Numbered from the stretch's first letter, positions 1-64,000 are shown. The stretch: DNA of 64,000 nucleotides from Bdellovibrionota bacterium (GCA_050950765.1 JBMNIF010000002.1:1-64000), one strand, 5' to 3'. Notes: a model not told the origin generated them from the letters alone. A program made the numbers and translations.

Positions 1-1
1 T

Positions 2-1014
2 GTAGCGCCGTGTGGAACTGCATTAACAGAGAATCAATTGCATCGAATATCAAAGATCCTTCCTAAAGCATACGTTGTTTTTGATGGCGATCAAGCAGGG
101 CGTACTGCTGCTGCCAGATCTTTTACGATATTTTTAAATTCAGGCATGGAAGCGCAAGCTCTTTTCTTACCGCAAGGTGAAGATCCTGATTCGATTGCGC
201 GCAAATACGGTTCAGAGAAGATTGAAAGTTATTTCGAAACTTTAAAAGCTGAAGCGGTTTCGTTATTAGATTGTTATATAAACTCTCTTTTGCAAGGCTA
301 TGGTGTAGAGAAAGGCACAGAGATCGGAGCTACCATAAAAGCTAGAGTAGCTGAAGATATGGCTAAAGTCTTAAAGGATGTAAGAAATAGTATTGAACGT
401 AATGAACTGATAAAAAAAACGGCTTATCGCTTAATGGTTGATGCGGAAGATTTTAAGCGATCTATAAAATCAGATTCTTTTTCAGTAACATCTTCTCAGA
501 AAGAGAGCCTTGAAAAGTATGTTCCTCCGCAACCCACCTCTCAAGATGAAATAAATTATACTAAGAAAAAGATCTCTGAATTGCCGAGAGTTGATCAAGA
601 GCTACTGCATGTCGTTATGGCAAAAAAGAGGACTTCATTACTAAAGTTTTAACGAATGGAGATCTTTGCACGACTTTAGATCCATCAACAAGGATGTTTA
701 TTGAGGGGTTGCATGAAATCTTATTAACTGATGAGGAAGACCTTCAAAAAAAAGAAGCGATAAAAGATTTATTAGGATCTTTTGGTTCATCTTGGATAAG
801 GCATTGGAAAAGAAGCTATGCTATGCTTGAAGATAAAAGTGTCAACATGGAGAGGTCATTTGAGGAATGTCTCACCACGATGAGGCGCCAGAGGCTGATA
901 AATGCAAGGCAAGAGTTAAAACAGCAGCTCGTTTCCTGTCGCGATAGGGCAGAGCATGAACAGATATTAGCTGATACTTTGCAGATAAATAGGCAACTAG
1001 CAAGGTTGCAGTAA
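2..1014 (+). CDS. dnaG: DNA primase, C-terminal part (5' end outside window; one frameshift near 622-627)
   Basis: TOPRIM motifs VAPCGTALT, VVFDGDQAG and GEDPDS. ORFs 38-652 and 694-1014 join if one A is added to the A6 run at 622-627. Lies directly upstream of rpoD. Confidence 0.9.
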
Positions 1015-1434
1015 TTTTTTTAGCGTTTATTTGTTAGCGTTTGTTTGAGTTTTTTATAAAAAGCCAATTAAGTTTAGGGAGATATTGAGAAATATTAGTA
1101 TCTTATGATAGAATATAGTGTTCCTGAGACCTTACTAAGGTTGCTCTAGTGGCTGATTGTCGCGGATTGGGGATCTTGTCAATCTTTTTTTGAAACGGCA
1201 TGATATACAATGCGTTAAGGTAAGGGGTAGGGATCGTTCGGTACATTTTTTAATAAAATCTGATTTTACTTTTTATTTTTGTATCTAAATCTACTTATTT
1301 GGATTTGATTACAATCCCCTTATGCCGTGTTAACGCTAAAGAGGAGCTCTACGGGAGTCTGTTTTGAACAACATCTCTTGTGGAGGGGGTGTGTGTAAAA
1401 GAATAGTTTTTGCTAAGTTATTGAGAGGGATATA

Positions 1435-3837
1435 GTGGTTATAAAAAAGACCAAGAGCACCAAAAAACAAGCAGTGGTATCAAAATCATCTGCCAAGTCT
1501 ACCAAGCCATCAAAAAAAGAAACTGCTGCCTCATCTAAAACTAAGACAACAAAAGTGAAGGCAACAACAAAGAAGACTAGCGTTTCTAAAACGGCTGCTT
1601 CTAAGGCTACTACTTCTAAAGCAAGTGCAACAAAAGTGAAAACGAAGACTGCTGCCTCTCAAAAAAAAGAAAAAGAAAGTGTCAAAAAGAAAGCTACTGC
1701 TACTAAAAGCAAAGCTACTCCTGCTAAAAGCGCCGTTAAAAGTAAGGCTACCTCGATTGTTCGCACTAGAAGTACAGCTGCAAAAGGAAGTAAGATAGCT
1801 CACCAAAGTGCCACAAAAGAGAAGAGCTAAACGTGCCGTTAGTGTGAAGGGAAGTAGCGCTGTTGAAGGCAGTAAAGAAAAATAGTTTTGCAGCGTTTGA
1901 GAAAACAGAGCATCGCAGAAAGAAGTACGCCAGAACGATCTCAAAAAATTTCCAAGAAGTCGATAAAGCAACCTGCATCAGAAAATGAGCTTGATAAGGC
2001 TTCTTTAAAGGGAGGAGATATTGAAAGCGGTGTTTCAAAACTTTTAGCTGAAGGTAAAGAAAAAGGGTTTTTAACTGTTGAAGATATCGGGGAAGCTCTC
2101 TCAGGGGAAGCTGTATCTGAAGAAAGCTTAGAAGAAGTTATCTCCATGTTCGATGAACATGATATCGATATTATTGATGAGCAAGTCGCTGGATTCGAAG
2201 AAGCAACAGATCCTGCTTATCGAGATGATGAGGGGATCGTCAATAGCTCCATAGGGAAAAGTACAGATCCTGTTAGGATGTATCTCAGAGAAATGGGGAA
2301 TGTCAGCTTGCTTACCAGAGAGGGCGAAGTCGTAATTGCAAAACGTATTGAAAGGGGGCAGAACCTTGCACAAGAACAGATCTTGCTACACCCTTTAAGT
2401 TTAGAGTACGTGGTGGGTCTTTTTGATAAGGTTAAGAATGATGAAATTCGGTTGAGAGATCTTTTTGCTGATGAAACGGAAGAGGGGCCTGATACCGCTA
2501 GCAAGGAAAATGATGATTCTGATGAGAATGAAGAGAACGAGGAGGAGAGCGGCACCGAAAAACAGACCGTTTTAGATGAAGAGGGAAGAGTGCGCTAAAA
2601 AAGAGTTTTTAAAGAAAGGGGTAAGTTGCAAAAAAGCTCTGAAGGAAACAGCCAAGCTTTTCTCAGAATTATGCCAAGCACGTGATAGTGGGAAAAATAA
2701 AGTTCTCGCAGATCTAAAACAGAAGTATCGTCGTTTGTTGTTGCGGAATGGACAAAAGATTGCAAAATTGAATTTGAATGCAAAGCAATTTCAGATTATG
2801 TCAAGAGAGATTCGTGACGTCAATGCAAGTTTGCGAGTACTAAGGATTGAATTAACACGCTATCAGAATACTTTAAACAGAGATTCTGATGAGCTGCTTG
2901 CTGCTATCCCCGAGCTACTTTCAGAGGATCAGTTAAAGTTTAAGCGTGTTTGCAGGCGTCTAAAATTAAGAGCTGCTGAGGCTAGAGAATTAGGTCTTTT
3001 GTTGCAGCAAACGAAGAGCAAGATGAGTGAGCTAGAAAAACGTGTGATGTTTGATCTAGAGGATTTTGCACGTTCTGTTGAGGTTCTTGTTGACTCTGAA
3101 CGCAAAGCTTATGAAGCAAAACAGGAGTTAGTAGAGGCCAACCTACGTTTAGTTGTTTCGATCGCTAAAAAATATACCAATCGCGGTTTACAGTTCTTAG
3201 ATCTGATCCAAGAGGGGAATATCGGATTGATGAAGGCCGTTGATAAATTTGAGTATCAACGTGGTTATAAGTTTTCGACTTATGCTACTTGGTGGATTAG
3301 GCAGGCGATTACCCGCGCCATAGCGGATCAAGCCTAGAATTATTCGTATCCCTGTACATATGATCGAAACGATTAATAAGTTGGTGAGAACCTCGAGGGT
3401 ATTGGTACAGGAATTAGGAAGAGAGCCGACCCCTGAAGAGATCGCTGATAAGATGGAGATCCCTGTAGATAAAGTTCGCAAGGTTTTAAAAATTGCTAAA
3501 GAAACCGATCTCTCTTGAAACGCCGATCGGAGAAGAGGAAGACTCTCATCTTGGTGATTTTATCGAAGACAAGCGGGAGATTTCGCCTGCGAATGCTGTT
3601 GTTAATATGAATTTACAGGAACAGACGCGGCGTGTCCTTTCTTCATTAACACCGAGGGAAGAAAAGGTGTTGAGGATGCGTTTTGGAATTGGAGAAAGGA
3701 GCGATCATACGTTAGAAGAAGTCGGACAAAACTTTGACGTAACAAGGGAGCGTATTAGGCAGATTGAAGCGAAAGCTTTGCGTAAATTACGTCATCCGAG
3801 TAGAAGCAAAAAGTTGCGTGGTTTTGTTGATGAATGA
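1435..3837 (+). CDS. rpoD: Primary sigma factor RpoD with a long Lys/Ser/Thr/Ala-rich N-terminal extension, broken by several apparent 1-nt insertions
   Basis: Motifs [40 protein letters not shown] and [16 protein letters not shown] are spread across ORFs 1888-2598, 2576-3337 and 3493-3837. Removing one base near 2596, 3334 and 3503 restores the frame. Fusion with 1435-1830 needs further corrections at ~1800-1900. Confidence 0.9.
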
Positions 3838-3922
3838 TCGGCATTGTATAAATAAATTGGAGGTGCGGCAGTTTTTTAAAAAGAATGCGGCATCATTGAT
3901 GTTCGAGCGGAGATCGTTGTTT

Positions 3923-4531
3923 ATGAAACTATCCAAAATGATTGCAAGAAATACCCTCTGTTCGCTACTTTTATTAAATGTGGCTTGTGGTAGGTATGGA
4001 GATCCTCAACCGCCTGAGTTTTTTGCTCCACAAGGGGTAAATAATCTGCAAGTCACTGCGGATCTTAACGGTGTGCTTTTAAAGTGGGAAGCGCCAGAGC
4101 AGGATAGGCGTGGAGAGGCATTAAAATCAATTGATGGCTATTTTGTTAATAGAAGAATTATTTCTAAAGCGTCTGATCTTTTAGATCCTGATATTGAGGA
4201 TGAGGTGTTGGGAACTGTGCTTGATACTCATCTGCAAGTTTTAAAAGATCTACGTCAGAAAGCTATTGAAGAGGGGAAGATATCGAGAAAAGTCTCTGTT
4301 GATGAAGCGTTAAAACGATTTAGTTATGTAGATTCTACCGTAAAACCAGGGGTGACTTATCTTTATTCCATAGTACCCTTTAATCAAGGTAGAACAGAGG
4401 GGTTGGTGCCACTAAAAGCTAAAGTTTTATTCCGCGGAGACTCTAGTGTTGTGACAATGATAGAAACTGAAGAAGCCGATCTTAAAAAATTTACAGGCTT
4501 TAAAAAACAGAAAAATACTCTAGTTTTTTAA
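3923..4531 (+). CDS. Lipoprotein with fibronectin type III-like domain
   Basis: Lipobox-like LNVAC followed by GRYGDPQPP; FN3-like segments VLLKWEAP and YVDSTVKPGVTYLYSIV. Start placed at ATG 3923. Confidence 0.6.
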   Translation: MKLSKMIARNTLCSLLLLNVACGRYGDPQPPEFFAPQGVNNLQVTADLNGVLLKWEAPEQDRRGEALKSIDGYFVNRRIISKASDLLDPDIEDEVLGTVLDTHLQVLKDLRQKAIEEGKISRKVSVDEALKRFSYVDSTVKPGVTYLYSIVPFNQGRTEGLVPLKAKVLFRGDSSVVTMIETEEADLKKFTGFKKQKNTLVF

Positions 4532-4636
4532 ATGAGTTATTTAAAAATATTTTAGATCTATTTTCTTGTAAATATAACAAACTCGAGTTATATTTCACGA
4601 TGGTTGAGTTTTTATTTAAAGGAATAGGGGCCAAAT

Positions 4637-5500
4637 ATGGTTAAAAGAGAAAAAGCCAATTATCTGATTCAGTCGGTATCTCATGCTGTCGATGTGCTTG
4701 AGGAGTTAGCGAATTCTTCTGGTGAAATTGGAGTTACAGAGTTATCGAAGAATCTAAAATTACATAAAAATAATGTTTTTAGATTATTGGCTACGTTGGA
4801 GTTGCGTGGATATGTCGAGCAGAATAGTGAATCCGAAAATTATAGATTAGGGGTGAAAACCCTACATCTAGGGCAAGCTTATTTAGCTCACAGTTCTCTT
4901 ATCGCTAAATCGATGCCGATTTTGAAAAAACTTTCTGATGAGATCGGAGAAACTGTTAATTTGGCTATTATGCGGAATGGTTACGTGCAATTCCCTGTTA
5001 GTATTGAATCGAAAAGACCTGTAAAAGTTTCTCCAAGAAATGCAGTTTCAATCTCTGCTAAGCTTTGTTCTGTCGGAAGATTGTTGACGGCGCAGTTACC
5101 TGATGCTGTCTTGGATGAACTTCTTGTTGGTAATACGCCGCAAGAAGTTGCGATTCGTAATCAATTAAACGAATTGAGATCCAGCGGGCGTGCTATTGAT
5201 CGTGGTGCTATTGAAACAGATGTTATTTCAATAGCAAAGGTTGTGCGAGATAATACAAATGAGGTTGTTGGTGCTGTTGAGGTATTAATTCCTCAGTATC
5301 GTGCGAAAGTTGATGACTGCTTGCCGAAGGTCGAGCAGGCGGCTGAGGCTTTAACGATAGCCTTAGGAGCTCCTGTGAAAGGGGGGTTGCGTTCAGAGAT
5401 AGAGAAAGGTGTAACAGCTGCAGGAGAGAAAACTTCTCAAATCCTACATCCCACCCATAAGACACCTACCACAACTCATAGTTCTATGCGTAGTAAATAG
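4637..5500 (+). CDS. IclR family transcriptional regulator
   Basis: IclR HTH (IQSVSHAVDVLE...GVTELSKNLKLHKNNVFRLLATL...YRLG) and effector domain (GETVNLA). Confidence 0.9.
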   Translation: MVKREKANYLIQSVSHAVDVLEELANSSGEIGVTELSKNLKLHKNNVFRLLATLELRGYVEQNSESENYRLGVKTLHLGQAYLAHSSLIAKSMPILKKLSDEIGETVNLAIMRNGYVQFPVSIESKRPVKVSPRNAVSISAKLCSVGRLLTAQLPDAVLDELLVGNTPQEVAIRNQLNELRSSGRAIDRGAIETDVISIAKVVRDNTNEVVGAVEVLIPQYRAKVDDCLPKVEQAAEALTIALGAPVKGGLRSEIEKGVTAAGEKTSQILHPTHKTPTTTHSSMRSK

Positions 5501-5550
5501 TGTTGTTTTTTAAATATCTTTGACTAAGCGTTAATCCGGTACCAGATGAG

Positions 5551-5756
5551 AGTTTGGTGCCGGATTTTGTTTAGGTGCGCTAAGCTAAATTTGGCTGCAG
5601 CACTGGTGCCAGCCTTCACAGCACTGTGCTGGCTGGTTGGTTTGGTGCCACCCTTCAGAAACTCCCTCTCTGAGGGTTTGGAAATTTGGTGCCACCCTTT
5701 AGGTTTGGGTGGGTCTGCTGAATTTGGTGCCACCCTTCAGAAACTCCCTCTGAAAG
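5551..5756. repeat. GGGTGGCACCA-motif cluster (3 exact reverse-strand copies plus degenerate ones)
   Basis: TGGTGCCACCC at 5643, 5687 and 5725, between convergent genes. Confidence 0.85.
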
Positions 5757-5899
5757 TGAGGTAGGGTAGGATAGAGCGTCAGCATTAGTATATTCTCTCT
5801 CTTAAGTTTAGTGGTAAATAGGCATTATTTACCTTCCTTTCTAAAATTTACACGAAAGAGGTGTTTAAACGATTCAAAAAAATATAGAACGACAAGCAC

Positions 5900-7312
5900 T
5901 TAACTTGGAATCCAAAACAAGCTTGCTACTAAAGAGCTTGCAATGATGCCTGCGATATCCGCTAACAGCCCGCAAGCTAAGGCGTGTCTAATTCGAGTTA
6001 TTCCAACGCTTCCAAAATAAACTGCGATGACATAAAATGTAGTTTCCGTGCAACCCATCAAAATTGAAGCAACAAAGGCTTCATATGAATTGGGTGCGTG
6101 ATTGATAATTTCACTTACTACGGCAAAAGCTCCAGTTCCTGAGAGTGGACGTAGTAAAGCAACAGGCAAAGCCTCTGCTGGAAGGCCTATCCAAGCGGTA
6201 TAGGGACCGATCATATCAGTTAATATGGCCATAGCTCCAGAAGCTCTAAACATCCCTACGGCAACGAGAATTGCTACCAAAAACGGGATAATGCGTACTG
6301 CTATATCGAATCCTTGTTTGGCACCATCAGTTACTGCCTCATACATTTTCACACCACGGTAAAAACCGTAAGAGATAATGAGGAGCATTAGTAGCGGCAT
6401 TAGCCAAAATGAGATGACTTCATTCATTAAAAAATCTTTGACTGCGTTCCATGTTGTGCAACTTATTCCTAAAGCACAAATAGGAGAGCTCTGCAATAAA
6501 ACAGCATCGGAAGTTTTAATGAATATTGAAACTAACCTGTATACAAAGATAGTAGCGATAGTTCCTAAGGTTAGCCAACATAGGAAACGCCCTGTTTTTG
6601 TTGGGGTAGTTAATAAATTATCATATTTATTGTGGCGATCATCTTTTTCGCAATCTTCTTGAGGTAAAGTTACGTCTGCATTTTCTGAGGGGGCAGCAAT
6701 AACAGCAGCTGTATATTGCTTATCGCGTGCTGCAAAAAAAATTGCGGCTAAAACGGCAACCAAAGTAGAGATAGATGTCGCAATTAGAGTCGGAAGGAAA
6801 ATGTCAGCAGGTCTTCCACATCCTGCCGCCGCTCTAACACCAATTACTCCAAGGGGTAATAGTGTGACGCTAGAGGTATTGATGGCGAGAAAAAGACACA
6901 TTGCATTTGTAGCTGTGCCCTTTATGGGATTAATCTTGTCTAGCTCTGTCATAGCCTTCAATCCAAAAGGTGTTGCAGCATTGCCCAACCCCAGCATATT
7001 GGCTGATATATTTAATAACATTGCGCTCATAGCGGGATGTCCAGCAGGAATATCGGGAAAAAGTTTCTGAAGATAAGGTCTGACAGCTTCTGCTAAAGAA
7101 TACATCAAACCACCTGCCTCCAAGATCCTTACAAGCCCCAACCAAAGAGCCATAATTCCAATTAGACCGATAGCTAAAGATACGGCACTCTTAGCAGTAG
7201 CAAAGCTAGCATCCACAACTGCTTGCAGATTTCCATTATAAGCACCTAATAAGATTGAAATAATTATAAAGGATACGAAGATAATGTTAATAGCACTGGA
7301 TTTTTTCTTCAT
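5900..7312 (-). CDS. SpmA/SpmB fusion (nucleoside recognition gate domain) membrane protein
   Basis: SpmA motifs NMLGLGNAATPFGLKAM and INTSSVTLLP; SpmB motifs RPLSGTGA and GCTETTFYVIAVYFG. Confidence 0.9.
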   Translation of the reverse strand: MKKKSSAINIIFVSFIIISILLGAYNGNLQAVVDASFATAKSAVSLAIGLIGIMALWLGLVRILEAGGLMYSLAEAVRPYLQKLFPDIPAGHPAMSAMLLNISANMLGLGNAATPFGLKAMTELDKINPIKGTATNAMCLFLAINTSSVTLLPLGVIGVRAAAGCGRPADIFLPTLIATSISTLVAVLAAIFFAARDKQYTAAVIAAPSENADVTLPQEDCEKDDRHNKYDNLLTTPTKTGRFLCWLTLGTIATIFVYRLVSIFIKTSDAVLLQSSPICALGISCTTWNAVKDFLMNEVISFWLMPLLMLLIISYGFYRGVKMYEAVTDGAKQGFDIAVRIIPFLVAILVAVGMFRASGAMAILTDMIGPYTAWIGLPAEALPVALLRPLSGTGAFAVVSEIINHAPNSYEAFVASILMGCTETTFYVIAVYFGSVGITRIRHALACGLLADIAGIIASSLVASLFWIPS

Positions 7313-7410
7313 AGGTAAAGTAATGGAATTTAAAAAAAGAACTTAAAGATCATACACTTAAGGATCATGCAAAATAGGGGAGTATTGCACAAGATAAAAT
7401 ATAATTTTTT

Positions 7411-7566
7411 TCACTGGTGCCACCCTTCAGGGACGACCGGACGGGCTGGAACTGCAAAACGGATCAGCTAGCTCTTCACGGGGATTAAAAAACTGGTGCC
7501 ACCCTTCTTTTCTTTTTCTAGCGCCATCCCCACACTAAAGGGTGGCACCAATCCCAATCTCCAAAC
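7411..7566. repeat. Motif cluster upstream of the HUH nuclease gene, including one 79-bp module
   Basis: TGGTGCCACCC at 7415 and 7494 (79 bp apart); GGGTGGCACCA at 7540. Confidence 0.85.
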
Positions 7567-7698
7567 TTTTTTCATTTTTACCCACAATAAAATCCTAACT
7601 CTAGCGACAATTAGGCGTTAGAATTTGGCAATCCTGCCAAACTAACCGGCAATTCTGCCAATTTATTGATTATTTTTATTTTTATCTGGAGTTGTCTT

Positions 7699-8667
7699 AT
7701 GAGAAATCGTCGAGATAGGAGAAATCCTAATAAAATGGTGGTACATGTCACCAATAGAACATTATCTGGCTTGCCATTTCTAGCACGCCTTTTTATGAAA
7801 TGGATCCTGTTAGGGATTATGGCACGTTGCCAAGAGCACCATCGTGTTAGAATTGCTCATTTTAATTGGATGAGTAACCACTTTCACATGATATTAGTTG
7901 GTGAAGGGAAGCACATCTCTTCATTTATGGGAGAGATGGAAAGTGCAGTTGCACGCGCTATTAAGAAACTAACGCCGCAATATAGGAGAAACGTTTGGGA
8001 TGGACGTTTTAAGGAGCAACGTTTGTTAACTCATAATGATGTTATCGATAAGATAGTCTATATTTATATAAATCCTGTAAAAGCAGGACTCGTTGCACAT
8101 GCTGATGATTGGGAAGGGTGTAGTAGTTTTAGAATGTATAAATCAGGTTCTTTAACAGTGCAGGGTAAGTATACCTCTTCTACTAATTTACGTAAGTTAC
8201 CGCAGAGACTTCATAAAATAAGCGATGCTATTTTATTAAAAATGCTTAATATGTTTCCGCACACTTGTCATGAGCTTAAGATTACCCCTGATGCTTGGAA
8301 GAATTGTTTTGAAGAATCAAAAAACCTTACGTCTGAAGAGATCTTTAAAACAATAATGACAGAGATTTCAAAAAGGGAAGAAGAGATTGCACTTGAAAGG
8401 AAGGGGCATTTTATGGGGATGCGTAAAGTGCAGCAGCAATCGATAAATATTGCGTATGTACCTAAGAAGAAGACGCGTACGCCGTATTTAATTTGTTGGA
8501 TTAAGGAGTTACGGATAAAAGCGATAGCAGAATATAAGGCTTTTTGTGAAGAGTGTAGAAAGGCTTGGAAGAAGTGGAAGCAAGGTGATATTTCAGCTAA
8601 GTTTGTTTATGGGGCATTTCGTCCGAGTATGCCTATTGTAGGTAGGCTTTGCGGGGTGGCGACCTGA
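7699..8667 (+). CDS. RAYT/TnpA_REP-like HUH (Y1) transposase/endonuclease with C-terminal extension
   Basis: VHVTNRT, HUH motif WMSNHFHMIL, VWDGRF, and catalytic-Tyr region YIYINPVKAGLV...DW..CSS, all typical of Y1_Tnp/RAYT proteins. ATG 7699 follows GGAG. Confidence 0.88.
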   Translation: MRNRRDRRNPNKMVVHVTNRTLSGLPFLARLFMKWILLGIMARCQEHHRVRIAHFNWMSNHFHMILVGEGKHISSFMGEMESAVARAIKKLTPQYRRNVWDGRFKEQRLLTHNDVIDKIVYIYINPVKAGLVAHADDWEGCSSFRMYKSGSLTVQGKYTSSTNLRKLPQRLHKISDAILLKMLNMFPHTCHELKITPDAWKNCFEESKNLTSEEIFKTIMTEISKREEEIALERKGHFMGMRKVQQQSINIAYVPKKKTRTPYLICWIKELRIKAIAEYKAFCEECRKAWKKWKQGDISAKFVYGAFRPSMPIVGRLCGVAT

Positions 8668-9318
8668 AAAAAGTAATGTAAAAAAGCTGCTTTTTTGACC
8701 CGTTAATAATATGAAATCTAAATTTCAACAGGGAAGATCTATCTAAAATCTGAAAATAGTCAATTAATTGTAAATTGTAGTATCAAATTTAAGGAAATTT
8801 AAGGTGAGTTAAGCTTGCTGACAGCAGCATAAGCAGAAAAAAGGCTGTCAGAAGAACAAAAACAGCAAAGCAGGTCGTACTGGTGGGTGGCACCAGTGAC
8901 TTATCCGTATTTAATTTGTTGGATTAAGGAGTTACGGATAAAGGCGATAGCAGAACATAAGGCTTTTTGTGAAGAGTGTAGAAAGGCTTGGAAGAAGTGG
9001 AGGCAAGGTGATATTTCAGCCAAGTTTGTTTATGGGGCATTTCGTCCGAGTATGCCTATTGTAGGTAGGCTTTGCGGGGTGGCGACCTGAAAAAAGTAAC
9101 GTAAAAAAGCTGCTTTTTTGACCCGATAATAATATGAAATCTAAATTTCAACGGGGAAGATCTATCTAAAATCTGAAAATAGTCAATTAATTGTAAATTG
9201 TAGTATCAAATTTAAGGAAATTTAAGGTGAGTTAAGCTTGCTGGCAGTAGCATAAGCAGAAAAAAGGCTGTCAGAAGAGCAAAAACAGCAAAGCAGGTCG
9301 TACTGGTGGGTGGCACCA
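8482..9318 (+). repeat. Tandem duplication (period 423 bp) of the nuclease 3' end plus downstream region
   Basis: 8482-8895 is repeated at 8905-9318 with about 10 substitutions; both copies end in GGGTGGCACCA. Confidence 0.95.
8905..9090 (+). pseudogene. Duplicated C-terminal fragment of the HUH nuclease
   Basis: PYLICWIKELR...RLCGVAT is near-identical to the C-terminus of 7699-8667 and lacks the N-terminal domain. Confidence 0.85.
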
Positions 9319-9744
9319 AGGACAAGAAGCAAGCAAGCAAGCAAGACTGGGATATTATCGGTCAATATGGTGGTGTGGTTTTCCACAACTTTTGCCATAT
9401 TTTGTCAAAATACGGTCTTATCGGTAAATTTAGCACAAAAGTTATCCACAGCAAATCACCAAGTTTATACTTGGACTTATCGGTTATTATATCAATAACT
9501 CTTACTGCTTTAAGCTAAAACACTACGTTACGTTAAAAACAATCCCTTTTGAGACCCTCTTTTGGCTTCCAGTGCAGAATGCAGATAAGTTTTTTTCTTT
9601 ATTTAAGCTTAAGAGACCTACTTTTAGCTAAATTTTTCAACCTTCTAACTAACATTCTGATATTATTAGGCTATTAAAACTTTTAAGGTTAAATACTTTG
9701 AATAAATTTCTTAATAAAAAAGGGTGGCACCAGACATAACATAA

Positions 9745-9942
9745 CTAAGCCATTACGTTTAAATTAGTCCCTTTTGATGGATCTTGAGCCATCTCAGGGG
9801 TCGATGAAAGGTTCGAAAATAAAATAGACATCACCTTTTCTAACTGTTCACCTTGACCTTTAATTGCTTTTACTTGAAATTGATTTGAAACCTCTGTCAT
9901 TTTTAGCTCAGAAGATAGTGCTGCAATAGAAGTAATATCCAT
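9745..9942 (-). CDS. Small YjfB-like putative motility protein (65 aa)
   Basis: MDITSIAALSSEL...DPSKGTNLNVMA resembles the YjfB family. GGAGG RBS upstream; a sigma28-like TTAG-N15-GTCGATTT lies ~9987-10013 on the minus strand. Confidence 0.6.
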   Translation of the reverse strand: MDITSIAALSSELKMTEVSNQFQVKAIKGQGEQLEKVMSILFSNLSSTPEMAQDPSKGTNLNVMA

Positions 9943-10526
9943 AAACTTCCTCCTTAAATTCCTTTCTTTTCTTTCTGATAAATAGAAAATCGACACCTTA
10001 GAGGATGAACTAAAGCAAAAAAGAGCATTGTGAAGCGCTTATAACACATTGATTATATTAAGTAAAATATCACTACAAATAAAACATTCAGATATATTAA
10101 ACACTTACAATATAATTCACTAGAATTCTAATTCTAGTGAATTATAGGGGTACCAAATCATTGTTGCCGGTCTTTTGGCTTAAAAAGAGGTAAAAGACAT
10201 TTTATACAGAATCAGCTTAATAACCTAAAAGCACATATGACCACACACCACAGCACCTCAAATATTTCCTAAGCACGAAAACAAAAATGTAGATTTTGAC
10301 CGTTTTTATTACCCATCTATTTTTTGATTTTACTTTTTAGAATAATTTGAAAAAAGTTGCGCCTGAAATTTATGTACGAGCCTAAGTAACAGCCAAGTTG
10401 TTATTTAGTAGTATAAATCTCTTTTTAAACAAACCTATCAGAAAATTTAATACCAGTTATAAGTTATGCCAGCGCATTGCTGCTGACTGTATTATACGTC
10501 ACGTGATATGCACCTGTTTAAAGGGA

Positions 10527-10980
10527 ATTTGGTGCCACCCTTCAGGGAAAAAGCTACTCAAGCATCTTATCAACTAGAGCACGATCTGGTGTACCCTACC
10601 TTGTTTCACAATATTACGTAAAAAATGGGTGGCACCAGTGATATCCGGATTTAAAACTGCAAAAGTTCAATAATATCAAAACATTAGCAAAAGATGGGGT
10701 TTGCTAATTAGAAGGGTAAAAACTCAATACTACCCTTCAGTAAAAGAGAGCAGCTGAATCTTAGAGATTAAATTTACATATCCTTCACAGTGAAAAACTA
10801 AAGAAGTATATTTCTAGCAGTATGCGTAAAAAAGATGGGTGGCACCAGAACAAACCATTACGTAAAAAATGGGTGGCATCAGAACAAACCAGAAACCAGA
10901 GCAAAGCTAGAGAAAAAAAATGGGTGGCACCAGTGACAGCCCCAGCAGACCAGCTTAAAAAATGGGTGGCACCAAGACAA
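10527..10980. repeat. GGGTGGCACCA-motif cluster
   Basis: Reverse copy at 10530; forward copies at 10627, 10837, 10922 and 10964; variant GGGTGGCATCA at 10871. Most forward copies follow an A-run plus T. Confidence 0.85.
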
Positions 10981-10989
10981 AGCCTATAA

Positions 10990-11027
10990 AAAGAGCCTCC
11001 AAGAATACTTCCTGGAGGCCTCTCTTA
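10990..11027 (-). terminator. Probable intrinsic terminator after the histone-like gene
   Basis: GCCTCCA...TGGAGGC stem with a T-run on the minus strand. Confidence 0.5.
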
Positions 11028-11050
11028 ACAACATTTAATTACAACCTGTT

Positions 11051-11599
11051 TTATTTAGCTGTAATCTTTCTCGTAATCTTTCTAACTATACGTCTAGTTG
11101 TAGCAGTTTTAGCAGCTACTTTCTTAGGAGCAGCTTTCTTAGCGACTGTCTTCTTAGCAGCGGCTTTCTTAGGAGCAGCTTTCTTGGCGACTGTCTTCTT
11201 AGCAGCGGCTTTCTTAGGAGCAGCTTTCTTGGCGACTGTCTTCTTAGCAGCTACTTTCTTAGTAGTAGTTTTCTTAGCGACTGTCTTCTTAGCAGCTACT
11301 TTCTTAGGAGCAGCTTTTTTAGCAACTGTCTTCTTAGCAGCTACTTTCTTAGTAGTAGTTTTTTTGGCGACTGTCTTCTTAGCAGCTACTTTCTTAGGAG
11401 CAGCTTTCTTGGCGACTGTCTTCTTAGCAGCGGCTTTCTTAGGAGCAGCTTTTTTGGCAACTGTCGTCTTCTTAGCAGCTACTTTCTTAGCAGTAGCTTT
11501 TTTAGCTGTAGCAGCTTTAGAAACTGTTGACTTCTTCATTGTCTTTCCACTTTTAGCGGCAACTCGCGTTGTCTTCGTAGAAGTTTTACTTATAGCCAT
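11051..11599 (-). CDS. Histone H1-like basic nucleoid protein (Hc2/BpH1-like pentapeptide repeats)
   Basis: More than 20 KK-x-x-x repeats (KKVAA, KKTVA, KKAAP); GGAG RBS upstream. Confidence 0.85.
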   Translation of the reverse strand: MAISKTSTKTTRVAAKSGKTMKKSTVSKAATAKKATAKKVAAKKTTVAKKAAPKKAAAKKTVAKKAAPKKVAAKKTVAKKTTTKKVAAKKTVAKKAAPKKVAAKKTVAKKTTTKKVAAKKTVAKKAAPKKAAAKKTVAKKAAPKKAAAKKTVAKKAAPKKVAAKTATTRRIVRKITRKITAK

Positions 11600-12362
11600 G
11601 ATTTTTTCTCCAAAAATTAGCGTAGTATAATAACCTCTATTTTACGCCTCTTTTTATTTATTAATCTGCGAATCCTCTCGCAGTTATTAAAAACATGAAA
11701 TGAACATAATACCACTTGCGTTCTTCTTCATGTAAAAAAAACAACACTGAGACTTTTTAATTTCTGTGACCGCATGCCACTGTCTCAGATATTTTCTTTA
11801 TCCTGCCATCACATCGCGATGTTTGCAAGATATTAACTTTGATGTTCGTTATAAAAAAAGTTTTCATAAATTTTGCGAACTCATCTTTTAAGATACACTC
11901 CAACGCCACCCCTTCGTGTTTATATTTTTAAAAATTACAAAAAACACCATCAATAAGACCATGCAAAAAAGCCTATAAAATAAGCTTCCCATTAAAGACA
12001 TTCAAAACAAGACGCTAAAAAAATGACACTAGGATCTGAAACAAGAACTAAAGAAACAGATGATGTTTTTCTTTGAGTGAGACCTTAAAAATTCCTTCCC
12101 TAAAAATTTTATCTTCAAAAAAAAATTACTCTCTCGACATTCCCTCCTCTATTACAATTATTACAATCTTCCTTTCCGATCTCAGGTTGGATTAAAAGAT
12201 CCTACAAAATTCTCTTTTGAGTAAGTAACTCTTCTTCCTATTTTTTACTTCATTAGATTGTAACCAAGAACGATCTTTTAACTTATCTAGATTCTCTTAA
12301 GGCTTCCAATTACAACACTAACATATTGTAATTATTGAATATATTATTCCTTAATGGTGATT

Positions 12363-12389
12363 TAATTAATTATTTAATTCTGCCGATAA
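12363..12389 (+). promoter_or_regulatory. Putative sigma28 (FliA)-type promoter
   Basis: TAAT-N15-GCCGATAA (exact -10 consensus at 12382-12389) upstream of an HDOD gene; a second TAAA-N16-ACCGATAT lies at 12407-12434. Confidence 0.45.
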
Positions 12390-12556
12390 CTATAGCGGTA
12401 GCGATGTAAAGGCATCAAAGAAGTGTACCGATATCTTTGGTAAGAGATCTTACTTTAAGAGATTATAAAACAACTGATGGCTACTAGACTGCAACCTGTA
12501 CTGAGTCAGGTCACAGGATCTAATGGTTTCATAAGAAAGAATTACTTAGTGACGAG

Positions 12557-13555
12557 ATGACAACAACTGATACTAAAACAAAAATCGCTTCGGCTAACGA
12601 GTCTTGGCTGATAGCTCGTCAGTATGTTGGACTGTATGGGGAGTTCGCCAGTTCATTCAGTACAACTATTCGTTGGTGTAATAACAAAAACAAGCAAGGA
12701 ATCGGAGAGTTTTCGCCTAATTTATTATGGCAACTGCGCAGATTATTACGGAGCGACACAGTCCAAGCGCCTCTATACTATGCTACTAAGGCATTTAAGA
12801 AAGAGGCTTTCGAGAGTACTGAGATTCATGACATTGAAGATGTCGCTGCACTGTATACACCACTAGAGTTAGCTTCAGTTCTAGCGATGTTGTATTTATA
12901 TCGTCGAACAAAAAAATTATCTGACCCAACAGAGTTTGAACTATTAGAAGCAAACCTTGTCGCTCGTTCAGAGATTAGCACCTTCGTTGGAATTAACATT
13001 CCTAAGATCGGTTTCAGTATCGGGCTTTTAACAGGAATCATTCGTCACATCGGATTAGCTGCCTTCCTTATGCATGACAAAAAGGGTTTTGCCGAATACC
13101 GTAGAATGCTAAAAATAGCAAATAAAATCATTGACTTAGAGTATGAATTCGCTCATTGGGGCTGTTCTCATATCGAGATAGGAACAGCGCTTTTAATAAA
13201 TATCGGTTTCTCGAGAGAGTTCGCAAGATCATTCTCTTGCGGACTTTCAGCAACATCACCAGAGGAAGAAGAGGTGCTAAACAATCAAAGTTATGCCGTA
13301 AGGTGTGCAGATCTTTGGACCAATGCATACATGAGCACTGGAGAGCCTCCACGTACTACTTACAGGATGGGGTTCTATCCTTCAGATCAGGCGTTAGCAG
13401 TTTTAAATGAAGCGGTGCATAAAACCACCTCCTCCGGAGGGCAATTTTCATGGTTTAAGAAATGTGCAGATGACTTAACTCCAGAAGCTGCACCTGAATT
13501 GGTTAACGGTAAGCACTCTTCAACCGAAGATCTCGCAAAACAAGAACAGGAATAA
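12557..13555 (+). CDS. HDOD-like domain protein
   Basis: GLLTGIIRHIG and E...WGCSHIEIG..LL resemble HDOD motifs (AGLLHDIG; E...G.DH..IG). Confidence 0.6.
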   Translation: MTTTDTKTKIASANESWLIARQYVGLYGEFASSFSTTIRWCNNKNKQGIGEFSPNLLWQLRRLLRSDTVQAPLYYATKAFKKEAFESTEIHDIEDVAALYTPLELASVLAMLYLYRRTKKLSDPTEFELLEANLVARSEISTFVGINIPKIGFSIGLLTGIIRHIGLAAFLMHDKKGFAEYRRMLKIANKIIDLEYEFAHWGCSHIEIGTALLINIGFSREFARSFSCGLSATSPEEEEVLNNQSYAVRCADLWTNAYMSTGEPPRTTYRMGFYPSDQALAVLNEAVHKTTSSGGQFSWFKKCADDLTPEAAPELVNGKHSSTEDLAKQEQE

Positions 13556-14064
13556 GCATACTACCGAAGTCAAATAAAAACACTTCCTCCCTGTTTTATA
13601 CAACTATATAGTTTTTTATATCTAGGTCTTAAATAAGATTCATCCAATGCCTAAACATCACCAGAGGAAGAAGAGGTGCTAAATAATCAAAGTTATGCCG
13701 TGAGGTGTGCAGATCTTTGGACCAATGCATACATGAGCACTGGAGAGCCTCCACGTACTACTTACAGGATGGGGTTCTATCCTTCAGATCAGGCGTTAGC
13801 AGTTTTAAATGAAGCGGTGTATAAAACCACCTCCTCCGGAGGGCAATTTTCATGGTTTAAGAAATGTGCAGATGACTTAACTCCAGAAGCTGCACCTGAA
13901 TTAGTTAACGGCAAGCACTCTTCAACTGAAGATCTCGCAAAACAAGAACAGGAATAAGCATACTACCGAAGTCAAATAAAAACACTTCCTCCCTGTTTTA
14001 TACAACTATATAGTTTTTTATATCTAGGTCTTAAATAAGATTCATCCAATGCCTAAACATCACC
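13252..14064 (+). repeat. 402-bp tandem duplication of the HDOD gene 3' end, bounded by AACATCACC microhomology
   Basis: AACATCACC at 13252, 13654 and 14056; the copies differ at 6 positions. Confidence 0.95.
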
Positions 14065-14249
14065 GGTAGAAATAAGCCTCACTAAGCTTTAACTAGAACT
14101 CCACCTTTAGAGCTCTTCCCTTAGCTAGGAAGAGAGCTTGGCATAAATAAGGTTGAAGAGTCTTTCTAAGAAAGCTCCTTCGTTAGACAGGTTCAGTCAC
14201 TTACTATGTAAGCCTTAAAAAAAGGGGCGCAGTGTATAAAAGTCTAGCG

Positions 14250-16601
14250 CTAATTAGCCGCGTTAAGTTTCCTTATCAGTGTCATGCAATCTTTGGTAAA
14301 TACTTTTTTGGAAGTCCTCTTAATATTTACCTTCTTGGATTGTTTTACGCGCAACCTATTGCTTTTGATAGCAGTACTACCAACAGTTATATTTTTATAC
14401 CTTCTGACAATTCTCGGAAGATCGATAACTTTTAATGTCGTGCCATTTTCAAGAGAACCAGAAAATTCCGGTCCACATCTCCGTCCGCCCAAAATTAAGT
14501 TTAATGGAACTTCTCCGCTACCAGTCCCGATAAGAGAAATGTTCATCAAGCCGCCTGGGATAGCTTTTCTACTAACAGTACCGTCCTTCCTAACACCTGA
14601 AATCTTAATTGAAGAAAGTGTCATCGGAGTTTGATTCTCTCTCTCTTTATTTTTATCGTCTTCCACAACGGTCTTTACTTGGCAGTTCGGAGTAAATTGC
14701 AATGTCATCCCATCATATAAAGATGCGTTGTTATAAGCGTAGGTATAAGCACTATCACTCGCAGATCCCCGTACTCCAATAGTAGCGGAGGTTGCAACTA
14801 AAGAGGCTACTTCCGGCGTAGCAAAGGCATAAGATGTTTCTATTAAACCCGAAGGATAGAGTGTAACATTCACTGTTACATCGTCTTTATAAATGCTGGC
14901 GTAAGAACGAGCGTGCCAAGTGATGCTCTGACTGTTGGCATCTCCTTTTACCCTAATGCCATGACCTCTTTGCGGAAAAATTAGGTCTGTATGTAAAACG
15001 GCGATCGAATTTAGAGGCGCATCTGACCCGTTCCTATAATCAGCTGAGCTTTGATTTTGTAAATAAATTACACCGTTTGGAGAGATGGTAATATTCTTGT
15101 ATGACACACCATAAAACGGGAATTCAAATCCAAGTGTAACCTCAGGAAATTCTAATTCATCAACGTTAGAGATAATGTCTTCCTCTAGCGAAACATAAGA
15201 AGGAGCCTGCCTGCCCTCTGTGGCGCTATATGAACAAACGGTCTGATTACCAACTTCTGGCTCTACGTTGCCATTAATCAACCTTCCCAAATTTAAAACC
15301 TTACCACTTTCAACAAGACCATCAAGTTTGGTGTTGCTTGTGCCAGTTTTTTTCAGATGTGCTGTCAGTTCAGTCGGTGTTATCTTCGGATAAAGAGATT
15401 TTAACAGGGCAACTGAACCTGTCACAAATGGAGTCGCCATAGAAGTTCCAGAAAGACTTTTATATGTTCCATTAAGGTAAGTACTAACGATACTAACACC
15501 TGGTGCTGCAATAGTTACCGTTTTTGCGCCAAAATTAGAAAAATCTGCTAAACTTCCACTTCTACCGATAGCACCAACAGAGATAACATTGGCTAAGTTG
15601 TAGCCAGCGGGATAAGTTGGTTTTACGTCGTTGTTGTTACTTTCATTACCTGCTGCTGCAACAAATGTAATCCCTTCGGCTAGTGCTTTTTCTATGGCGT
15701 TATACATGACTTGAGAGAACCCCCCACCGCCCCAAGAATTATTCATGGCAACGATATTAAATCCTCGCTTCTTCATGGAAACGACATAATTAATGGCCTC
15801 AACTGCCCCTGCCAAGCTACCGGATCCTTTTGCGTTAAGAAATCTACATCCTAGCAACTTTATATTCCAATTTATTCCACTAATACCGATACCGTTATTA
15901 CCACTAGCACCGATAACTCCCGCTACATGTGTGCCGTGACCATTGGCATCCATCGGATCTCCTTTTGCGCCGATTGTTGACATGCCATAAACATCATCAA
16001 TATAGCCGTTACCATCATCATCTATACCGTTACCTGGAATTTCTCCGTTATTAACCCAGATATTAGCGGCGAGATCCGGATGAGTATAATCGATTCCTGT
16101 ATCAATTACGGCCACAATCATGTCTTGAGAGCCCGTCGTGACATTCCAAGCTGTCTCTGTATCGATACCTAAATTCTTACTAAGTCCCCACTGTTCATTA
16201 AACTTGCTATCGTTAGGACGTGCAGCTATTGAGATCTGATAATTTGGAGAACAAGATTTTACAATTCCATTAGCTACGAGTTCTTCACACAGTTGTAAAT
16301 CTGCAGCATTAACCTCTCTTATGTTTGATTTGGAAGTATTTGAGGCGTTATAGCTGTGAGCACCTTTTAAGGTTACTAAACTCGATCCTTCTCCGAGAGG
16401 CTTTAGCTCTTGTAAGCCAAAAGAACTAAGTGTCGCTGCCTCTCCTTGCTGTAAAGCGAAAGGACCTTTTTCGGGTGGTTCAATAACGAACTCTCCTTCA
16501 TAAACGTAATCAGTAGCAGCATTAGCGTAAAAAGGAATAAAGACGGCAAGTAATAACACCGTCCATCGAGGGAATTTACTCAACAAGCAAGACATCAGCA
16601 A
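14250..16601 (-). CDS. Secreted S8 subtilisin-like serine protease with C-terminal beta domains
   Basis: Catalytic motifs VAVIDTG, HGTHVAG and SGTSMATP; signal peptide; NIDO-like FEFPFYG...ISPNG. Confidence 0.92.
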   Translation of the reverse strand: MLMSCLLSKFPRWTVLLLAVFIPFYANAATDYVYEGEFVIEPPEKGPFALQQGEAATLSSFGLQELKPLGEGSSLVTLKGAHSYNASNTSKSNIREVNAADLQLCEELVANGIVKSCSPNYQISIAARPNDSKFNEQWGLSKNLGIDTETAWNVTTGSQDMIVAVIDTGIDYTHPDLAANIWVNNGEIPGNGIDDDGNGYIDDVYGMSTIGAKGDPMDANGHGTHVAGVIGASGNNGIGISGINWNIKLLGCRFLNAKGSGSLAGAVEAINYVVSMKKRGFNIVAMNNSWGGGGFSQVMYNAIEKALAEGITFVAAAGNESNNNDVKPTYPAGYNLANVISVGAIGRSGSLADFSNFGAKTVTIAAPGVSIVSTYLNGTYKSLSGTSMATPFVTGSVALLKSLYPKITPTELTAHLKKTGTSNTKLDGLVESGKVLNLGRLINGNVEPEVGNQTVCSYSATEGRQAPSYVSLEEDIISNVDELEFPEVTLGFEFPFYGVSYKNITISPNGVIYLQNQSSADYRNGSDAPLNSIAVLHTDLIFPQRGHGIRVKGDANSQSITWHARSYASIYKDDVTVNVTLYPSGLIETSYAFATPEVASLVATSATIGVRGSASDSAYTYAYNNASLYDGMTLQFTPNCQVKTVVEDDKNKERENQTPMTLSSIKISGVRKDGTVSRKAIPGGLMNISLIGTGSGEVPLNLILGGRRCGPEFSGSLENGTTLKVIDLPRIVRRYKNITVGSTAIKSNRLRVKQSKKVNIKRTSKKVFTKDCMTLIRKLNAAN

Positions 16602-16935
16602 TCCTCCCTAGATCAACATTGTGATCCATCCCACACACGAGATAGAAAGTCGTTCAATCCAAGGGATCGCATTACGATCTGCCGCTAAATTCTTTTAGGA
16701 AAAATTATTTTTTTTGCTATTGGAGTAATAATGTTCAAAATTGTACAAAAATGGGCGTTTTTTAAATGAGAAATCACTCTTTATAAGAAAAGAGTCTACT
16801 ATGGCTTCAATTTTTACGAGTTACTAAAAGGGCAATTCCTCGCTTCTCCCCCACTCTTTTATTCATCTTTGTATTGCAGTGAGGTACTTTTTAATCTCTG
16901 CACTCTATTTTTTGTGTTGTTATAAGTGTTGATAT

Positions 16936-17388
16936 TTAACGTTCCAGTAATGTCAACTCCAAAACACCGCTACTGATGAAACGAGCTAAATTCTTGGCGT
17001 TTCTTTCTGCTGCTTCAAGAGTTGCGCTAGGATGATTTCGATAGCAATCAACAGAATAGGTTGAATCCCCATTTGGCGAGATCCTTCTCCTGACTTCATA
17101 GATATACTTTGAATTACTTCCTCTGTTACTGATTAACTTAGCGGTATTGATACTTAATTGTGCGTCAGGGATATATTGTCGAAAAAACAACCCTGCTCTC
17201 TGCCAAGCGGCAAAATCTTTTTCTAGGGAAAGTTGAAATGTAGTTGGCGTCTGGTCAATCTCTGCCAAAGTCTGTTCTTTTTGCGAGATTACTTCCATTT
17301 GTAGGTCATTAGCAGAATTGGCGCTACAAGAAGAGAGTCCTAAAACGGTTAAGATAAGAACAAACTTAATATTTTTTATGTTTATCAT
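16936..17388 (-). CDS. Hypothetical lipoprotein
   Basis: Signal peptide ending in lipobox LSSC. Confidence 0.6.
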   Translation of the reverse strand: MINIKNIKFVLILTVLGLSSCSANSANDLQMEVISQKEQTLAEIDQTPTTFQLSLEKDFAAWQRAGLFFRQYIPDAQLSINTAKLISNRGSNSKYIYEVRRRISPNGDSTYSVDCYRNHPSATLEAAERNAKNLARFISSGVLELTLLER

Positions 17389-17597
17389 AATCGAATCCTT
17401 AAATCCGCAGCACAAGGTTTCTTTCCGCCTTCAATACACCAATACCTTTAAACAGGAAAGGGGGACAATAAGAACGGTGTTTGCTCCTTACATTCTTACT
17501 ACGTAGTTTTATAGCTAATGCCGCTACAAGAAAAGGCCGATATTAAAGAGTAGACAGTGCAGTTTGTTAGTTGTTTCTATTTTTTATCGGCGTTCTC

Positions 17598-18443
17598 ATG
17601 ATAATTCGACTACTTTTTATAGTATTATCATTTTATATCTTCGCATTTTCGGAAGTCTCAGCTGATGATACTGTCAGGGCACGTTTTACCCCTAATGCTA
17701 CACGTTACAAACACACCTTAACAGTTGCTCCGTTAAAACTTGCTAATGGAAGTAGTTTAACACTTGTCTCTCCTGCTCATTTAACAGGTCTAACCAAAAA
17801 GCTCTCTATCTTGCTTGAGCGGACACATCAGCAGTATACGAAAATTTTTGGAGAGATCCCGACGCTGACCACTTCAATTCGACTAATTGATGAAAGAGAA
17901 TTCTTTAAAGTAACAGCGGCACCTGAATGGACAAATGCACTTTTCTATAAAAATGAGATCATTATTCCCATCCCTGAAAATGTTGCTGAGATAGACCTTG
18001 AAAATATTTCCCGCGCGATAAAGCATGAATATACTCACGCTGTGGTGCACGCCTTATCTGCCGGACGGTGCCCTGGTTGGCTCGATGAGGGGCTGGCGCA
18101 ATGGTCTGAGGGACCTGAAAATCCGGCTTTACAATTAGCTTTGCTTGAACTCTTAAAAAAGAATCGTTACATCCCTTTTGATAAATTACAGGGAGGTTTT
18201 ACCAAATTGGATGTCGAATTAGTCCCTGCTGCTTATGCACAATCTCTTTACGTGACAAAAGAGCTTCTGACTCAACACGGATTTTCAGCTTTAAGACGAT
18301 TCTTCAAAGTGTTACGTCACGGCTATAGCAAAGACGCTGCATTTATTGCGGGGTTTAATATGAATGAAGGCTTAATAGAAAACATCGCCATTCGCAGAAT
18401 CAAAGCACGCTTAAATCAACGTCAAATCTCTGCTGCACAGTAA
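17598..18443 (+). CDS. Peptidase MA-like zincin protein
   Basis: HEYTH plus PGWLDEGLA and AYAQS; signal peptide. Confidence 0.8.
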   Translation: MIIRLLFIVLSFYIFAFSEVSADDTVRARFTPNATRYKHTLTVAPLKLANGSSLTLVSPAHLTGLTKKLSILLERTHQQYTKIFGEIPTLTTSIRLIDEREFFKVTAAPEWTNALFYKNEIIIPIPENVAEIDLENISRAIKHEYTHAVVHALSAGRCPGWLDEGLAQWSEGPENPALQLALLELLKKNRYIPFDKLQGGFTKLDVELVPAAYAQSLYVTKELLTQHGFSALRRFFKVLRHGYSKDAAFIAGFNMNEGLIENIAIRRIKARLNQRQISAAQ

Positions 18444-18504
18444 ATCAGAGATCATCATCCGGATCTTCCCTAGCTTTTTACCCCCATAGAGGATCGTCAC
18501 TGAA

Positions 18505-19675
18505 GGGTGGCACCAGATTTTTAACCCCCGTCAAGATCTAGCTAGCTCGTTTCGCTGTATCAGCCCGTCCTAGCGTCCCTGAAGGGTGGCACCAGTGATA
18601 AAGCCAACTAATCCGCCCAAACTGGTGGGTGGCACCAAATTCATCACCTGCTTGCTAGAAGCTTTTTGCTTAAAAAGCCTATTAGAATCAAACTATTATG
18701 ACATAACTAGTTGTTTAGGAGCCTCTAGCTTCAGCTTTCAATAAAGAAGGGTGGCACCAGTGATAACCCCGCCCTGCTGTCCCTGAAGGGTGGCACCAGA
18801 TTTTTAACCCCCGTCAAGATCTAGCTAGCTCGTTTCGCTGTATCAGCCCGTCCTAGCGTCCCTGAAGGGTGGCACCAGTGATAAAGCCAACTAATCCGCC
18901 CAAACTGGTGGGTGGCACCAAATTCATCCCAAATTCATCACCTGCTTACTGAGAAGCTTTTTGCTTAAAAAGTCTATTAAAATCAAACTATTATGACATA
19001 ACTAGTTGTTTAGGAGCCTCTAGCTTCAGCCTTCAATAAAGAAGGGTGGCACCAGATTTTTAACCCCCGTCAAGATCTAGCTAGCTCGTTTCGCTGTATC
19101 AGCCCGTCCTAGCGTCCCTGAAGGGTGGCACCAGTGATAAAGCCAACTAATCCGCCCAAACTGGTGGGTGGCACCAAATTCATCACCTGCTTGCTGAGAG
19201 CTTTTTGCTTAAAAAGTCTATTAAAATCAAATTATTATGACGTAACTAGCTGTTTAAAAACCTCCAACTTCACCAACTTCAGCCTTCAATAAAGAAGGGT
19301 GGCACCAGATTTTTACCAGCTTCAGCCTTCAATAAAAAAGGGTGGCACCAAATTTTCCAAATTTTCAGCCTCTTTTTAGTTGCAGCCCGTTCCCGTCAAG
19401 ACCCAACCAATTCGCTTTTCAGTTCAGCCCGTTCAGCCGTCCCTGAAGGGTGGCACCAAATTCATCACCTCCGTCAAGACCCAACCAATTCGCTTTTTAG
19501 TTGCAACCCGTCCAGCCGTCCCTGAAGGGTGGCACCAGTTTTTTAACCCCCGTCCAGATCTAGCTAGCTCGTTTCGCTGTATCAGCCCGCCCAATCGTCC
19601 CTGAAGGGTGGCACCAGTTTTTTAACACTAAATTTTAACCCCAACTTCAGCCTTCAATAAAAAAGGGTGGCACCA
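18505..19675 (+). repeat. Large head-to-tail array of 16 GGGTGGCACCA motifs with mosaic modules
   Basis: Motif starts at 18505, 18584, 18627, 18749, 18788, 18867, 18910, 19044, 19123, 19166, 19297, 19340, 19448, 19527, 19606 and 19665; lies between convergent genes. Confidence 0.95.
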
Positions 19676-19699
19676 AATTTTCAGCCCTATCAGATCTCT

Positions 19700-20182
19700 T
19701 TACGGAGTCGTTTTTTCTAATAAGACCACAGCGAAGGCAGCCATCCCCTCTTCTCTACCTAGAAAACCGAGATGTTCCGTTGTTGTTGCTTTAATTCCGC
19801 AAACAGATTCATCAATTAAAAGAGCTTCAGCTACGGAAAGTTTTATAGCTTGCTTAAACGGTGCAATGCGGGGTTTTTGAGCAATAATAGTGCAATCTAA
19901 ATTTACAATCTCCCAACCGTCAGCGTGTACTCTTTCCCAAAGCCGCCTCAAAAGCTCTTTACTGTCTGCATTAAGATATTGAGCATCCGTATCGGGAAAA
20001 TGCTCTCCAATATCCCCTCCACCTACCGCACCTAAGATAGCATCCATAATAGCATGAGTTAAAACATCTGCATCAGAATGCCCGATAAGTCCATCTATGT
20101 CAGAAAGTTTAACACCTCCCAATATTAAAGCTCTATCATGCGCAAATTGATGAACATCTATACCGTGCCCAATACGGAACAT
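19700..20182 (-). CDS. ispF: 2-C-methyl-D-erythritol 2,4-cyclodiphosphate synthase
   Basis: RIGHGIDVH, GHSDADV, DIGEHFPD and KATTTEHLGF. Confidence 0.97.
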   Translation of the reverse strand: MFRIGHGIDVHQFAHDRALILGGVKLSDIDGLIGHSDADVLTHAIMDAILGAVGGGDIGEHFPDTDAQYLNADSKELLRRLWERVHADGWEIVNLDCTIIAQKPRIAPFKQAIKLSVAEALLIDESVCGIKATTTEHLGFLGREEGMAAFAVVLLEKTTP

Positions 20183-20293
20183 AATAACTACCTATGCCTT
20201 AATATTAAAACGATCCTATTTAATGCTCTAAAAGTATTGTTGCAGCTACAATCAAAATAATAACGGACAACGCAATGCCGCGAATTACACTAA

Positions 20294-21151
20294 TTAAAAT
20301 CCGTACCGTTTTGGATCTCTTAAAATAGCTGCGGTCGCAAAAACACGCGGGACAAATGCACGCGTCTCTCTATTAAAAAAGCCTCTTCGTGAAAGAACCC
20401 AAAAATCCGTTTCTCCGTTAGCAGCATTTATCTGACGTTGCACACCACCTGGTCCACAATTATACGCAGCCAAAGCCAACTCCCAACTTCCAAATCTTTT
20501 GTGCATATCTTGCAACATCCGTGCAGCGGCTATCGTAGAAAGGATCGGGTCTTTTCTCTCATCGTCAAACATATCAACTCGTAAGTCGTACTCTTGAGCA
20601 GTTCCCTTCATGAATTGCCACATCCCGACAGCACCGGCACGACTTCTCGCATTGTGATCAAGTGCACTTTCTACAATCGCTAATGCCAATAACTCCCCTG
20701 GAACCCCTTCGTCTTGTAACAACTCTTCAAGAACAGCACGGTATTCACGTTGTTTTCTGAAGGCACGCTCCATAAACTTTCGCTCACGCCCTAAAAGACG
20801 GTGCATCTCTCTGTTAATTTCAATATTATCCGGAATCGCCAACTTAGGCAGCGTAACAGGGCGTTGGCGCTTAATATAAAGCGGAGCCATCGAAGCTCTT
20901 CTTGAGTCATAGTCTTTTACTGCAAGCTCTTCCACCATTGAAAAGTTTCTATCAAAAAAGCCGCACCCTGTAAGGGTTAACAGAGATAGAGTAACAGTAA
21001 GAGACACCACACCTCTCTTTAAGGTGCTAAACGGTCTTGTGCAAGAAGTGCGATTGTAATTAATTCGTTGATTACTTTCTTCAGAACAACTGACGATCAT
21101 GGGTGTATTTTCGCACGGTGTATTCACCCTTTTAAAAATAAACGTGTCCAT
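20294..21151 (-). CDS. MltD-like lytic transglycosylase (SLT domain); start uncertain
   Basis: AIVES, AGAVGMWQFM, LALAAYNCG and ETRAFVPR. Confidence 0.88.
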   Translation of the reverse strand: MDTFIFKRVNTPCENTPMIVSCSEESNQRINYNRTSCTRPFSTLKRGVVSLTVTLSLLTLTGCGFFDRNFSMVEELAVKDYDSRRASMAPLYIKRQRPVTLPKLAIPDNIEINREMHRLLGRERKFMERAFRKQREYRAVLEELLQDEGVPGELLALAIVESALDHNARSRAGAVGMWQFMKGTAQEYDLRVDMFDDERKDPILSTIAAARMLQDMHKRFGSWELALAAYNCGPGGVQRQINAANGETDFWVLSRRGFFNRETRAFVPRVFATAAILRDPKRYGF

Positions 21152-21315
21152 ACCGCCCTCTATACTACAAATAAGATCGTTCCTTCAATCATATCTCTTT
21201 TACCCCCTTGCGGAATTACACCTGAAAAGGTTATCCTAAAAGGAGTTGTATTAGTTTGTTGTAGTTATTTATCATATTGATTTAATTATCTGATTTTCTT
21301 TAATTAAGATATATT

Positions 21316-21936
21316 TTGAAATATTTTACATCTTCGCTTTGGAGTTCAAGAATGCATAACAAAAGCCGTTTGTTTTTTGCTATTTTAACCACAATCCTTT
21401 GCAGTGGGTGCGCTTCGAAACAATCTGCTGAAGTTAAAACGGTAGCAAATTGGATGTATAACGGTTCGATTGTTGTCGCCGGTCCTATTCCAGAAGTCTC
21501 AACTCCATCTGCTTCCACTATGCTTGCTTTTATGCCATCTGCTGTTACAGCTGGTAAGCTTTGGCTCTCACTTGATTCCGAAGGTGGTGTTGCGAGGATA
21601 ATGGATGGCATAACGCCTCTACAGTCTATAAAAATTGACACAAAAACCGATCTCCCAAAAGGACGTTTTGAAGTTCTCTTAAAGCAACACGATGCTTTGT
21701 GGCATGCCAGTGATGAATATTTTAAAAATCGTTCTCTCCCCGTTCCAGATTTTGGTAGTAAAGAACGTTTTTTACGTGGGGCTTTAGGCGATTCAGTCCT
21801 CTATTTTAGTGAAGATCTCGCTATTCATAATTCATTAGCCTTAATCCCTGAAGTTGGGGGCGTCTGTGTAAACGATAAAGAGATGCAACTTCTCTACAAT
21901 CACCTTGAAGTTGGTTCGATAATTGAAATCAGGTAG
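21316..21936 (+). CDS. Lipoprotein with divergent L,D-transpeptidase (YkuD)-like domain
   Basis: Lipobox CSGC; GALG...LAIH...GGVCV...LYNHLEVGSIIEI resembles the YkuD C-terminus. Confidence 0.55.
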   Translation: MKYFTSSLWSSRMHNKSRLFFAILTTILCSGCASKQSAEVKTVANWMYNGSIVVAGPIPEVSTPSASTMLAFMPSAVTAGKLWLSLDSEGGVARIMDGITPLQSIKIDTKTDLPKGRFEVLLKQHDALWHASDEYFKNRSLPVPDFGSKERFLRGALGDSVLYFSEDLAIHNSLALIPEVGGVCVNDKEMQLLYNHLEVGSIIEIR

Positions 21937-22038
21937 TGAACTTTAACAACGATCGCTTGCAGTTTTTGTTATAGATTGCTAGAAGAGGTGCGCTGTATCT
22001 TCCATCTACTTTTAGTTATATTTAGATCTTAAGGACAG

Positions 22039-24036
22039 ATGAAGAACGAAGAGACTATAAAAATAATCAAGGACGATCCCTATTTAAAGCCGCATGCCGA
22101 GTTCTTTAAGCAAATTCACAAGCAGATTAAAGCAACGGAAGAACGTATACTTGCTGGAAAAAGTTTAATAGATTTTGCAGATGCACACCATTTTTACGGA
22201 TTGCATCGCACAAAAGACGGTTGGATCTTTCGAGAATGGGCTCCGAATGCTAAGGCGATTTATTTAATCGGTGCGTTTTCTGATTGGCGGGTGCAGGATC
22301 GTTTTGCGCTCTCCCCTATCGGCAATGGAGATTGGGAGATAACACTTCCTGAAGAAACCCTTAAACACCTTGATCTTTACAGAATTTATATTGAATGGCC
22401 AGGTGGCGGTGGAGATCGTATCCCTGCTTATGCAAATTGCACCTACCAAGATCCGAATACTAAGATCTTTTCAGCTAGAGTCTGGGATACTTCATACGAA
22501 TGGGAAGTTCCAAATTTTGAAAAAAAAGATCAGCCATTATTGATCTATGAAGCGCATATCGGAATGGCTCTTGAAGAGGGGCGAGTTGGTACCTACCTTG
22601 AATTTAGAGACCAAATTTTGCCACGTATTATCAAAGCTGGCTATACAGCTCTGCAGATCATGGCCATTCAAGAACACCCTTATTACGGTTCTTTCGGCTA
22701 TCAAGTTTCTAATTTTTTTGCACCATCTTCTCGCTTCGGAACTCCCGATGAACTTAGATCGTTAATTGATGCTGCGCATCAAGCAGGGTTGCAGGTTTTC
22801 CTCGATCTTGTGCATTCGCATGCGGTTAAAAATGAGATTGAAGGCTTAAGCCGTTTCGATGGTACGTATTACAGCTATTTTCATGACGGAGAACGTGGCT
22901 ATCATCCGGTTTGGGATTCTCGTCTCTTTAATTTCGGTAAATATGAAGTGATCCGTTTTTTACTTTCGAATGCACGCTACTGGATTGATGAATTCCATTT
23001 TGATGGTTTTCGTTTTGATGGCGTCACCAGTATGCTTTATTATGATCACGGTTTAAAAGATCCCTTCACATCATACGACAAATACTTTGGCAATAACCGC
23101 ATTGATCGCGATGCTATGGTTTATTTGACGCTTGTAAATAAGATGTTGCACTCGATGGGATCAATTACCACTATTGCAGAAGATGTAAGTGGTCTGCCTG
23201 GACTAGCTGCTCCCATTGAAAGTGGCGGCGTTGGCTTTGATTATAGACTAGCACTCGGCATCCCTGATTTCTGGATAAAAACCATAAAGGAGAGGCAGGA
23301 TCAAGATTGGCATGTTGAATGGATGTTTTCCGAGATGACCAATAAGCGCCAAGATGAAAAAACCATCAGTTATGCAGAGTGCCACGATCAAGCTTTAGTC
23401 GGAGACCAAACTTTAATTTTTCGACTCCTCGATACGTTGATTTATACTAATATGCGTACCGATCAATTTAACCACTTAGTCGATCGAGCTTTGGCGTTAC
23501 ATCGCTTAATCCGTTTTATTACAGCGACAACAGCAGGTCACGGATACCTAAATTTTATGGGAAACGAATTCGGGCATCCTGAGTGGATTGATTTTCCGAG
23601 AGAAGGTAATAACTGGTCATTTCATCATGCCAGACGGCTATGGAGTTTGGTTGATGATCCGAACCTTAATTATAAGTACCTTGGAGAGTTTGATCGTGCC
23701 CTACTCGATTTCATCAAGCAACGTGATCTGTTTAAACACGGTGGTGCGCAATACCTTTCCAGTCATGTTGAAAATCAAACCCTTTCTTATGCACGGGGTG
23801 GTGCTATCTTTGTTTTAAGTTTTAATCCATCACAATCATTTGTTCATTTTAGGACTCCGTTACCGCAAGGTTCTCCCCTTAAAGATTATGAAATCATCTT
23901 TGATTCTGATGATAAGCGTTTCTTAGGTAATGGTCGTATAGATAAGAGCTATAAGATCCCTGTCACTAAGGTCTCTGATAATTGCTATGAATTGGAGTTG
24001 TATCTACCAACCAGAACGGGGCTTGTGTTAGTGTAA
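22039..24036 (+). CDS. glgB: 1,4-alpha-glucan branching enzyme (GH13, GBE1-like type)
   Basis: FREWAPNA, IYEAHIGM, YYGSFGYQV, FDGFRFDGVTSM and YAECHDQALVGD. Confidence 0.95.
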   Translation: MKNEETIKIIKDDPYLKPHAEFFKQIHKQIKATEERILAGKSLIDFADAHHFYGLHRTKDGWIFREWAPNAKAIYLIGAFSDWRVQDRFALSPIGNGDWEITLPEETLKHLDLYRIYIEWPGGGGDRIPAYANCTYQDPNTKIFSARVWDTSYEWEVPNFEKKDQPLLIYEAHIGMALEEGRVGTYLEFRDQILPRIIKAGYTALQIMAIQEHPYYGSFGYQVSNFFAPSSRFGTPDELRSLIDAAHQAGLQVFLDLVHSHAVKNEIEGLSRFDGTYYSYFHDGERGYHPVWDSRLFNFGKYEVIRFLLSNARYWIDEFHFDGFRFDGVTSMLYYDHGLKDPFTSYDKYFGNNRIDRDAMVYLTLVNKMLHSMGSITTIAEDVSGLPGLAAPIESGGVGFDYRLALGIPDFWIKTIKERQDQDWHVEWMFSEMTNKRQDEKTISYAECHDQALVGDQTLIFRLLDTLIYTNMRTDQFNHLVDRALALHRLIRFITATTAGHGYLNFMGNEFGHPEWIDFPREGNNWSFHHARRLWSLVDDPNLNYKYLGEFDRALLDFIKQRDLFKHGGAQYLSSHVENQTLSYARGGAIFVLSFNPSQSFVHFRTPLPQGSPLKDYEIIFDSDDKRFLGNGRIDKSYKIPVTKVSDNCYELELYLPTRTGLVLV

Positions 24037-24073
24037 GCGTTACTTATTTATGGAATTATAAAAGACAATCAAA

Positions 24074-24106
24074 AAAAAGGGAGGTGTATTTTACACCTCC
24101 CTTTTT
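24074..24106. terminator. Bidirectional intrinsic terminator between glgB and gap
   Basis: AAAAAGGGAGGTGTA...TACACCTCCCTTTTT hairpin between convergent genes. Confidence 0.85.
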
Positions 24107-24137
24107 ACACAGCTCTATATTAAAAGTTTAGCTAAGT

Positions 24138-25190
<1,053 letters not shown>

Positions 25191-25408
25191 TTACCTTACA
25201 GGGGGTAGCTTGCGTCAATACAAGTGTAGGAATTCTTACACGTAAACCCTCGATCGGTCAACGTTATAAGCTAAGATCTTTTTTGTCGCAGAGTGAAATT
25301 TATCACGCCTACACCACTCTGCGCATAACAATATTTTATTTTCAACCTATGCCAAAAGGCATCTTCACAAAATTATCTCCACTAAAAAAGGAGCCCTTAA
25401 ATTACCCC

Positions 25409-26590
25409 TTATTCCTGAAGAGGTTGTAAATTATCCCTACCCTCCTCCCCTTTTTTTGAATCCTCATAACGGATTGCATGACGGAAGATATATGTAGAAA
25501 CAGGGAGTCCCAACAAAAACCCCCAAACTCCAAAAACCTTCCCGCACGTCGTCAAAATAGCGAGCACTAAAACGGGATTTATGTGCATATGTTGCCCGTA
25601 GATCTTGGGATTGAGTACGTAAGCCTCAATCATATGAATAACTGTAATTAACAGGATAGCAAGGAACATCAGCCAAAAACCACCTGATTGTAATGCCATC
25701 AAACAGATCGGGATAGAGCTGATAAAAACTCCTGCAATCGGGATAAAGCTACAAAAGAAAACTATCACCGAGAGAAAAGCGATCTTTCCAGTAATTCCGA
25801 GAATCCATAAGCCGATAGCTGTCAATACGGTATTAAGCAGGGCGATCATAGCTTGCGCCTCAAAAGCACGTCCCAGCTCTCTTCCAAAGCCTGCAATACT
25901 TCCTGCAACCTCTTCATAAATAAAAGCTACTTTAGTATGTGAAAGATCTTTGACAGATTTTGTTAAGCGGGGCAGATCTAGCACTATTAGGAAAGAGAAA
26001 AGTACCGATAATAAAAATGATGACATCGCACCCAGTAGCGTTGTACCGAGATTAGTAACCTTCCCTGTTAAATATTTTACGATCTCCCCATTTTTCTCCT
26101 CTTCGTCATTTCCTCCGATCATGGATTGCAGCAACGACAAAGTTGGAGATTTTGAAGCATCCCATTCTGATTCTGGTTGTATTTCATTAACGTGATCAAG
26201 ATCTTCTGCGGAGAGTCCAATAGCAAAACTAATAATATTAGAATCTTTGGCGAGATCTAGAAGATGCCGATCAATAGTTCTGATATATTCCGGAATATGG
26301 GTAATCGTATTTTTAGCTTGCGTCTTTATGTATGGCACTAAATAAGAGCTAACTGTAACAATTAGGCCTAAAAAAATAACCCCAACAAGAGTCACCCTTA
26401 AAGGACGAGACTTAATTCTCGATTTTAAGTGTTGTACTGCATGCGCCTGCATATAAGAAAAAACGAAGGTTAAGAACATCAACAAAAAAAACGACCGCAA
26501 GATATAGACAACCGAAAAAAGTCCCCCCCAAACAATTATTCGTGCCCCGATCGATAATAAATGTGAAAACTCCCTTTCCGTTTTACTCAT
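25409..26590 (-). CDS. AI-2E family transporter
   Basis: Multi-TM protein with SFIPIAG, EAYVLNPKIYG...HINP and GVWGFLLGLP. Confidence 0.85.
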   Translation of the reverse strand: MSKTEREFSHLLSIGARIIVWGGLFSVVYILRSFFLLMFLTFVFSYMQAHAVQHLKSRIKSRPLRVTLVGVIFLGLIVTVSSYLVPYIKTQAKNTITHIPEYIRTIDRHLLDLAKDSNIISFAIGLSAEDLDHVNEIQPESEWDASKSPTLSLLQSMIGGNDEEEKNGEIVKYLTGKVTNLGTTLLGAMSSFLLSVLFSFLIVLDLPRLTKSVKDLSHTKVAFIYEEVAGSIAGFGRELGRAFEAQAMIALLNTVLTAIGLWILGITGKIAFLSVIVFFCSFIPIAGVFISSIPICLMALQSGGFWLMFLAILLITVIHMIEAYVLNPKIYGQHMHINPVLVLAILTTCGKVFGVWGFLLGLPVSTYIFRHAIRYEDSKKGEEGRDNLQPLQE

Positions 26591-26725
26591 GATTTTTACA
26601 TTCCTAAAAGTAATTTTTTAAGATTGACTTACACTATCACTCCAATCAAGCAGATCTTTCTGCTAAAAATATTTAATTCGCCTGAGCATAGTACGATACA
26701 AAGAATGGCGCAAAAATAATTTTTA

Positions 26726-27319
26726 TCACCACTTTTCAAGAAAACACTCCAACATTTCGTGGATAGGCAACTCTCCGTTAATTACGTAATCAGCATACTC
26801 TCGAAGCGGCGCACAGAACTTAGAATAAGCAGGCTCTACGGTAGTAACCCATTGATTTTCAACAAAATCTTTAGTTCTGCCACGCTCCATAACGTCACGT
26901 TGCAAACGTCTAGTAAAGCGCACGGCATCTGAAGCGTCAATAAAGATCTTACAATCAAAGACATCCCGCACCTCTTTCCAGTAAAATGTTAAAATCCCCT
27001 CAACGATAATTGTTTTTAAAGGGTGGATCGTTACACTCTCAGTTGTCCTAAGTGAAGTTTTAAAATCATAGCAGGGGCACTCAATCGTTTTCCCTTGTCG
27101 CAGATCTCGCAAATGTTTAAGTAACAATAGATCCTCAATAGAGCTCGGATCATCATAATCTAATTTTACTGGCTCTTTCACACCGTCTTTAACTTGTGGA
27201 AGGGTCTTATAATAACTATCAACTGAAATAATGACAGAATCACCTAGCTTCTCTTTTAATGAGTGGGCAAATGTTGTCTTCCCACTTGCTGTGCCACCTG
27301 CGATTCCAATTATACGCAT
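26726..27319 (-). CDS. udk: Uridine kinase
   Basis: IGIAGGTASGKTT, IIVEGIL and RRLQRDVMERGR. Confidence 0.9.
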   Translation of the reverse strand: MRIIGIAGGTASGKTTFAHSLKEKLGDSVIISVDSYYKTLPQVKDGVKEPVKLDYDDPSSIEDLLLLKHLRDLRQGKTIECPCYDFKTSLRTTESVTIHPLKTIIVEGILTFYWKEVRDVFDCKIFIDASDAVRFTRRLQRDVMERGRTKDFVENQWVTTVEPAYSKFCAPLREYADYVINGELPIHEMLECFLEKW

Positions 27320-27453
27320 AACAACCCTACAATCAGTACTTTTCGTTCAAAACCGTTTCTCTAAAACGACGTAAATACCCTAAAAGAACAGTATACATAA
27401 AAACGAGCGCCCAGCTACAAACTTTCGCAAAAAAATCCGTAAAATTCCTATTT

Positions 27454-29472
27454 TTAATCGATCCTATAAAGCTTCTGAGAATAGAGATACCACGGCAGAT
27501 AGGCGTATGACATGGCATCTTTTAACATTTCAGGATCAAGAGTTGTCGGAACCAAAGATGAATCGTGTAGTTGAAATTGCAAGGGGGTAACAAAGGGACG
27601 CATGATGATCACCTGATCCCCTTCTTGATAAGCAGCGTTCTCAGCAAACTGCATCATGGCGCGTCCGATAGCACCTTTCGGAAGTGTCATAACATTTCTA
27701 CCTATCATGGGATGGATCGTATCTAAACCGGAAAAATGAAGAGCTGTCGGCATCAGATCAATCTGACTACTTAAGAGAGTTACGGTTTTTTTCGGAACAT
27801 TCGGTCCGATGATAAAGGCAGGGACATGGAATTTATCTATCGGCACTAGATCATTACCGACTACGTGAGAATTATGATCAGCAACTACTATAAAAATAGT
27901 ATTATCATAGTAAGGTTCTTTCTTTGCCAATTCAAAAAAAAGTCCTAAAGCATAATCTGCATATTTTACAGCGTTACGGTGTGTTTCTTTCGGTTGCTCA
28001 TAAAGCTCAATCCGTCCATCAGGATATTCATACGGCACATGATTAGAAGTTGTTAAAATTAGGGAAAAAAACGGTTGATCTCCGTGTGCTTTAAAAATTT
28101 CATTGGCACGCCTGAAAAGATCTTCATCAGAGACACCCCATGTTGTCGAAAAAACGGGGTCTTTAAAAGTAGGCTCATCATAGATGTTATCAAAACCGTT
28201 TCCCATAAAGAAAGATCGCATCTCGTCAAAATTACTTACTCCCCCATAAATAAATTCAGTCTCGTAATTATGCTTTTTTAAAAGCTCGGCAATCGTAAAA
28301 AAATCATTCTTCGCAAGGTTTAATTTAACAACACTACGGTTTGCTGTCGGTAAAAAACCGCTAACAACAGCTTCAATGCCACGAACGGTTCTGGTTCCTG
28401 TGGCATATAAATTAGAAAACCACAAACCCTCATCCTTTAGACGACATAAATTAGGTGTAATATCTGGACCATCAAGACAACCTGTATCAACTGCTCCGAC
28501 ACTTTCAAGTAGAACGACCACAATATTTGCAGGACGATCATATTTATAAGGAGATTTTTGCTCATGTAAAAATGGAATATCTCCCTCAAAGTAAGTATTT
28601 TCAGGCTGCTCTACAAGGGGTCTTAAATGTTTAATAGCATCTGCTTCAGATAGTTTGCCATACAGAGTGGAAGGATTCTTTTCATGATATAGGTCTCTGT
28701 ATAAAGCATAAAGTAAAGTATAAGTAGAATTGAGCGCAAACTCGTTAGCTAAATGATTATTAGAAAAATAAGCGGTAGAGAGATTAACAGGGCGGTGACC
28801 TAAAGTTGAACGTGCTCCAATCACAAATATTCCAACAACAAAGGGAAAGACTAATAAACGCACCCTCCAATTCCAAGCAGAATAGGATCTGATAACTTTG
28901 TCTGTTAGCTTTGCGATAAGTATGCCTATCGTCACTAAAACGATACAACAAAAAATAAGTTGCGTCTTATAAGCCGTCCACAATGTCCCGAAAACTTCTT
29001 TAGGATGCCCCAAATATTCAAAAAATTTACGATCTGGACGGAGATCGTATTCTTCTACAAACTGGAATGTAGCGATCTCCATGTATAACAATAGCAACAC
29101 TACCGCCACACTCCAGCAGATAAAGAACTTACGCCATTTAAGCACTAATTCCTTAGGCATAAGAAAGATCAATATTACGGGCAGCGCTAAAAGGTAACAC
29201 ATAATAATGGTATCCATGCGCAACCCAATCGGAAAAAGCCACAAGACATGCGGTGTATTTAGGAGACGTTCCCAATAAAAAAGAGTTAGCAGCGCTCTAA
29301 AGCTGCTCATTATAATAAGACCGATAGCGAAGATTAAAAGGATAGGAAGTAAAGGACCTAAGATTATTTTAAACCTTGCTGATTTTTGCTGCATACCACT
29401 TGCCAACATATTTAGTAAACCGTTTTTAAGGAGTTCTCTTTTTAGGGCTCCTCTTCTCAACACTCTAACCAC
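27454..29472 (-). CDS. LTA synthase/OpgB-like membrane sulfatase family protein; start uncertain
   Basis: N-terminal TM segments, then LLES, TGTRTVRG, TTSNHVPY and IVVADH. Confidence 0.88.
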   Translation of the reverse strand: MVRVLRRGALKRELLKNGLLNMLASGMQQKSARFKIILGPLLPILLIFAIGLIIMSSFRALLTLFYWERLLNTPHVLWLFPIGLRMDTIIMCYLLALPVILIFLMPKELVLKWRKFFICWSVAVVLLLLYMEIATFQFVEEYDLRPDRKFFEYLGHPKEVFGTLWTAYKTQLIFCCIVLVTIGILIAKLTDKVIRSYSAWNWRVRLLVFPFVVGIFVIGARSTLGHRPVNLSTAYFSNNHLANEFALNSTYTLLYALYRDLYHEKNPSTLYGKLSEADAIKHLRPLVEQPENTYFEGDIPFLHEQKSPYKYDRPANIVVVLLESVGAVDTGCLDGPDITPNLCRLKDEGLWFSNLYATGTRTVRGIEAVVSGFLPTANRSVVKLNLAKNDFFTIAELLKKHNYETEFIYGGVSNFDEMRSFFMGNGFDNIYDEPTFKDPVFSTTWGVSDEDLFRRANEIFKAHGDQPFFSLILTTSNHVPYEYPDGRIELYEQPKETHRNAVKYADYALGLFFELAKKEPYYDNTIFIVVADHNSHVVGNDLVPIDKFHVPAFIIGPNVPKKTVTLLSSQIDLMPTALHFSGLDTIHPMIGRNVMTLPKGAIGRAMMQFAENAAYQEGDQVIIMRPFVTPLQFQLHDSSLVPTTLDPEMLKDAMSYAYLPWYLYSQKLYRID

Positions 29473-29601
29473 TCAAATTATTTCATACAATTAAAATCAC
29501 TGAAGATTACCAAAAGATAATGTTGCGGTTATTTTCATAATTAAATAAATTGCTGAGGTTGTCTTGAGGTTCTCTCTGTAAATAGTGCCTCCTCTCTATT
29601 A

Positions 29602-30291
29602 ATGGTTAACTTTATGCGGATACTACTCGTTGAAGACGATCTGAAAATCGCTACCTTTATCAAAAAAGGGCTGGAGCAATCAGGTCATACTGTCTTACAC
29701 GTCACAGACGGCGAAGCTGGTTGTCAACAAGCTATGAAAGCACCCTTTGATGTGGCAGTATTTGATATTATGTTACCGAAGCAAGATGGATTAAGCGCTA
29801 TTAAAACATTGCGCACTAATGAAATAACTTTACCGATCTTAGTTTTAAGCGCTAAGAACCTCGTCTCTGATAAAGTTAAAGGTCTAACCCTCGGTGCGGA
29901 TGACTACCTCACAAAACCCTTTTCTTTTTCTGAACTATTAGCTCGTTTGGAGACGTTAACACGTCGTGTTAATAAAGCTTCTCTTAGCATGGAACGACGA
30001 GCTGATGACTTAGTAATAAACCTTGAAAGCCGACGTGTTTTTCGATCAGGGCAAGAGATCTTTTTACAGCCGAAGGAGTTTGACCTGCTACGTTATCTGA
30101 TAGACAACCAAGGGCGCGTTGTCACGAAAGCAATGATTATAAAAAATGTTTGGAATTATAATTTCGATCCGAACACTAATATCGTTGAAACAAGGATGGG
30201 CAAGCTACGAGAACAGATAGATCGGGAGTTCCCGTTAAAGTTGATTCATACTATCAGAGGTGTCGGATATGTCCTTAAAACAGCTACGTAA
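29602..30291 (+). CDS. OmpR/CusR-type response regulator
   Basis: LLVEDD, DIMLP, GADDYLTKPF and IHTIRGVGY. Confidence 0.95.
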   Translation: MVNFMRILLVEDDLKIATFIKKGLEQSGHTVLHVTDGEAGCQQAMKAPFDVAVFDIMLPKQDGLSAIKTLRTNEITLPILVLSAKNLVSDKVKGLTLGADDYLTKPFSFSELLARLETLTRRVNKASLSMERRADDLVINLESRRVFRSGQEIFLQPKEFDLLRYLIDNQGRVVTKAMIIKNVWNYNFDPNTNIVETRMGKLREQIDREFPLKLIHTIRGVGYVLKTAT

Positions 30292-31675
30292 TTTTTTCCT
30301 TTCATTACGCTTCCGTGTGACGTTTTGGTTTGTTGGGACATTCACCCTACTCCTTTTTATTTTGCTTATTACCTTCTATTTTATAGTTCGTTCCGATCTG
30401 CATAAAGCAACAGATGCACCAATTGTTTTTGAGCTGGAAGAGTTGGCTAATGTCTATCGCAATCACGGCATAAAAGGGTGCGCAGCACAGATAGATGAGG
30501 AGTCAGAAGAGTACGGCGCTAATAGGATTTTTTATAGGATCTTAGATAGTAACTATAAAGAGCTGCTGCATTCAGATCTCTCTACTTGGGGGAAAATTCC
30601 CATCAACTGGGCAGTTTTAAACAATTTGCAAGATCGTAAATATATCAGTGAAACGGTTTTGCTTCCTCAAAAAAACAGAGAAATACGTATTGTTTCAATG
30701 AAACTTGATGACGGTAACTTAATAGCTCAAAGCGGAATCTATCTTAATGCAGAGTTAGAACAGGTCGCTTATTACAGAAAAATGTTGCCAATAATCGGTA
30801 TCTCCATAACTTTATTAGCTGCTGTCATCGGTTTCTTTGTAGTTCACAGACTAGTTAAAAGAATTGATGATGTCACAGCTTTAGCTGGTTCTATCTCTTC
30901 CTCAAACCTAACGCAGCGCTTACCGTTACAATATGGTGCCGATGAAATTAACGCACTCGCCACAGAGATCAATCAGATGTTGGATAGGATTGAAAATTTA
31001 GTCGCTGAAATAAAACAGATTAGTGACGGCTTGGCGCATGATCTCAGAAGCTCGATCGCGCGTATACGGGCAGGTGCGGAGATAATACTCGGTAATGAAC
31101 ACCTTGATCTCACACTACAAGAGGGTGTCGCTGATACAATTGAGGAGTGCGATCGTGTTTTAGCGATGGTTAATTCAATGTTGGATATCTCTCAGGTAGA
31201 TGCAGGAACGATCAATTTTGAGATGGATCTACTAAATCTCTCAACTTTAGTAGCAGATGCTGTTGAACTTTTTGAAGCGGTGGCAGCAGATAAACACCTA
31301 GAAATAACTCTTGCAAAGGAAGATAATTTAACTGTTAAAGGTGAAGTCGGTATGTTGCAACGCATAGTTTCTAATCTAATTGATAACGCCATTAAATTTA
31401 CGCCTGAGGGTGGTTCTATTACAATTAAGCTTTTTGCAGATGGTGGCTTTGTTACGTTTATCTGTGAAGATTCCGGAATTGGAATTGCAGAGCAAGATCT
31501 ACCTAATGTGTTTAACCGTTTTTATCGGTGTGATAGTAGTAGATCAAGCTCTGGTAACGGCTTAGGCTTAACGATCTGCAGATCTTTTATCAAAGCCCAC
31601 GGAGGATCTATCAAAATCTCCAGTAAAAAAGATCACGGCACGACAGTTACTTTTACCCTTCCTAAAGAGAGGTGA
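30260..31675 (+). CDS. HAMP-domain sensor histidine kinase
   Basis: Two TM segments, HAMP, AHDLRS, NLIDNAIKF, DSGIG and GNGLGL. Confidence 0.95.
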   Translation: MSDMSLKQLRNFFLSLRFRVTFWFVGTFTLLLFILLITFYFIVRSDLHKATDAPIVFELEELANVYRNHGIKGCAAQIDEESEEYGANRIFYRILDSNYKELLHSDLSTWGKIPINWAVLNNLQDRKYISETVLLPQKNREIRIVSMKLDDGNLIAQSGIYLNAELEQVAYYRKMLPIIGISITLLAAVIGFFVVHRLVKRIDDVTALAGSISSSNLTQRLPLQYGADEINALATEINQMLDRIENLVAEIKQISDGLAHDLRSSIARIRAGAEIILGNEHLDLTLQEGVADTIEECDRVLAMVNSMLDISQVDAGTINFEMDLLNLSTLVADAVELFEAVAADKHLEITLAKEDNLTVKGEVGMLQRIVSNLIDNAIKFTPEGGSITIKLFADGGFVTFICEDSGIGIAEQDLPNVFNRFYRCDSSRSSSGNGLGLTICRSFIKAHGGSIKISSKKDHGTTVTFTLPKER

Positions 31676-32610
31676 TAATGCAAGAAAGAGCAAAAAAAAT
31701 ACTTATCTTTTACAACCCGATCTCAGGACGGGGGCAATCAAAAAGTGTTGCTGCTGATTTTGCAGAAAAGTTGAAAGGTAAAAATTATCCAATACTGTTA
31801 ATGGAATCTAAGCGCAGTTCAGATGAATATTTGCAGATCTTATCAGAGATAACAGATAGCTCTTTAATTATAGTGGTAGGTGGTGATGGTACACTACTAA
31901 ATATGCTCCCCTTACTAGCAACATCAAAGGTACCTGTTTTTATGATTCCAAGTGGCAACGAATCACTTTTTGCTCAAATTTACGGGATGAATAAAAGCTT
32001 TGCACAATTATCCAACGCTTTAGAAAATGGAGAAGTTTTACAGCAGTATTACGGATTGATTTCAACAACAACCCCAAATAATAAAACAACCTCCACTGTT
32101 CCTTTCTATATTATGGCGAGTATGGGGCTTGATTCTTTAACGGTAAGAAATATCGGTAAAAGATCTACCCCTATCAACGACTTTACCTATATAAAATACG
32201 GACTAAAAGCACTTCTGACTCTACATCATCCCCTAGTCTCCATAACTGTTGACGGCTCTACCATCCTTGAAAAAGAGCAGGGATATTTTATCGTTGCCAA
32301 TTCTGCTTCATATGCACACAACCTACAACTTGTGCCACAAGCTTCACCGTCAGAAAGGCGCTTAGATCTCGGTTTTTTACCGAATGCTAATATTCTACAT
32401 GAACTAAAAAAATCGTATTGGATGGCACGTTACCAACCTGCCAAGCTCCCTATGCAATACTACTCAGGAGAAAAGATAGAGATAACACTACACTCCCCAG
32501 ATTATCCTCTACAAGTAGACGGTGAATATTTTGGTCTAAAAGAGATCTCAGCAGGGAGTAAGGTGACTTTCTCCTTAGCAGAAACTCCCATCAACGTTCT
32601 CTGCCCTTAA
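31672..32610 (+). CDS. Diacylglycerol/lipid kinase family protein
   Basis: NPISGRG, GGDGT, PSGNES and LQVDGE. Confidence 0.85.
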   Translation: MIMQERAKKILIFYNPISGRGQSKSVAADFAEKLKGKNYPILLMESKRSSDEYLQILSEITDSSLIIVVGGDGTLLNMLPLLATSKVPVFMIPSGNESLFAQIYGMNKSFAQLSNALENGEVLQQYYGLISTTTPNNKTTSTVPFYIMASMGLDSLTVRNIGKRSTPINDFTYIKYGLKALLTLHHPLVSITVDGSTILEKEQGYFIVANSASYAHNLQLVPQASPSERRLDLGFLPNANILHELKKSYWMARYQPAKLPMQYYSGEKIEITLHSPDYPLQVDGEYFGLKEISAGSKVTFSLAETPINVLCP

Positions 32611-32800
32611 AAAACCTTTTTCCTCACCAAGCTCTAAACAATGCTCTTTACTCGTAAGGATCTTTTTCCTCACCGAGACTCTAATCAACATCCCTTGCTC
32701 GCAAGAATCTTTTTCCTCACCAAGCTCTAAACAACATCCCTTACCCGCAAAAATTCTTTTCCTCACCAAGCTCTAAACAACACCACCCGAAAAATCTCCC
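32567..32800 (+). repeat. ~47-bp degenerate tandem repeat
   Basis: Units of the form CTTTT(T)CCTCACC...CTCTAA at 32616, 32662, 32709 and 32756; related to the kinase gene 3' end at 32567. Confidence 0.8.
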
Positions 32801-32849
32801 TCAACTACTGAAGATACTCCTTTTAAGGTAATAAAGATTGATGAGCTAC

Positions 32850-33863
32850 TTAAAGGATCTTATTTAACTCCTCAATCACCTTAAAAGCATCTGCTACATA
32901 TAAGACATCTGTTTTCCCATGTGCCCAGCTGCAACTTTCGTTTGTGTTAATTGCACGTCTTTCATTGATAAATCTCCACCCTACCACGTGTGGCTCTTCA
33001 CCATGACAACAGGTAGCTAAGCCTTTTTGATGATGCGGAGTTGATCCGGTCTGACCGATCTGATTTAAGTGACTAAGGAACGGTAAAACTGCTGCTCCTT
33101 CTTCACTCTGATCAACTAGAGATTTACTACTACCGAGAGAGGCTTTTGTTTTGTCTAAAAAGTCAAGAATAAACTCGCTTGCTTTTTTAGTATCATTAGC
33201 AGGATCGTTCTGTTTCTTCGTCCAACCTGCACCTGCTACAAAAAGTAACTTAGCTTCAGGACGAATCGTTCTGGCATCACCGCTCGGATCTTCAACTCCG
33301 ATAACTTTTGTCTTTAAGTCGTTAATTGTCACGGTAAGCTTTTGCACGACTGCTTGCCCTGATTCTCCACTCCATTCTGTATCACAACCAGAATCTATCA
33401 ATAAGCACCAAGGCTTGGAGCTCCTTGAAAGAGTTCCTTTGATACGTTGACGATAATACCAACGCTCTATCTCTAAAGAACCATCTTTTACATTTAATGC
33501 CGTTACCTGAGAGTCTACACTCCCCCCCACTCTAAAAGCTGCACCTGGCAGAGCGCGTTTAAAACGGATGCTAGCAGGAGCAAATACAAGGTCGGCAGCA
33601 GACTCTTTAATAAGTGCTGTTATAGCAGGAACATCAGTAGCATAACGAGAAGAATTAAAATCTTCTCCTTCAACTGCTAAAAACTTAGTGGATCCACAAG
33701 TGGCAAGGGTATCTGCCGCTTTTTGGAGATCTCCGCCGATTAGCCCGACTGTAAAGTCGGTAGCTAAAGCTTCTGCTATACGTTTAGTGCTAGTAAGTGT
33801 TTGTAAAGCGAGCTCTGATAATGAACCATCCTGTTCTGGATGGGCTAAAAATAAAATCGTCAT
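32850..33863 (-). CDS. etfA: Electron transfer flavoprotein alpha subunit (divergent)
   Basis: QIGQTG motif and ETF-alpha layout; adjacent to the beta subunit. Confidence 0.8.
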   Translation of the reverse strand: MTILFLAHPEQDGSLSELALQTLTSTKRIAEALATDFTVGLIGGDLQKAADTLATCGSTKFLAVEGEDFNSSRYATDVPAITALIKESAADLVFAPASIRFKRALPGAAFRVGGSVDSQVTALNVKDGSLEIERWYYRQRIKGTLSRSSKPWCLLIDSGCDTEWSGESGQAVVQKLTVTINDLKTKVIGVEDPSGDARTIRPEAKLLFVAGAGWTKKQNDPANDTKKASEFILDFLDKTKASLGSSKSLVDQSEEGAAVLPFLSHLNQIGQTGSTPHHQKGLATCCHGEEPHVVGWRFINERRAINTNESCSWAHGKTDVLYVADAFKVIEELNKIL

Positions 33864-33932
33864 CTTTAATTTTCCTTAATCTGTGAAACTATCATAAAAA
33901 AACAGGGTGTATTCTAAATTATTAAAATACAC

Positions 33933-34739
33933 CTACGCTTTAATCCAAGCTGCAAGCTCTTCAGCGATCTGGGCAGGAGTGGCATCTTTGACAATCCTAG
34001 TTTGACGCTTCTGATTCGGAATCTCAACAGCACCATATTTTAAATCGCTTCCAGAAAGGGTGATCTGTTTCGCTTTCTGTAAGGCAGGCATAATTCCACG
34101 CATATTCATCATCCCCACCTGCGGATTGTTGGATGGCTCCGGCAAATTACCCGTTGCCCACGCTAAGACTGCAGGCGCTTTTTTACATTCAGAGACCTGA
34201 TACCTTCCGCCTTCAATACGTTCTTTCACTTGAAAGGAGCCATCCTCACGATACTTAATCTCATCAACACCGAGGAAGAGATCTTCAATCCCCAATTTTT
34301 CTCCAACAAGAGCCAACGTTGTTCCGGCATCACGAGCAGCAGATGCCATGCCACCAAAAAGGAGCATATTATCCTTATCAAGTGCAGGGATCTCTGCTAT
34401 GGCTTCAGCTAAAGCAGCTGCCACCTCTGCAGAATCTGTAAATCCACCCGCAGGCGCATCAATTACTACTAATTCGAAAGAAACTTTCTGCGCGATGGTC
34501 ATCATCAGTTGTTGTAACTTTGCTTTAGGTCCTAAGCTAACTAGATAAACCTTAGATCTTGTGATCTGCTTTGCTAAATTAGCAGCTTCATATAAAGAAT
34601 GCCCTGCCCACGGATCAAGCACGACTGGCAACATCGATTCATTTTTTAAAGTTGGCTTGTCACCTGCAAGTGGTTCAAGCGTCTGTAACGGATCCGGCAC
34701 AACACTGCCGCATACCACGATTGAAAGTCCCGAACTCAT
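33933..34739 (-). CDS. etfB: Electron transfer flavoprotein beta subunit (divergent)
   Basis: IVVCGSVVPD N-terminus and LLFGGMASAARDAG. Confidence 0.8.
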   Translation of the reverse strand: MSSGLSIVVCGSVVPDPLQTLEPLAGDKPTLKNESMLPVVLDPWAGHSLYEAANLAKQITRSKVYLVSLGPKAKLQQLMMTIAQKVSFELVVIDAPAGGFTDSAEVAAALAEAIAEIPALDKDNMLLFGGMASAARDAGTTLALVGEKLGIEDLFLGVDEIKYREDGSFQVKERIEGGRYQVSECKKAPAVLAWATGNLPEPSNNPQVGMMNMRGIMPALQKAKQITLSGSDLKYGAVEIPNQKRQTRIVKDATPAQIAEELAAWIKA

Positions 34740-34967
34740 TTAACTTTTCTCCTAAATAATCTTCTGTTTCAATACATCTTTCTTATTTTTATATATTCCT
34801 ATCTATAAGCGGAATAGCGGAATAATAATCGCTAAAAAAATATACGGTCAAGCTTGTAAAGAAAGACCTTTCTAAAAGCCTTTAAAAAATTAAAATATTG
34901 TAAAAAATCGCAAAACTTATCCCATTCTCTTCTCCTCAAGAGATCTTAAAAAATATCTTCCGTATAC

Positions 34968-34996
34968 TTGCAATTTAACTATCTTTTATATACATT
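34968..34996 (+). promoter_or_regulatory. Sigma70-type promoter of tRNA-Lys
   Basis: TTGCAA-N17-TACATT ending 12 bp before the tRNA. Confidence 0.55.
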
Positions 34997-35008
34997 TTCC
35001 AGCATTGT

Positions 35009-35084
35009 GCGCCGGTAGCTCAGTTGGTAGAGCAGAAGACTCTTAATCTTCGGGTCGTGGGTTCGAGCCCCTCCCGGCGTACCA
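35009..35084 (+). tRNA. tRNA-Lys(CTT)
   Basis: GCGCCGG/CCGGCGT acceptor stem, GAAGA-CTCTTAA-TCTTC anticodon arm, TTCGA T-loop and encoded CCA. Confidence 0.95.
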
Positions 35085-35191
35085 CTTCAAGCCCTTCTCT
35101 ATGTATTTTTACTTTATTTCGCGCTCTCGTTATTTCCATCAAATTATCAATATAGTGCTATTTCTCAATCTTGTGGTAGATAATTAAAATT

Positions 35192-37600
35192 ATGCAAAAG
35201 AGGAAACGATTTTCAGGTTCGACACTGAATAAGACAAAACAACCACTTCGTAAAAAAAAAGGGCGTAAAAAGAAGATCAATAAACGACGCCTTTTTATTT
35301 TAGTCTGTGTAGTCTTTTTACTTCTCTCTATCTGCGGACTATTTTTATCGTACCTGTACGTAGACAATATGGTCTATCGGCATTTGCAAAATAAGTTACA
35401 AAAACAGGAGGGGATGGCTTTTTCAGCGCCGTTTACGTTACAAAGCGGAATGCGTATCTCTGCGGATGTTCTCACACAAACGTTAAGAACTAGGGGATAT
35501 ATTAACGGCACTGGTTCAGTTATTAATCAGGGAGAGTTTAAGGTACAAGGAAGTGTCTTTAAGATCTATGCCAGAGGGTTTACTGATGCTGAAAATCTCT
35601 ATCATTCCCCACAAATTTACACTTATGATACAGCCACAACAAAGCTATTAACGATCGATCAGAACGAAGAAGAACTTCTACTTGAACCTATTCCGATCTC
35701 ATCTCTCGCCTCAGGGGAGCACCGTGCTAGCTCTTATCTTGCACTGGAAGAAATCCCAAAAAATGTACAACAAGCTGTTATTACCATAGAGGATGAACGC
35801 TTTTTTAACCATTCTGGGATAGATCTGATCGGTATTTTGCGTGCTGTGTTTGCAAATATTAAAGCCGGTTCTATCGTACAGGGTGGAAGCACACTAACTC
35901 AGCAACTAGCAAAGAACACCCTTTTTACACCACGCAAAACGTTGGGACGCAAAATCCTTGAAGCTTTAGCCGCCATTAGTCTTGAAAAGCGTCTTTCTAA
36001 AAATGAGATCTTGGAACGGTATCTGAATGAAGTTTATCTCGGGCAAGAAGGCTCGGTAGCGATTCATGGAGTAGCAGAAGCGGCGGAGACGTTTTTTGAT
36101 AAAAAAATAGCAACTATCAATACCTCAGAAGCTGCTCTTTTAGCAGGGATTATCAAGGCACCATCATATTATTCTCCAAAGCGACACCTAAAACGTGCTC
36201 TTAATAGACGTGAGATTGTTTTAAAAAAGATGATAGAGAATGGGGCTATCTCCGTAGAAGAGGGAGCTGCTGCGCTTCAGTATATACCGAAAATTAAGGA
36301 GGGATATACACACACTCCGTTAGCACCTTATTTTCATGTAGCGCTATTAAAAGATCTTGAAGAGAAGATTAATTTAGATGTTACGGCATTAAGTGGTATG
36401 CGAATCTACACAGGACTAAGTCCAGAACTGCAAAAGTGTGCAACAGCTGCTATTGCAGAAGAGTTACCGGCCATAGAAGAACGGTATCCAGCTTTAAAAC
36501 GTAAGAAATCACCTCTAGCGGCAGCACTCGTTGCCATAGAACCACACAGCGGATTGATTAAAGCATGGGTTGGCGGCAGGAATTATGCCACGAATCAATT
36601 CGATCACGTCTCTCAAGGTTTTAGGCAGATCGGATCTACGGTAAAACCTTTTTTATATCTTACAGCTTTAGACGGCGGTTTAAACACTTATAAAGTTGCC
36701 ACTGCTGATAGTATTCTGCCTGATAAACCGACAATTTTTACATTACCGAATAATAAAACTTGGACTCCTCTTAATTATGATAAGAAGTATCACGGTGATG
36801 TTACGTTACGTTATGCTTTGGAAAAGTCTTTAAATATTCCTGCGGCGTATATTGGCGGTAAGGTCGGTGTTAAAGCTTTAGCGCATACCCTCTCTATTTT
36901 TCATATAGCAGAAGATATTCCAGAGGTACCGGCAATCACATTAGGTGCTATTGATACCAGCCTATTAAAACTTACCGCTGCCTATGGTGCCTTAGCTAAT
37001 AGCGGCATCTATGTTACTCCGCGACTTTTTTCAAGTGTGATAGATCGCACTGCCACTACTATTGCGAAGACCCCTTTTCAAGAGGAACGACTTTCTGATG
37101 AAGGTGCAGTCTATGTTTTAACTAATATCTTACAAGGTGTAGTAGATCGTGGTACTGGAGCTGCTATTAGAAGACTTGGATATAAAAGAGCGGCGGCTGG
37201 AAAAACCGGCACTTCAGATAATGCACGAGATGCGTGGTTTGTTGGGTATACTCCGAACCTTGTTGCGGGTGTCTGGCTTGGTTTTGATGACAATAAGAAG
37301 ATAGGTGTAACTGGTGGCGGAGTGGCTGCACCGATCTGGGCTAATTTTATGAAGTGTTCTGAGCCGTTTTTGCAAGATTCTCAATTTATTCCACCTGATA
37401 ATGTTGTTTTTGTTAGGATCGATTCTCTAACGCACAGGCGTGCTGATCGTTATACACCGCCGGATCGCGTAATTAGAGAGGTTTATGTTAAAGGAACTGA
37501 GCCGCCCGAATATTTTAATGATTCTCAATCGGATGAATACGATCTTCCGACTCCACGACGACCTAAACGCAGAAGCTTTTGGGACCTCTTCGACTGGTAG
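35192..37600 (+). CDS. mrcB: Class A penicillin-binding protein (PBP1B-like)
   Basis: GT51 motifs EDERF and GGSTLTQQ; transpeptidase motifs STVK, SLN and KTG; UB2H-like segment. Confidence 0.88.
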   Translation: MQKRKRFSGSTLNKTKQPLRKKKGRKKKINKRRLFILVCVVFLLLSICGLFLSYLYVDNMVYRHLQNKLQKQEGMAFSAPFTLQSGMRISADVLTQTLRTRGYINGTGSVINQGEFKVQGSVFKIYARGFTDAENLYHSPQIYTYDTATTKLLTIDQNEEELLLEPIPISSLASGEHRASSYLALEEIPKNVQQAVITIEDERFFNHSGIDLIGILRAVFANIKAGSIVQGGSTLTQQLAKNTLFTPRKTLGRKILEALAAISLEKRLSKNEILERYLNEVYLGQEGSVAIHGVAEAAETFFDKKIATINTSEAALLAGIIKAPSYYSPKRHLKRALNRREIVLKKMIENGAISVEEGAAALQYIPKIKEGYTHTPLAPYFHVALLKDLEEKINLDVTALSGMRIYTGLSPELQKCATAAIAEELPAIEERYPALKRKKSPLAAALVAIEPHSGLIKAWVGGRNYATNQFDHVSQGFRQIGSTVKPFLYLTALDGGLNTYKVATADSILPDKPTIFTLPNNKTWTPLNYDKKYHGDVTLRYALEKSLNIPAAYIGGKVGVKALAHTLSIFHIAEDIPEVPAITLGAIDTSLLKLTAAYGALANSGIYVTPRLFSSVIDRTATTIAKTPFQEERLSDEGAVYVLTNILQGVVDRGTGAAIRRLGYKRAAAGKTGTSDNARDAWFVGYTPNLVAGVWLGFDDNKKIGVTGGGVAAPIWANFMKCSEPFLQDSQFIPPDNVVFVRIDSLTHRRADRYTPPDRVIREVYVKGTEPPEYFNDSQSDEYDLPTPRRPKRRSFWDLFDW

Positions 37601-37604
37601 AGGT

Positions 37605-37812
37605 TAAAAATTTGGTGCCACCCTTCAGGGACAGCAGGACGGGCTGATACTACAAAGCGAAGTCAGCTAGATCTTTACGAGGGTTAAAAATTTGGTGCCA
37701 CCCACTAGGGACAGCAGGACGGGCTGCAATGCAGAGAGGAAAATTTGGTGCCACCCACCAGTGCTAAAAGACTCTAAAACTACGATAGATAATAATATCA
37801 AGATGTTAGCAA
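37605..37812. repeat. Motif array, left part (interrupted by the IS)
   Basis: TGGTGCCACCC at 37613, 37693 and 37746. Confidence 0.9.
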
Positions 37813-37904
37813 CCTAAATTCCGCAATTTTTATCTTTTCTCCATTCCAGAAATAAGCCACCGTATTTTTTATTGATATTTTAGTTAGTTATATATTTTTC
37901 TATA

Positions 37905-37932
37905 TTGACATTTCCTGTTTGTATGGTATGAT
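37905..37932 (+). promoter_or_regulatory. Transposase sigma70 promoter
   Basis: TTGACA-N16-TATGAT with an extended TG. Confidence 0.65.
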
Positions 37933-37960
37933 TGCCCTATACATATTAGGGAGGTTTTTT

Positions 37961-39574
37961 ATGAAAAAAATAACTAAAAAAGTTGACTTACCAGATAGGC
38001 AAATTGCTCGTAAGAAAAACAAAAATGGGACTACTTATATCTATTACAGGATGAACTTTCGTCGTGAAAACGGAGAGCCTACGTTTGATGAAATAGGTAT
38101 AGGGAAGCTAGATGAAAGCGGTAAGAAATTAATTCCTAATAGAAATTACTATGATTTGTTTCCAGATGATTCTAATAGATATGTTATTAGCAATAAATCT
38201 TTTGGTCTTACTTATGTTTTAAATAAGATTGTAAAAGATTTAAGGTTAGACAAGACATTGCTTTCAATTTTTGGAAATGACACATACGAGATTTTAACTT
38301 TAGCGTTTTATATTCTAGCAAATGGAAATGTAGTATCACATGCTTCAAGTTGGATAGATGATAGTGTCTTACCATATGAAATTTCTGAATTAACAAGTCA
38401 AAAAATAAGTCGTCTTTTTGAACGTATTGACTACGAGAAAAGACTTAATTTTTTTAAGAAATGGACGAAGCGATATTTAGCTCAAGAATGTTGGTATTAT
38501 GACGTAACTTCCATATCTTCTTATAGTAAAAAAATAAGCATATTGGAGTTTGGCTATAATAGGGATATGGATAAATTGCCGCAAATAAATATAGGTATGT
38601 GCTACGGCTCTACAACGAAGCTTCCTTTATTCTATCAAGTTTATAATGGCAGCATTACAGATAAGACATATTTTAGTTTTCTTTTAAGAGACTTTCCATT
38701 TATTAGTCTTAATAATCGTATTAACCTTGTTACGGATCAAGGTTTTGTGACGCAAGATAATTTAGCGGAAGTAGCAAATGAAGAAGGGCAAAAGTTTGGA
38801 CTACTTTGTCCTTTGCCACTATATTGGAATGACGCTAAAAGAATATTAGAAAATCACACTGCACTTATTAAGCAAGATGCTAATTATATAAAAGGAACCT
38901 CTACTTTTGGTTGTTCTGTAATAGATACTGTTATGGGACAACCTGTAAAGATTTATGTTTATTACAATATGGGAAAGGCGCCATATGAGATAGTTCAATT
39001 TTACGAGAAAATTTCTAGAATGGAAGAAGAGTTAGAAGAACTGAAAAAATTAAAATACTCTTTGCTGGATCGTAAAAAATATAGGAAATATTTTGATATT
39101 AAAATAAATGAAGATGGTTTCACTTATGAAAAAAAATCAGAAGCTATAGATGAATACTTGAGAAATTGTGGCTTCTTAATTTTGATTGGTATTGGTTGTG
39201 ATTCAAATCCGAGTGAAGCACTTTTTCGTTATCGTCAAAAAGATGTAATTGAAAAACAATTTTTCCAGCTAAAAAATGAAATTGATTTTAGAAGACTTAA
39301 AACACATAATCTTCAAACCACAGAAGGAAAACTTTTTGTTGGATTTTTAGCTCTTATACTTAGAAGTTATATTCTTAATTTACTTAAAAATGATACAAGG
39401 CAAAAAAAGTTTAATATACCTGATGTCATTAAAGAGCTTCAAAAAATTAAAGTTATAGAAACTAAAAATGGCAGTAAATTAATGGTTCCGTTAACAAAAA
39501 AACAAAAGGATATTTTGAAAATTTTCAATATTGAAGAAGATGACTTTCTAAAAAGTATTTTTAAGAAAAAGTAA
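37961..39574 (+). CDS. IS1634-family DDE transposase
   Basis: YYDVTSISSY, GYNRD...LPQIN, VTDQGF and YRQKDVIEKQFFQLK; GGAGG RBS before ATG 37961. Confidence 0.92.
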   Translation: MKKITKKVDLPDRQIARKKNKNGTTYIYYRMNFRRENGEPTFDEIGIGKLDESGKKLIPNRNYYDLFPDDSNRYVISNKSFGLTYVLNKIVKDLRLDKTLLSIFGNDTYEILTLAFYILANGNVVSHASSWIDDSVLPYEISELTSQKISRLFERIDYEKRLNFFKKWTKRYLAQECWYYDVTSISSYSKKISILEFGYNRDMDKLPQINIGMCYGSTTKLPLFYQVYNGSITDKTYFSFLLRDFPFISLNNRINLVTDQGFVTQDNLAEVANEEGQKFGLLCPLPLYWNDAKRILENHTALIKQDANYIKGTSTFGCSVIDTVMGQPVKIYVYYNMGKAPYEIVQFYEKISRMEEELEELKKLKYSLLDRKKYRKYFDIKINEDGFTYEKKSEAIDEYLRNCGFLILIGIGCDSNPSEALFRYRQKDVIEKQFFQLKNEIDFRRLKTHNLQTTEGKLFVGFLALILRSYILNLLKNDTRQKKFNIPDVIKELQKIKVIETKNGSKLMVPLTKKQKDILKIFNIEEDDFLKSIFKKK

Positions 39575-39640
39575 GATTATACCGCTCGAAAGCTACCTTT
39601 AAAAACACGTTTGTATGGTATAATTTCGCGGGAATTCAGG

Positions 39641-40112
39641 TTAGCAAAAGCTTCGGGCTTGGCGAATTTGGTGCCACCCACCAGTAAGACGGGATCTGGC
39701 AGATTTGGCAGGGCTTGGATCTGGTGCCACCCACTAGAGACAGCAGAGCGGGCGCAACTTGCAGATCAAATCGGTTAGATCTCTACGGAATTTACTACCA
39801 CTCGCTAGGGACAATTGAGCGGGCTGATACGGCAAAATAAATCAGCTAGATCTATACGGAGGAGGTTAAATTTTGGTGCCACCCACCAGTGCTAAAAGAC
39901 TCTAAAATTACGATAGCTAATAATATCAAGATGTTAGCAAAAGCTTCGGGCTTGGCGAATTTGGTGCCACCCACTAGGGACAGCAGGACGGGCTGCAATG
40001 CAGAGAGGGATCAGCTAGATCTCTACGAGGGTTAAAAATTTGGTGCCACCCACTAGAGACAATTGAGCGGGCTGATACGGCAAAATAAATCAGCTAGATC
40101 TATACGGAGGAA
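39641..40112. repeat. Motif array, right part
   Basis: TGGTGCCACCC at 39669, 39722, 39874, 39962 and 40041, with 88- and 79-bp modules. Confidence 0.9.
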
Positions 40113-40115
40113 AAA

Positions 40116-40910
40116 CTAGCAGTTTTTACATGGGATTACTTCATCAGCTGCTTTTGTTAGCACCTCGCAACCTGTTTCAGTCACTAGGATTGTATGCTCC
40201 CACTGCGCAGACAAGCTGCCATCTGCTGTGCGAACAGTCCAACCATCCAACTCCGATAAGACCGTTTCGTGTGTACCGCCGTTTATCATCGGTTCAATGG
40301 TAAACGTCATCCCTGGTCGCATCACCTCTCCCGTGCTGAACTTTCCAACGTGAAGAACTTGTGGCGGCTCGTGAAAATTTCTTCCAAGCCCGTGCCCAGT
40401 ATAATCTCTGACAATTCCGTAATGCGTTCCCGTTTTTTTAATAAACGCTTGAATAGCAGCGCCAATATCACCGATGCGTTTACCCGGTACAACTTCGGCA
40501 ATTCCTGCATACATAGCATCTTTAGCTGTTTTTACCAGTTTAATAGCCTCTTCTGAGCAGTTACCTACAAAATACATCCTGCTGGAATCTGAATGGAAGC
40601 CGTTTTTTATAGATGTTACATCAATATTTACGATATCCCCCTCTTTTAATACAAGATATTGACTGGGAATACCGTGACACACCACATCATTAATTGAGAT
40701 ACAAACAGACTTCGGGAAACCCTTATAATTAAGGGGTGCTGGGATAGCACCTGCTTCAATAGTTAATTTATGAACGAAGCGGTTAATCTCTTCCGTTGAA
40801 ACCCCTGGTTTAACTAAATCTCCAACAACATCAAGGACATGAGTAGTCACTTTGGAAGCAGCACGCATTGCTACAATCTCTTCGGCTGTTTTTATCGGAA
40901 CTCTTGCCAT
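40116..40910 (-). CDS. map: Methionine aminopeptidase type I
   Basis: VVCHGIP, NIDVT, GHGLG...HEPP, TIEPM and SAQWEHT. Confidence 0.97.
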   Translation of the reverse strand: MARVPIKTAEEIVAMRAASKVTTHVLDVVGDLVKPGVSTEEINRFVHKLTIEAGAIPAPLNYKGFPKSVCISINDVVCHGIPSQYLVLKEGDIVNIDVTSIKNGFHSDSSRMYFVGNCSEEAIKLVKTAKDAMYAGIAEVVPGKRIGDIGAAIQAFIKKTGTHYGIVRDYTGHGLGRNFHEPPQVLHVGKFSTGEVMRPGMTFTIEPMINGGTHETVLSELDGWTVRTADGSLSAQWEHTILVTETGCEVLTKAADEVIPCKNC

Positions 40911-41162
40911 AATACAAATCCTCCTTCGTAACGATACACCTCCAAGAGTGTAACTGCAAACACTCCTCAAAGAAATCTGGTTCCCCCACCAGATTGAGAG
41001 CTCCCCTCTGCAGTTTATTCCTTATTATCTTTATCCTACAAAAATGCTCTTAATCAGATAATCCTTCAAAAAGAAGAGATAAAAGCATATAGTTTGTAAA
41101 AATTTTCGTTTTTTTGATGGAATGACGGTATATAAACTGTGGGAGCACTCGCTGGAGGTCAT

Positions 41163-42716
41163 ATGAAACTAACGATTGGCACACGTCGTAGTGACTTAGC
41201 AAGCATTCAAGGTCGCCTTGTTGGAGATGCCTTATTAAATAGTTATAAAACTAAAAAAGATGCAGATACTTCAGGACTCTTTCAATTAGAAGGTTCTCAA
41301 TCGCAACTTGAAATAAATTACCTCCAAAAAAATGCAGAGGGTGATATTGATCAAAAAACTCCTTTATCTCAACTTCCCGACAAGGGAGTTTTTACCCGCA
41401 ACCTTTCATCCCTTTTAGTAAGCGGAGAGATAGATCTGGCGGTGCACTCTTGGAAGGATTGCCCAACAGTTACTCTTCCCTCGACTCAGATTGTCGGCAC
41501 TTTAATCAGAGAAGACCCTAGGGATATGTTACTTGTGCGCAAAGATAGCTGGTCTACCATTAAAAAAAATAAAGCCATCACAGTCCTCTCTTCCTCGCCA
41601 CGACGTGAGTATAATATTACACCATTTTTAAAGTGGTCTCTCCCTACCGCTATTAATACAGTTTCATTTTTACCTGTCAGAGGAAATATTCAGACACGCT
41701 TAGCTAAGTTATTTGCTGGTGAAGGCGATGCTTTAATCGTTGCAAAAGCTGCCTTAAGTAGGATCTTACGAGCATCCTCTTTTCCAGAGGCGGCAATAAA
41801 AATTAAAGAAGCTCTAGAGAGATGTTATTGGTCAATTATTCCACTTACCTGTAATCCGACAGCAGCAGGTCAAGGAGCCTTAGCAATAGAGATCAATAGT
41901 GAAAGACAAGATTTAAAAGATCTGATTAAAACACTTTCTGACCCTCAAAGTTTAAATTGTGTCACACAAGAGCGCGCCATCCTTCAAAAATATGGTGGAG
42001 GATGTCATCAAAAAATAGGTGTAACCGTAATAAATCATCGCTTCGGTGAGATAACTTTTCTTGCAGGTGAAACAGATGCAGGTGAAAAATTAAATAACAT
42101 TACACTTAAAAGCGTTCTTCCACTTCCTCCAAAAGCAGCACCTAATCAGATCTGGCCTTCGGAAGAGCCTTTAAATATTCTCACTCCTAAACTCTTCTCT
42201 CCAGCACAACCACGAACAAGAAATATCGCCTATCTGATTTCAAAAGATCTTGCACTCCCCCAAAAATGGAAGATCTCCTTTAATACTGTCGTTTATTGTG
42301 CCGGTTTGGAAACGTGGAAAAAACTTGCTCAACGTGGAGTTTGGGTTAATGGATCTATGGAATCCCTTGGAGAAAGTTTTGATAACGGTATGTTTGATTT
42401 TATCGCTTCAGATACACACTGGATTAAGTTAGGTCATGACAAAGCAGTAATATCTGAAAAAATGCAGCTTTTCCCAACCTACACCTTAAAATTCACACGT
42501 AATCCGCCACGCCTTCTTACAAAAACACATTTTTACTGGAGGAGTGCTTCTCTCTTTAAAGCTGTCCTTTCAACCAATCCTCAAATTTTACACGCATGGC
42601 ATGCTTGTGGATTGGGGAACTCGTATGACAAAATCGCAGAATGCTTACCCGATAAAAAGAAATTGTCTGTTTGGCTAAGTTACGAAGATTGGAAAAATTA
42701 CGTTACAAATGTGTAG
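41163..42716 (+). CDS. hemC: Porphobilinogen deaminase with a ~200-aa C-terminal extension (possibly HemD-like)
   Basis: IGTRRSDLA, KGVFT, AVHSWKD, RGNIQTRL and GGGCHQ. Confidence 0.88.
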   Translation: MKLTIGTRRSDLASIQGRLVGDALLNSYKTKKDADTSGLFQLEGSQSQLEINYLQKNAEGDIDQKTPLSQLPDKGVFTRNLSSLLVSGEIDLAVHSWKDCPTVTLPSTQIVGTLIREDPRDMLLVRKDSWSTIKKNKAITVLSSSPRREYNITPFLKWSLPTAINTVSFLPVRGNIQTRLAKLFAGEGDALIVAKAALSRILRASSFPEAAIKIKEALERCYWSIIPLTCNPTAAGQGALAIEINSERQDLKDLIKTLSDPQSLNCVTQERAILQKYGGGCHQKIGVTVINHRFGEITFLAGETDAGEKLNNITLKSVLPLPPKAAPNQIWPSEEPLNILTPKLFSPAQPRTRNIAYLISKDLALPQKWKISFNTVVYCAGLETWKKLAQRGVWVNGSMESLGESFDNGMFDFIASDTHWIKLGHDKAVISEKMQLFPTYTLKFTRNPPRLLTKTHFYWRSASLFKAVLSTNPQILHAWHACGLGNSYDKIAECLPDKKKLSVWLSYEDWKNYVTNV

Positions 42717-42748
42717 AGTGTGGTATGTAGTTTAATTTATGTAGAGAG

Positions 42749-43759
42749 ATGAATCTTCTTTTCCAAAATGCTTTACATAATATTCCGCAGGCGGTACCAC
42801 CGATCTGGTTTATGCGTCAAGCCGGTCGCTATCAAAAAAGCTACCAAAAGGTGCGCGAACGTTATTCATTTGTTCAGATCTGCAAAACTCCTGAACTAGC
42901 AGCTCAGGTAGCACTCTCCCCTATTTTAGAATTTGATCTGGATGTAGCTATCCTTTTTAGTGACATCCTTTTCCCATTAGAAGCGTTAGGTATGTCATTA
43001 AATTACGCTGCTACGGGAGCGCCGCACCTTTCTCCTCTCCTCAAAGATAAAAGTAGCGTTGCAAATCTTCGCTCACCACAAGAAGCCATACCACTACTCT
43101 CTTTTCAGCACGAAGCCTTAACAGCTACTAGATCCCTATTACCAAACAACAAGAGTTTAATCGGTTTTATTGGAGGTCCCTTTACCCTCTTTGCTTATGC
43201 CGTTAAAGGGCATCCTCTGCAAGGTTTTGCGCCAACACCAGATCTGTTAACGCTTTTTCAACCTTTTTGTGAAAAGATACTCCCTCTTTTACGCGCTTCG
43301 ATCTTAGAACAGATCAGTAGTTCTGCAGAAATCGTTATGATTTTTGACACCTCTGCCGGTATGCTTAATAGGGAGCTGTATTTAGAGTATGTTCTTCCAC
43401 AACTCAAGGAATTAGTTGATGGTATCTCTGATAAGGTGGCTTATTATGCGCGGGGATTAGATCAAGTGCTTTTTGACGATCTCTTTTTTCAATCTCTAGC
43501 CGGAATTGCTTTAGATTCTAGATCTGATCTCGCTCGATATTTTAATAGAAAGGGGTTTATACAAGGTAATTTTAATGAAAAACACCTCCTCACCGATTCG
43601 ACGCAATTAACACAGCAAGTTTTTAACTATCTTAATTCTATACGAGAACTTCCTTATCAATCTAACTGGGTTTGTAGCCTCGGTCACGGCGTACTCCCTA
43701 CTACTCCCGAAGCCAATGTGCATAAGTTTATAGAGCTTGTTAGGGGATATTTTAAATAA
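42749..43759 (+). CDS. hemE: Uroporphyrinogen decarboxylase
   Basis: PIWFMRQAGRY, FSDIL and LGHGVLP. Confidence 0.95.
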   Translation: MNLLFQNALHNIPQAVPPIWFMRQAGRYQKSYQKVRERYSFVQICKTPELAAQVALSPILEFDLDVAILFSDILFPLEALGMSLNYAATGAPHLSPLLKDKSSVANLRSPQEAIPLLSFQHEALTATRSLLPNNKSLIGFIGGPFTLFAYAVKGHPLQGFAPTPDLLTLFQPFCEKILPLLRASILEQISSSAEIVMIFDTSAGMLNRELYLEYVLPQLKELVDGISDKVAYYARGLDQVLFDDLFFQSLAGIALDSRSDLARYFNRKGFIQGNFNEKHLLTDSTQLTQQVFNYLNSIRELPYQSNWVCSLGHGVLPTTPEANVHKFIELVRGYFK

Positions 43760-43864
43760 TAAAACACAACAATCTTTTTCACTTAAAAACAGAGTCTCTA
43801 ATAAATTTTATATCTTGCAATGCCGATATTAAAGAACGTGATAGTTATTACAATGAAAAAATAA

Positions 43865-45550
43865 TTAAAGCTTATAAATCGCTTCAAAATTAGATATTCT
43901 TGTCTCAGGTTGACCTTCAGCGTTTAAGACCACTATACCATCTGGTCTTCTTGCTATTAAAACATTATTTAATGAAAGGAAATCTCCACAAAAACCTGCC
44001 ACCTGAAGCTGCTCTTGCAGTACGGTGAAGAGCTTTCTAGCTCTCTCTTCACTAAAAACCTCACGCTCTATCGCCTGAATCAGATCAATTGGCTCATACA
44101 AAGCACCCACTTGCTCTGCCACCCAAGAATCGGGACCATTATAAAAACCTCTTATTGAGATGTAGTTTCTATTTTCACGTAAGATTGGAGAACCATCAAT
44201 AGCACATAAATCACGGTGACTTTCAAAGCGAGAGGTATCAGAGACACCTTCCACCTTAGTGCTGCCGGTCATGTAGATAGCTCTAACGTAAACACACGGT
44301 ATCCCAGCTTCTTGTAACTGTGTGGCGATAGCGAACTCTTCAAAGGGGCTATTAAAGCCACGTCCTTTTTTTAAAAAAAGTTCCGAACAAGATTCAGGAT
44401 CCGGCATCTCACCAACGCGAGAAGTCCTCCAAACGATATGCACATTATCTTTTGTAAGGGTATAATAGACCTCATGCAGTTTAGATAGCGCTCTGCTCGG
44501 AGTTTTGCGCCACCTTTCAGGAAGAAAGTAATCGTATAGCCTTGAGTTACGCCCCACTACCCATAACAAGCCACCAGTGCTCTCCACCTTACCGTGTACA
44601 TATGGCACGCCCATAATCTTTGTCTCAACGAGATATTCCGGTAGCGGTGCATGCACAAAGCGGTCTCTCTGTACATCTAAATAAGAATTCCTCCTATCCT
44701 GTTTTACACGCGCCTCGTGTTTAGGCGTTCGAAGCAAAAGCTCATAATCAATAATCGCATACCTGCCGTCTTCAATTACCTTATCAATGAACTTCGTCGC
44801 CACATCAAGATTTTTAGTCTCTTCAAATAGAACTCGCATCCCTAAGACGCACTCTTCCGGCACTATAATATGAACCGCCTTCATATCTGCCATTGAGAAC
44901 TCTTGCGCTGCCAAATCATCGAGAACAGTTGTTGTAATCGGCTCCAACTTATCATCAAGAGTTTGCCCCTTTAATCCCAACTCTTCCAGAGCTTGCACAA
45001 CATCCAAACCATCTATCCACTGATAGATCAATTTATATTGTCGTAAGATATCGAGTTCAATTCCTGGGTGTCGGCGATTGATCTTATTAATCTTATTACG
45101 AGACCTCCCTGTTTGCCAAAGTTGCAACCTCTCAGGAGGGATATAAATCGCCAAAGGATTCTGCGTTATGATCTGCTTTTTATCGACATCTTGAGGTTTA
45201 GTGCGCAACTCCGTTACAAGGGAGAACTCCTCCCAAGGGCTGTTAAACTCTGCATTAACGAACTGTTCCAAAATATGCGTATCGACTGGGACATCCTCTC
45301 CCACACGGCAATTTTTTACTACGAGACGTAAGACCTTCCCATCGACCTCTTTCGTCGGCACTTTAAAAACAGCGCTGGTTCCCTGCAACCGTTCGCTTTT
45401 CTCAGAGAACCAACTCTCTTCATACCAGTTTTCAACATTTAGATGTTCACTCCACTTTAAACCATGCTCGGTAAAATAGATATCGCCGCCATCAGAGGTC
45501 TTCCGATGGACATAAGCGATACCTAAGATATTAAGAGTCTCATCTTTCAT
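43865..45550 (-). CDS. Uncharacterised protein with two related kinase-like halves
   Basis: 561-aa ORF with internal repeats RVGE...FNSPWEEF and RVGE...FNSPFEEF. Confidence 0.7.
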   Translation of the reverse strand: MKDETLNILGIAYVHRKTSDGGDIYFTEHGLKWSEHLNVENWYEESWFSEKSERLQGTSAVFKVPTKEVDGKVLRLVVKNCRVGEDVPVDTHILEQFVNAEFNSPWEEFSLVTELRTKPQDVDKKQIITQNPLAIYIPPERLQLWQTGRSRNKINKINRRHPGIELDILRQYKLIYQWIDGLDVVQALEELGLKGQTLDDKLEPITTTVLDDLAAQEFSMADMKAVHIIVPEECVLGMRVLFEETKNLDVATKFIDKVIEDGRYAIIDYELLLRTPKHEARVKQDRRNSYLDVQRDRFVHAPLPEYLVETKIMGVPYVHGKVESTGGLLWVVGRNSRLYDYFLPERWRKTPSRALSKLHEVYYTLTKDNVHIVWRTSRVGEMPDPESCSELFLKKGRGFNSPFEEFAIATQLQEAGIPCVYVRAIYMTGSTKVEGVSDTSRFESHRDLCAIDGSPILRENRNYISIRGFYNGPDSWVAEQVGALYEPIDLIQAIEREVFSEERARKLFTVLQEQLQVAGFCGDFLSLNNVLIARRPDGIVVLNAEGQPETRISNFEAIYKL

Positions 45551-45568
45551 TGAAACCGTATTAAGGAA

Positions 45569-47062
45569 TTAGCGATGATACGTTATCATCATCTGCTTTA
45601 ATTCTTTAGCCTTGGCTAAGGAAAGATCTTGCGGCACAAGCTTCCAACGATAATTGCCACCTTTAACACTACCACCAGGGAGGTTCTGACGTGCCACACT
45701 TCCCAACTCTAAAACATCCTGCATTGGAACAACGGAGAGGGATGCTACAGAGGAGTACGCCATGCGCATTAAAGACCTGACGGGAGACTCAACCCGCTTG
45801 CCTACATAATCTTCAAAAAACTTACGTGTCTTTTTAGATATACTTCTATACCAGCCGAGAGCTGTGTCGTTATCATGCGTTCCGGTATAAACAACACAGT
45901 GCTCTTTATGATAATGCGGCAAGTATTCATTCGTAGCATCACCATCAAAGGCAAATTGCAGAACCTTCATCCCCGGTAGATTCCACCTATCACGTAACGC
46001 CTTTACCTCTGGAGTTAACAATCCTAAATCTTCAGCGATAAAGGGAGGCTCTCCAAAAACTTTATGTACCCTCTTAAAAAAAGCATCACCTGGACCTTTC
46101 TTCCAAGTGCCGCCCTTTGCAGTTTTATTTTTAGCCGGTACATCCCAATACCGTTCAAAGCCCATAAAGTGATCGAGTCTGACTAAATCTGCCTTAGAGA
46201 AAGCACCTCGTAAACGATCCATCCACCACGAAAATTGTTCTGCCTTATGTGCAGACCAATTATATACCGGCATCCCCCAAAGTTGTCCTGTCTCTGAAAA
46301 ACAATCAGGTGGCACACCAGCTTGTCCTAATTGATTACCGGCTTCATCATAACTAAATCGTTTTAAAGCAGCCCACACATCTTGACTATCTTTAGCGCAA
46401 TAGATCGGAACATCACCGATAATCTTAATCCCTGCCGATGCAGCATATTCTCTTAATTTATCCCATTGTGAACAGAATAAAAATTGATAATATTTTTGAA
46501 AATCTACCAACTCTTTATTTTCGCGAACAAACGTTTTAAGCGCATTATTATCGTGTAGTGCAAGCTTAGTATCCCATTTCCACCACGGCTTACCACCACT
46601 CACAACTTTCAAAGCGGAAAATACAGCCCAGTCATCAAGCCACCACCTCTCTTTTTTACAAAAATCTTCAAACTCAGCATAACGACCATCTGATTTTTTA
46701 GCAAAGAACCTCTGCGCCGCTTGCTGCAACAAGCGCTGTTTTAAAGGACGCATCTTCTCATAAAGCACTTTTTTACCATCCGGAATAACAGCATCTTTCA
46801 GATCAGTTTTTGTAAGCTCTCCTGTTTTACGCAGGGCTAATAGATCGATATATTCGTAAGCTCCCGCCCAAGATGATTGCGATGAGTACGGTTGGTTTTC
46901 CTCAGTTAAAGGACCTATCGGCAAGATCTGCCACCACTTTTGCCCTGCTTTTTGCAGCCAATCAACAAAACGGTAAGCCCCTGCTCCGAGATCGCCGATC
47001 CCCATAGAACCTGGTAATGATGCTACATGTAATAAGATTCCGGCACTACGTGATAATTCCAT
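45569..47062 (-). CDS. malQ: 4-alpha-glucanotransferase (GH77)
   Basis: GILLHVASLPG, GQLWGMP, RLDHF, AEDLG and YTGTHDNDT. Confidence 0.96.
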   Translation of the reverse strand: MELSRSAGILLHVASLPGSMGIGDLGAGAYRFVDWLQKAGQKWWQILPIGPLTEENQPYSSQSSWAGAYEYIDLLALRKTGELTKTDLKDAVIPDGKKVLYEKMRPLKQRLLQQAAQRFFAKKSDGRYAEFEDFCKKERWWLDDWAVFSALKVVSGGKPWWKWDTKLALHDNNALKTFVRENKELVDFQKYYQFLFCSQWDKLREYAASAGIKIIGDVPIYCAKDSQDVWAALKRFSYDEAGNQLGQAGVPPDCFSETGQLWGMPVYNWSAHKAEQFSWWMDRLRGAFSKADLVRLDHFMGFERYWDVPAKNKTAKGGTWKKGPGDAFFKRVHKVFGEPPFIAEDLGLLTPEVKALRDRWNLPGMKVLQFAFDGDATNEYLPHYHKEHCVVYTGTHDNDTALGWYRSISKKTRKFFEDYVGKRVESPVRSLMRMAYSSVASLSVVPMQDVLELGSVARQNLPGGSVKGGNYRWKLVPQDLSLAKAKELKQMMITYHR

Positions 47063-47094
47063 AAAGAACTCCTAAAAATTTTTACATAAAGAAA

Positions 47095-47583
47095 CTACGC
47101 TATCGCCTTAAAACAGACCTTTAGAACCTCAACTCCCAACTCTCCTTTCGGAGTGTTGTATGTAACCCAGTCTCCCTCTTTTGCCTTTGCATTAATCAAA
47201 GCAGAACCTAACGGAGAAAGCCATGATATTTTTCCATTTAACACATCTACTTCATCAGATCCTACAATGGAATAAGTTTTTTTATTATCATCCTCGTCAC
47301 ACAAGGTAACGGTTGCACCGAACTGAACATAATCGGAGGTCACCGTTAACGGATCAATCACAAAAGCTTCATCTATGTGTTTTGAAAGGAACTCAATGCG
47401 TTTATCTATCTCTCTAAGTTTTTTCTTACCGTAGATATAATCTCCGTTCTCTGAACGATCGCCGTTTGAAGCAGCCCACGCTACCTGTTGAGTAACTTGC
47501 GGTCTCTCATCATGCTTGAGGGTATACAGCTCCTGATTTAATCTAGCTAGACCGGCTGGTGTTATGTAATTCTTTTGTGCCAT
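47095..47583 (-). CDS. greB: Transcription elongation factor GreB
   Basis: WAASNGDRSENGDYIYGKKKLREID. Confidence 0.95.
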   Translation of the reverse strand: MAQKNYITPAGLARLNQELYTLKHDERPQVTQQVAWAASNGDRSENGDYIYGKKKLREIDKRIEFLSKHIDEAFVIDPLTVTSDYVQFGATVTLCDEDDNKKTYSIVGSDEVDVLNGKISWLSPLGSALINAKAKEGDWVTYNTPKGELGVEVLKVCFKAIA

Positions 47584-47688
47584 AGTTATTCTTAACAGAC
47601 TTAACAGAGACTCAAGTTTTTGATAATAATTCAAGCTGAGCAGTGTGTCGAGATAAGAACTCTTAAGAAAGTTCACAAAAGGGGAGAA

Positions 47689-48990
47689 ATGAACCATAAA
47701 AAAAACGATTGCGCTATTTTACATTACGATAATCACGAAATTGAATTACCGATCGTCGAAGGTAGTATGGGCGAACGTGCCATTGATATCTCGCGATTAC
47801 GTGCTGAAACCGGTTTAATTACACTGGATAACGGTTATGCCAATACGGGGTCTTGCAAATCAGCTATAACTTTCGTTGATGGTGAGAAAGGGATCTTACG
47901 TTATCGTGGCATCCCGATTGAAGAGTTAGCAGAGAGATCAACCTTTATTGAGGTCTGTTATTTACTGATCTACGGCAAACTTCCCACAACTCTCGAGCTC
48001 TATGAATTTCGTAAAAAAATCGGGCGTTACGCCTTGATTCATGAAGATATGAAGAACTTCTTCAATCAGTTTCATGGAGAAGCTCATCCTATGGCGATTT
48101 TAAGCTCTATGGTCTGTTCTCTTTCGGCGTATCATCCGGAGTTATTAAAATCAAATCAATCCCCCGCAGATAGAGATGAAACAATTACGCATCTACTTTC
48201 AAAGGTGCGCGTTTTGAGTGCCTTTGCTTATAAACGTTCTATCGGACAAACTTTCATCTACCCACATATGAAGTACGATTATATAGAGAACTTTCTTTAT
48301 ATGATGTTTGCCACACCGATAGAAGATTACAAGATAGACCCTGTTGTAAAACGTGCCTTAGATCTACTTTTTATTATTCATGCAGACCATGAACAAAACT
48401 GCTCAACCTCAACAGTGCGCATGGTAGGATCTGCTAGAACCAATCTTTTTGCCTCTGTTTCCGCTGGAATTTGCGCCTTATGGGGAGAGCTGCACGGTGG
48501 TGCCAATCAAGCTGTAATTGAGATGTTAGAAAACATCTACAATAGTGGAGAGGGCTACAAAAAATTTATTGAAAAAGCAAAAGATAAAAATGATCCTTTT
48601 AAATTGATGGGTTTCGGACATCGCGTCTATAAGACTTATGATCCGCGTGCAAAAATTATAAAGAAAACTGCTGATGATGTTTTAAAGAAACTTAATATTT
48701 CAGATCCAATTCTTGATCTAGCACAAGAGCTGGAAGAAGTAGCGTTGCGCGACGATTTCTTTATAGAGAGACATCTCTACCCCAACGTTGATTTCTACTC
48801 CGGTATTATTTACCGCGCTATCGGAATACCAACTAATGACTTTACTGTAATGTTTGCGTTAGGACGTTTACCTGGTTGGATTGCGCAATGGAAAGAGATG
48901 GTAGAGCAAGGTGAAACAAAACTTTATCGCCCACGTCAGATTTATATCGGAGAAACTGAGCAACACTACATCCCAATCGATGCCCGTTAA
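47689..48990 (+). CDS. gltA: Citrate synthase (type II)
   Basis: HADHEQNCST, HGGANQ, GFGHRVYK and YPNVDFYSG. Confidence 0.97.
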   Translation: MNHKKNDCAILHYDNHEIELPIVEGSMGERAIDISRLRAETGLITLDNGYANTGSCKSAITFVDGEKGILRYRGIPIEELAERSTFIEVCYLLIYGKLPTTLELYEFRKKIGRYALIHEDMKNFFNQFHGEAHPMAILSSMVCSLSAYHPELLKSNQSPADRDETITHLLSKVRVLSAFAYKRSIGQTFIYPHMKYDYIENFLYMMFATPIEDYKIDPVVKRALDLLFIIHADHEQNCSTSTVRMVGSARTNLFASVSAGICALWGELHGGANQAVIEMLENIYNSGEGYKKFIEKAKDKNDPFKLMGFGHRVYKTYDPRAKIIKKTADDVLKKLNISDPILDLAQELEEVALRDDFFIERHLYPNVDFYSGIIYRAIGIPTNDFTVMFALGRLPGWIAQWKEMVEQGETKLYRPRQIYIGETEQHYIPIDAR

Positions 48991-49205
48991 TAAAAAAATA
49001 AAATGCTTTTAAAAAGGGTTATTTTTACTTAAATTAAGTAAAGTAAGATTATTTTATGTAAAAATTCTACAATATTATCAATACCTTCCCCGTAATAGCA
49101 CCAAATTATAATTTTTAGCATAACTTATTAATGTAGGGGAATTTTGAGCCTATGTAACGGTTCTAGAAAATGTTCCTGTTCTTTCACAAATCATTAGAAA
49201 TGTAG

Positions 49206-49904
49206 GTGAAAAATGTTGATCCTGTCTGTGGCGTTTTGCCTCGTCGCTTTTGCCGGTGCCGCTTACGGCGTTTTCCTGTTTTGGGGATTCGACATTACCC
49301 AACTCTGGTTCTCGGAGTTCTTCTCGGAGTTCTCTTGGGAAACTTTCAAAGCCAATGTTCAAGGACTGCACCCTTCCGCTTTGGAGACGGTCTACCAATA
49401 CCGTTCCGAAATGGTTGCACTCGTTGTTATCATGGCTTTGTTTCTGAAGGCTGTCGGCGCTTTTAGCGCGACTAATACGGACTGCTCTTTTAGGGTTATC
49501 GTCCTTAGGGTGTTATCTGCGCTGGCGGAGGGAGGTATTTTCGGGATCATTTTAATGCTCTTCGAAAGCCGTTTCCCTGGGGCTATCGCCCGATTGGGGC
49601 ACCGCCCCTTATCGCCTGCCTTGTTATTGGAGTAGTTTTACTACTATCCAAGTTCAAAATTAGCTATGCATTGCTAATAATATACCTACTTACAATCGGC
49701 TGGGCGATATTTACTAGAAGCTCTGGTCAAACTATTACACTGTCGATATGGCCCACGGTATACCTGAGTGCACTTGTACCACTTTGTGCGCTCGGAACTC
49801 TTCAAGCGCTCTACAGAGACAAGTCAGACGGCGAACTCTATGTTATGAGTTGGGTACGTCTGTACGGACTGGCTTCATTAGCGGCTATCGTGCTTCTTGT
49901 ATGA
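49206..49904 (+). pseudogene. Frameshifted paralog of the membrane protein at 50665-51489
   Basis: Shares FDxTQLWF, FSWETFKA, FGIILMLFESRFPGAIA and RxYGL with 50665-51489; split into ORFs 49213-49635 and 49671-49904. Confidence 0.7.
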
Positions 49905-50084
49905 AAATATAAGAAGCGTCGTTAAAGTCATCTGAGAGGTCGCACCAAGAAGGGGGAAAAAGGTTTTTACTACAAAGGGCTCAATTTTCCCCCCTCCTTT
50001 TCTTCAGATTAACTAAGCACCCCACCCCAAACTAAAACCCCTCTCAAAGCCTAATTGATCTACTTTTCAGCATCAGCCAGCCTA

Positions 50085-50540
50085 CTTTTTTAACCTCCGT
50101 AGAAATCTAGCCGATCCCGTTCTGCTGTTGCAGCCAGCCCTGCTGTCCCTGAAGGGTGGCACCAAATTTTTGACCTTCGTGAAAACCTAACCGATTCGTT
50201 TTGTAGTGACAGCCCGTTCAATCGTCCCTGAAGGGTGGCACCAAATTCGCCAAATGCTAAGCTTTTGCTAACGTCTTGATATTATTGGCTATCCTAATTT
50301 CAGAGTCTTGTAGCACTGGTGGGTGGCACCAAATTTCCGCTGCTGTCCCTGAAGGGTGGCACCAAATTTTCTGGTGGGTGGCACCAAATTTTCCCTCGTG
50401 AAAACCTAACCAACTTGCTTTTTAATATCAGCCCGCTCAATCGTCCCTAGCGAGTGGTAGTAAATTCCGTAGAAATCTAGCCGATCCCGTTCTGCAGTTG
50501 CAGCCACCCCAATCATCCCTAAAGGGTGATGGTAAATTTC
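50085..50540 (+). repeat. Motif array between the paralogous membrane-protein genes
   Basis: GGGTGGCACCA at 50154, 50233, 50321, 50354 and 50376; degenerate copies at ~50452 and ~50524; 79- and 88-bp modules. Confidence 0.9.
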
Positions 50541-50664
50541 TTTAACTTTACGATTTTTGGTATAACTTACAATGATATGAGAGGAAATTGAGCCCTTATA
50601 AAAGGTTTTTATAAGAGGTTCCTCCCCGTTCTTTAACAATTGAAAGGATATAAGGAATATAAGG

Positions 50665-51489
50665 ATGAAAAAGATCTACCTCTCTTCCGAACAAAGGTTC
50701 GACTTCGTTAATAACGCCTTTGCATTTTTGGCGTTGTTTTTCTTTGTCGCCGATGCTGTTCCTTTGATCTGTAGATTCGACACTACACAACTCTGGTTCA
50801 CGCAGTTCTCTTGGGAAACTTTCAAAGCCGATGCTCAAGGACTGCAGATCTCCGATTTGGGAATCGCCAAGGGATACAATCCTACAATGGTTGCAAGCGT
50901 TATCGTTATGTCTCTGCTTATCGGAGTCATCGCCGTTTTCAGAGTTAAAACGAACAACCCCCGAGAGGTTTTAAACTTTGAGATGCTCTCCACACTTGTG
51001 GAGGGAGGTGCCTTCGGGATCATTTTAATGCTCTTCGAAAGCCGTTTCCCTGGAGCCATTGCCCAATTTGGGGCACTGTACTTTATCATCGGCGCTGCTC
51101 TGCTGCTCTTTATTGTAGCAGCTTTACTAAAGCTCAGGTTCAAAATTAACTTCGTATTCTTACTACTCATAAGCATAGCCGCGACTTTCTGGGTGATATT
51201 GATCAGCTGCGGTGTCCAAACTATTAGGCTGTCAGTGTTCCCTACACTGTATCTGACTATGCTCATGATGCTTAAGTCGCTTGAAATTATTCAAATGCTT
51301 GATAATTGGCAAGTAGTAGAAAACGTACAGGGTTTCGAGGAGCTAGAGCTCGAGGATAAAATATACGACGAAGAAACAAGACAGGAAGTTCAAAAAACTG
51401 AAGAAGAAGCTCACCGCGAACTCAACTATGCAAGCTTCCTGCGCGTTTACGGTCTAATCTTACTATCGGTTATGACGGTTCTTATATGA
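50665..51489 (+). CDS. Hypothetical multi-pass membrane protein
   Basis: About 7 hydrophobic segments; no family recognised. Confidence 0.7.
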   Translation: MKKIYLSSEQRFDFVNNAFAFLALFFFVADAVPLICRFDTTQLWFTQFSWETFKADAQGLQISDLGIAKGYNPTMVASVIVMSLLIGVIAVFRVKTNNPREVLNFEMLSTLVEGGAFGIILMLFESRFPGAIAQFGALYFIIGAALLLFIVAALLKLRFKINFVFLLLISIAATFWVILISCGVQTIRLSVFPTLYLTMLMMLKSLEIIQMLDNWQVVENVQGFEELELEDKIYDEETRQEVQKTEEEAHRELNYASFLRVYGLILLSVMTVLI

Positions 51490-51530
51490 AAATATCAGAA
51501 CCTGTACCAAGTACTTGCAAGGCTACGCTA

Positions 51531-51585
51531 AAAAAAGAGGGGAAGGTTTCTTTCACAAAAAGGGCTCAATTTTCCCCTCTTTTTT
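51531..51585. terminator. Possible bidirectional terminator (large loop)
   Basis: AAAAAAGAGGGGAA...TTCCCCTCTTTTTT between convergent genes. Confidence 0.5.
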
Positions 51586-51616
51586 CAGATATCTACTTCA
51601 GAAAAATAAAAGAAAA

Positions 51617-52126
51617 CTACTTCCTTATATATTTAAGAAACGTCAAATTTTCAGGAGCGCTCTGTTTTTGCACCACCTTAAATGAATCTTCAAAGTGTGG
51701 GAAGAAAGCATCCCCCTTATGAGATGCAGGCACAAGAGTTATAAAAGCCTCCTCCCAAAAAGGGAGAGTTAATTGATAGATCTGCGCACCGCCTATAATC
51801 CAGAGGTAATCTCCTTGAATAGAGGTGCGTCCTTCTTTTACATCATTTAGATATCCGATTAGATCGTTACAAACTTTTACGCCGCTTGGAAAATCTTCAG
51901 CAGTAATACTTCTTCCTGCTACAATATTTAACCGATTCGGTAGTGGTCTAAACTTCGGGGGTAAAGAATGATAAGTTTTGTGCCCCATTAAGACGGTGTG
52001 TCCTGTTGTTAATTCTGCAAAATGCTTCATATCTTGCGGATAACGCCACGGGATAGTGTTGTCTACCCCGATGACTCGTATCTCATCCATAGCGGCAATT
52101 GCAGCAATTGTTATCTTTTTCATCAA
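51617..52126 (-). CDS. folA: Dihydrofolate reductase
   Basis: VIGVDNTIPW...DMKHF, LMGHKT, RPLPNR and IIGGAQIY. Confidence 0.93.
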   Translation of the reverse strand: MMKKITIAAIAAMDEIRVIGVDNTIPWRYPQDMKHFAELTTGHTVLMGHKTYHSLPPKFRPLPNRLNIVAGRSITAEDFPSGVKVCNDLIGYLNDVKEGRTSIQGDYLWIIGGAQIYQLTLPFWEEAFITLVPASHKGDAFFPHFEDSFKVVQKQSAPENLTFLKYIRK

Positions 52127-52623
52127 AACACTTTCCCCTTATTCCATTAAATCATTATTAAAAAATCGATCCCTAACTCCGTATCATAAGAGGTATTTAA
52201 ACTTTCCATATAAAGCAATTTCTTCATCCTCTAAAGTTAGCACCACCATCTTTTTTCGCTCCATTCTCACAATTTTCCATTCTCACAATTTTAAAGAGTA
52301 GATCGGTTGTTTTATACAGACTTTCTAATTCAAATACACCACCTTCTATCACGGCAGTGCTTCCTTATTGGTTATTGTTTGCACAACAAAAAAACCGTAC
52401 TACTAAGAAAAGGATGCTCAACATAAATCATTGTGCATCCTCTTTCATATACAACTTCCTATTCAATTTTCAGGTGTACCCTCCGTCCTATATAAATTAT
52501 TTACCAGCAAGGCTTTATGTATCTTCTTTAATAAATAAATCCAGCTCAACCATCCCAACAACGCCAGTCTTTTCTTCAGAGAAACCTTGAGTTTAAAAAA
52601 CTCTTTTTAAAATTAAACCTATA

Positions 52624-53430
52624 TCAAACTGCAATATCAAACTTAATATGCGGCAACGGATCATAGTCAGTTAATGTAAAGTCTTCATACTTAAAGTTAA
52701 AGATATCTTTAACCTCACGGTTTAAAGTCATCTTCGGTAACGCTCGCGGAGTTCTTGAAAGTTGTTCTTTAGCACCATCTAGATGATTAGAATAGATATG
52801 CAGATCTCCAAAGGTGTGAATAAACTCATACGGAACAAGCCCCGTTACCTGCGCCACCATCATCAACAACAAGGCATAACTTGCTATATTAAACGGCACT
52901 CCTAACATCAGATCAGCGGAGCGTTGATAAAGTTGCAAACTTAAGTTCTTACCGTTAACGTAAAAATGAAATAAGGTATGACACGCTGGTGGCGCAACAA
53001 GTGGTAAATCAGCCGGATTAAATGCTATGACCAAGATACGTCGACTCTCTGGATTTGTTTTAATCTGTGTTATCACATTAGAGATCTGATCAACCGTTCC
53101 ATTCGGTCCCGTCCAACGTCTCCACTGCTTCCCGTAAATCGGTCCCAAGTCTCCATTCTGATCCGCCCATTCATCCCAGATCGTCACCTTATGATCGTTT
53201 AAATATTTTATGTTGGTATCCCCAGCTAGAAACCACAAAAGTTCATGAATAATCGAACGGAGGTGCACCTTCTTCGTTGTTAATAGAGGAAAGCCATCTG
53301 ATAAGGGGAAACGCACCTGCCTACCAAAAACAGAATACGTTCCGACCCCCGTTCTGTCCTTACGAAATGCTTCGTTTACAGGTTGCCCGTTCGTAAGCAC
53401 ATCTTCAACCAGATCTAGATATTGTTTCAT
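52624..53430 (-). CDS. thyA: Thymidylate synthase
   Basis: DRTGVGT, ELLWF, PPACH and [14 protein letters not shown]. Confidence 0.97.
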
Positions 53431-53936
53431 TACACGCCCCCTTTTAAACAACTTAAAATCAATCTTTTAGAACTACCTCCCAAATCTGCCGGTAACTTCT
53501 CAAACGAGATATCACCCTCCGAATTTAGTGCCAGCGGGAAAAAAGATAGTTCAGCTATCTCAAAACTATGCGGAGCAACCTCTCCTTTAAAATCACGCAC
53601 CTCAAAAAAAACCGCATGATCGTGTTTCCCATCACACCGATTATAAAAAACACCTTTTATCTTAAGAGATTCTTGACTTAGTTTAATCCCCAACTCCTCC
53701 CAAAGTTCACGACAGATCGCTTCCTGTACACTTTCACCTTTTTTGACACCACCCGCTGGTAGATACCAACCTTTTCTGTAACTGTGTCGCACCAAAAGGA
53801 TCTGACCTGATTCATTAAAAATAGCAGCCACCACCCCTAACGTTAGTGGTCGTCTAATCCGATTCCAAATAACTAGCACCTTATAAGCTTGCCTGAAACA
53901 GAACTCAAAAAAGATATTTTGCCTCTTATTCTTCAT
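53430..53936 (-). CDS. NUDIX hydrolase
   Basis: Nudix box [27 protein letters not shown] overlap with the thyA start. Confidence 0.92.
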
Positions 53937-53961
53937 GCTTTTCCATAGAAAACTACAATTT

Positions 53962-56232
53962 TTATCTTTTTATCACACTGTTTAAAGCCGATCCCGCCTT
54001 GAACCACACCACCTGATCAGCGGTTAAGGTATGTTGCAACGGTATCTCATAACTTTCTCCTTGCGACACTCCCTTCAAAATCAACCTTGATTGCGGAGCG
54101 ATCTCTGCGATCCCTTCGATACAAAAAATATCTTCAGCAGAAATTTTTTCATAATCTTCAGGATTAACAAAAGTTAGCGCTAACAACCCCTGCTTCTTCA
54201 GATTAGTTTCATGAATCCTAGCAAAACTCTTCGCAATCACAGCTCGACATCCCAGATAACGGGGCTCCATAGCAGCATGCTCCCTTGAAGAACCCTCTCC
54301 ATAGTTTTCATCAGCAACGATGATCCAACCGACGCCCCTCTCCTTGTAATCAGCAGCAAGCTTAGGGATAGGTTGCCCCTCCTCCCCACTAAATAAATTC
54401 CTGCCACTTCCAACCTCAGCGGTAAAAGCATTCACTGCACCTAAAAGCATATTATTCGAGATATTCGGAAGATGTCCTCTATACTTCAACCAAACTCCCG
54501 CCTGTGAAATATGATCCGTCGTGCACTTTCCTTTAACTTTCAACAATAAACGGAGATCTTGGAAATCCTCTATTTTCCAAACACAGAACGGCTCCAACTT
54601 TGCCAAACGATCACTTTTAGGATCTATCTCCACCTCTATCTTTAAACGTTCTTCGAGCGTCAAGTTCGGTGCTGTAAAACCACTCCGATCTATTTCAAAG
54701 TTTTCTTGCGGAAGAGGTTGCCCTAGTGGAGGGTTAAACGCCACCTCAGATCCAACACTATTTTTCAGCTTATCAGTAACAGGATTAAAAGTTATCCTCC
54801 CTGCTATGGCAGCCATCGTTACAAGCTCAGGAGAGCCGATAAAATTTAAAGTCTCTTCATTGCCATCATTCCGTTTGCGAAAGTTCCTATTATAACTGGT
54901 CACTATTATATTCTGTTTTCCAGCAGTAGCAGGATCTCTCTTCCATTGCCCGATACACGGTCCGCAAGCGTTCGCTAGAACTATCGCTCCCAGATCCAAT
55001 AACGGCTTTAAAAAACCATCTCTCTCAACGGTACGACGTACCTGATCTGAACCGAGAGTAACAAAAAAAGGACATCTCGCTTTTAGTCCATTTTTTAAAG
55101 CTTCCTGCGCCACAGCTGCAGCACGACTGATATCTTCATAAGATGAATTAGTGCAACTTCCTATTAAAGCGGCGCTAATCTGATCAGGATAACTGTTTTC
55201 TGCAATAAAGTGCGGCATCTCCGAAACAGTATGCAGCAGATCGGGCGTGTGTGGTCCAACCCACCCTGCTTCAAGTGTATTTAAATCCACCTCTATGACG
55301 TGATCGAAATACGCTTGCGGATCTTGCTCCACTTCAGGATCTGCTCTCAACTCCCCCCTAACACCATCTGCACACTCCGCTATCAATTCTCTAGCTGTTT
55401 TTCTAAGGTATTGAGACCCTCGCTCGTCATAAGGAAAGATTGAAGCAGTTGCACCGATCTCCGCCCCCATATTAGTGATTGTAGATCGCCCTGTTGCACT
55501 AATTGTTTCAACTCCACTACCGAAATATTCCAAAACTTTTCCCGTGCCGCCCTTCACCTTTAAGATGGAGGCGATACGCAAAATAATATCTTTCGGAGAA
55601 GCCCAAGCACGCAACTTACCTGTCAGATGCACACCGATAATCTCAGGGTTTAAAAGTCCCCACGGCAATCCCGCCATCACATCAACAGCATCCGCACCAC
55701 CTACACCTACGGCGATCATCCCCAACCCTCCACCGTTCGGTGTATGAGAATCTGTCCCTACTATCATCCCCCCTGGAAAAGCGTGTTGCTCGAAAACCAC
55801 CTGATGAATAATACCAGCTCCAGCACGCCAAAATCCGATCCCGTAACGTAGAGCAGCACTCTTTAAGAAAGTATAAACCTCTTCATTCTCCTCAAGAGCC
55901 CTTTCTAAATCTTTTTTTGCACCAACTTCAGCTCTTATTAAGTGATCACAATGGATCGTTGTCGGCACCTGCACACTATCAAGTCCAGCTGTCATAAATT
56001 GCAGCATCGCCATCTGTGCCGTAGCATCCTGCATAATAACCCTATCCGGTGCAAAGATTAATGTATCACGCCCCCGTTGCGGAGCCTCTTGCGGTACCTC
56101 TCGTAAATGAGAGAAAAGAACTTTTTCTGCAAAAGTTAATGGTCTCCCCCAACTTTTACGAATAGCTTCACACCGCTTAGGAAATGCTACATAAAAATTT
56201 CTCACAAAATCACCGTTATCCGCCTCGCTCAT
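53962..56232 (-). CDS. Aconitate hydratase (mitochondrial-like clade)
   Basis: QDATAQMA, HCDHLI, DSHTPN, GSCTNSS, CGPCIG and GEGSSREHAA. Confidence 0.95.
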   Translation of the reverse strand: MSEADNGDFVRNFYVAFPKRCEAIRKSWGRPLTFAEKVLFSHLREVPQEAPQRGRDTLIFAPDRVIMQDATAQMAMLQFMTAGLDSVQVPTTIHCDHLIRAEVGAKKDLERALEENEEVYTFLKSAALRYGIGFWRAGAGIIHQVVFEQHAFPGGMIVGTDSHTPNGGGLGMIAVGVGGADAVDVMAGLPWGLLNPEIIGVHLTGKLRAWASPKDIILRIASILKVKGGTGKVLEYFGSGVETISATGRSTITNMGAEIGATASIFPYDERGSQYLRKTARELIAECADGVRGELRADPEVEQDPQAYFDHVIEVDLNTLEAGWVGPHTPDLLHTVSEMPHFIAENSYPDQISAALIGSCTNSSYEDISRAAAVAQEALKNGLKARCPFFVTLGSDQVRRTVERDGFLKPLLDLGAIVLANACGPCIGQWKRDPATAGKQNIIVTSYNRNFRKRNDGNEETLNFIGSPELVTMAAIAGRITFNPVTDKLKNSVGSEVAFNPPLGQPLPQENFEIDRSGFTAPNLTLEERLKIEVEIDPKSDRLAKLEPFCVWKIEDFQDLRLLLKVKGKCTTDHISQAGVWLKYRGHLPNISNNMLLGAVNAFTAEVGSGRNLFSGEEGQPIPKLAADYKERGVGWIIVADENYGEGSSREHAAMEPRYLGCRAVIAKSFARIHETNLKKQGLLALTFVNPEDYEKISAEDIFCIEGIAEIAPQSRLILKGVSQGESYEIPLQHTLTADQVVWFKAGSALNSVIKR

Positions 56233-56468
56233 ATCACAACCTTTCTCTAAAATACCCGCACACCTTAATTTATATTGCCTTATTGGTCATTAAATTAAAT
56301 AAAAATAAAAGCAGCTGAAAATATTAAATTTATAAATAAAATCAATATATTGAAAGCTATTAAGAAAAAACTAGCCGCTTTTTATGCGATGCCTGATAAG
56401 GTACGTTAAAATAATAGGTTCTGTCGATACATTGATTAAAAAAGTATTAAGGAAAGATCTCGCTACTG

Positions 56469-56497
56469 TTGAAATCTGACACTCTCTGGTCTAATAT
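56469..56497 (+). promoter_or_regulatory. Sigma70-type promoter of tRNA-Val
   Basis: TTGAAA-N17-TAATAT followed by a GC-rich discriminator GCGCCC. Confidence 0.55.
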
Positions 56498-56509
56498 GCG
56501 CCCGATTAC

Positions 56510-56584
56510 GGGCGGTTAGCGCAGTGGTAGCGCACCTGCTTCACACGCAGGGGGGCATTGGTTCGAATCCAATATCGCCCACCA
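56510..56584 (+). tRNA. tRNA-Val(CAC)
   Basis: GGGCGGT/ATCGCCC acceptor stem, CCTGC-TTCACAC-GCAGG anticodon arm, GGTTCGAATCC and encoded CCA. Confidence 0.95.
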
Positions 56585-57184
56585 TTATAAAAAAGCTAAT
56601 GAATTTACCGGTTTTGTATTTTTTTATTTTAATTTTACCGAATTATACAACATTTTTGCTTAACTCCCCATAACAACTTAGAATAGTACAGTAACGCTGT
56701 TCTCTTGCAGATCTTTTCACGGAGGGATCTGCAAGACTGCAAGTGATGCTGTAAGGTTATTCTCACAGGTTAGTCGAAGGTGTTTTTTGAGTGTTAAATT
56801 TTCAACAGAAGATTTATCTACTTTGCCCCTATCGGATCTATCAAGAACTTAGTAACGGGATATAAAAAAAACCGTTTTGGCACACTGTTTTTGGTTGTTG
56901 TTTTTGATTGGTGCGATAGGAGCAAAGTGATATGATATGCTGTTGAGTCTTCGGTTACTTGAATATCATTTAATGATATTTTGACTACACTGAAGATCTT
57001 GAGGTCTTGGTTGATATTTTTTTTATCAATTTGAGGTTACTGAGGTTCGTTTTTCGAGCGTTAGTTCTGCATAATCACTTCGCAGTCTCTCCATTTTTTT
57101 CTCTCTTTCCTTATTCTTAAACACTTTCAAAATTCTTTCGATTTTTTATCCTTCAATTATTTTTTCTAATTATTTTTTCTCGAG

Positions 57185-57727
57185 TTTTTATAGATCCCCA
57201 CTATGTGCATCTTATAAGAAGAAAAAGTGCGGCTTCTATGGGAGATATTACCTCTTAACATACGTAAGGGGAAAAGTTTGGGATAGAATCCAAACTTTTT
57301 TGCTTATGAGACAGGTCTTCTCTGATGTTATCCAGATCGTCACGACGCAACTCTTCTTATAGAACCCTAACTTTTCTACCGTTTTGATATACGTATTTAG
57401 GTATGTAAAGAAAAGAGTTGCGTCTTATTAACGGGAGATATTACCTCTTTTTTATAGATCCCCACTATATGCATATTATAAGAAGAAAAGGTGCGGCTTC
57501 TGCCGTAGACGCAACTCTTCTTATAGAACCCTAACTTTTCTACCGTTTTGATATACGTATTTAAGTATGTAAAGAAAAGAGTTGCGTCTTATTAACGGGA
57601 GATATTACCTCTTTTTTATAGATCTCCACTATGTGCATATTATAAGAAGAAACGGTGCGGCTTCTATGGGAGATATTACCTCTTAACATACGTAAGGGGA
57701 AAAGTTTGGGATAGAATCCAAACTTTT
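57185..57727. repeat. Second mosaic repeat family, with 81-bp units bounded by inverted repeats
   Basis: 57185-57299 is repeated at 57613-57727; GACGCAACTCTT...AAGAGTTGCGTC units at 57344-57424 and 57508-57588; GGGAGATATTACCTCTT occurs 4 times. Confidence 0.9.
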
Positions 57728-57775
57728 CTGTAATTTACGTATCTCTACGTAGAAACCGTTTAGAAACAAGCCAAG

Positions 57776-58459
57776 TTAATTTTCGATGATTACTTCAACA
57801 CGTCTGTTTCTGGCACGTCCCTCGTCTGTACGATTCGTAGCAATAGGTCTTGATTCCCCAAAGCCTACGGAACGAATACGAGTGTCAGAGACACTATTCC
57901 TTACCAATTCGCTAGCAACTGCAGTAGCACGTCTCTCTGAAAGAATTTGATTATAAGCGATGCTACCAACAGAATCAGCGTGCCCTTCAACCGAGATAGT
58001 CCGATTCGGATAATCATTAACAACACGCGCTATCTCACTTACAGCACGTACAGCATCAGGTCTGAGATCTGCTCGATTAAATTCAAAAAGAACATCAGGC
58101 AAGTTCACCACCACCCCTCGTTGAGTTGTTCTAACATCAGCGCCACGCCGCCTAAGTTCATTAATCATGCGACGGTTTTCTTCAAGCATCTGATCGCGCG
58201 CTGAGATTCTAGCATCCATCTCTGCTAATTCCCGATTTTGTCGGTCGTATTGACTCCCAACAAGAGCACCACCTAAAGCACCACTAGCAGCTCCAATGGC
58301 AACACCTGCACCGGTATGCCCTGTTTCATGACCGATAATAGCCCCCAAACCGGCACCAAGCGCACCACCGGTAAGAGCGCCACCTTCAGTAGCCCCCATC
58401 TGTCCATTTTCACAAGCCATAAGAGAAAAACAGAATAAAAACACAACTAACTTCTTCAT
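57776..58459 (-). CDS. Glycine-zipper OmpA-family lipoprotein (YiaD-like)
   Basis: Lipobox LMAC, glycine zipper, and OmpA C-terminus VEGHADS...NRRVE. Confidence 0.9.
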   Translation of the reverse strand: MKKLVVFLFCFSLMACENGQMGATEGGALTGGALGAGLGAIIGHETGHTGAGVAIGAASGALGGALVGSQYDRQNRELAEMDARISARDQMLEENRRMINELRRRGADVRTTQRGVVVNLPDVLFEFNRADLRPDAVRAVSEIARVVNDYPNRTISVEGHADSVGSIAYNQILSERRATAVASELVRNSVSDTRIRSVGFGESRPIATNRTDEGRARNRRVEVIIEN

Positions 58460-58518
58460 CAGAGGCACCTCATTCAATATTTAAACTTTATATAAGGAAA
58501 AAGTATTACAACTTCAAA

Positions 58519-59736
58519 TCAGTATTCTTCATGAGACGTATCAGAAATCCTTAAGATCTCAAGATTCTCAGCTGCTTTAGTAAACCCTGAATCTAAGTCT
58601 AAAGCTTTTTTAAACTCATATTCAGCATCCGACCTTCTTTCTAAAGATAGATAAACCTCTCCCAGTGCATTGTGATAACGCGGATTGTAAGGACAGAGCC
58701 GTAAGGCACGCCGATAATGGAATAATCGATCTGGTAACGATGTTGCCTGCTCAGCACTAGTCTCCTCTTTTTTAGCTTCTACACAATCATCATTATAGCC
58801 ACTATAATAATCATCATTATCAGTAACGTTATCGTTAATGGATGCCGCCTTTAATTCAGGTAATAACTGCACCACATTCGGATCATTAGCAGGCGCTGCC
58901 TTTGTTTCGGATGTTTTTTCAACTTTAGCCTGTTCCTTTAAAAGTGATTTCCCTTGATCCCTCCAAGCATATCCAGCACGTGCCGTATCCTCAATCTTAT
59001 CAGGCGTTGTCATAGTCGATTTTGTTGCCGTGCCAAAAACACCAGCATCTACCCTTGTTGGAAGAGAAACTGGAGTGACCTCTTTCTCTACGGCAAAAGC
59101 GACCTCCGGACTTTGCGTTTCAGCTATAACGGGCGCCTTGTAAGTATTATTAAGCGCCGTGTTCGTGTTGCTATTTTCATTCAATACAGTCGTAGCCGGT
59201 TTAGGAAACTGTGAAGGTGTTCCGAAATTGGCAGTATTGTTATAAGCAACACCTGCGGCATTTCCATAAGACCCACTCCTATACGAATTGGAAAAAGCAT
59301 TTTGCCGTCCCCAACTGTTGGTACCGTTATTAAAACTACTCCTATTTAAATTGAAGCTATTATAAGGCGAGAGTGTGTTTCTTGAATAATCTCTGTAAGC
59401 CACCTGATCTTGACTCATGCGACGCAACTCTTCAATTTGCCCCTGTTGCTCACGAATCTGTCGATCTTGCCTTGCAAGCGCCTCTTCCTGATTTCTAATA
59501 GTTTTTTCTTGAGCTTCAAGAACATTCCCTAACGCTGATCCCGCCCCTGCACCGGCTAGAGAACCGATTACGAAACCACTTCCGGCATCACCCGTTTGGC
59601 TGCCGATAATAGCACCGACTCCAGCACCAAAAGCACCACCAGCTGCCGCCCCCACCGCAGTTGTCTTCCCTGGTTCCGTACACGCTGCTGTCAATAATAT
59701 TAAACCGATAAAAACGGTAATCTGATTACTCTTCAT
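58519..59736 (-). CDS. Glycine-zipper lipoprotein with C-terminal TPR
   Basis: TAAC lipobox, glycine zipper, coiled coil and TPR (YHNALGEVY...A..EFKKAL). Confidence 0.75.
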   Translation of the reverse strand: MKSNQITVFIGLILLTAACTEPGKTTAVGAAAGGAFGAGVGAIIGSQTGDAGSGFVIGSLAGAGAGSALGNVLEAQEKTIRNQEEALARQDRQIREQQGQIEELRRMSQDQVAYRDYSRNTLSPYNSFNLNRSSFNNGTNSWGRQNAFSNSYRSGSYGNAAGVAYNNTANFGTPSQFPKPATTVLNENSNTNTALNNTYKAPVIAETQSPEVAFAVEKEVTPVSLPTRVDAGVFGTATKSTMTTPDKIEDTARAGYAWRDQGKSLLKEQAKVEKTSETKAAPANDPNVVQLLPELKAASINDNVTDNDDYYSGYNDDCVEAKKEETSAEQATSLPDRLFHYRRALRLCPYNPRYHNALGEVYLSLERRSDAEYEFKKALDLDSGFTKAAENLEILRISDTSHEEY

Positions 59737-59766
59737 AAAACACCCTACCACAGAAAAAAAATTAAC

Positions 59767-60135
59767 CTACTCAAAACGCCGTACCGACTCATTATGGTAT
59801 TGTTGACGTTTCAGATCTTGAACCTCCCTATCCTGTCGCTTAATCTCCTCCTGTTGTCTACGGATGATCTCTTCCTGTTCGGCAACGATCGCTTCGTTGT
59901 CCTTAGCACCATCCACCACAGCCCCGACTGCCGCTCCCGTGATCATTCCAGTGCCTGCTCCGATTAAAGCGCCCTCTCCTTTATGTCCCGATTGATTCCC
60001 TATAATCGCACCTGCTCCGGCACCTGTCACAGTACCGATTGCAGCGCCCTCAGCCATAGGGCTTGGATCACCACCTGAACAGGCAACACACGATAAAACC
60101 ACCGCAACCACCGCAAAAAAACGAAAGCTATCCAT
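59767..60135 (-). CDS. Small glycine-zipper lipoprotein with coiled coil
   Basis: CVAC lipobox, GAAIG...GAGAGAIIG and a Gln/Glu-rich C-terminus. Confidence 0.75.
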   Translation of the reverse strand: MDSFRFFAVVAVVLSCVACSGGDPSPMAEGAAIGTVTGAGAGAIIGNQSGHKGEGALIGAGTGMITGAAVGAVVDGAKDNEAIVAEQEEIIRRQQEEIKRQDREVQDLKRQQYHNESVRRFE

Positions 60136-60337
60136 AGACACAACACCCACTAAAATAGGATCAAAAAAGTTCAACTCTTAATAAAAAATCCGTCACAGTA
60201 ACTTTACACAAAGAACACCAAACGGAACAGCATAAATATGCACTTTAATAAAAAAAGATCTGATATATTTAGAAAAGAGATACCTTTTAAAGTGATCTTT
60301 GCAAGGAGAACCGTTGTGAATAATGAAACGTCACTCG

Positions 60338-60820
60338 CTACACTTTATGTTTGGTAGGTTTTAAAAGAAGAATAAAAACACCGATACAAACTGCACTATC
60401 AGCTACATTAAACGCTGGCCAGTGTATGTTTTTATAATACACGTCAATGAAATCAACGACTTGACCATAACAGATCCTATCGATAACATTACCTATGGCA
60501 CCACCAACAACTAATGCCATAGCAAAATGAGCTATAAAATCATCTTTAAAGTGTCTCTTTAAAAAGTACACTATCATAAGTAGCGCCAAAACCGTTCCAC
60601 TGTTGATAATTAGATGCCTCCACAGATCAGTCAACTCTGAAAGCAAGCCAAAGGCGATCCCTTTATTAAAAGTTAAAGTGAGGTTTAAAAACGACGGAAT
60701 TATCGGAACAACAACTCCTTCAGGGATATTTTTTAGTACCAGAATTTTTGTAACCTGATCTAACACCGTAACAAATACAGCTAAAAGCCATAATAATCGA
60801 AAGCGGTTTTTTCCACTCAT
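60338..60820 (-). CDS. lspA: Lipoprotein signal peptidase II
   Basis: DQVTK, NKGIAFG, GGAIGNVIDR, VVDFI and FNVADS. Confidence 0.97.
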   Translation of the reverse strand: MSGKNRFRLLWLLAVFVTVLDQVTKILVLKNIPEGVVVPIIPSFLNLTLTFNKGIAFGLLSELTDLWRHLIINSGTVLALLMIVYFLKRHFKDDFIAHFAMALVVGGAIGNVIDRICYGQVVDFIDVYYKNIHWPAFNVADSAVCIGVFILLLKPTKHKV

Positions 60821-60862
60821 TGCAAAGCCCCTCTATTGTACCCAGCCCACTATATATTTTAA

Positions 60863-62203
60863 TTATTGTTCCTCTTGAGATTTACGGAACTTTTCAGCAG
60901 CGAGTTGATCTATGGAGATAGCAACTACCTTACCATCAACACTCCCTGCCACTATCTCCGCTTCTTTCGTAAAAGTCAGCACCCTCAAGTTAGTCGCCTT
61001 TATCTCGTATTCAAGAGCGAGCTCATACTCCACCAATCGCCCCTCTTTCTCCCTTTTTCGCCAAACTTTCAACATACCATCACGGGCAATAGTTGCAACT
61101 CTATCCCCTTCCGGACTAATGGCGATGTCGTATATCATCCCGTCATGTGCTTGAATATCGACAACTTTTGATAATCCCCGCACCTGCCAGACCTCAACAC
61201 TTCCATCTTGCGCGCTAAGCACCAAAAATTGCCCGTTTTGACTGATTTTTATACGATCAATTCTCTCTCCCGCATTACGCGCCGCACTCTTTAAAGCGGG
61301 AACATTTGCAAAAAAACGCGTTCCGAAAAGGTTTTCATCATATTCGCCTTTATAGGCATCTGAACCATACACCAACCACGCCTTTAAATTCCCCACCCAA
61401 TCACCGCTAAAAAAGAGCCTGCCGTACGGATGAAAAGCCACCGCACTCACAACACTGGGATGCCCGTGATAACGATCTAGCCCTGCCGTTCCTACCCGTC
61501 CCCCTCTTAGGGGTTCTTGCGGATTAAACGCCCAACGATAAACCTTACTATCCGTCGCACCGATTATGATTGATCGTGCTTCCGGATCAAAAGCCATAGA
61601 AACTGCGTTAGCTGCTAACTTAGAAAGCTCAAAAGGCCCTTTAGATCCCGCCATTATCGGTAAAATTATAATTCTCGACCCTTTAGATATTCCGATATAG
61701 GCACCATTTGTAGAAAAGACTGCGACACCAGGTTTTTCCGGTAAGAAAAACATCCTCCTTCTCATTTTTCTACGCAGATCCCAAACCGAGACCTCCCCCT
61801 CTGAATCAAGGGATAAAACGAAGCTTCGTCCACTACAATCTCTAACTACCTGTAATGCTTTAATATACCCTCTTGCGGCGCTAGTTGTGTATGTGCCGTC
61901 CTGCCATCCGTTGTAACAATTTTCCGATATATTCTGTTTTTCTCTCTCGGCAAACGGTTTATTACTGCTTTGTGCATCTTTTCTTGCGACTAGCGGTTGA
62001 CGGATCGTTGAATCCTCCATAAACTCAGCACCGACTTCGATCCTATCACCACTCGGTTGAACACGGTTTCTAACCGTTTGAGGGCTCTCTGAGAAGATAT
62101 CAAGCGGTTGAAGATTAGCGCAAGCACTTAAACAAGCGCTGCTGAAAACCGAGATAACCGTGATAACGATTAGATGTTTATAATTTAAGAGTTTATGATT
62201 CAT
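60863..62203 (-). CDS. WD40 beta-propeller lipoprotein
   Basis: LSAC lipobox; WD-like repeats (GHPSVVSAVAFHP, AHDGMIYDIAISPEG...DGMLKVW). Confidence 0.8.
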   Translation of the reverse strand: MNHKLLNYKHLIVITVISVFSSACLSACANLQPLDIFSESPQTVRNRVQPSGDRIEVGAEFMEDSTIRQPLVARKDAQSSNKPFAEREKQNISENCYNGWQDGTYTTSAARGYIKALQVVRDCSGRSFVLSLDSEGEVSVWDLRRKMRRRMFFLPEKPGVAVFSTNGAYIGISKGSRIIILPIMAGSKGPFELSKLAANAVSMAFDPEARSIIIGATDSKVYRWAFNPQEPLRGGRVGTAGLDRYHGHPSVVSAVAFHPYGRLFFSGDWVGNLKAWLVYGSDAYKGEYDENLFGTRFFANVPALKSAARNAGERIDRIKISQNGQFLVLSAQDGSVEVWQVRGLSKVVDIQAHDGMIYDIAISPEGDRVATIARDGMLKVWRKREKEGRLVEYELALEYEIKATNLRVLTFTKEAEIVAGSVDGKVVAISIDQLAAEKFRKSQEEQ

Positions 62204-62405
62204 AGAGTCTCTGCCTAGCACGATTTTTGAAGTTGTACCATAACATGGTGAAAAATAATTGGCTAAGGAGATATTTTGACATCAAAAAAGGGCTTTATTA
62301 TCGTCTTTTAGGATCGTAGTGTAAGTTTTTACATCATTGATATGTTGTGGTGTTATTGCTATGCACACGCAACAATTATAGTTTTAGCAAATCCAAAGGA
62401 AAGAG

Positions 62406-63743
62406 ATGCAAGAAGAAAATCACGGAAACAACAACGAGTTGGAGAATAATCAAACTTCTGAAGTAGCAGAAACAGAGCAGAAGAACAGTATTGAGCACGT
62501 TTATTTTGAAGTTGGCAATGATCTGACCTCAAAACCGAATGCTTTGGCTGACCTCATTCAAACAGTGGAATATCCACACGTTGAAGTGTTTTGTAACAGT
62601 CCATCCGAAGCCGATTTTGTTGATGCTATCCTCAGGAAACGTAATATCCCTTGCGGGAAATTGATCGGTCACGTTCCGTACTCAAAGATCTCTCAAACTT
62701 TACATCAGTTAAATACGGGATCTCTTAATGTTATTATCGTCACCGATATCTCTGCAAATGAGATTGACCCAGGTCAGTTTGATATCAGCATTAACTATGC
62801 CATTCACGAAGATCCTGAGATCTATCTGCACCGTTGCACCCCGCACTCTCAAGAGTCTAAGTTACAGAAAGTTTATAGCTTGGTTGGACCTCTTGATTTC
62901 GGAAACTTTCACTATCTTAAGAAAGTTGTCGATTTTGAATTTTCAAAAGGTGCCTTACCTACTAAAGATGATGTAGCAAAAAGTGAAGCAGAGCGTCTCT
63001 TTACAAGAGCTGTTCAGAGCCCTCACGGTAAAGATGCCGCTACGCAAGATCTTGTTGCTTTAATACAGGCGCATAAAGATTGTAACGCTATTATCGGATA
63101 CCTCCTTCACAACACTATGGTTACCCTTCCGGAGTTAAGCAACAGATCATCTTCTAAACAAGATGATTCTGTGGATAATTCACGTAGGGATCGCCGTGGA
63201 GATAGAGGCGATCGTTACGATCGTAGACGTGGAGGCGATCGTTATTCTTCACGTGATAAAGGTCGTTATGATGATTCATTTAGTGATGATAGACGCGACA
63301 ATCGTCAGATGCGAGAGGAGTATGAGCCACCGAAACGTGATGTTAGGTTCTACTTAGGTCAAGGTCTCAATGATGGACTTACAGATTACGAGTTCCGTAA
63401 TGTCCTAGAGAATGAACTCAACCTCACTCCAGAACAGATTAAGCGTCTTAGTATTCGCGATAATTACGCCTTCATAGATTTTGATGAAGAGAGTTCTGAA
63501 GAGATTATTCAGAAATTGCAGGAATTAGAGCTTCCAAATATCGGGAAACTTTTTATTCGAAAAGCTACCGTAATCAACTCACCTAGAATAAGGATCTCTG
63601 CATCTAGTGAAGATAACGATGATAATAACTTTGAGGAAGAGTCTGCTAACGATACCTTTAATGATGAAGACTCTGACAACGGTGATTGGTGTGATGCTTC
63701 TGATGAAACTACGGATTTTGCTGAAGCAGATGAAGAAGACTAA
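62406..63743 (+). CDS. DEAD-box helicase-derived protein (degenerate C-terminal RecA domain plus DbpA-type RNA-binding domain)
   Basis: VFCNS, IIVTDISA, INYAI...YLHR, an RD/RG-rich linker, DbpA-like RFYLGQG...YAFIDF and an acidic tail. Confidence 0.7.
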   Translation: MQEENHGNNNELENNQTSEVAETEQKNSIEHVYFEVGNDLTSKPNALADLIQTVEYPHVEVFCNSPSEADFVDAILRKRNIPCGKLIGHVPYSKISQTLHQLNTGSLNVIIVTDISANEIDPGQFDISINYAIHEDPEIYLHRCTPHSQESKLQKVYSLVGPLDFGNFHYLKKVVDFEFSKGALPTKDDVAKSEAERLFTRAVQSPHGKDAATQDLVALIQAHKDCNAIIGYLLHNTMVTLPELSNRSSSKQDDSVDNSRRDRRGDRGDRYDRRRGGDRYSSRDKGRYDDSFSDDRRDNRQMREEYEPPKRDVRFYLGQGLNDGLTDYEFRNVLENELNLTPEQIKRLSIRDNYAFIDFDEESSEEIIQKLQELELPNIGKLFIRKATVINSPRIRISASSEDNDDNNFEEESANDTFNDEDSDNGDWCDASDETTDFAEADEED

Positions 63744-64000
63744 TAGTCCTCTAAGGCTCTAATCAAACAAAAAGGGGGATCGTGACTAAATAAAAAACGC
63801 TCCCCCTCATCTCTCCGTTTTGTTATATAGCACTACCTACTTACGGCACTACCAACTTTGTACCAGCTATAACATTTGTACCTTTCAACTTATTTGCTTT
63901 CTGCAAGGCAGATATAGAGACTCCAAGCTTTTTACTAATCCCCCATAAAGTATCTCCAGATCTGACAGTATAACTTCTTACCTTAGGAGACGGTGATTTT

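Follow-up and report, generated by a model that had tools for sequence, protein, structure and literature searches.

The 64,000-nucleotide stretch of Bdellovibrionota DNA analysed here (the window) carries at 7699–8667 a gene whose product, judged by its sequence and modelled fold, is a Y1 HUH enzyme related to the RAYTs. The gene lies among copies of an 11-nt motif, GGGTGGCACCA. The initial annotation had counted about 43 exact copies of this motif, and there are exactly 43 at the places it gave (7540 and 8885 on the plus strand among them), while 100 dinucleotide shuffles of the window give 0.02 on average and never more than 1. A crude ORF map agrees that no copy lies inside a real gene of the window; the copy at 10964 falls only within the over-extended start of the ORF 10962–11630. 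The features of the locus are as follows.

5643–5735, minus strand: array of three motif copies between convergent genes, for an IclR-type regulator and a Gate-domain membrane protein
7413–7491, minus strand: outer left motif copy and module of 79-nt period, the commonest array module of the genome
7492–7504, minus strand: left terminal inverted repeat ACTGGTGCCACCC, with the motif inside in reverse orientation (7494–7504) and perfect 13-bp pairing with 8885–8897
7505–7539, plus strand: 35-nt spacer specific to six units, forming the loop of the left-end hairpin; about seven blastn matches in the genome
7540–7550, plus strand: forward motif copy of the left end, in direct orientation relative to the right-end copy; 0 of 11 columns variable
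7699–8667, plus strand: predicted Y1 HUH enzyme gene, 322 aa, with HFH at 61–63, YIYINP at 121–126 and a long C-terminal extension
8885–8897, plus strand: right terminal inverted repeat GGGTGGCACCAGT, within a small hairpin, CTGGTG-GGTGG-CACCAG
8905–9318, plus strand: 5'-truncated unit copy (last 62 codons and 3' region) with its own motif at the end (9308–9318), 97.6% identical to 8482–8895
9722–10974, both strands: scattered motif copies at 9722 (+), 10530 (−), 10627 (+), 10837 (+), 10922 (+) and 10964 (+), with a one-mismatch copy at about 10871
18505–19675, plus strand: 16 direct motif copies in an array flanked by a peptidase gene (+) and ispF (−), which are convergent; module periods 79, 43 and about 122–134 nt
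37613–37756, minus strand: array of three motif copies downstream of a PBP1-type gene, the left part of a split array
39669–40051, minus strand: array of five motif copies, the right part of the array begun at 37613
50154–50386, plus strand: array of five direct motif copies separated by short spacers; periods 79, 88, 33 and 22

The array at 18505–19675 contains a three-module unit, A-B-C, repeated three times (18505–19350) and followed by other modules. The split array (37613–40051), which also lies between convergent genes, is interrupted by an inserted element with a DDE transposase (37919–39574). A second DDE transposase ORF is found next to an array elsewhere in the genome, at C1:178406–179917.

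The 322-residue protein scores 29.8 bits with the Pfam family Y1_Tnp (PF01797; cut-off 23). Its scores with the NCBIfam models REP_Tyr_transpos (67.4 bits, the match covering residues 12–139 only) and transpos_IS200 (18.3 bits) are under the respective cut-offs of 80 and 55. The closest solved relative is the E. coli TnpA_REP in complex with its REP hairpin, 4ER8, with a profile match at E 3.9e-10. The AF2 model of the enzyme (pLDDT 94.1) aligns with 4er8_A over 154 residues in the VIA fold comparison (Z 13.7, rmsd 2.7), in which IS608 reaches Z 8.1; Foldseek also returns 4er8_A (E 7.4e-07, TM of the target 0.73). In these comparisons, made with the whole model, the N-terminal core dominates the result. 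The description of the protein as RAYT-like with a long C-terminal tail is borne out. In an alignment of 86 homologues, His61, His63, Trp100, Tyr121 and Asn125 are invariant and Pro126 is conserved in at least 90%; the conserved residues align with those of 4ER8. The HUH motif is NHFH and the tyrosine motif Y121-I-Y-I-N125-P126, of the Y-x-x-x-N-P type, at a distance of 60 residues. In the alignment with 4ER8 the core has no 55-residue insert, and it is shortly followed by two conserved serines, Ser142 and Ser143. Searching the full-length protein with Pfam at E up to 0.01 gave no tail domain of the Bac_DnaA_C, HTH_23 or HTH_28 kind.

The initial annotation had the repeats maintained by a long-tailed RAYT subfamily. 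The gene is no solitary maintenance gene of RAYT type; it belongs to an IS-like unit with terminal inverted repeats, present in six full copies that differ at 0–14 nucleotides and account for all six Y1_Tnp matches of the genome. In an independent metagenome run, the depth is 318, against ~57 for unique flanks (ratio ~5.6). The copies have 18 variable nucleotide sites, 15 of them synonymous and three non-synonymous, all three in one copy; the protein is under purifying selection among them. The six copies have in common the perfect 13-bp terminal inverted repeat (7492–7504 with 8885–8897), bounding an element of ~1.4 kb (7492–8897) with extra subterminal copies of the site. The left repeat is invariant among them (0 of 13 columns variable), whereas the 35-nt spacer varies at 8 of 36 columns, and similarity among all six stops at the right-end motif copy. 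The left-end hairpin (7494–7550) has a 13-bp stem; one strand folds at −13.6 kcal/mol (z −4.4) and the other at −15.5 kcal/mol (z −4.6), and the single-stranded right-end hairpin folds at −7.7 kcal/mol (z −2.9). The truncated copy at 8905–9318 is one of four nested fragments with a common right end and its site, each directly downstream of a full copy.

The motif is therefore linked to the gene, as had been supposed, in that it forms the gene's own ends. The proposal that the gene is one cassette between two direct sites holds in part: direct copies do lie at 7540 and 8885, but the unit's boundaries can be drawn in two ways, of which this is one, because all six copies also have the inverted motif at 7494 and the 35-nt spacer. 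The inverted motif copy, the other five gene copies and the truncated copy were absent from the first reading. Each of the six gene copies has the module at 7413–7491 upstream of it, in surroundings where modules are inserted or deleted, and each lies inside an array. A query spanning 7425–7500 gives ~340 blastn matches genome-wide, so that the commonest array module is the segment between the element's two left-end sites.

The genome-wide count against a Markov background, called for by the initial annotation, gives 943 exact copies of GGGTGGCACCA in 2.64 Mb, where 0.3–20 are expected; the reversed control word does not occur. The copies form 129 clusters, almost wholly intergenic, and the repeat family makes up 2.4% of the genome. 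At most 56 of the 943 sites fall within ORFs of at least 100 aa, and only three within confirmed genes. Up to 28 copies are packed into a cluster, 20–130 nt apart, and 89 of the 106 multi-copy clusters have all copies on one strand. The reported preference for the space between convergent genes is seen in three arrays of the window and genome-wide, the 129 clusters having 41 convergent, 16 divergent and 72 tandem flanks (convergent vs divergent, binomial p = 0.0013). Single-strand clusters show no replication-strand bias (59 vs 53, p = 0.64). As a site, the motif is constant and asymmetric, an 11-mer flanked by about five semi-conserved bases on either side. That it is palindromic only as GGTG-N-CACC is correct for most copies, but 215 of the 943 have the longer hairpin form TGGTG-GGTGG-CACCA; CCCTGAAGGGTGGCACCAG, which is the commonest form, shows no gain in folding over shuffles (z +0.6).

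Between the sites of the arrays lie 792 spacers that group into 316 families, and 561 of the 629 spacers of at least 40 nt are distinct. The order of the modules is shuffled, spacer family 0 being followed by 30 different families in 49 adjacencies, and higher-order tandem repeats of module strings are also present (29-50-59 and 16-63-42, each three times). Variants of the site's 5' flank are combined independently with those of its 3' flank: the base after the site is an A in 64%, 61% and 52% of the copies with each of the three commonest 5' flanks. The site itself is conserved about ten times better than the spacers. Beside the 943 exact copies there are 140 with one mismatch, a divergence of ~1.2% per site, while the cargo differs from its family consensus by 12.9%, a level at which no more than 22% of the 11-mers would be expected to be intact. 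Identical cargo at unlinked arrays is rare (10 groups only), which suggests that most of the expansion is old or that arrays grow mainly by local duplication.

Homologues that are 25–42% identical occur in other Bdellovibrionota genomes and in metagenomes, flanked by related inverted repeats of the "CTGGTGCC.CCC" type. Homologues devoid of a flanking motif had been named as evidence against the link; related inverted repeats are present at 10 of the 17 genome loci and 13 of the 26 metagenome loci with usable flanks. At the genome loci they lie 43–120 bp upstream and ~170–300 bp downstream of the ORF. Examples of the words are CTGGTGCGTCCCA, TGGTCCGTCCCA, CTGGTACATACCACC, CTGGTGCCAGGC and TGGAGCCACCC. 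Four cognate words were each searched in five genomes (4–29 copies); three are confined to their host genome, and the fourth occurs in its host and in one genome having a near-identical word. The initial annotation had proposed a test of whether flanking words co-vary with the protein. The words beside the homologues are related and genome-specific, but strict co-variation was not found: protein distance and word distance are uncorrelated (Mantel r = −0.06, p = 0.39, n = 8), and the G025 homologue, only 27% identical, has the same word. The initial annotation had also regarded equal abundance of the motif in relatives lacking the nuclease as contrary evidence. At most five copies of GGGTGGCACCA are found in 28 of 30 relatives, including two in the same-family genome G001, but G019, a genome in 20 contigs and 92% complete, contains 37 that differ in their prefix (AAAACA), and no Y1 homologue was found in it by a single-sequence search or the 86-sequence profile (none of seven scored candidates passed).

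The closest published kinds are the TIRYT/"TIRtron" for the gene and the Neisseria NIME arrays for the architecture. TIRYTs have been described by Di Nocera, De Gregorio and Rocco 2013 (PMC3733652) and largely correspond to TnpA_Y1 subclass 2.1 (Quentin et al. 2018, PMC6006769), a work that also describes long-tailed TnpA_Y1 subclasses without REPs; the comparisons below refer to the available portions of these sources. As in TIRYTs, a RAYT-like Y1 gene is bounded by terminal inverted repeats rather than REP hairpins, the inverted-repeat word is a repeated family with single, paired or grouped members, and the protein has the Y---NP motif, an NH[YF]H-type HUH motif and Ser-Ser after the core. 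The majority consensus of TIRYTs, GGGGWSAS, differs at position 4 from GGGTGGCA, and family members here have the inverted repeats GGGACGCA, GGGACGGA and GGTATGTA. Other TIRYT inverted repeats are unrelated to GGGGWSAS, so the mismatch does not exclude membership (PMC3733652). The protein has 322 aa, against a median of 238 for subclass 2.1 (Table 1, PMC6006769); a Pfam search of its full length gave no Bac_DnaA_C or HTH domain. The six near-identical copies contrast with a mean of 1.9 copies at 49% identity, and 943 copies of the word in one-orientation arrays with more than 300 spacer families go beyond TIRYTs as published in that text. Subclass 2.3 (325 aa, multi-copy, no REP) was rejected as a match on Table 1 of PMC6006769: its members have 10- and 55-residue core insertions, YVDLNP and NHYH, where this protein has no 55-residue insert, YIYINP and NHFH.

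With the RAYTs, or TnpA_REP, of E. coli and Pseudomonas the enzyme shares its closest solved sequence and fold (4ER8), the association with intergenic repeats and the Y-x-x-x-N-P motif, which defines class 2 in the available text of Quentin et al. 2018 (PMC6006769). The gene is also flanked, as in RAYTs, by the genome's most abundant short word, the 16-mer CTGAAGGGTGGCACCA with 307 occurrences; the flanking-word averages given for RAYT groups 2 and 3 in the accessible part of PMC5581495 are 57 and 140. Unlike the single, non-transposing RAYT genes, this one has six copies and four end fragments, its protein misses the REP_Tyr_transpos cut-off (67.4 vs 80) and it has an extra C-terminal part of 180 residues. 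The repeat architecture differs from REP, BIME and REPIN, as the initial annotation recognised, in its short constant site, mostly direct orientation and variable cargo: an 11–13-nt word without GTAG replaces imperfect palindromes of 20–40 nt with a GTAG-type foot, and mostly direct arrays (89 of 106 one-strand) replace inverted pairs.

In NIME, as far as the portion of PMC1797815 consulted goes, dRS3 sites flank more than 100 families of ~20–150-bp RS units in long arrays, and a transposase-type recombinase acting on dRS3 has been proposed. Both systems have a short conserved site separating many repeat-unit families in intergenic arrays in which other insertion sequences land (PMC1797815). 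However, the dRS3 site is an inverted repeat of 20 bp whose centre varies, rather than a constant asymmetric 11-mer, its linked enzyme in that account is a phage-encoded transposase/recombinase and not a Y1 HUH protein, and the two systems belong to different phyla with no sequence relation. The IS200/IS605 elements (IS608, ISDra2) share the Y1 HUH catalytic core and multiple copies of high identity, and it is from them that the model used below, insertion beside a specific short sequence with no duplication of the target, is borrowed. Membership in this family was rejected on the Y---NP motif (Y---Q in IS200/IS605), the protein of 322 aa (twice the ~150 aa of the family), terminal inverted repeats in place of distinct subterminal hairpins and the transpos_IS200 score (18.3 vs 55); tnpB and replication-strand bias are also lacking here.

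From the observed anatomy, copy numbers, contrast in conservation and family-wide association of gene and inverted repeat, we consider it probable that the terminal recognition site of an IS-like Y1 HUH element of the RAYT/TIRYT branch has GGGTGGCACCA as its core, and that the arrays are gene-less derivatives of its ends. The related inverted repeats of the homologues are equally far from the gene, so the motif would belong to the element, and this genome shows an extreme gene-less expansion of the motif. As a Y1 HUH protein, the enzyme would be a single-tyrosine, single-strand DNA nuclease-ligase, and the 129 intergenic arrays would consist of units of a site and 20–130 nt of cargo, the commonest derived from the element's left subterminal module. 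Supplied from six copies, the enzyme may act in trans, Tyr121 nicking one strand at or beside the site, after which the nicked end would be rejoined to another site copy. The segment between two direct sites could then be released as a single-stranded circle bearing one site, for which any other site would be a point of re-entry. One-orientation arrays with shuffled modules would result as sites already present received insertions again and again and also recombined unequally with each other; the site would stay exact by regeneration or selection while the cargo decays, and arrays would persist where they do little harm, chiefly between gene ends. Here we infer the binding and cutting of the site by the enzyme, the strand and position of the cut, the circle intermediate and the mobilisation of arrays. 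TnpA_REP binds and cleaves single-stranded REP DNA, according to the available text of Ton-Hoang et al. (PMC3333891).

Several observations count against this proposal. A hairpin is possible at only 215 of the 943 sites, and known Y1 enzymes recognise hairpins. The clusters have no replication-strand bias, unlike an IS608-like mode that targets the lagging-strand template. Word and protein distances are not tied (n = 8), G019 has copies with no detected Y1 gene, and identical cargo is rare at unlinked arrays.

The location of all six gene copies inside arrays fits an element targeting pre-existing arrays equally well, and the arrays could be older, of host or other origin (a site that another protein binds or uses for recombination, as proposed for dRS3/NIME of Neisseria), with the ends of the inserting element being partly captured target. 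The 37 word copies of G019 agree with such an origin, as do the DDE-type IS at 37919–39574 and the array-adjacent DDE ORF, which suggest that arrays are general landing pads. E. coli REP numbers also differ little between strains with and without tnpA_REP, in the part of PMC3333891 available. We nevertheless regard it as unlikely: in array-less genomes the related inverted repeats are found at the same distance from the ORF, which argues that the word travels with the gene; the two copies in G001 and at most five in 28 of 30 relatives argue that arrays are not an ancestral host feature; and the element's left end includes the commonest array module. Alternatively, the site may come from the element's ends while the arrays were grown and shuffled by host processes only (replication slippage, unequal crossing-over, gene conversion among short sites of identical sequence), the enzyme today moving only its own gene. 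The higher-order tandem repeats, A-B-C at 18505–19350 included, the scarcity of identical cargo at distant arrays and the lack of strand bias are in keeping with this, but an identity of 11 nt is very short for homologous recombination, local duplication explains neither 129 dispersed loci nor 30 right-hand neighbours of one family, and a site subject to no sequence-specific process or selection should decay like the cargo, which it does not. Host processes alone are quite unlikely.

The intergenic position, the convergent excess (41 vs 16) and the strong conservation of the 11-mer would also suit a signal that the host selects and that has nothing to do with transposition, for instance in DNA uptake, in the binding of a regulator or as part of a terminator. 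The TGGCAC within the word resembles the −24 box of sigma-54 promoters, but no TTGC box follows it at sigma-54 spacing in the array sequences inspected. Both terminator-like matches lie in one array, with the site as the 3' half of the stem, but two such sites against 1.5 expected are no enrichment, and the arrays have no match to Rfam families. Neither the packing of up to 28 copies, 20–130 nt apart, nor identity with the ends of a six-copy mobile gene is expected of such signals, and this explanation is very improbable.

The enzyme might even be a site-specific, single-strand cassette shuffler, using a mostly hairpin-free 11-nt site as donor and target and excising or inserting any DNA between direct sites, its own gene included. 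We put this forward only tentatively. The 129 arrays would then be a living record of integron-like or NIME-like exchange by an HUH enzyme, with a mode of action and a type of substrate not described for any RAYT, TIRYT or IS200 enzyme. Action on a hairpin-free site would widen the substrate range of HUH Y1 enzymes, a point of interest for HUH-tag tools and for those that insert single-strand DNA; should the enzyme not act so, the element is still a well-documented new Bdellovibrionota insertion-sequence family with terminal inverted repeats.

How short intergenic repeats (REP, BIME, NIME) spread and form mosaic arrays is still argued, and to our knowledge the link between RAYT enzymes and repeats has been tested in very few cases. 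This uncultured Bdellovibrionota genome offers an unusually clear natural case for array formation, in which the enzyme gene is mobile and intact in six copies and has the repeat as its own ends. Simple assays of cleavage and strand transfer are feasible with a site so short and constant. The relatives, with few end copies, represent the state before expansion, and this genome the state after it (943 copies, 2.4% of the DNA). The homologues of G007, G015 and G030 have two to four tandem word copies at one end, which, from their sequences, look like incipient arrays.

Exact copies of the 11-mer GGGTGGCACCA number 943 in the host genome (2.64 Mb, 40% GC, five contigs, with the window forming the start of contig C2), 522 of them forward and 421 reverse. 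The expectation from Markov models of orders 1 to 5 is 0.3 to 20 copies, the order-5 value being itself inflated by the repeat, and the word read backwards, used as a control, has no copy in the host genome. All 43 copies that the initial annotation had placed in the window were recovered where it had placed them, against a mean of 0.02 after dinucleotide shuffling. The consensus around the core is C-T-G-[A/G]-[A/T]-GGGTGGCACCA-[A/G]-A-T-T-T, and the common sequence ends ~5 bases upstream and ~15 bases downstream of the core. The proposed intergenic location of the word holds for nearly all copies genome-wide, as only 56 of the 943 copies fall inside ORFs of at least 100 aa on a crude gene map (greedy non-overlapping ORFs of this size, covering 78–84% of each contig). 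Most of these 56 copies lie in ORFs of 100–145 aa that are themselves built from repeats, and in four of the six longer motif-bearing ORFs examined the N-terminal extension that holds the copies is false. One copy each is present in three confirmed genes (GH3-family, MotA-type, and FabD-type). In the FabD-type acyltransferase gene (C2:1180975–1181913, outside the window), a reverse copy is located nine codons before the stop, and the original 3′ end of this gene may have been replaced by an array insertion.

When copies separated by gaps of up to 400 bp are grouped, 129 clusters are obtained, which together occupy 64 kb (2.4% of the genome). Multiple copies, up to 28 each, are present in 106 clusters, and 89 of these 106 have all their copies on a single strand. 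Of the 129 clusters, 41 lie between convergent genes, 16 between divergent genes (41 vs 16, p = 0.0013), and 72 between tandem genes. No replication-strand bias is seen at the cluster level (59 vs 53 single-strand clusters by GC-skew sign, p = 0.64), and the orientation of clusters relative to tandem flanking genes, sense or antisense, is split 38 vs 23 (p = 0.07). Outside the window, the region of C2 at ~500–800 kb has one motif copy in ~300 kb, while most other 50-kb bins have several; this motif-poor region surrounds the cumulative GC-skew minimum, the probable replication origin.

The gene associated with the word encodes a Y1 HUH protein of 322 residues, which passes the Pfam Y1_Tnp cut-off (29.8 vs 23). 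Residues 12–139 match NCBIfam REP_Tyr_transpos with a score of 67.4, below the cut-off of 80. The top match of a profile of 86 homologues is the E. coli TnpA_REP (4ER8; E 3.9e-10, positions 1–144), followed by ISDra2 and IS200/IS608-type transposases. The AlphaFold model, a confident one (pLDDT 94.1, pTM 0.92), likewise has 4er8_A as its best structural match (Foldseek E 7.4e-07, target TM 0.73), and the VIA structural comparison with 4er8_A gives a Z of 13.7 and an rmsd of 2.7 over 154 residues, with IS608 next (Z 8.1). His61, His63, Trp100, Tyr121, and Asn125 are invariant in the 86-sequence alignment, and by its Y-x-x-x-N-P motif the protein is assigned to class 2 of the TnpA_Y1 classification outlined in PMC6006769, which is the RAYT side. 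Conservation in the family extends to the ~180 residues that follow the core, which match no Pfam family. No fold was named for this C-terminal part in searches with the whole model, which were dominated by the N-terminal core, and its language-model look-alikes are only unnamed clusters with scores all below 0.9. The family comprises 2,743 cluster representatives at E ≤0.001 and 554 at ≤1e-10; the 150 matches listed are mostly 315–345 aa long and aligned end to end.

The gene appears to be mobile. The genome has six full copies of it, which are the only Y1_Tnp matches there, and a C-terminal gene fragment is also found in the window. The protein is identical in five copies and differs by three residues in the sixth. 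Of the 18 variable nucleotide sites in the six ORFs, 15 are synonymous and all three replacements are in one copy; the protein has thus stayed intact as the copies diverged. In an independent metagenome run, the contig of the unit has a depth of 318 vs ~57 for unique flanks, and close metagenome homologues are found on contigs of 1–4 kb, like collapsed repeats. The six-copy alignment defines the following parts.

Parts of the unit, with variable columns in the six-copy alignment where counted
7492–7504: ACTGGTGCCACCC, containing the reverse word, at the left end common to the six copies
7505–7539: spacer of 35 nt, 8 of 36 columns variable
7540–7550: forward word
7551–7698: 5′ leader, 7 of 149 columns variable
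7699–8667 (+): ORF, 18 of 969 columns variable
8668–8884: 3′ region, 15 of 217 columns variable
8885–8897: right limit of the six-copy similarity, ...ACTGGTGGGTGGCACCAG

The initial annotation described the gene as a cassette between two direct sites. This segment, from 7540 to 8895, is real, but the unit common to all copies is larger and is bounded by inverted repeats (7492–8897), ACTGGTGCCACCC and the right end forming a perfect inverted repeat of 13 bp. Either of the two could be the moving unit. The left spacer occurs only ~7 times in the genome, and beyond the left end all six copies have at least one reverse-oriented module with a period of 79 nt. Single-strand folding gives a hairpin of 7 pairs at the right end (−7.7 kcal/mol, z −2.9). 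For the left inverted pair, the stem has 13 bp, with −13.6 kcal/mol (z −4.4) on one strand and −15.5 kcal/mol (z −4.6) on the other. The site in its most frequent array form folds no better than shuffled sequences. Four nested 5′-truncated fragments of the unit, with starts equivalent to 8482, 8647, 8744, and 8830, all retain the right end, and each is located directly downstream of a full copy.

The arrays are mosaics in which the word is constant. Consecutive same-strand copies delimit 792 segments, which group into 316 families (~75% identity or more), 202 of them singletons, and the most frequent periods are 79, 53, 88, 43, and 32 nt. The module order is shuffled, with the largest family (61 members) having 30 different next families in 49 adjacencies, and local higher-order tandem repeats are present. 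The commonest module is the segment between the two left-end sites of the element, 7415–7504, with ~340 blastn hits in the genome. Clusters seldom share identical cargo (10 groups), and among the 629 spacers that are 40 nt or longer, 561 are distinct. The 5′ flank variants of the site (CTGAA 307, CTGGT 178, AAGAA 128) assort nearly independently of the base that follows the site (A 569, G 356), indicating that modules meet inside the constant word. In the 12 largest families, 12.9% of the cargo sites differ from the family consensus, a divergence at which only 22% of the 11-mers would be expected to be intact. The genome has 943 exact, 140 one-mismatch, and 413 two-mismatch copies, many of the last being expected by chance; the word is thus kept much better than the cargo.

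HUH Y1 enzymes cleave single strands through a 5′-phosphotyrosine link and then rejoin them. This activity has been demonstrated for TnpA_REP by Ton-Hoang et al. (PMC3333891). Based on this chemistry, we propose that the enzyme would recognise the 11-mer plus a few flanking bases, nick the site, and rejoin the freed end at a different copy. A segment between two direct same-strand sites would leave as a circle carrying one site, the reverse reaction would insert the circle at any site, and unequal recombination would add the local higher-order repeats. This mechanism would produce arrays of one orientation with a shuffled order and independent left and right flanks. It would also produce an exact site beside decaying cargo, fragments anchored at the right end, and an element that is always within arrays. 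The model does not account for the recognition of a site without a hairpin, the absence of strand bias, or the roles of the inverted repeat and the long tail. One possibility is that the tail recognises the double-stranded site.

The labels of the MAGs bearing homologues place the gene family in Bdellovibrionota. A single-protein scan of the reference genomes found no close relatives, and an alignment scan yielded 8 loci, each in a MAG labelled Bdellovibrionota-type; a tblastn search of plasmids gave no match. Full-length homologues (24–34% identity, tail included), often multi-copy, are present in 27 of 30 compared genomes of the same order. The 11-mer is rare in the 30 genomes, with 0–5 copies in 28 of them (two in G001, of the same family); the exceptions are G025 with 16 copies and G019 with 37. 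The suggestion that homologues might be flanked by similar words is borne out at 10 of the 17 genome loci with usable flanks, which are bracketed by an inverted repeat 43–120 bp upstream and ~170–300 bp downstream of the gene, and of 26 metagenome loci whose flanks are usable, 13 show the same type. The words listed below are visibly related.

Inverted-repeat words of the host genome, compared genomes (G) and further loci (L)
Host genome and G025: CTGGTGCCACCC
G028: CTGGTGCGTCCCA
G013: TGGTCCGTCCCA
G007: CTGGTACATACCACC
G015: CTGGTGCCAGGC
G020: GTACGTCCCA
G030: CTGGAGGGGGCC
L021: AGGTGCCA
L022: AAGTACCA

Several homologues have 2–4 tandem word copies at one end. When four words were searched in five genomes each, three were confined to the genome with the cognate gene (29, 11, and 4 copies), and the fourth had 5 copies in its own genome and 12 in G013, whose word is near-identical. 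The family-wide inverted repeats and the genome-specific words indicate that, throughout the family, the word is part of the element. The host genome is an extreme expansion, with 943 copies per 6 genes vs roughly 2–4 per gene elsewhere. At eight loci on metagenome contigs from related samples (L049–L056), the homologue, which is 38% identical and has the motifs NHYHMVL and YIYSNP, is without a CTGG...CC-type inverted repeat in the 350 bp upstream or 450 bp downstream; these loci may belong to a branch that was domesticated or has other boundaries.

Other observations argue against a simple link between the enzyme and the repeat. The anticipated co-variation of the flanking word with the protein is not seen, the distances of eight pairs being uncorrelated (r = −0.06, p = 0.39), and the G025 protein is only 27% identical to that of the host, yet has the same word. 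G019 (1.8 Mb, another family of the same order, 92% complete, 20 contigs) has its 37 copies in intergenic positions (loci L029–L033) with the prefix AAAACA and low-complexity spacers (GCCAGCC..., AGAAGAAG...), and neither a single-sequence nor a profile search found a Y1 homologue in it. The element may have dropped out of this assembly or been left unbinned, but the case stands against a simple dependence of the repeats on the enzyme. In the E. coli data presented in PMC3333891, strains that carry tnpA_REP and strains that lack it likewise have similar REP numbers.

Among known systems, the closest on the gene side are the TIRYT/TIRtron elements as presented in PMC3733652, in which a RAYT-like gene carries inverted repeats and the repeat words make up small families. 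The long-tailed REP-less TnpA_Y1 subclasses are likewise similar to the host gene, and judged by the features in Table 1 of PMC6006769 neither subclass 2.1 nor subclass 2.3 fits it. On the array side, the closest design is that of the Neisseria NIMEs as outlined in PMC1797815. Open-access literature text yielded no description of this gene family in Bdellovibrionota, nor of a Y1-linked site amplified to mosaic direct arrays at such scale. Among the matches listed for the motif word in open-access papers, all are primer or construct sequences by title, and "Bdellovibrio" combined with "repetitive extragenic palindromic" gave only matches that are irrelevant by title. The 16-mer CTGAAGGGTGGCACCA has at least 97 matching loci across the genomes of 185,579 species; those listed have one match each in unrelated taxa, which is at chance level, and include no second array-bearing genome. 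The unit itself is present in 20 public runs of 15 studies of digester, bioreactor, and landfill metagenomes, which are stored as contigs that break at arrays, the listed joints having sides of <30–40 letters inside repeats. In one run, a strain is seen whose flanking genes diverge by up to ~3%.

A CRISPR-like array has been ruled out, since the constant part is only 11–21 nt long and 590 of the 792 spacers belong to multi-member families. The arrays match no known RNA family, and the window has two tRNAs only. A terminator or promoter function has also been rejected, as the counts of the consensus scans are not persuasive: at 18400–19750, 2 terminator-like sites vs 1.5 expected and 4 promoter-like sites vs 1.2, and at 7400–9000, 1 vs 1.1 and 6 vs 4.4, respectively.

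Many cargo modules share a core like TTGCTAACATCYTGATATTATTAGC, in which GCTAA and TTAGC are dyad arms 13 nt apart (families 4, 5, 9, 10, 12, 13, 18, 20, 21, 23, and 24; for example, 18650–18700 in the window). In the big array of the window, the region with this core has three sigma-70 scan matches (TTAAAA-18-TATTAT). The core could be a second functional site or a cassette-borne outward promoter. Elsewhere in the window, a short GCAA tetranucleotide run (9319–9345) directly follows the motif at 9308–9318, a one-mismatch copy, GGGTGGCATCA, is located at 10871–10881 within a small array (10837–10974), and the array at 50154–50386 is flanked by two ORFs without a Pfam match (49213–49635 and 50665–51489). 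An ORF of 551 aa at 37919–39574 (+), which has a DDE_Tnp_1 (IS4-type) domain, splits an array into two parts (37613–37756 and 39669–40051), and a further DDE transposase ORF at C1:178406–179917, on another contig of the host, adjoins an array and has the motif directly before it. Unrelated insertion sequences thus also seem to use the arrays as landing pads.

Follow-up and report, generated by a model that had tools for sequence, protein, structure and literature searches.

REPtrons, which pair REP sequences with a RAYT (TnpAREP) gene such as E. coli YafM (structure 4ER8), are the closest family in structure and sequence to the system described here (PMC3479197, PMC8266576, PMC2817692). After cleavage by TnpAREP, any 3'-OH, even an unrelated one, can resolve the 5'-phosphotyrosine, and the CST assay depends on this, according to the portions of two reports used here (PMC3479197, PMC8266576). 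In the consulted part of the literature, characterised RAYTs cut within CT or CA (C^T in E. coli), and a single-copy, domesticated gene is typical of REP-associated groups (PMC5581495). In the sections drawn on here, Di Nocera et al. 2013 (PMC3733652) describe TIRtrons, in which a RAYT-like tyrosine transposase (TIRYT) gene has terminal inverted repeats on both sides.

We analysed a stretch of 64,000 nt from a Bdellovibrionota bacterium (GCA_050950765.1 JBMNIF010000002.1:1-64000), referred to below as the window, together with its 2.64 Mb genome. The initial annotation of the window had proposed that short duplications start exactly at the CCA of a repeated motif and record the cleavage site of an HUH enzyme.

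Motif and arrays

The whole-genome count of the motif GGGTGGCACCA is 943, and only 4 of the 943 copies lie inside ORFs of at least 150 aa. The window contains 45 matches with at most one mismatch against 0.28 expected, a number reached in none of 100 shuffles. Genome-wide, 87 of the 104 multi-copy motif clusters have a single orientation. Neither the arrays (76:67) nor the scars (19:10, p 0.14) showed a clear bias with respect to the replication strand.

The motif core GGTGGCACC reads as a 9-bp palindrome with an odd centre, and GTGG lies inside the motif. Two thirds of the copies have the tail TGAA and no substantial hairpin; a CTGGTG/CACCAG stem is possible only in about one third (tail TGGT). 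At 8885..8895 the sequence CTGGTG-GGTGG-CACCAG could form a hairpin of 6-7 bp spanning the proposed cut, which is weak (-9 kcal/mol, z -1.87, equalled by 11 of 200 shuffles). The array modules folded no better than shuffled sequence (z +0.7 and +1.5). All units are bounded by the same 11-nt motif, so that their boundaries are ambiguous, and Logan contigs break at the arrays. The features of the window are listed in Table 1. The insertion sequence splitting one minus-strand array, which we take to be of the IS1634 family, encodes a transposase with a DDE_Tnp_1 domain.

Table 1. Motif copies, units, arrays and duplications in the window, with proposed cut positions.
Feature	Position	Strand	Basis
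Inverted motif copy, left inverted-repeat partner, upstream of the transposase gene; pairs with 7540-7550	7494..7504	-	exact match
Motif copy GGGTGGCACCA; proposed cut between 7547 (A) and 7548 (C)	7540..7550	+	motif search, sequence reading
Micro-duplication CCAATC-CCAATC from the proposed cut; first 12 bases of the gene-bearing unit	7548..7559	+	exact
Gene-bearing unit of 1345 bp, six in the genome; starts CCA, ends ...ACTGGTGGGTGGCA	7548..8892	+	six-copy alignment
HUH Y1 tyrosine transposase gene, RAYT/TIRYT-like, 322 aa from ATG; frame opens at TTG 7666	7699..8667	+	
Motif copy, right end of the gene-bearing unit	8885..8895	+	motif search
5'-truncated second unit copy: head CCAGTGAC and last ~415 nt, ending GGGTGGCA	8893..9315	+	
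Head-to-tail array; 16 motif copies, with modules of 39-134 nt between them	18505..19675	+	
Micro-duplication CCAAATTCATC x2 from the proposed cut, unshiftable; period 11, run 11	18918..18939	+	
Micro-duplication CCAAATTTT x2 from the proposed cut; period 9, run 10	19348..19365	+	
Internal duplication CCAACTTCA x2, also CCA-initial, no adjoining motif	19264..19281	+	
Array; stutters CCAAA-CCAA-CCAG-CCAG and CCAAATTT-CCAAACCC after motif copies	5604..5735	-	
Array; CCAG restarts after the copies at 10871 and 10922	10627..10974	+	
Array interrupted by an insertion sequence; stutter at 39724, CCAGAT-CCAAGCCCTG-CCAAATCTG-CCAGATCCCG	37613..40051	-	
Array; mini-modules of 33 and 22 nt (head and tail only), and CCAAATTCG-CCAAATGC	50154..50386	+	

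The transposase gene

The genome carries six full copies of the transposase gene, which are 98-100% identical, and one fragment. The alignment of the six is near-identical from ~7491 to ~8900, and the 1345-bp unit, with its CCA start and its end, is built like the small modules. In all six copies the gene is flanked by inverted motif copies (7494-7504 on the minus strand, 8885-8895 on the plus strand), and a 13-bp inverted repeat, ACTGGTGCCACCC / GGGTGGCACCAGT, occupies 7491-7504 and 8885-8897. Folding of 7480-7580, where the inverted motif copy is conserved across the six elements, gave a hairpin with a 13-bp stem (-16.5 kcal/mol, z -4.2), equalled by none of 200 shuffles. At the truncated second unit, 8863-9087 has 84% identity to transposase residues 257-333.

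The protein passed the Pfam Y1_Tnp model (PF01797; E 7.7e-7, 29.7 bits, cut-off 23). It stayed under the cut-off of 80 for NCBIfam REP_Tyr_transpos (NF047646; E 1.2e-18, 67.3 bits) and failed the NCBIfam IS200 model NF033573 (18.2 bits vs a cut-off of 55). E. coli TnpAREP (PDB 4ER8) was matched by sequence (E 5e-5) and came first in the Foldseek fold search (E 1.9e-6, TM 0.70). The HUH motif is H61-F-H63, and Y121 aligned to Y115 of 4ER8, which is named as catalytic in the consulted part of PMC3479197. H61, H63, Y121, Y123, N125 and P126 were invariant in 9/9 homologues. The C-terminal domain of ~180 aa had no clear match among the PDB fold matches listed, which align the N-terminal HUH domain only. 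This is the sole multi-copy HUH gene in the genome; the remaining multi-copy genes encode DDE or rve transposases.

Duplications at the candidate cut site

The duplications reported by the initial annotation were all recovered. After GGGTGGCA at 18910-18917, CCAAATTCATC stands at 18918-18928 and again at 18929-18939 with no shift possible; in the sister units at 18635 and 19174 the sequence is present once. After GGGTGGCA at 19340-19347, CCAAATTTT occupies 19348-19356 and 19357-19365, as opposed to one copy at 19673, and a rightward shift by one base is possible. After GGGTGGCA at 7540-7547, CCAATC fills 7548-7553 and then 7554-7559. Looser stutters were likewise confirmed at 5643rc, 5687rc, 10871, 10922, 19297, 39722rc and 50233.

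Exact tandem duplications with a period of 5-30 were scored around 1095 GGGTGGCA anchors across the whole genome. The CCAATC duplication is identical in the six element copies; since it belongs to the 6-copy element, it was scored as a single event. Offset 0, the first C of CCA, showed 28 duplication instances, corresponding to 22 distinct events. The other 127 offsets had a mean of 1.28 events and a maximum of 6 (Poisson P 6e-20 for offset 0), and shuffling the downstream 45 nt left 0.79 +/- 0.83 offset-0 events, the highest value among 200 shuffles being 4. The offset-0 events had periods of 6 to 30, most often 9-11; at other places the periods are chiefly 5-6. Genome-wide, 24 of the 246 exact duplications with a period of 8-30 had a phase that begins directly after GGGTGGCA. 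The same scar was found in three genomes of the same order (G019, G040 and G025), in which 7/30 motif copies carried an exact offset-0 duplication. The offset and shuffle test suggested in the initial annotation was thus passed decisively in this genome, and starts at A^CCA also accumulate in the three relatives.

Proposed mechanism

We consider it probable that GGGTGGCACCA is the repeat recognised by the six-copy RAYT/TIRYT-like HUH enzyme, which would nick GGGTGGCA^CCA; the 3'-OH would be extended over a short distance, and the new end would resolve the 5'-phosphotyrosine. First, the motif strand would be nicked between A and C, the enzyme staying on the 5' phosphate of CCA. A polymerase would then lengthen the free 3'-OH by ~6-30 nt, displacing the enzyme-capped strand. 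The new 3'-OH would attack the phosphotyrosine and reseal the strand, so that the sequence starting at the cut would now be present twice. Repeated rounds would give the stutters that restart at CCA. If the new end were joined to a 5' end held by the enzyme at a neighbouring site, a head fragment would become fused to a different head. The nick, its strand, the enzyme and the short synthesis are what we infer from the anchored scars, the missing microhomology, the motif-linked gene and the recurrence in relatives.

The view that the scars are a record of HUH cleavage is partly supported, by the pile-up of starts and by the motif-linked HUH gene, with the chemistry of TnpAREP as a precedent. 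Several observations weigh on the other side. Known RAYTs cut in CT or CA, whereas the cut suggested here is A^C. Two motif-proximal duplications are exceptions (one starts at -2/-1, one is unshiftable at +1), a small class of scars are mirror images on the other strand, a few further scars fit neither strand, and no Y1 gene was detectable in G019. The scarcity of substantial hairpins and the lack of a clear replication-strand bias also weigh against this view.

We speculate, tentatively, that the same reaction might also build the arrays. Early resealing would leave a 6-30-nt scar, and resealing at the next regenerated site would produce a tandem copy of at least one whole module. If so, REP-type repeats would spread and grow by nick-primed copying and rejoining, a local and abortive rolling-circle replication, and not by cut-and-paste transposition. 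Genomes with REP-type repeats would then hold a base-resolution record of cut sites in vivo.

Alternative explanations

Flanking microhomology was missing in 16 of the 22 distinct offset-0 events, which argues against slippage. This result also bears on the idea that replication is stalled at GGTGGCACC by a tightly bound protein or structure, with adjacent template switching, so that the edge of the duplications would be a footprint and not a nick. Template switching needs microhomology, and we regard this explanation as unlikely. It would fit the palindromic core and the occurrence of duplications on both core sides, with starts at 0 and eight ends between -9 and -5 on the upstream side, among which only the -5 class mirrors the cut site on the other strand. 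However, the right edge of the duplications is precise to one bond: 22 events lie at 0, compared with 3 at +1 and 5 at -1, the latter being mostly shiftable to 0. Stalling would also leave unexplained the fusions of a head fragment to a different head.

The relatives bear on another improbable explanation, in which the break-and-join bond is real and a different enzyme, a motif-specific nickase or a palindrome recombinase, acts on it, the RAYT-like gene being a mere module that landed there. G019 has 37 motif copies with scars, and its assembly (92% complete, 20 contigs) gave no Y1_Tnp match and none to a 9-sequence profile at E<=1, which speaks for this explanation; arrays lie near at least two contig ends of G019, so the gene may be merely unassembled. 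The protein family was found in 37/41 relatives whatever the motif count, which makes the co-occurrence of family and motif uninformative and leaves room for a different enzyme, as do the mirror-image scars. On the other hand, a gene lies between inverted motif copies in three lineages at a protein identity of only 27-30%, and in G025 and G040 the transposase homologue adjoins inverted motif copies. There is no other motif-linked candidate, the remaining multi-copy genes being those for DDE or rve transposases, and a plain nick would probably lack the protected 5' end or stored energy for resealing without a ligase.

Heads found with a motif at most 45 nt upstream are relevant to a third explanation, which we hold to be quite unlikely: the scars would be remnants of whole modules that were inserted or tandemly duplicated, left by a deletion that removed the bulk of the first copy and had its right end at the module boundary. 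Among the 14-mer head cores of this kind, the break was exactly before CCA in 15 cases, with 0-1 cases each at 1, 2, 4, 5 and 6 bases away, and the 15 joints include heterologous head fragments fused to a different head; this general joint rule supports the proposed nick. Such fragments ahead of full heads, the mini-modules and the 5'-truncated gene unit agree with remnants. Two events per scar would be required, however, and the scars are short and mostly homologous. A joint exactly at A^CCA would still be needed, so that a cut site remains in this explanation too. Orphan heads without a nearby motif showed no CCA spike, with 17, 19, 6 and 11 breaks at 1, 2, 3 and 5 bases upstream of the head core (3 being exactly before CCA), which counts against the proposed mechanism. 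In its favour is an asymmetry: deletion-like events starting at the cut numbered only 5, three of which fuse GGCA to internal CCAGATCTAGC.

Chance, ordinary slippage, shared copy ancestry or an assembly artefact is rejected by the event counts and has a negligible probability: the array copies are related and the six CCAATC cases are one event, but the distinct unit sequences at offset 0 far exceed those in shuffles, most events are without microhomology, the scar recurs in three other assemblies, and independent contigs from two runs (X1 and X2) span 7524-8820 and carry the CCAATC duplication with no indel listed.

Significance

To our knowledge, no more than three enzymes have a known cut site, in each case established in vitro. 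In the four genomes considered here, natural sequence by itself indicates a single phosphodiester bond. It also suggests a concrete reaction, in which nicking, short synthesis and rejoining to a new 3'-OH would correspond to the cleavage-and-strand-transfer assay performed in the tube. A motif oligonucleotide and the 322-aa protein form a directly testable substrate, and the cut sites of uncharacterised HUH elements may be readable from scars by computation.

Comparison with known systems

With rolling-circle Rep initiators and relaxases, nicking produces a 5'-phosphotyrosine, displacement synthesis starts from the 3'-OH, and the strand is finally closed again by the enzyme. Those systems release a circle, whereas the synthesis proposed here would abort at 6-30 nt and be resealed locally as a tandem duplication.

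The IS200/IS605 family (IS608, ISDra2 and miniature derivatives) shares the Y1 HUH fold and, as far as the ambiguous unit boundaries suggest, fixed unit ends and the lack of a target duplication. The arrangement is also of this format, with a target GGGTGGCA followed by a unit that itself ends in GGGTGGCA, which would explain tandem insertion at its own end. Unlike these elements, whose TnpA has ~130-150 aa, the protein is twice as long, and subterminal hairpins are weak or absent. A Y1 core with a large conserved C-terminal domain is also found in TnpAY1 subclasses (Quentin et al. 2018, PMC6006769, consulted in part). The portion of that study used here reports no REP association for these subclasses; here such a gene is tied to a motif that ranks among the densest repeat families seen in a small genome.

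As in REPtrons, copies of an abundant extragenic repeat lie on both sides of the gene; the GTGG of the motif may correspond to the GT[AG]G tag. The locus differs from REPtrons in having, it seems, no real REP hairpin, six gene copies and not one, and direct arrays, whereas the orientation of REPs alternates.

The TIRtron comparison rests on the consulted sections of PMC3733652. As in a TIRtron, an HUH/Y gene of more than RAYT length (322 aa vs 165 aa for 4ER8) lies between inverted repeats other than GTAG hairpins, and the repeat is also dispersed as singles, dimers or clusters. GGGTGGCACC does not fit the GGGGWSAS consensus of some TIRs; other TIRs are unrelated to that consensus, so it is not a requirement for a TIRtron. 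These sections do not describe scars, and they present TIRtron families as moderately abundant, in contrast to 943 copies in 2.64 Mb. Mostly head-to-tail arrays and six near-identical gene copies further set this locus apart. The kind of system is already known as the REPtron/TIRtron, and what is new is the variant found here.

Motif and module arrays

The genome of the Bdellovibrionota bacterium (G000) is 2.64 Mb in five contigs with a GC content of 40%, and the window spans the initial 64 kb of its contig C2. The 11-nt motif GGGTGGCACCA has 45 window matches with at most one mismatch (0.28 expected) and 943 exact copies genome-wide. Its extended consensus, taken from 967 instances of GGGTGGCACC, is cCTGAA/GGT-GGGTGGCACCA-A/G-A-t-t, and the core GGTGGCACC forms an odd-centred palindrome of 9 bp. 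There are 123 clusters of copies; 104 of them hold several copies, and 87 of these keep one orientation. Only 4 of the 943 copies lie inside ORFs of at least 150 aa, while such ORFs make up 0.77 of the genome. Spacings of 79, 53, and 88 nt are the commonest. When the arrays are cut after GGGTGGCA, the part of the motif up to the A of the proposed cut GGGTGGCA^CCA, they resolve into heterogeneous modules of 22–423 nt, each with CCA at its start and GGGTGGCA at its end. Motif copies divide 535:408 by replication strand, and no clear bias was seen for arrays (76:67) or duplication scars (19:10, p 0.14).

Three readings of the arrays were rejected. A tRNA-like or other RNA origin of the ...GGCACCA ending found no match in the arrays with ARAGORN or Rfam. 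A hairpin-based REP reading failed because on either strand the folding of the 79-nt modules was no better than that of shuffled sequences. Single-base motif variants do not serve as boundary markers, since most are flanked by diverse sequence on both sides; the only variant that moves with its downstream module is the +2 variant/deletion head.

By far the commonest single-base variant is C>T at the second C of CCA (GGGTGGCACTA; e.g., window 10871-10881), with 35 copies genome-wide and diverse flanks on both sides, versus 4–17 for each other variant listed. This base beside the proposed cut may be a mutation hot spot. At 11 places in G000 an inverted motif directly abuts CACCAG (TTGGTGCCACC|CACCAGTAAAAGTGGGTGTCC; e.g., C1:67149(-), C3:422421(+), and C5:86094(+)). 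The composite looks like a separate small repeat family sharing the motif.

Tandem duplications anchored at A^CCA

The initial annotation had reported three exact micro-duplications starting at the CCA of the motif. All three were confirmed in the window (Table), and the looser stutters listed with them were also found.

Table. Coordinates of duplications and of the truncated transposase unit
Feature	Position	Unit or structure
Micro-duplication	window 18918-18939	CCAAATTCATC x2
Micro-duplication	window 19348-19365	CCAAATTTT x2
Micro-duplication	window 7548-7559	CCAATC x2
Duplications of 13-18 nt ending just upstream of the motif	G000 C2:424402, C5:27449(-), C2:255639; C2:978679, C2:1204812, C3:212056	
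5'-truncated second copy of the transposase unit	window 8893-9315	423-nt module; head CCAGTGAC joined to last ~415 nt

Exact tandem duplications with a period of 5–30 were scored by their leftmost start at 1095 GGGTGGCA anchors over the whole genome, at offsets -70 to +59, where offset 0 is a start on the first C of CCA. The starts piled up at offset 0, with 28 instances representing 22 distinct events. The six CCAATC cases count as one event because all are part of a six-copy element. The 127 other offsets had a mean of 1.28 events and a maximum of 6, giving a Poisson P of 6e-20 for offset 0. In the shuffle control (45 nt after CCA, 200 shuffles), offset 0 received 0.79 ± 0.83 events with a maximum of 4.

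Flanking homology was absent altogether in 16 of the 22 events. Their periods spanned 6–30, most often 9–11, whereas periods of 5–6 predominate at other places. Of five events at offset -1, four could be shifted to 0; an event at -2/-1 and another at +1 could not. For non-shiftable events a cut one base to either side is excluded, since units differing by one base would result. Among exact duplications with a period of 8–30 in the whole genome, 24 of 246 have a phase beginning right after GGGTGGCA, and by our own arithmetic the GGGTGGCA anchors occupy about 0.02% of strand positions. CCA starts were also enriched 6–16 nt past the cut, at 0.03–0.10 per position versus about 0.02 farther out. 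The literature searched yielded no description of the motif or of cut-site scars, and although the motif string occurs in 35 papers, the 10 listed contain matches of the primer type.

Joints, deletions, and mirror duplications

Joints were examined with 14-mers that are frequent after the motif, at places where the full motif is absent, and the point where motif homology breaks was scored. Where a head (a module start beginning CCA) had a motif within 45 nt upstream, homology broke exactly before CCA in 15 cases and 1, 2, 4, 5, or 6 bases away in 0–1 cases each. Several of these 15 joints fuse a head fragment from one type of module to the complete head of a different type, so the rule is any 3' end joined to a 5'-CCA, with self-duplication as one case. 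Orphan heads with no nearby motif showed no spike before CCA. Counted in bases upstream of the head core, where 3 is exactly before CCA, their breaks at 1, 2, 3, and 5 numbered 17, 19, 6, and 11.

Only five deletion-like events in G000 start at the cut, and three of them fuse GGCA to an internal CCAGATCTAGC whose usual place is 19 nt into the module. Eight duplications, with periods mostly of 13–18, end 5–9 nt upstream of the cut (examples in the Table). Two with an end at GGG|TGGCA, and a third of this kind on a variant motif, exactly mirror the site as it reads on the opposite strand (TGCCA^CCC), which fits occasional cutting of that strand of the palindrome. Three others end at G|GGTGGCA and match neither strand's site. 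The proposal that the scars record the cleavage site is partly supported: the duplications anchored at A^CCA speak for it, and some of those ending upstream fit it on neither strand.

Transposase and its unit

A Pfam Y1_Tnp search of G000 gave six loci, one at window 7795-8010. The ORF, 322 aa from the ATG at 7699, passes Pfam Y1_Tnp. Its match to NCBIfam REP_Tyr_transpos has an E of 1.2e-18 but a score under the curated cut-off, and that to the IS200 model is only weak. Its best solved relative by both sequence and fold is E. coli TnpAREP (4ER8; fold E 1.9e-6, TM 0.70), and the next fold matches are ISDra2, IS200, and IS608. H61-F-H63 and Y121 are invariant in nine homologues, and Y121 aligns to the catalytic Y115 of 4ER8. 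The listed PDB fold matches span the N-terminal HUH domain only; the C-terminal residues (about 180) are conserved in the family and have no clear match among them.

The six element copies are near-identical from ~7491 to ~8900 in window coordinates. Each consists of an inverted motif, a 35-nt spacer, a forward motif, the CCAATC-CCAATC scar opening the unit, the gene, and ...ACTGGTGGGTGGCA followed by CCAG. Given this order, the gene unit at 7548-8892 is built like the small modules, in the format 'CCA ... GGGTGGCA'. Arrays extend outward from it on both sides. The adjoining truncated copy (Table) encodes residues 257-333 with 84% identity. In the 3' untranslated part of the unit, 10 nt are exactly duplicated in tandem (AAATTTAAGG x2) at 8785-8804 and again at 9208-9227; the other unit copies share this duplication, and it has no adjoining motif.

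All other multi-copy genes of G000 are DDE or rve transposases. Five such families (10, 9, 7, 5, and 5 copies; DDE_Tnp_1 or rve) occur genome-wide, including window 37928-39574, and mobile DNA is unusually abundant in this 2.6-Mb genome. The scars were not taken as footprints of DDE insertion sequences, as the window's IS1634 copy is located 10-16 nt within a unit and not at the cut.

Distribution in relatives

Of 41 genomes of the order, 37 have full-length transposase homologues (25–34% identity), frequently in multiple copies. Co-occurrence of protein and motif is therefore uninformative and was rejected as evidence. The exact motif was frequent only in G000 (943), G019 (37), G025 (16), and G040 (9). 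Eleven regions of the last three genomes, picked by motif or homologue position, contained 30 motif copies, of which 7 had exact duplications of 6–15 nt at offset 0 (e.g., CCATAGTTTTTATAG, CCAATCTTGTCATTG, CCAAATTATC, and CCAGGTCTG, each x2). All other offsets together gave seven rows, two being the same events viewed from a neighbouring anchor. Long CCA-restart stutters were common in these regions, such as five CCAGACTAG restarts in region L134.

Inverted motif copies enclose the G025 homologue, and the G040 homologue has an inverted motif ~140 nt upstream. Homologues in two further genomes, G015 and G030, adjoin local stutter arrays on related ...GGCA|CCAG and ...CCCT|CCAG junctions. Beside the G015 homologue (L010 1640-1850) there are eleven units of 15–25 nt bounded by GGCA|CCAG, and beside that of G030 (L009 2520-2700) CCAGTAGTAG restarts after GGCCCCCT. 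Within the assemblies, these stutter motifs are confined to the two loci (11 and 3 matches).

G019 belongs to another family; its 1.8-Mb assembly is 92% complete in 20 contigs, and its 37 exact motif copies carry scars and stutters (e.g., L133-L140). It gave no Y1_Tnp match, and a nine-sequence profile had no match at E ≤ 1. Scars in a genome with no detected Y1 gene count against the enzyme-motif link. The G019 transposase gene may be unassembled; at least two contig ends in this assembly have arrays nearby.

Strain variation

The organism is represented in digester and bioreactor metagenomes (20 runs from 14 studies). Four sequencing runs were examined as Logan contigs, which break at arrays and are therefore uninformative on variation at 18918 or 19348. 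A single contig of run X7 joins 7553 to 7637, skipping 83 nt (7554-7636), and its right side is again CCA-initial (CCAAAC). Another joint, 5659 to 5894, occurs in single contigs from X7 and X12 and passes over 5660-5893; the array at ~5600-5735 therefore differs in those strains. A metagenome search for a sister-strain locus, queried with the adjacent gene, gave a single distant locus (31% identity). A 16-mer scan of genome contigs gave, among the matches listed (97 stretches), only single matches in unrelated genomes.

Proposed mechanism and comparison with known systems

HUH enzymes cut single-stranded DNA and remain attached to the 5' phosphate. We lean towards a reading in which a nick at GGGTGGCA^CCA would be followed by short extension of the 3'-OH and rejoining of the extended end, and we consider it moderately probable. 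Such a cycle would explain why the left edge is fixed to one bond and the right edge is free, why microhomology is absent, and why duplications exceed deletions. Repeated restarts would also follow from it, as would joints to a neighbouring site at its CCA end. For TnpAREP, sections of two reports (PMC3479197, PMC8266576) state that the strand on the 5' side of the cut probably departs and that the phosphotyrosine can then be resolved by any 3'-OH; in their CST assay an unrelated attacking oligonucleotide resolves it.

In the same sections, known RAYTs cut within CT or CA, whereas the cut proposed in G000 is A^C. They also describe a GTGG guide variant in Marinomonas with CA and CC sites. The G000 motif GTGG-CA^CC is suggestive beside this guide, although the analogy is inexact. 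Part of Quentin et al. 2018 (PMC6006769) describes Y1 subclasses bearing a large C-terminal domain as not REP-associated. The closest class is TIRtron/TIRYT as described by Di Nocera et al. 2013 (PMC3733652), RAYT-like genes between inverted repeats able to form dispersed families, and REPtrons and IS200/IS605 are the next closest.
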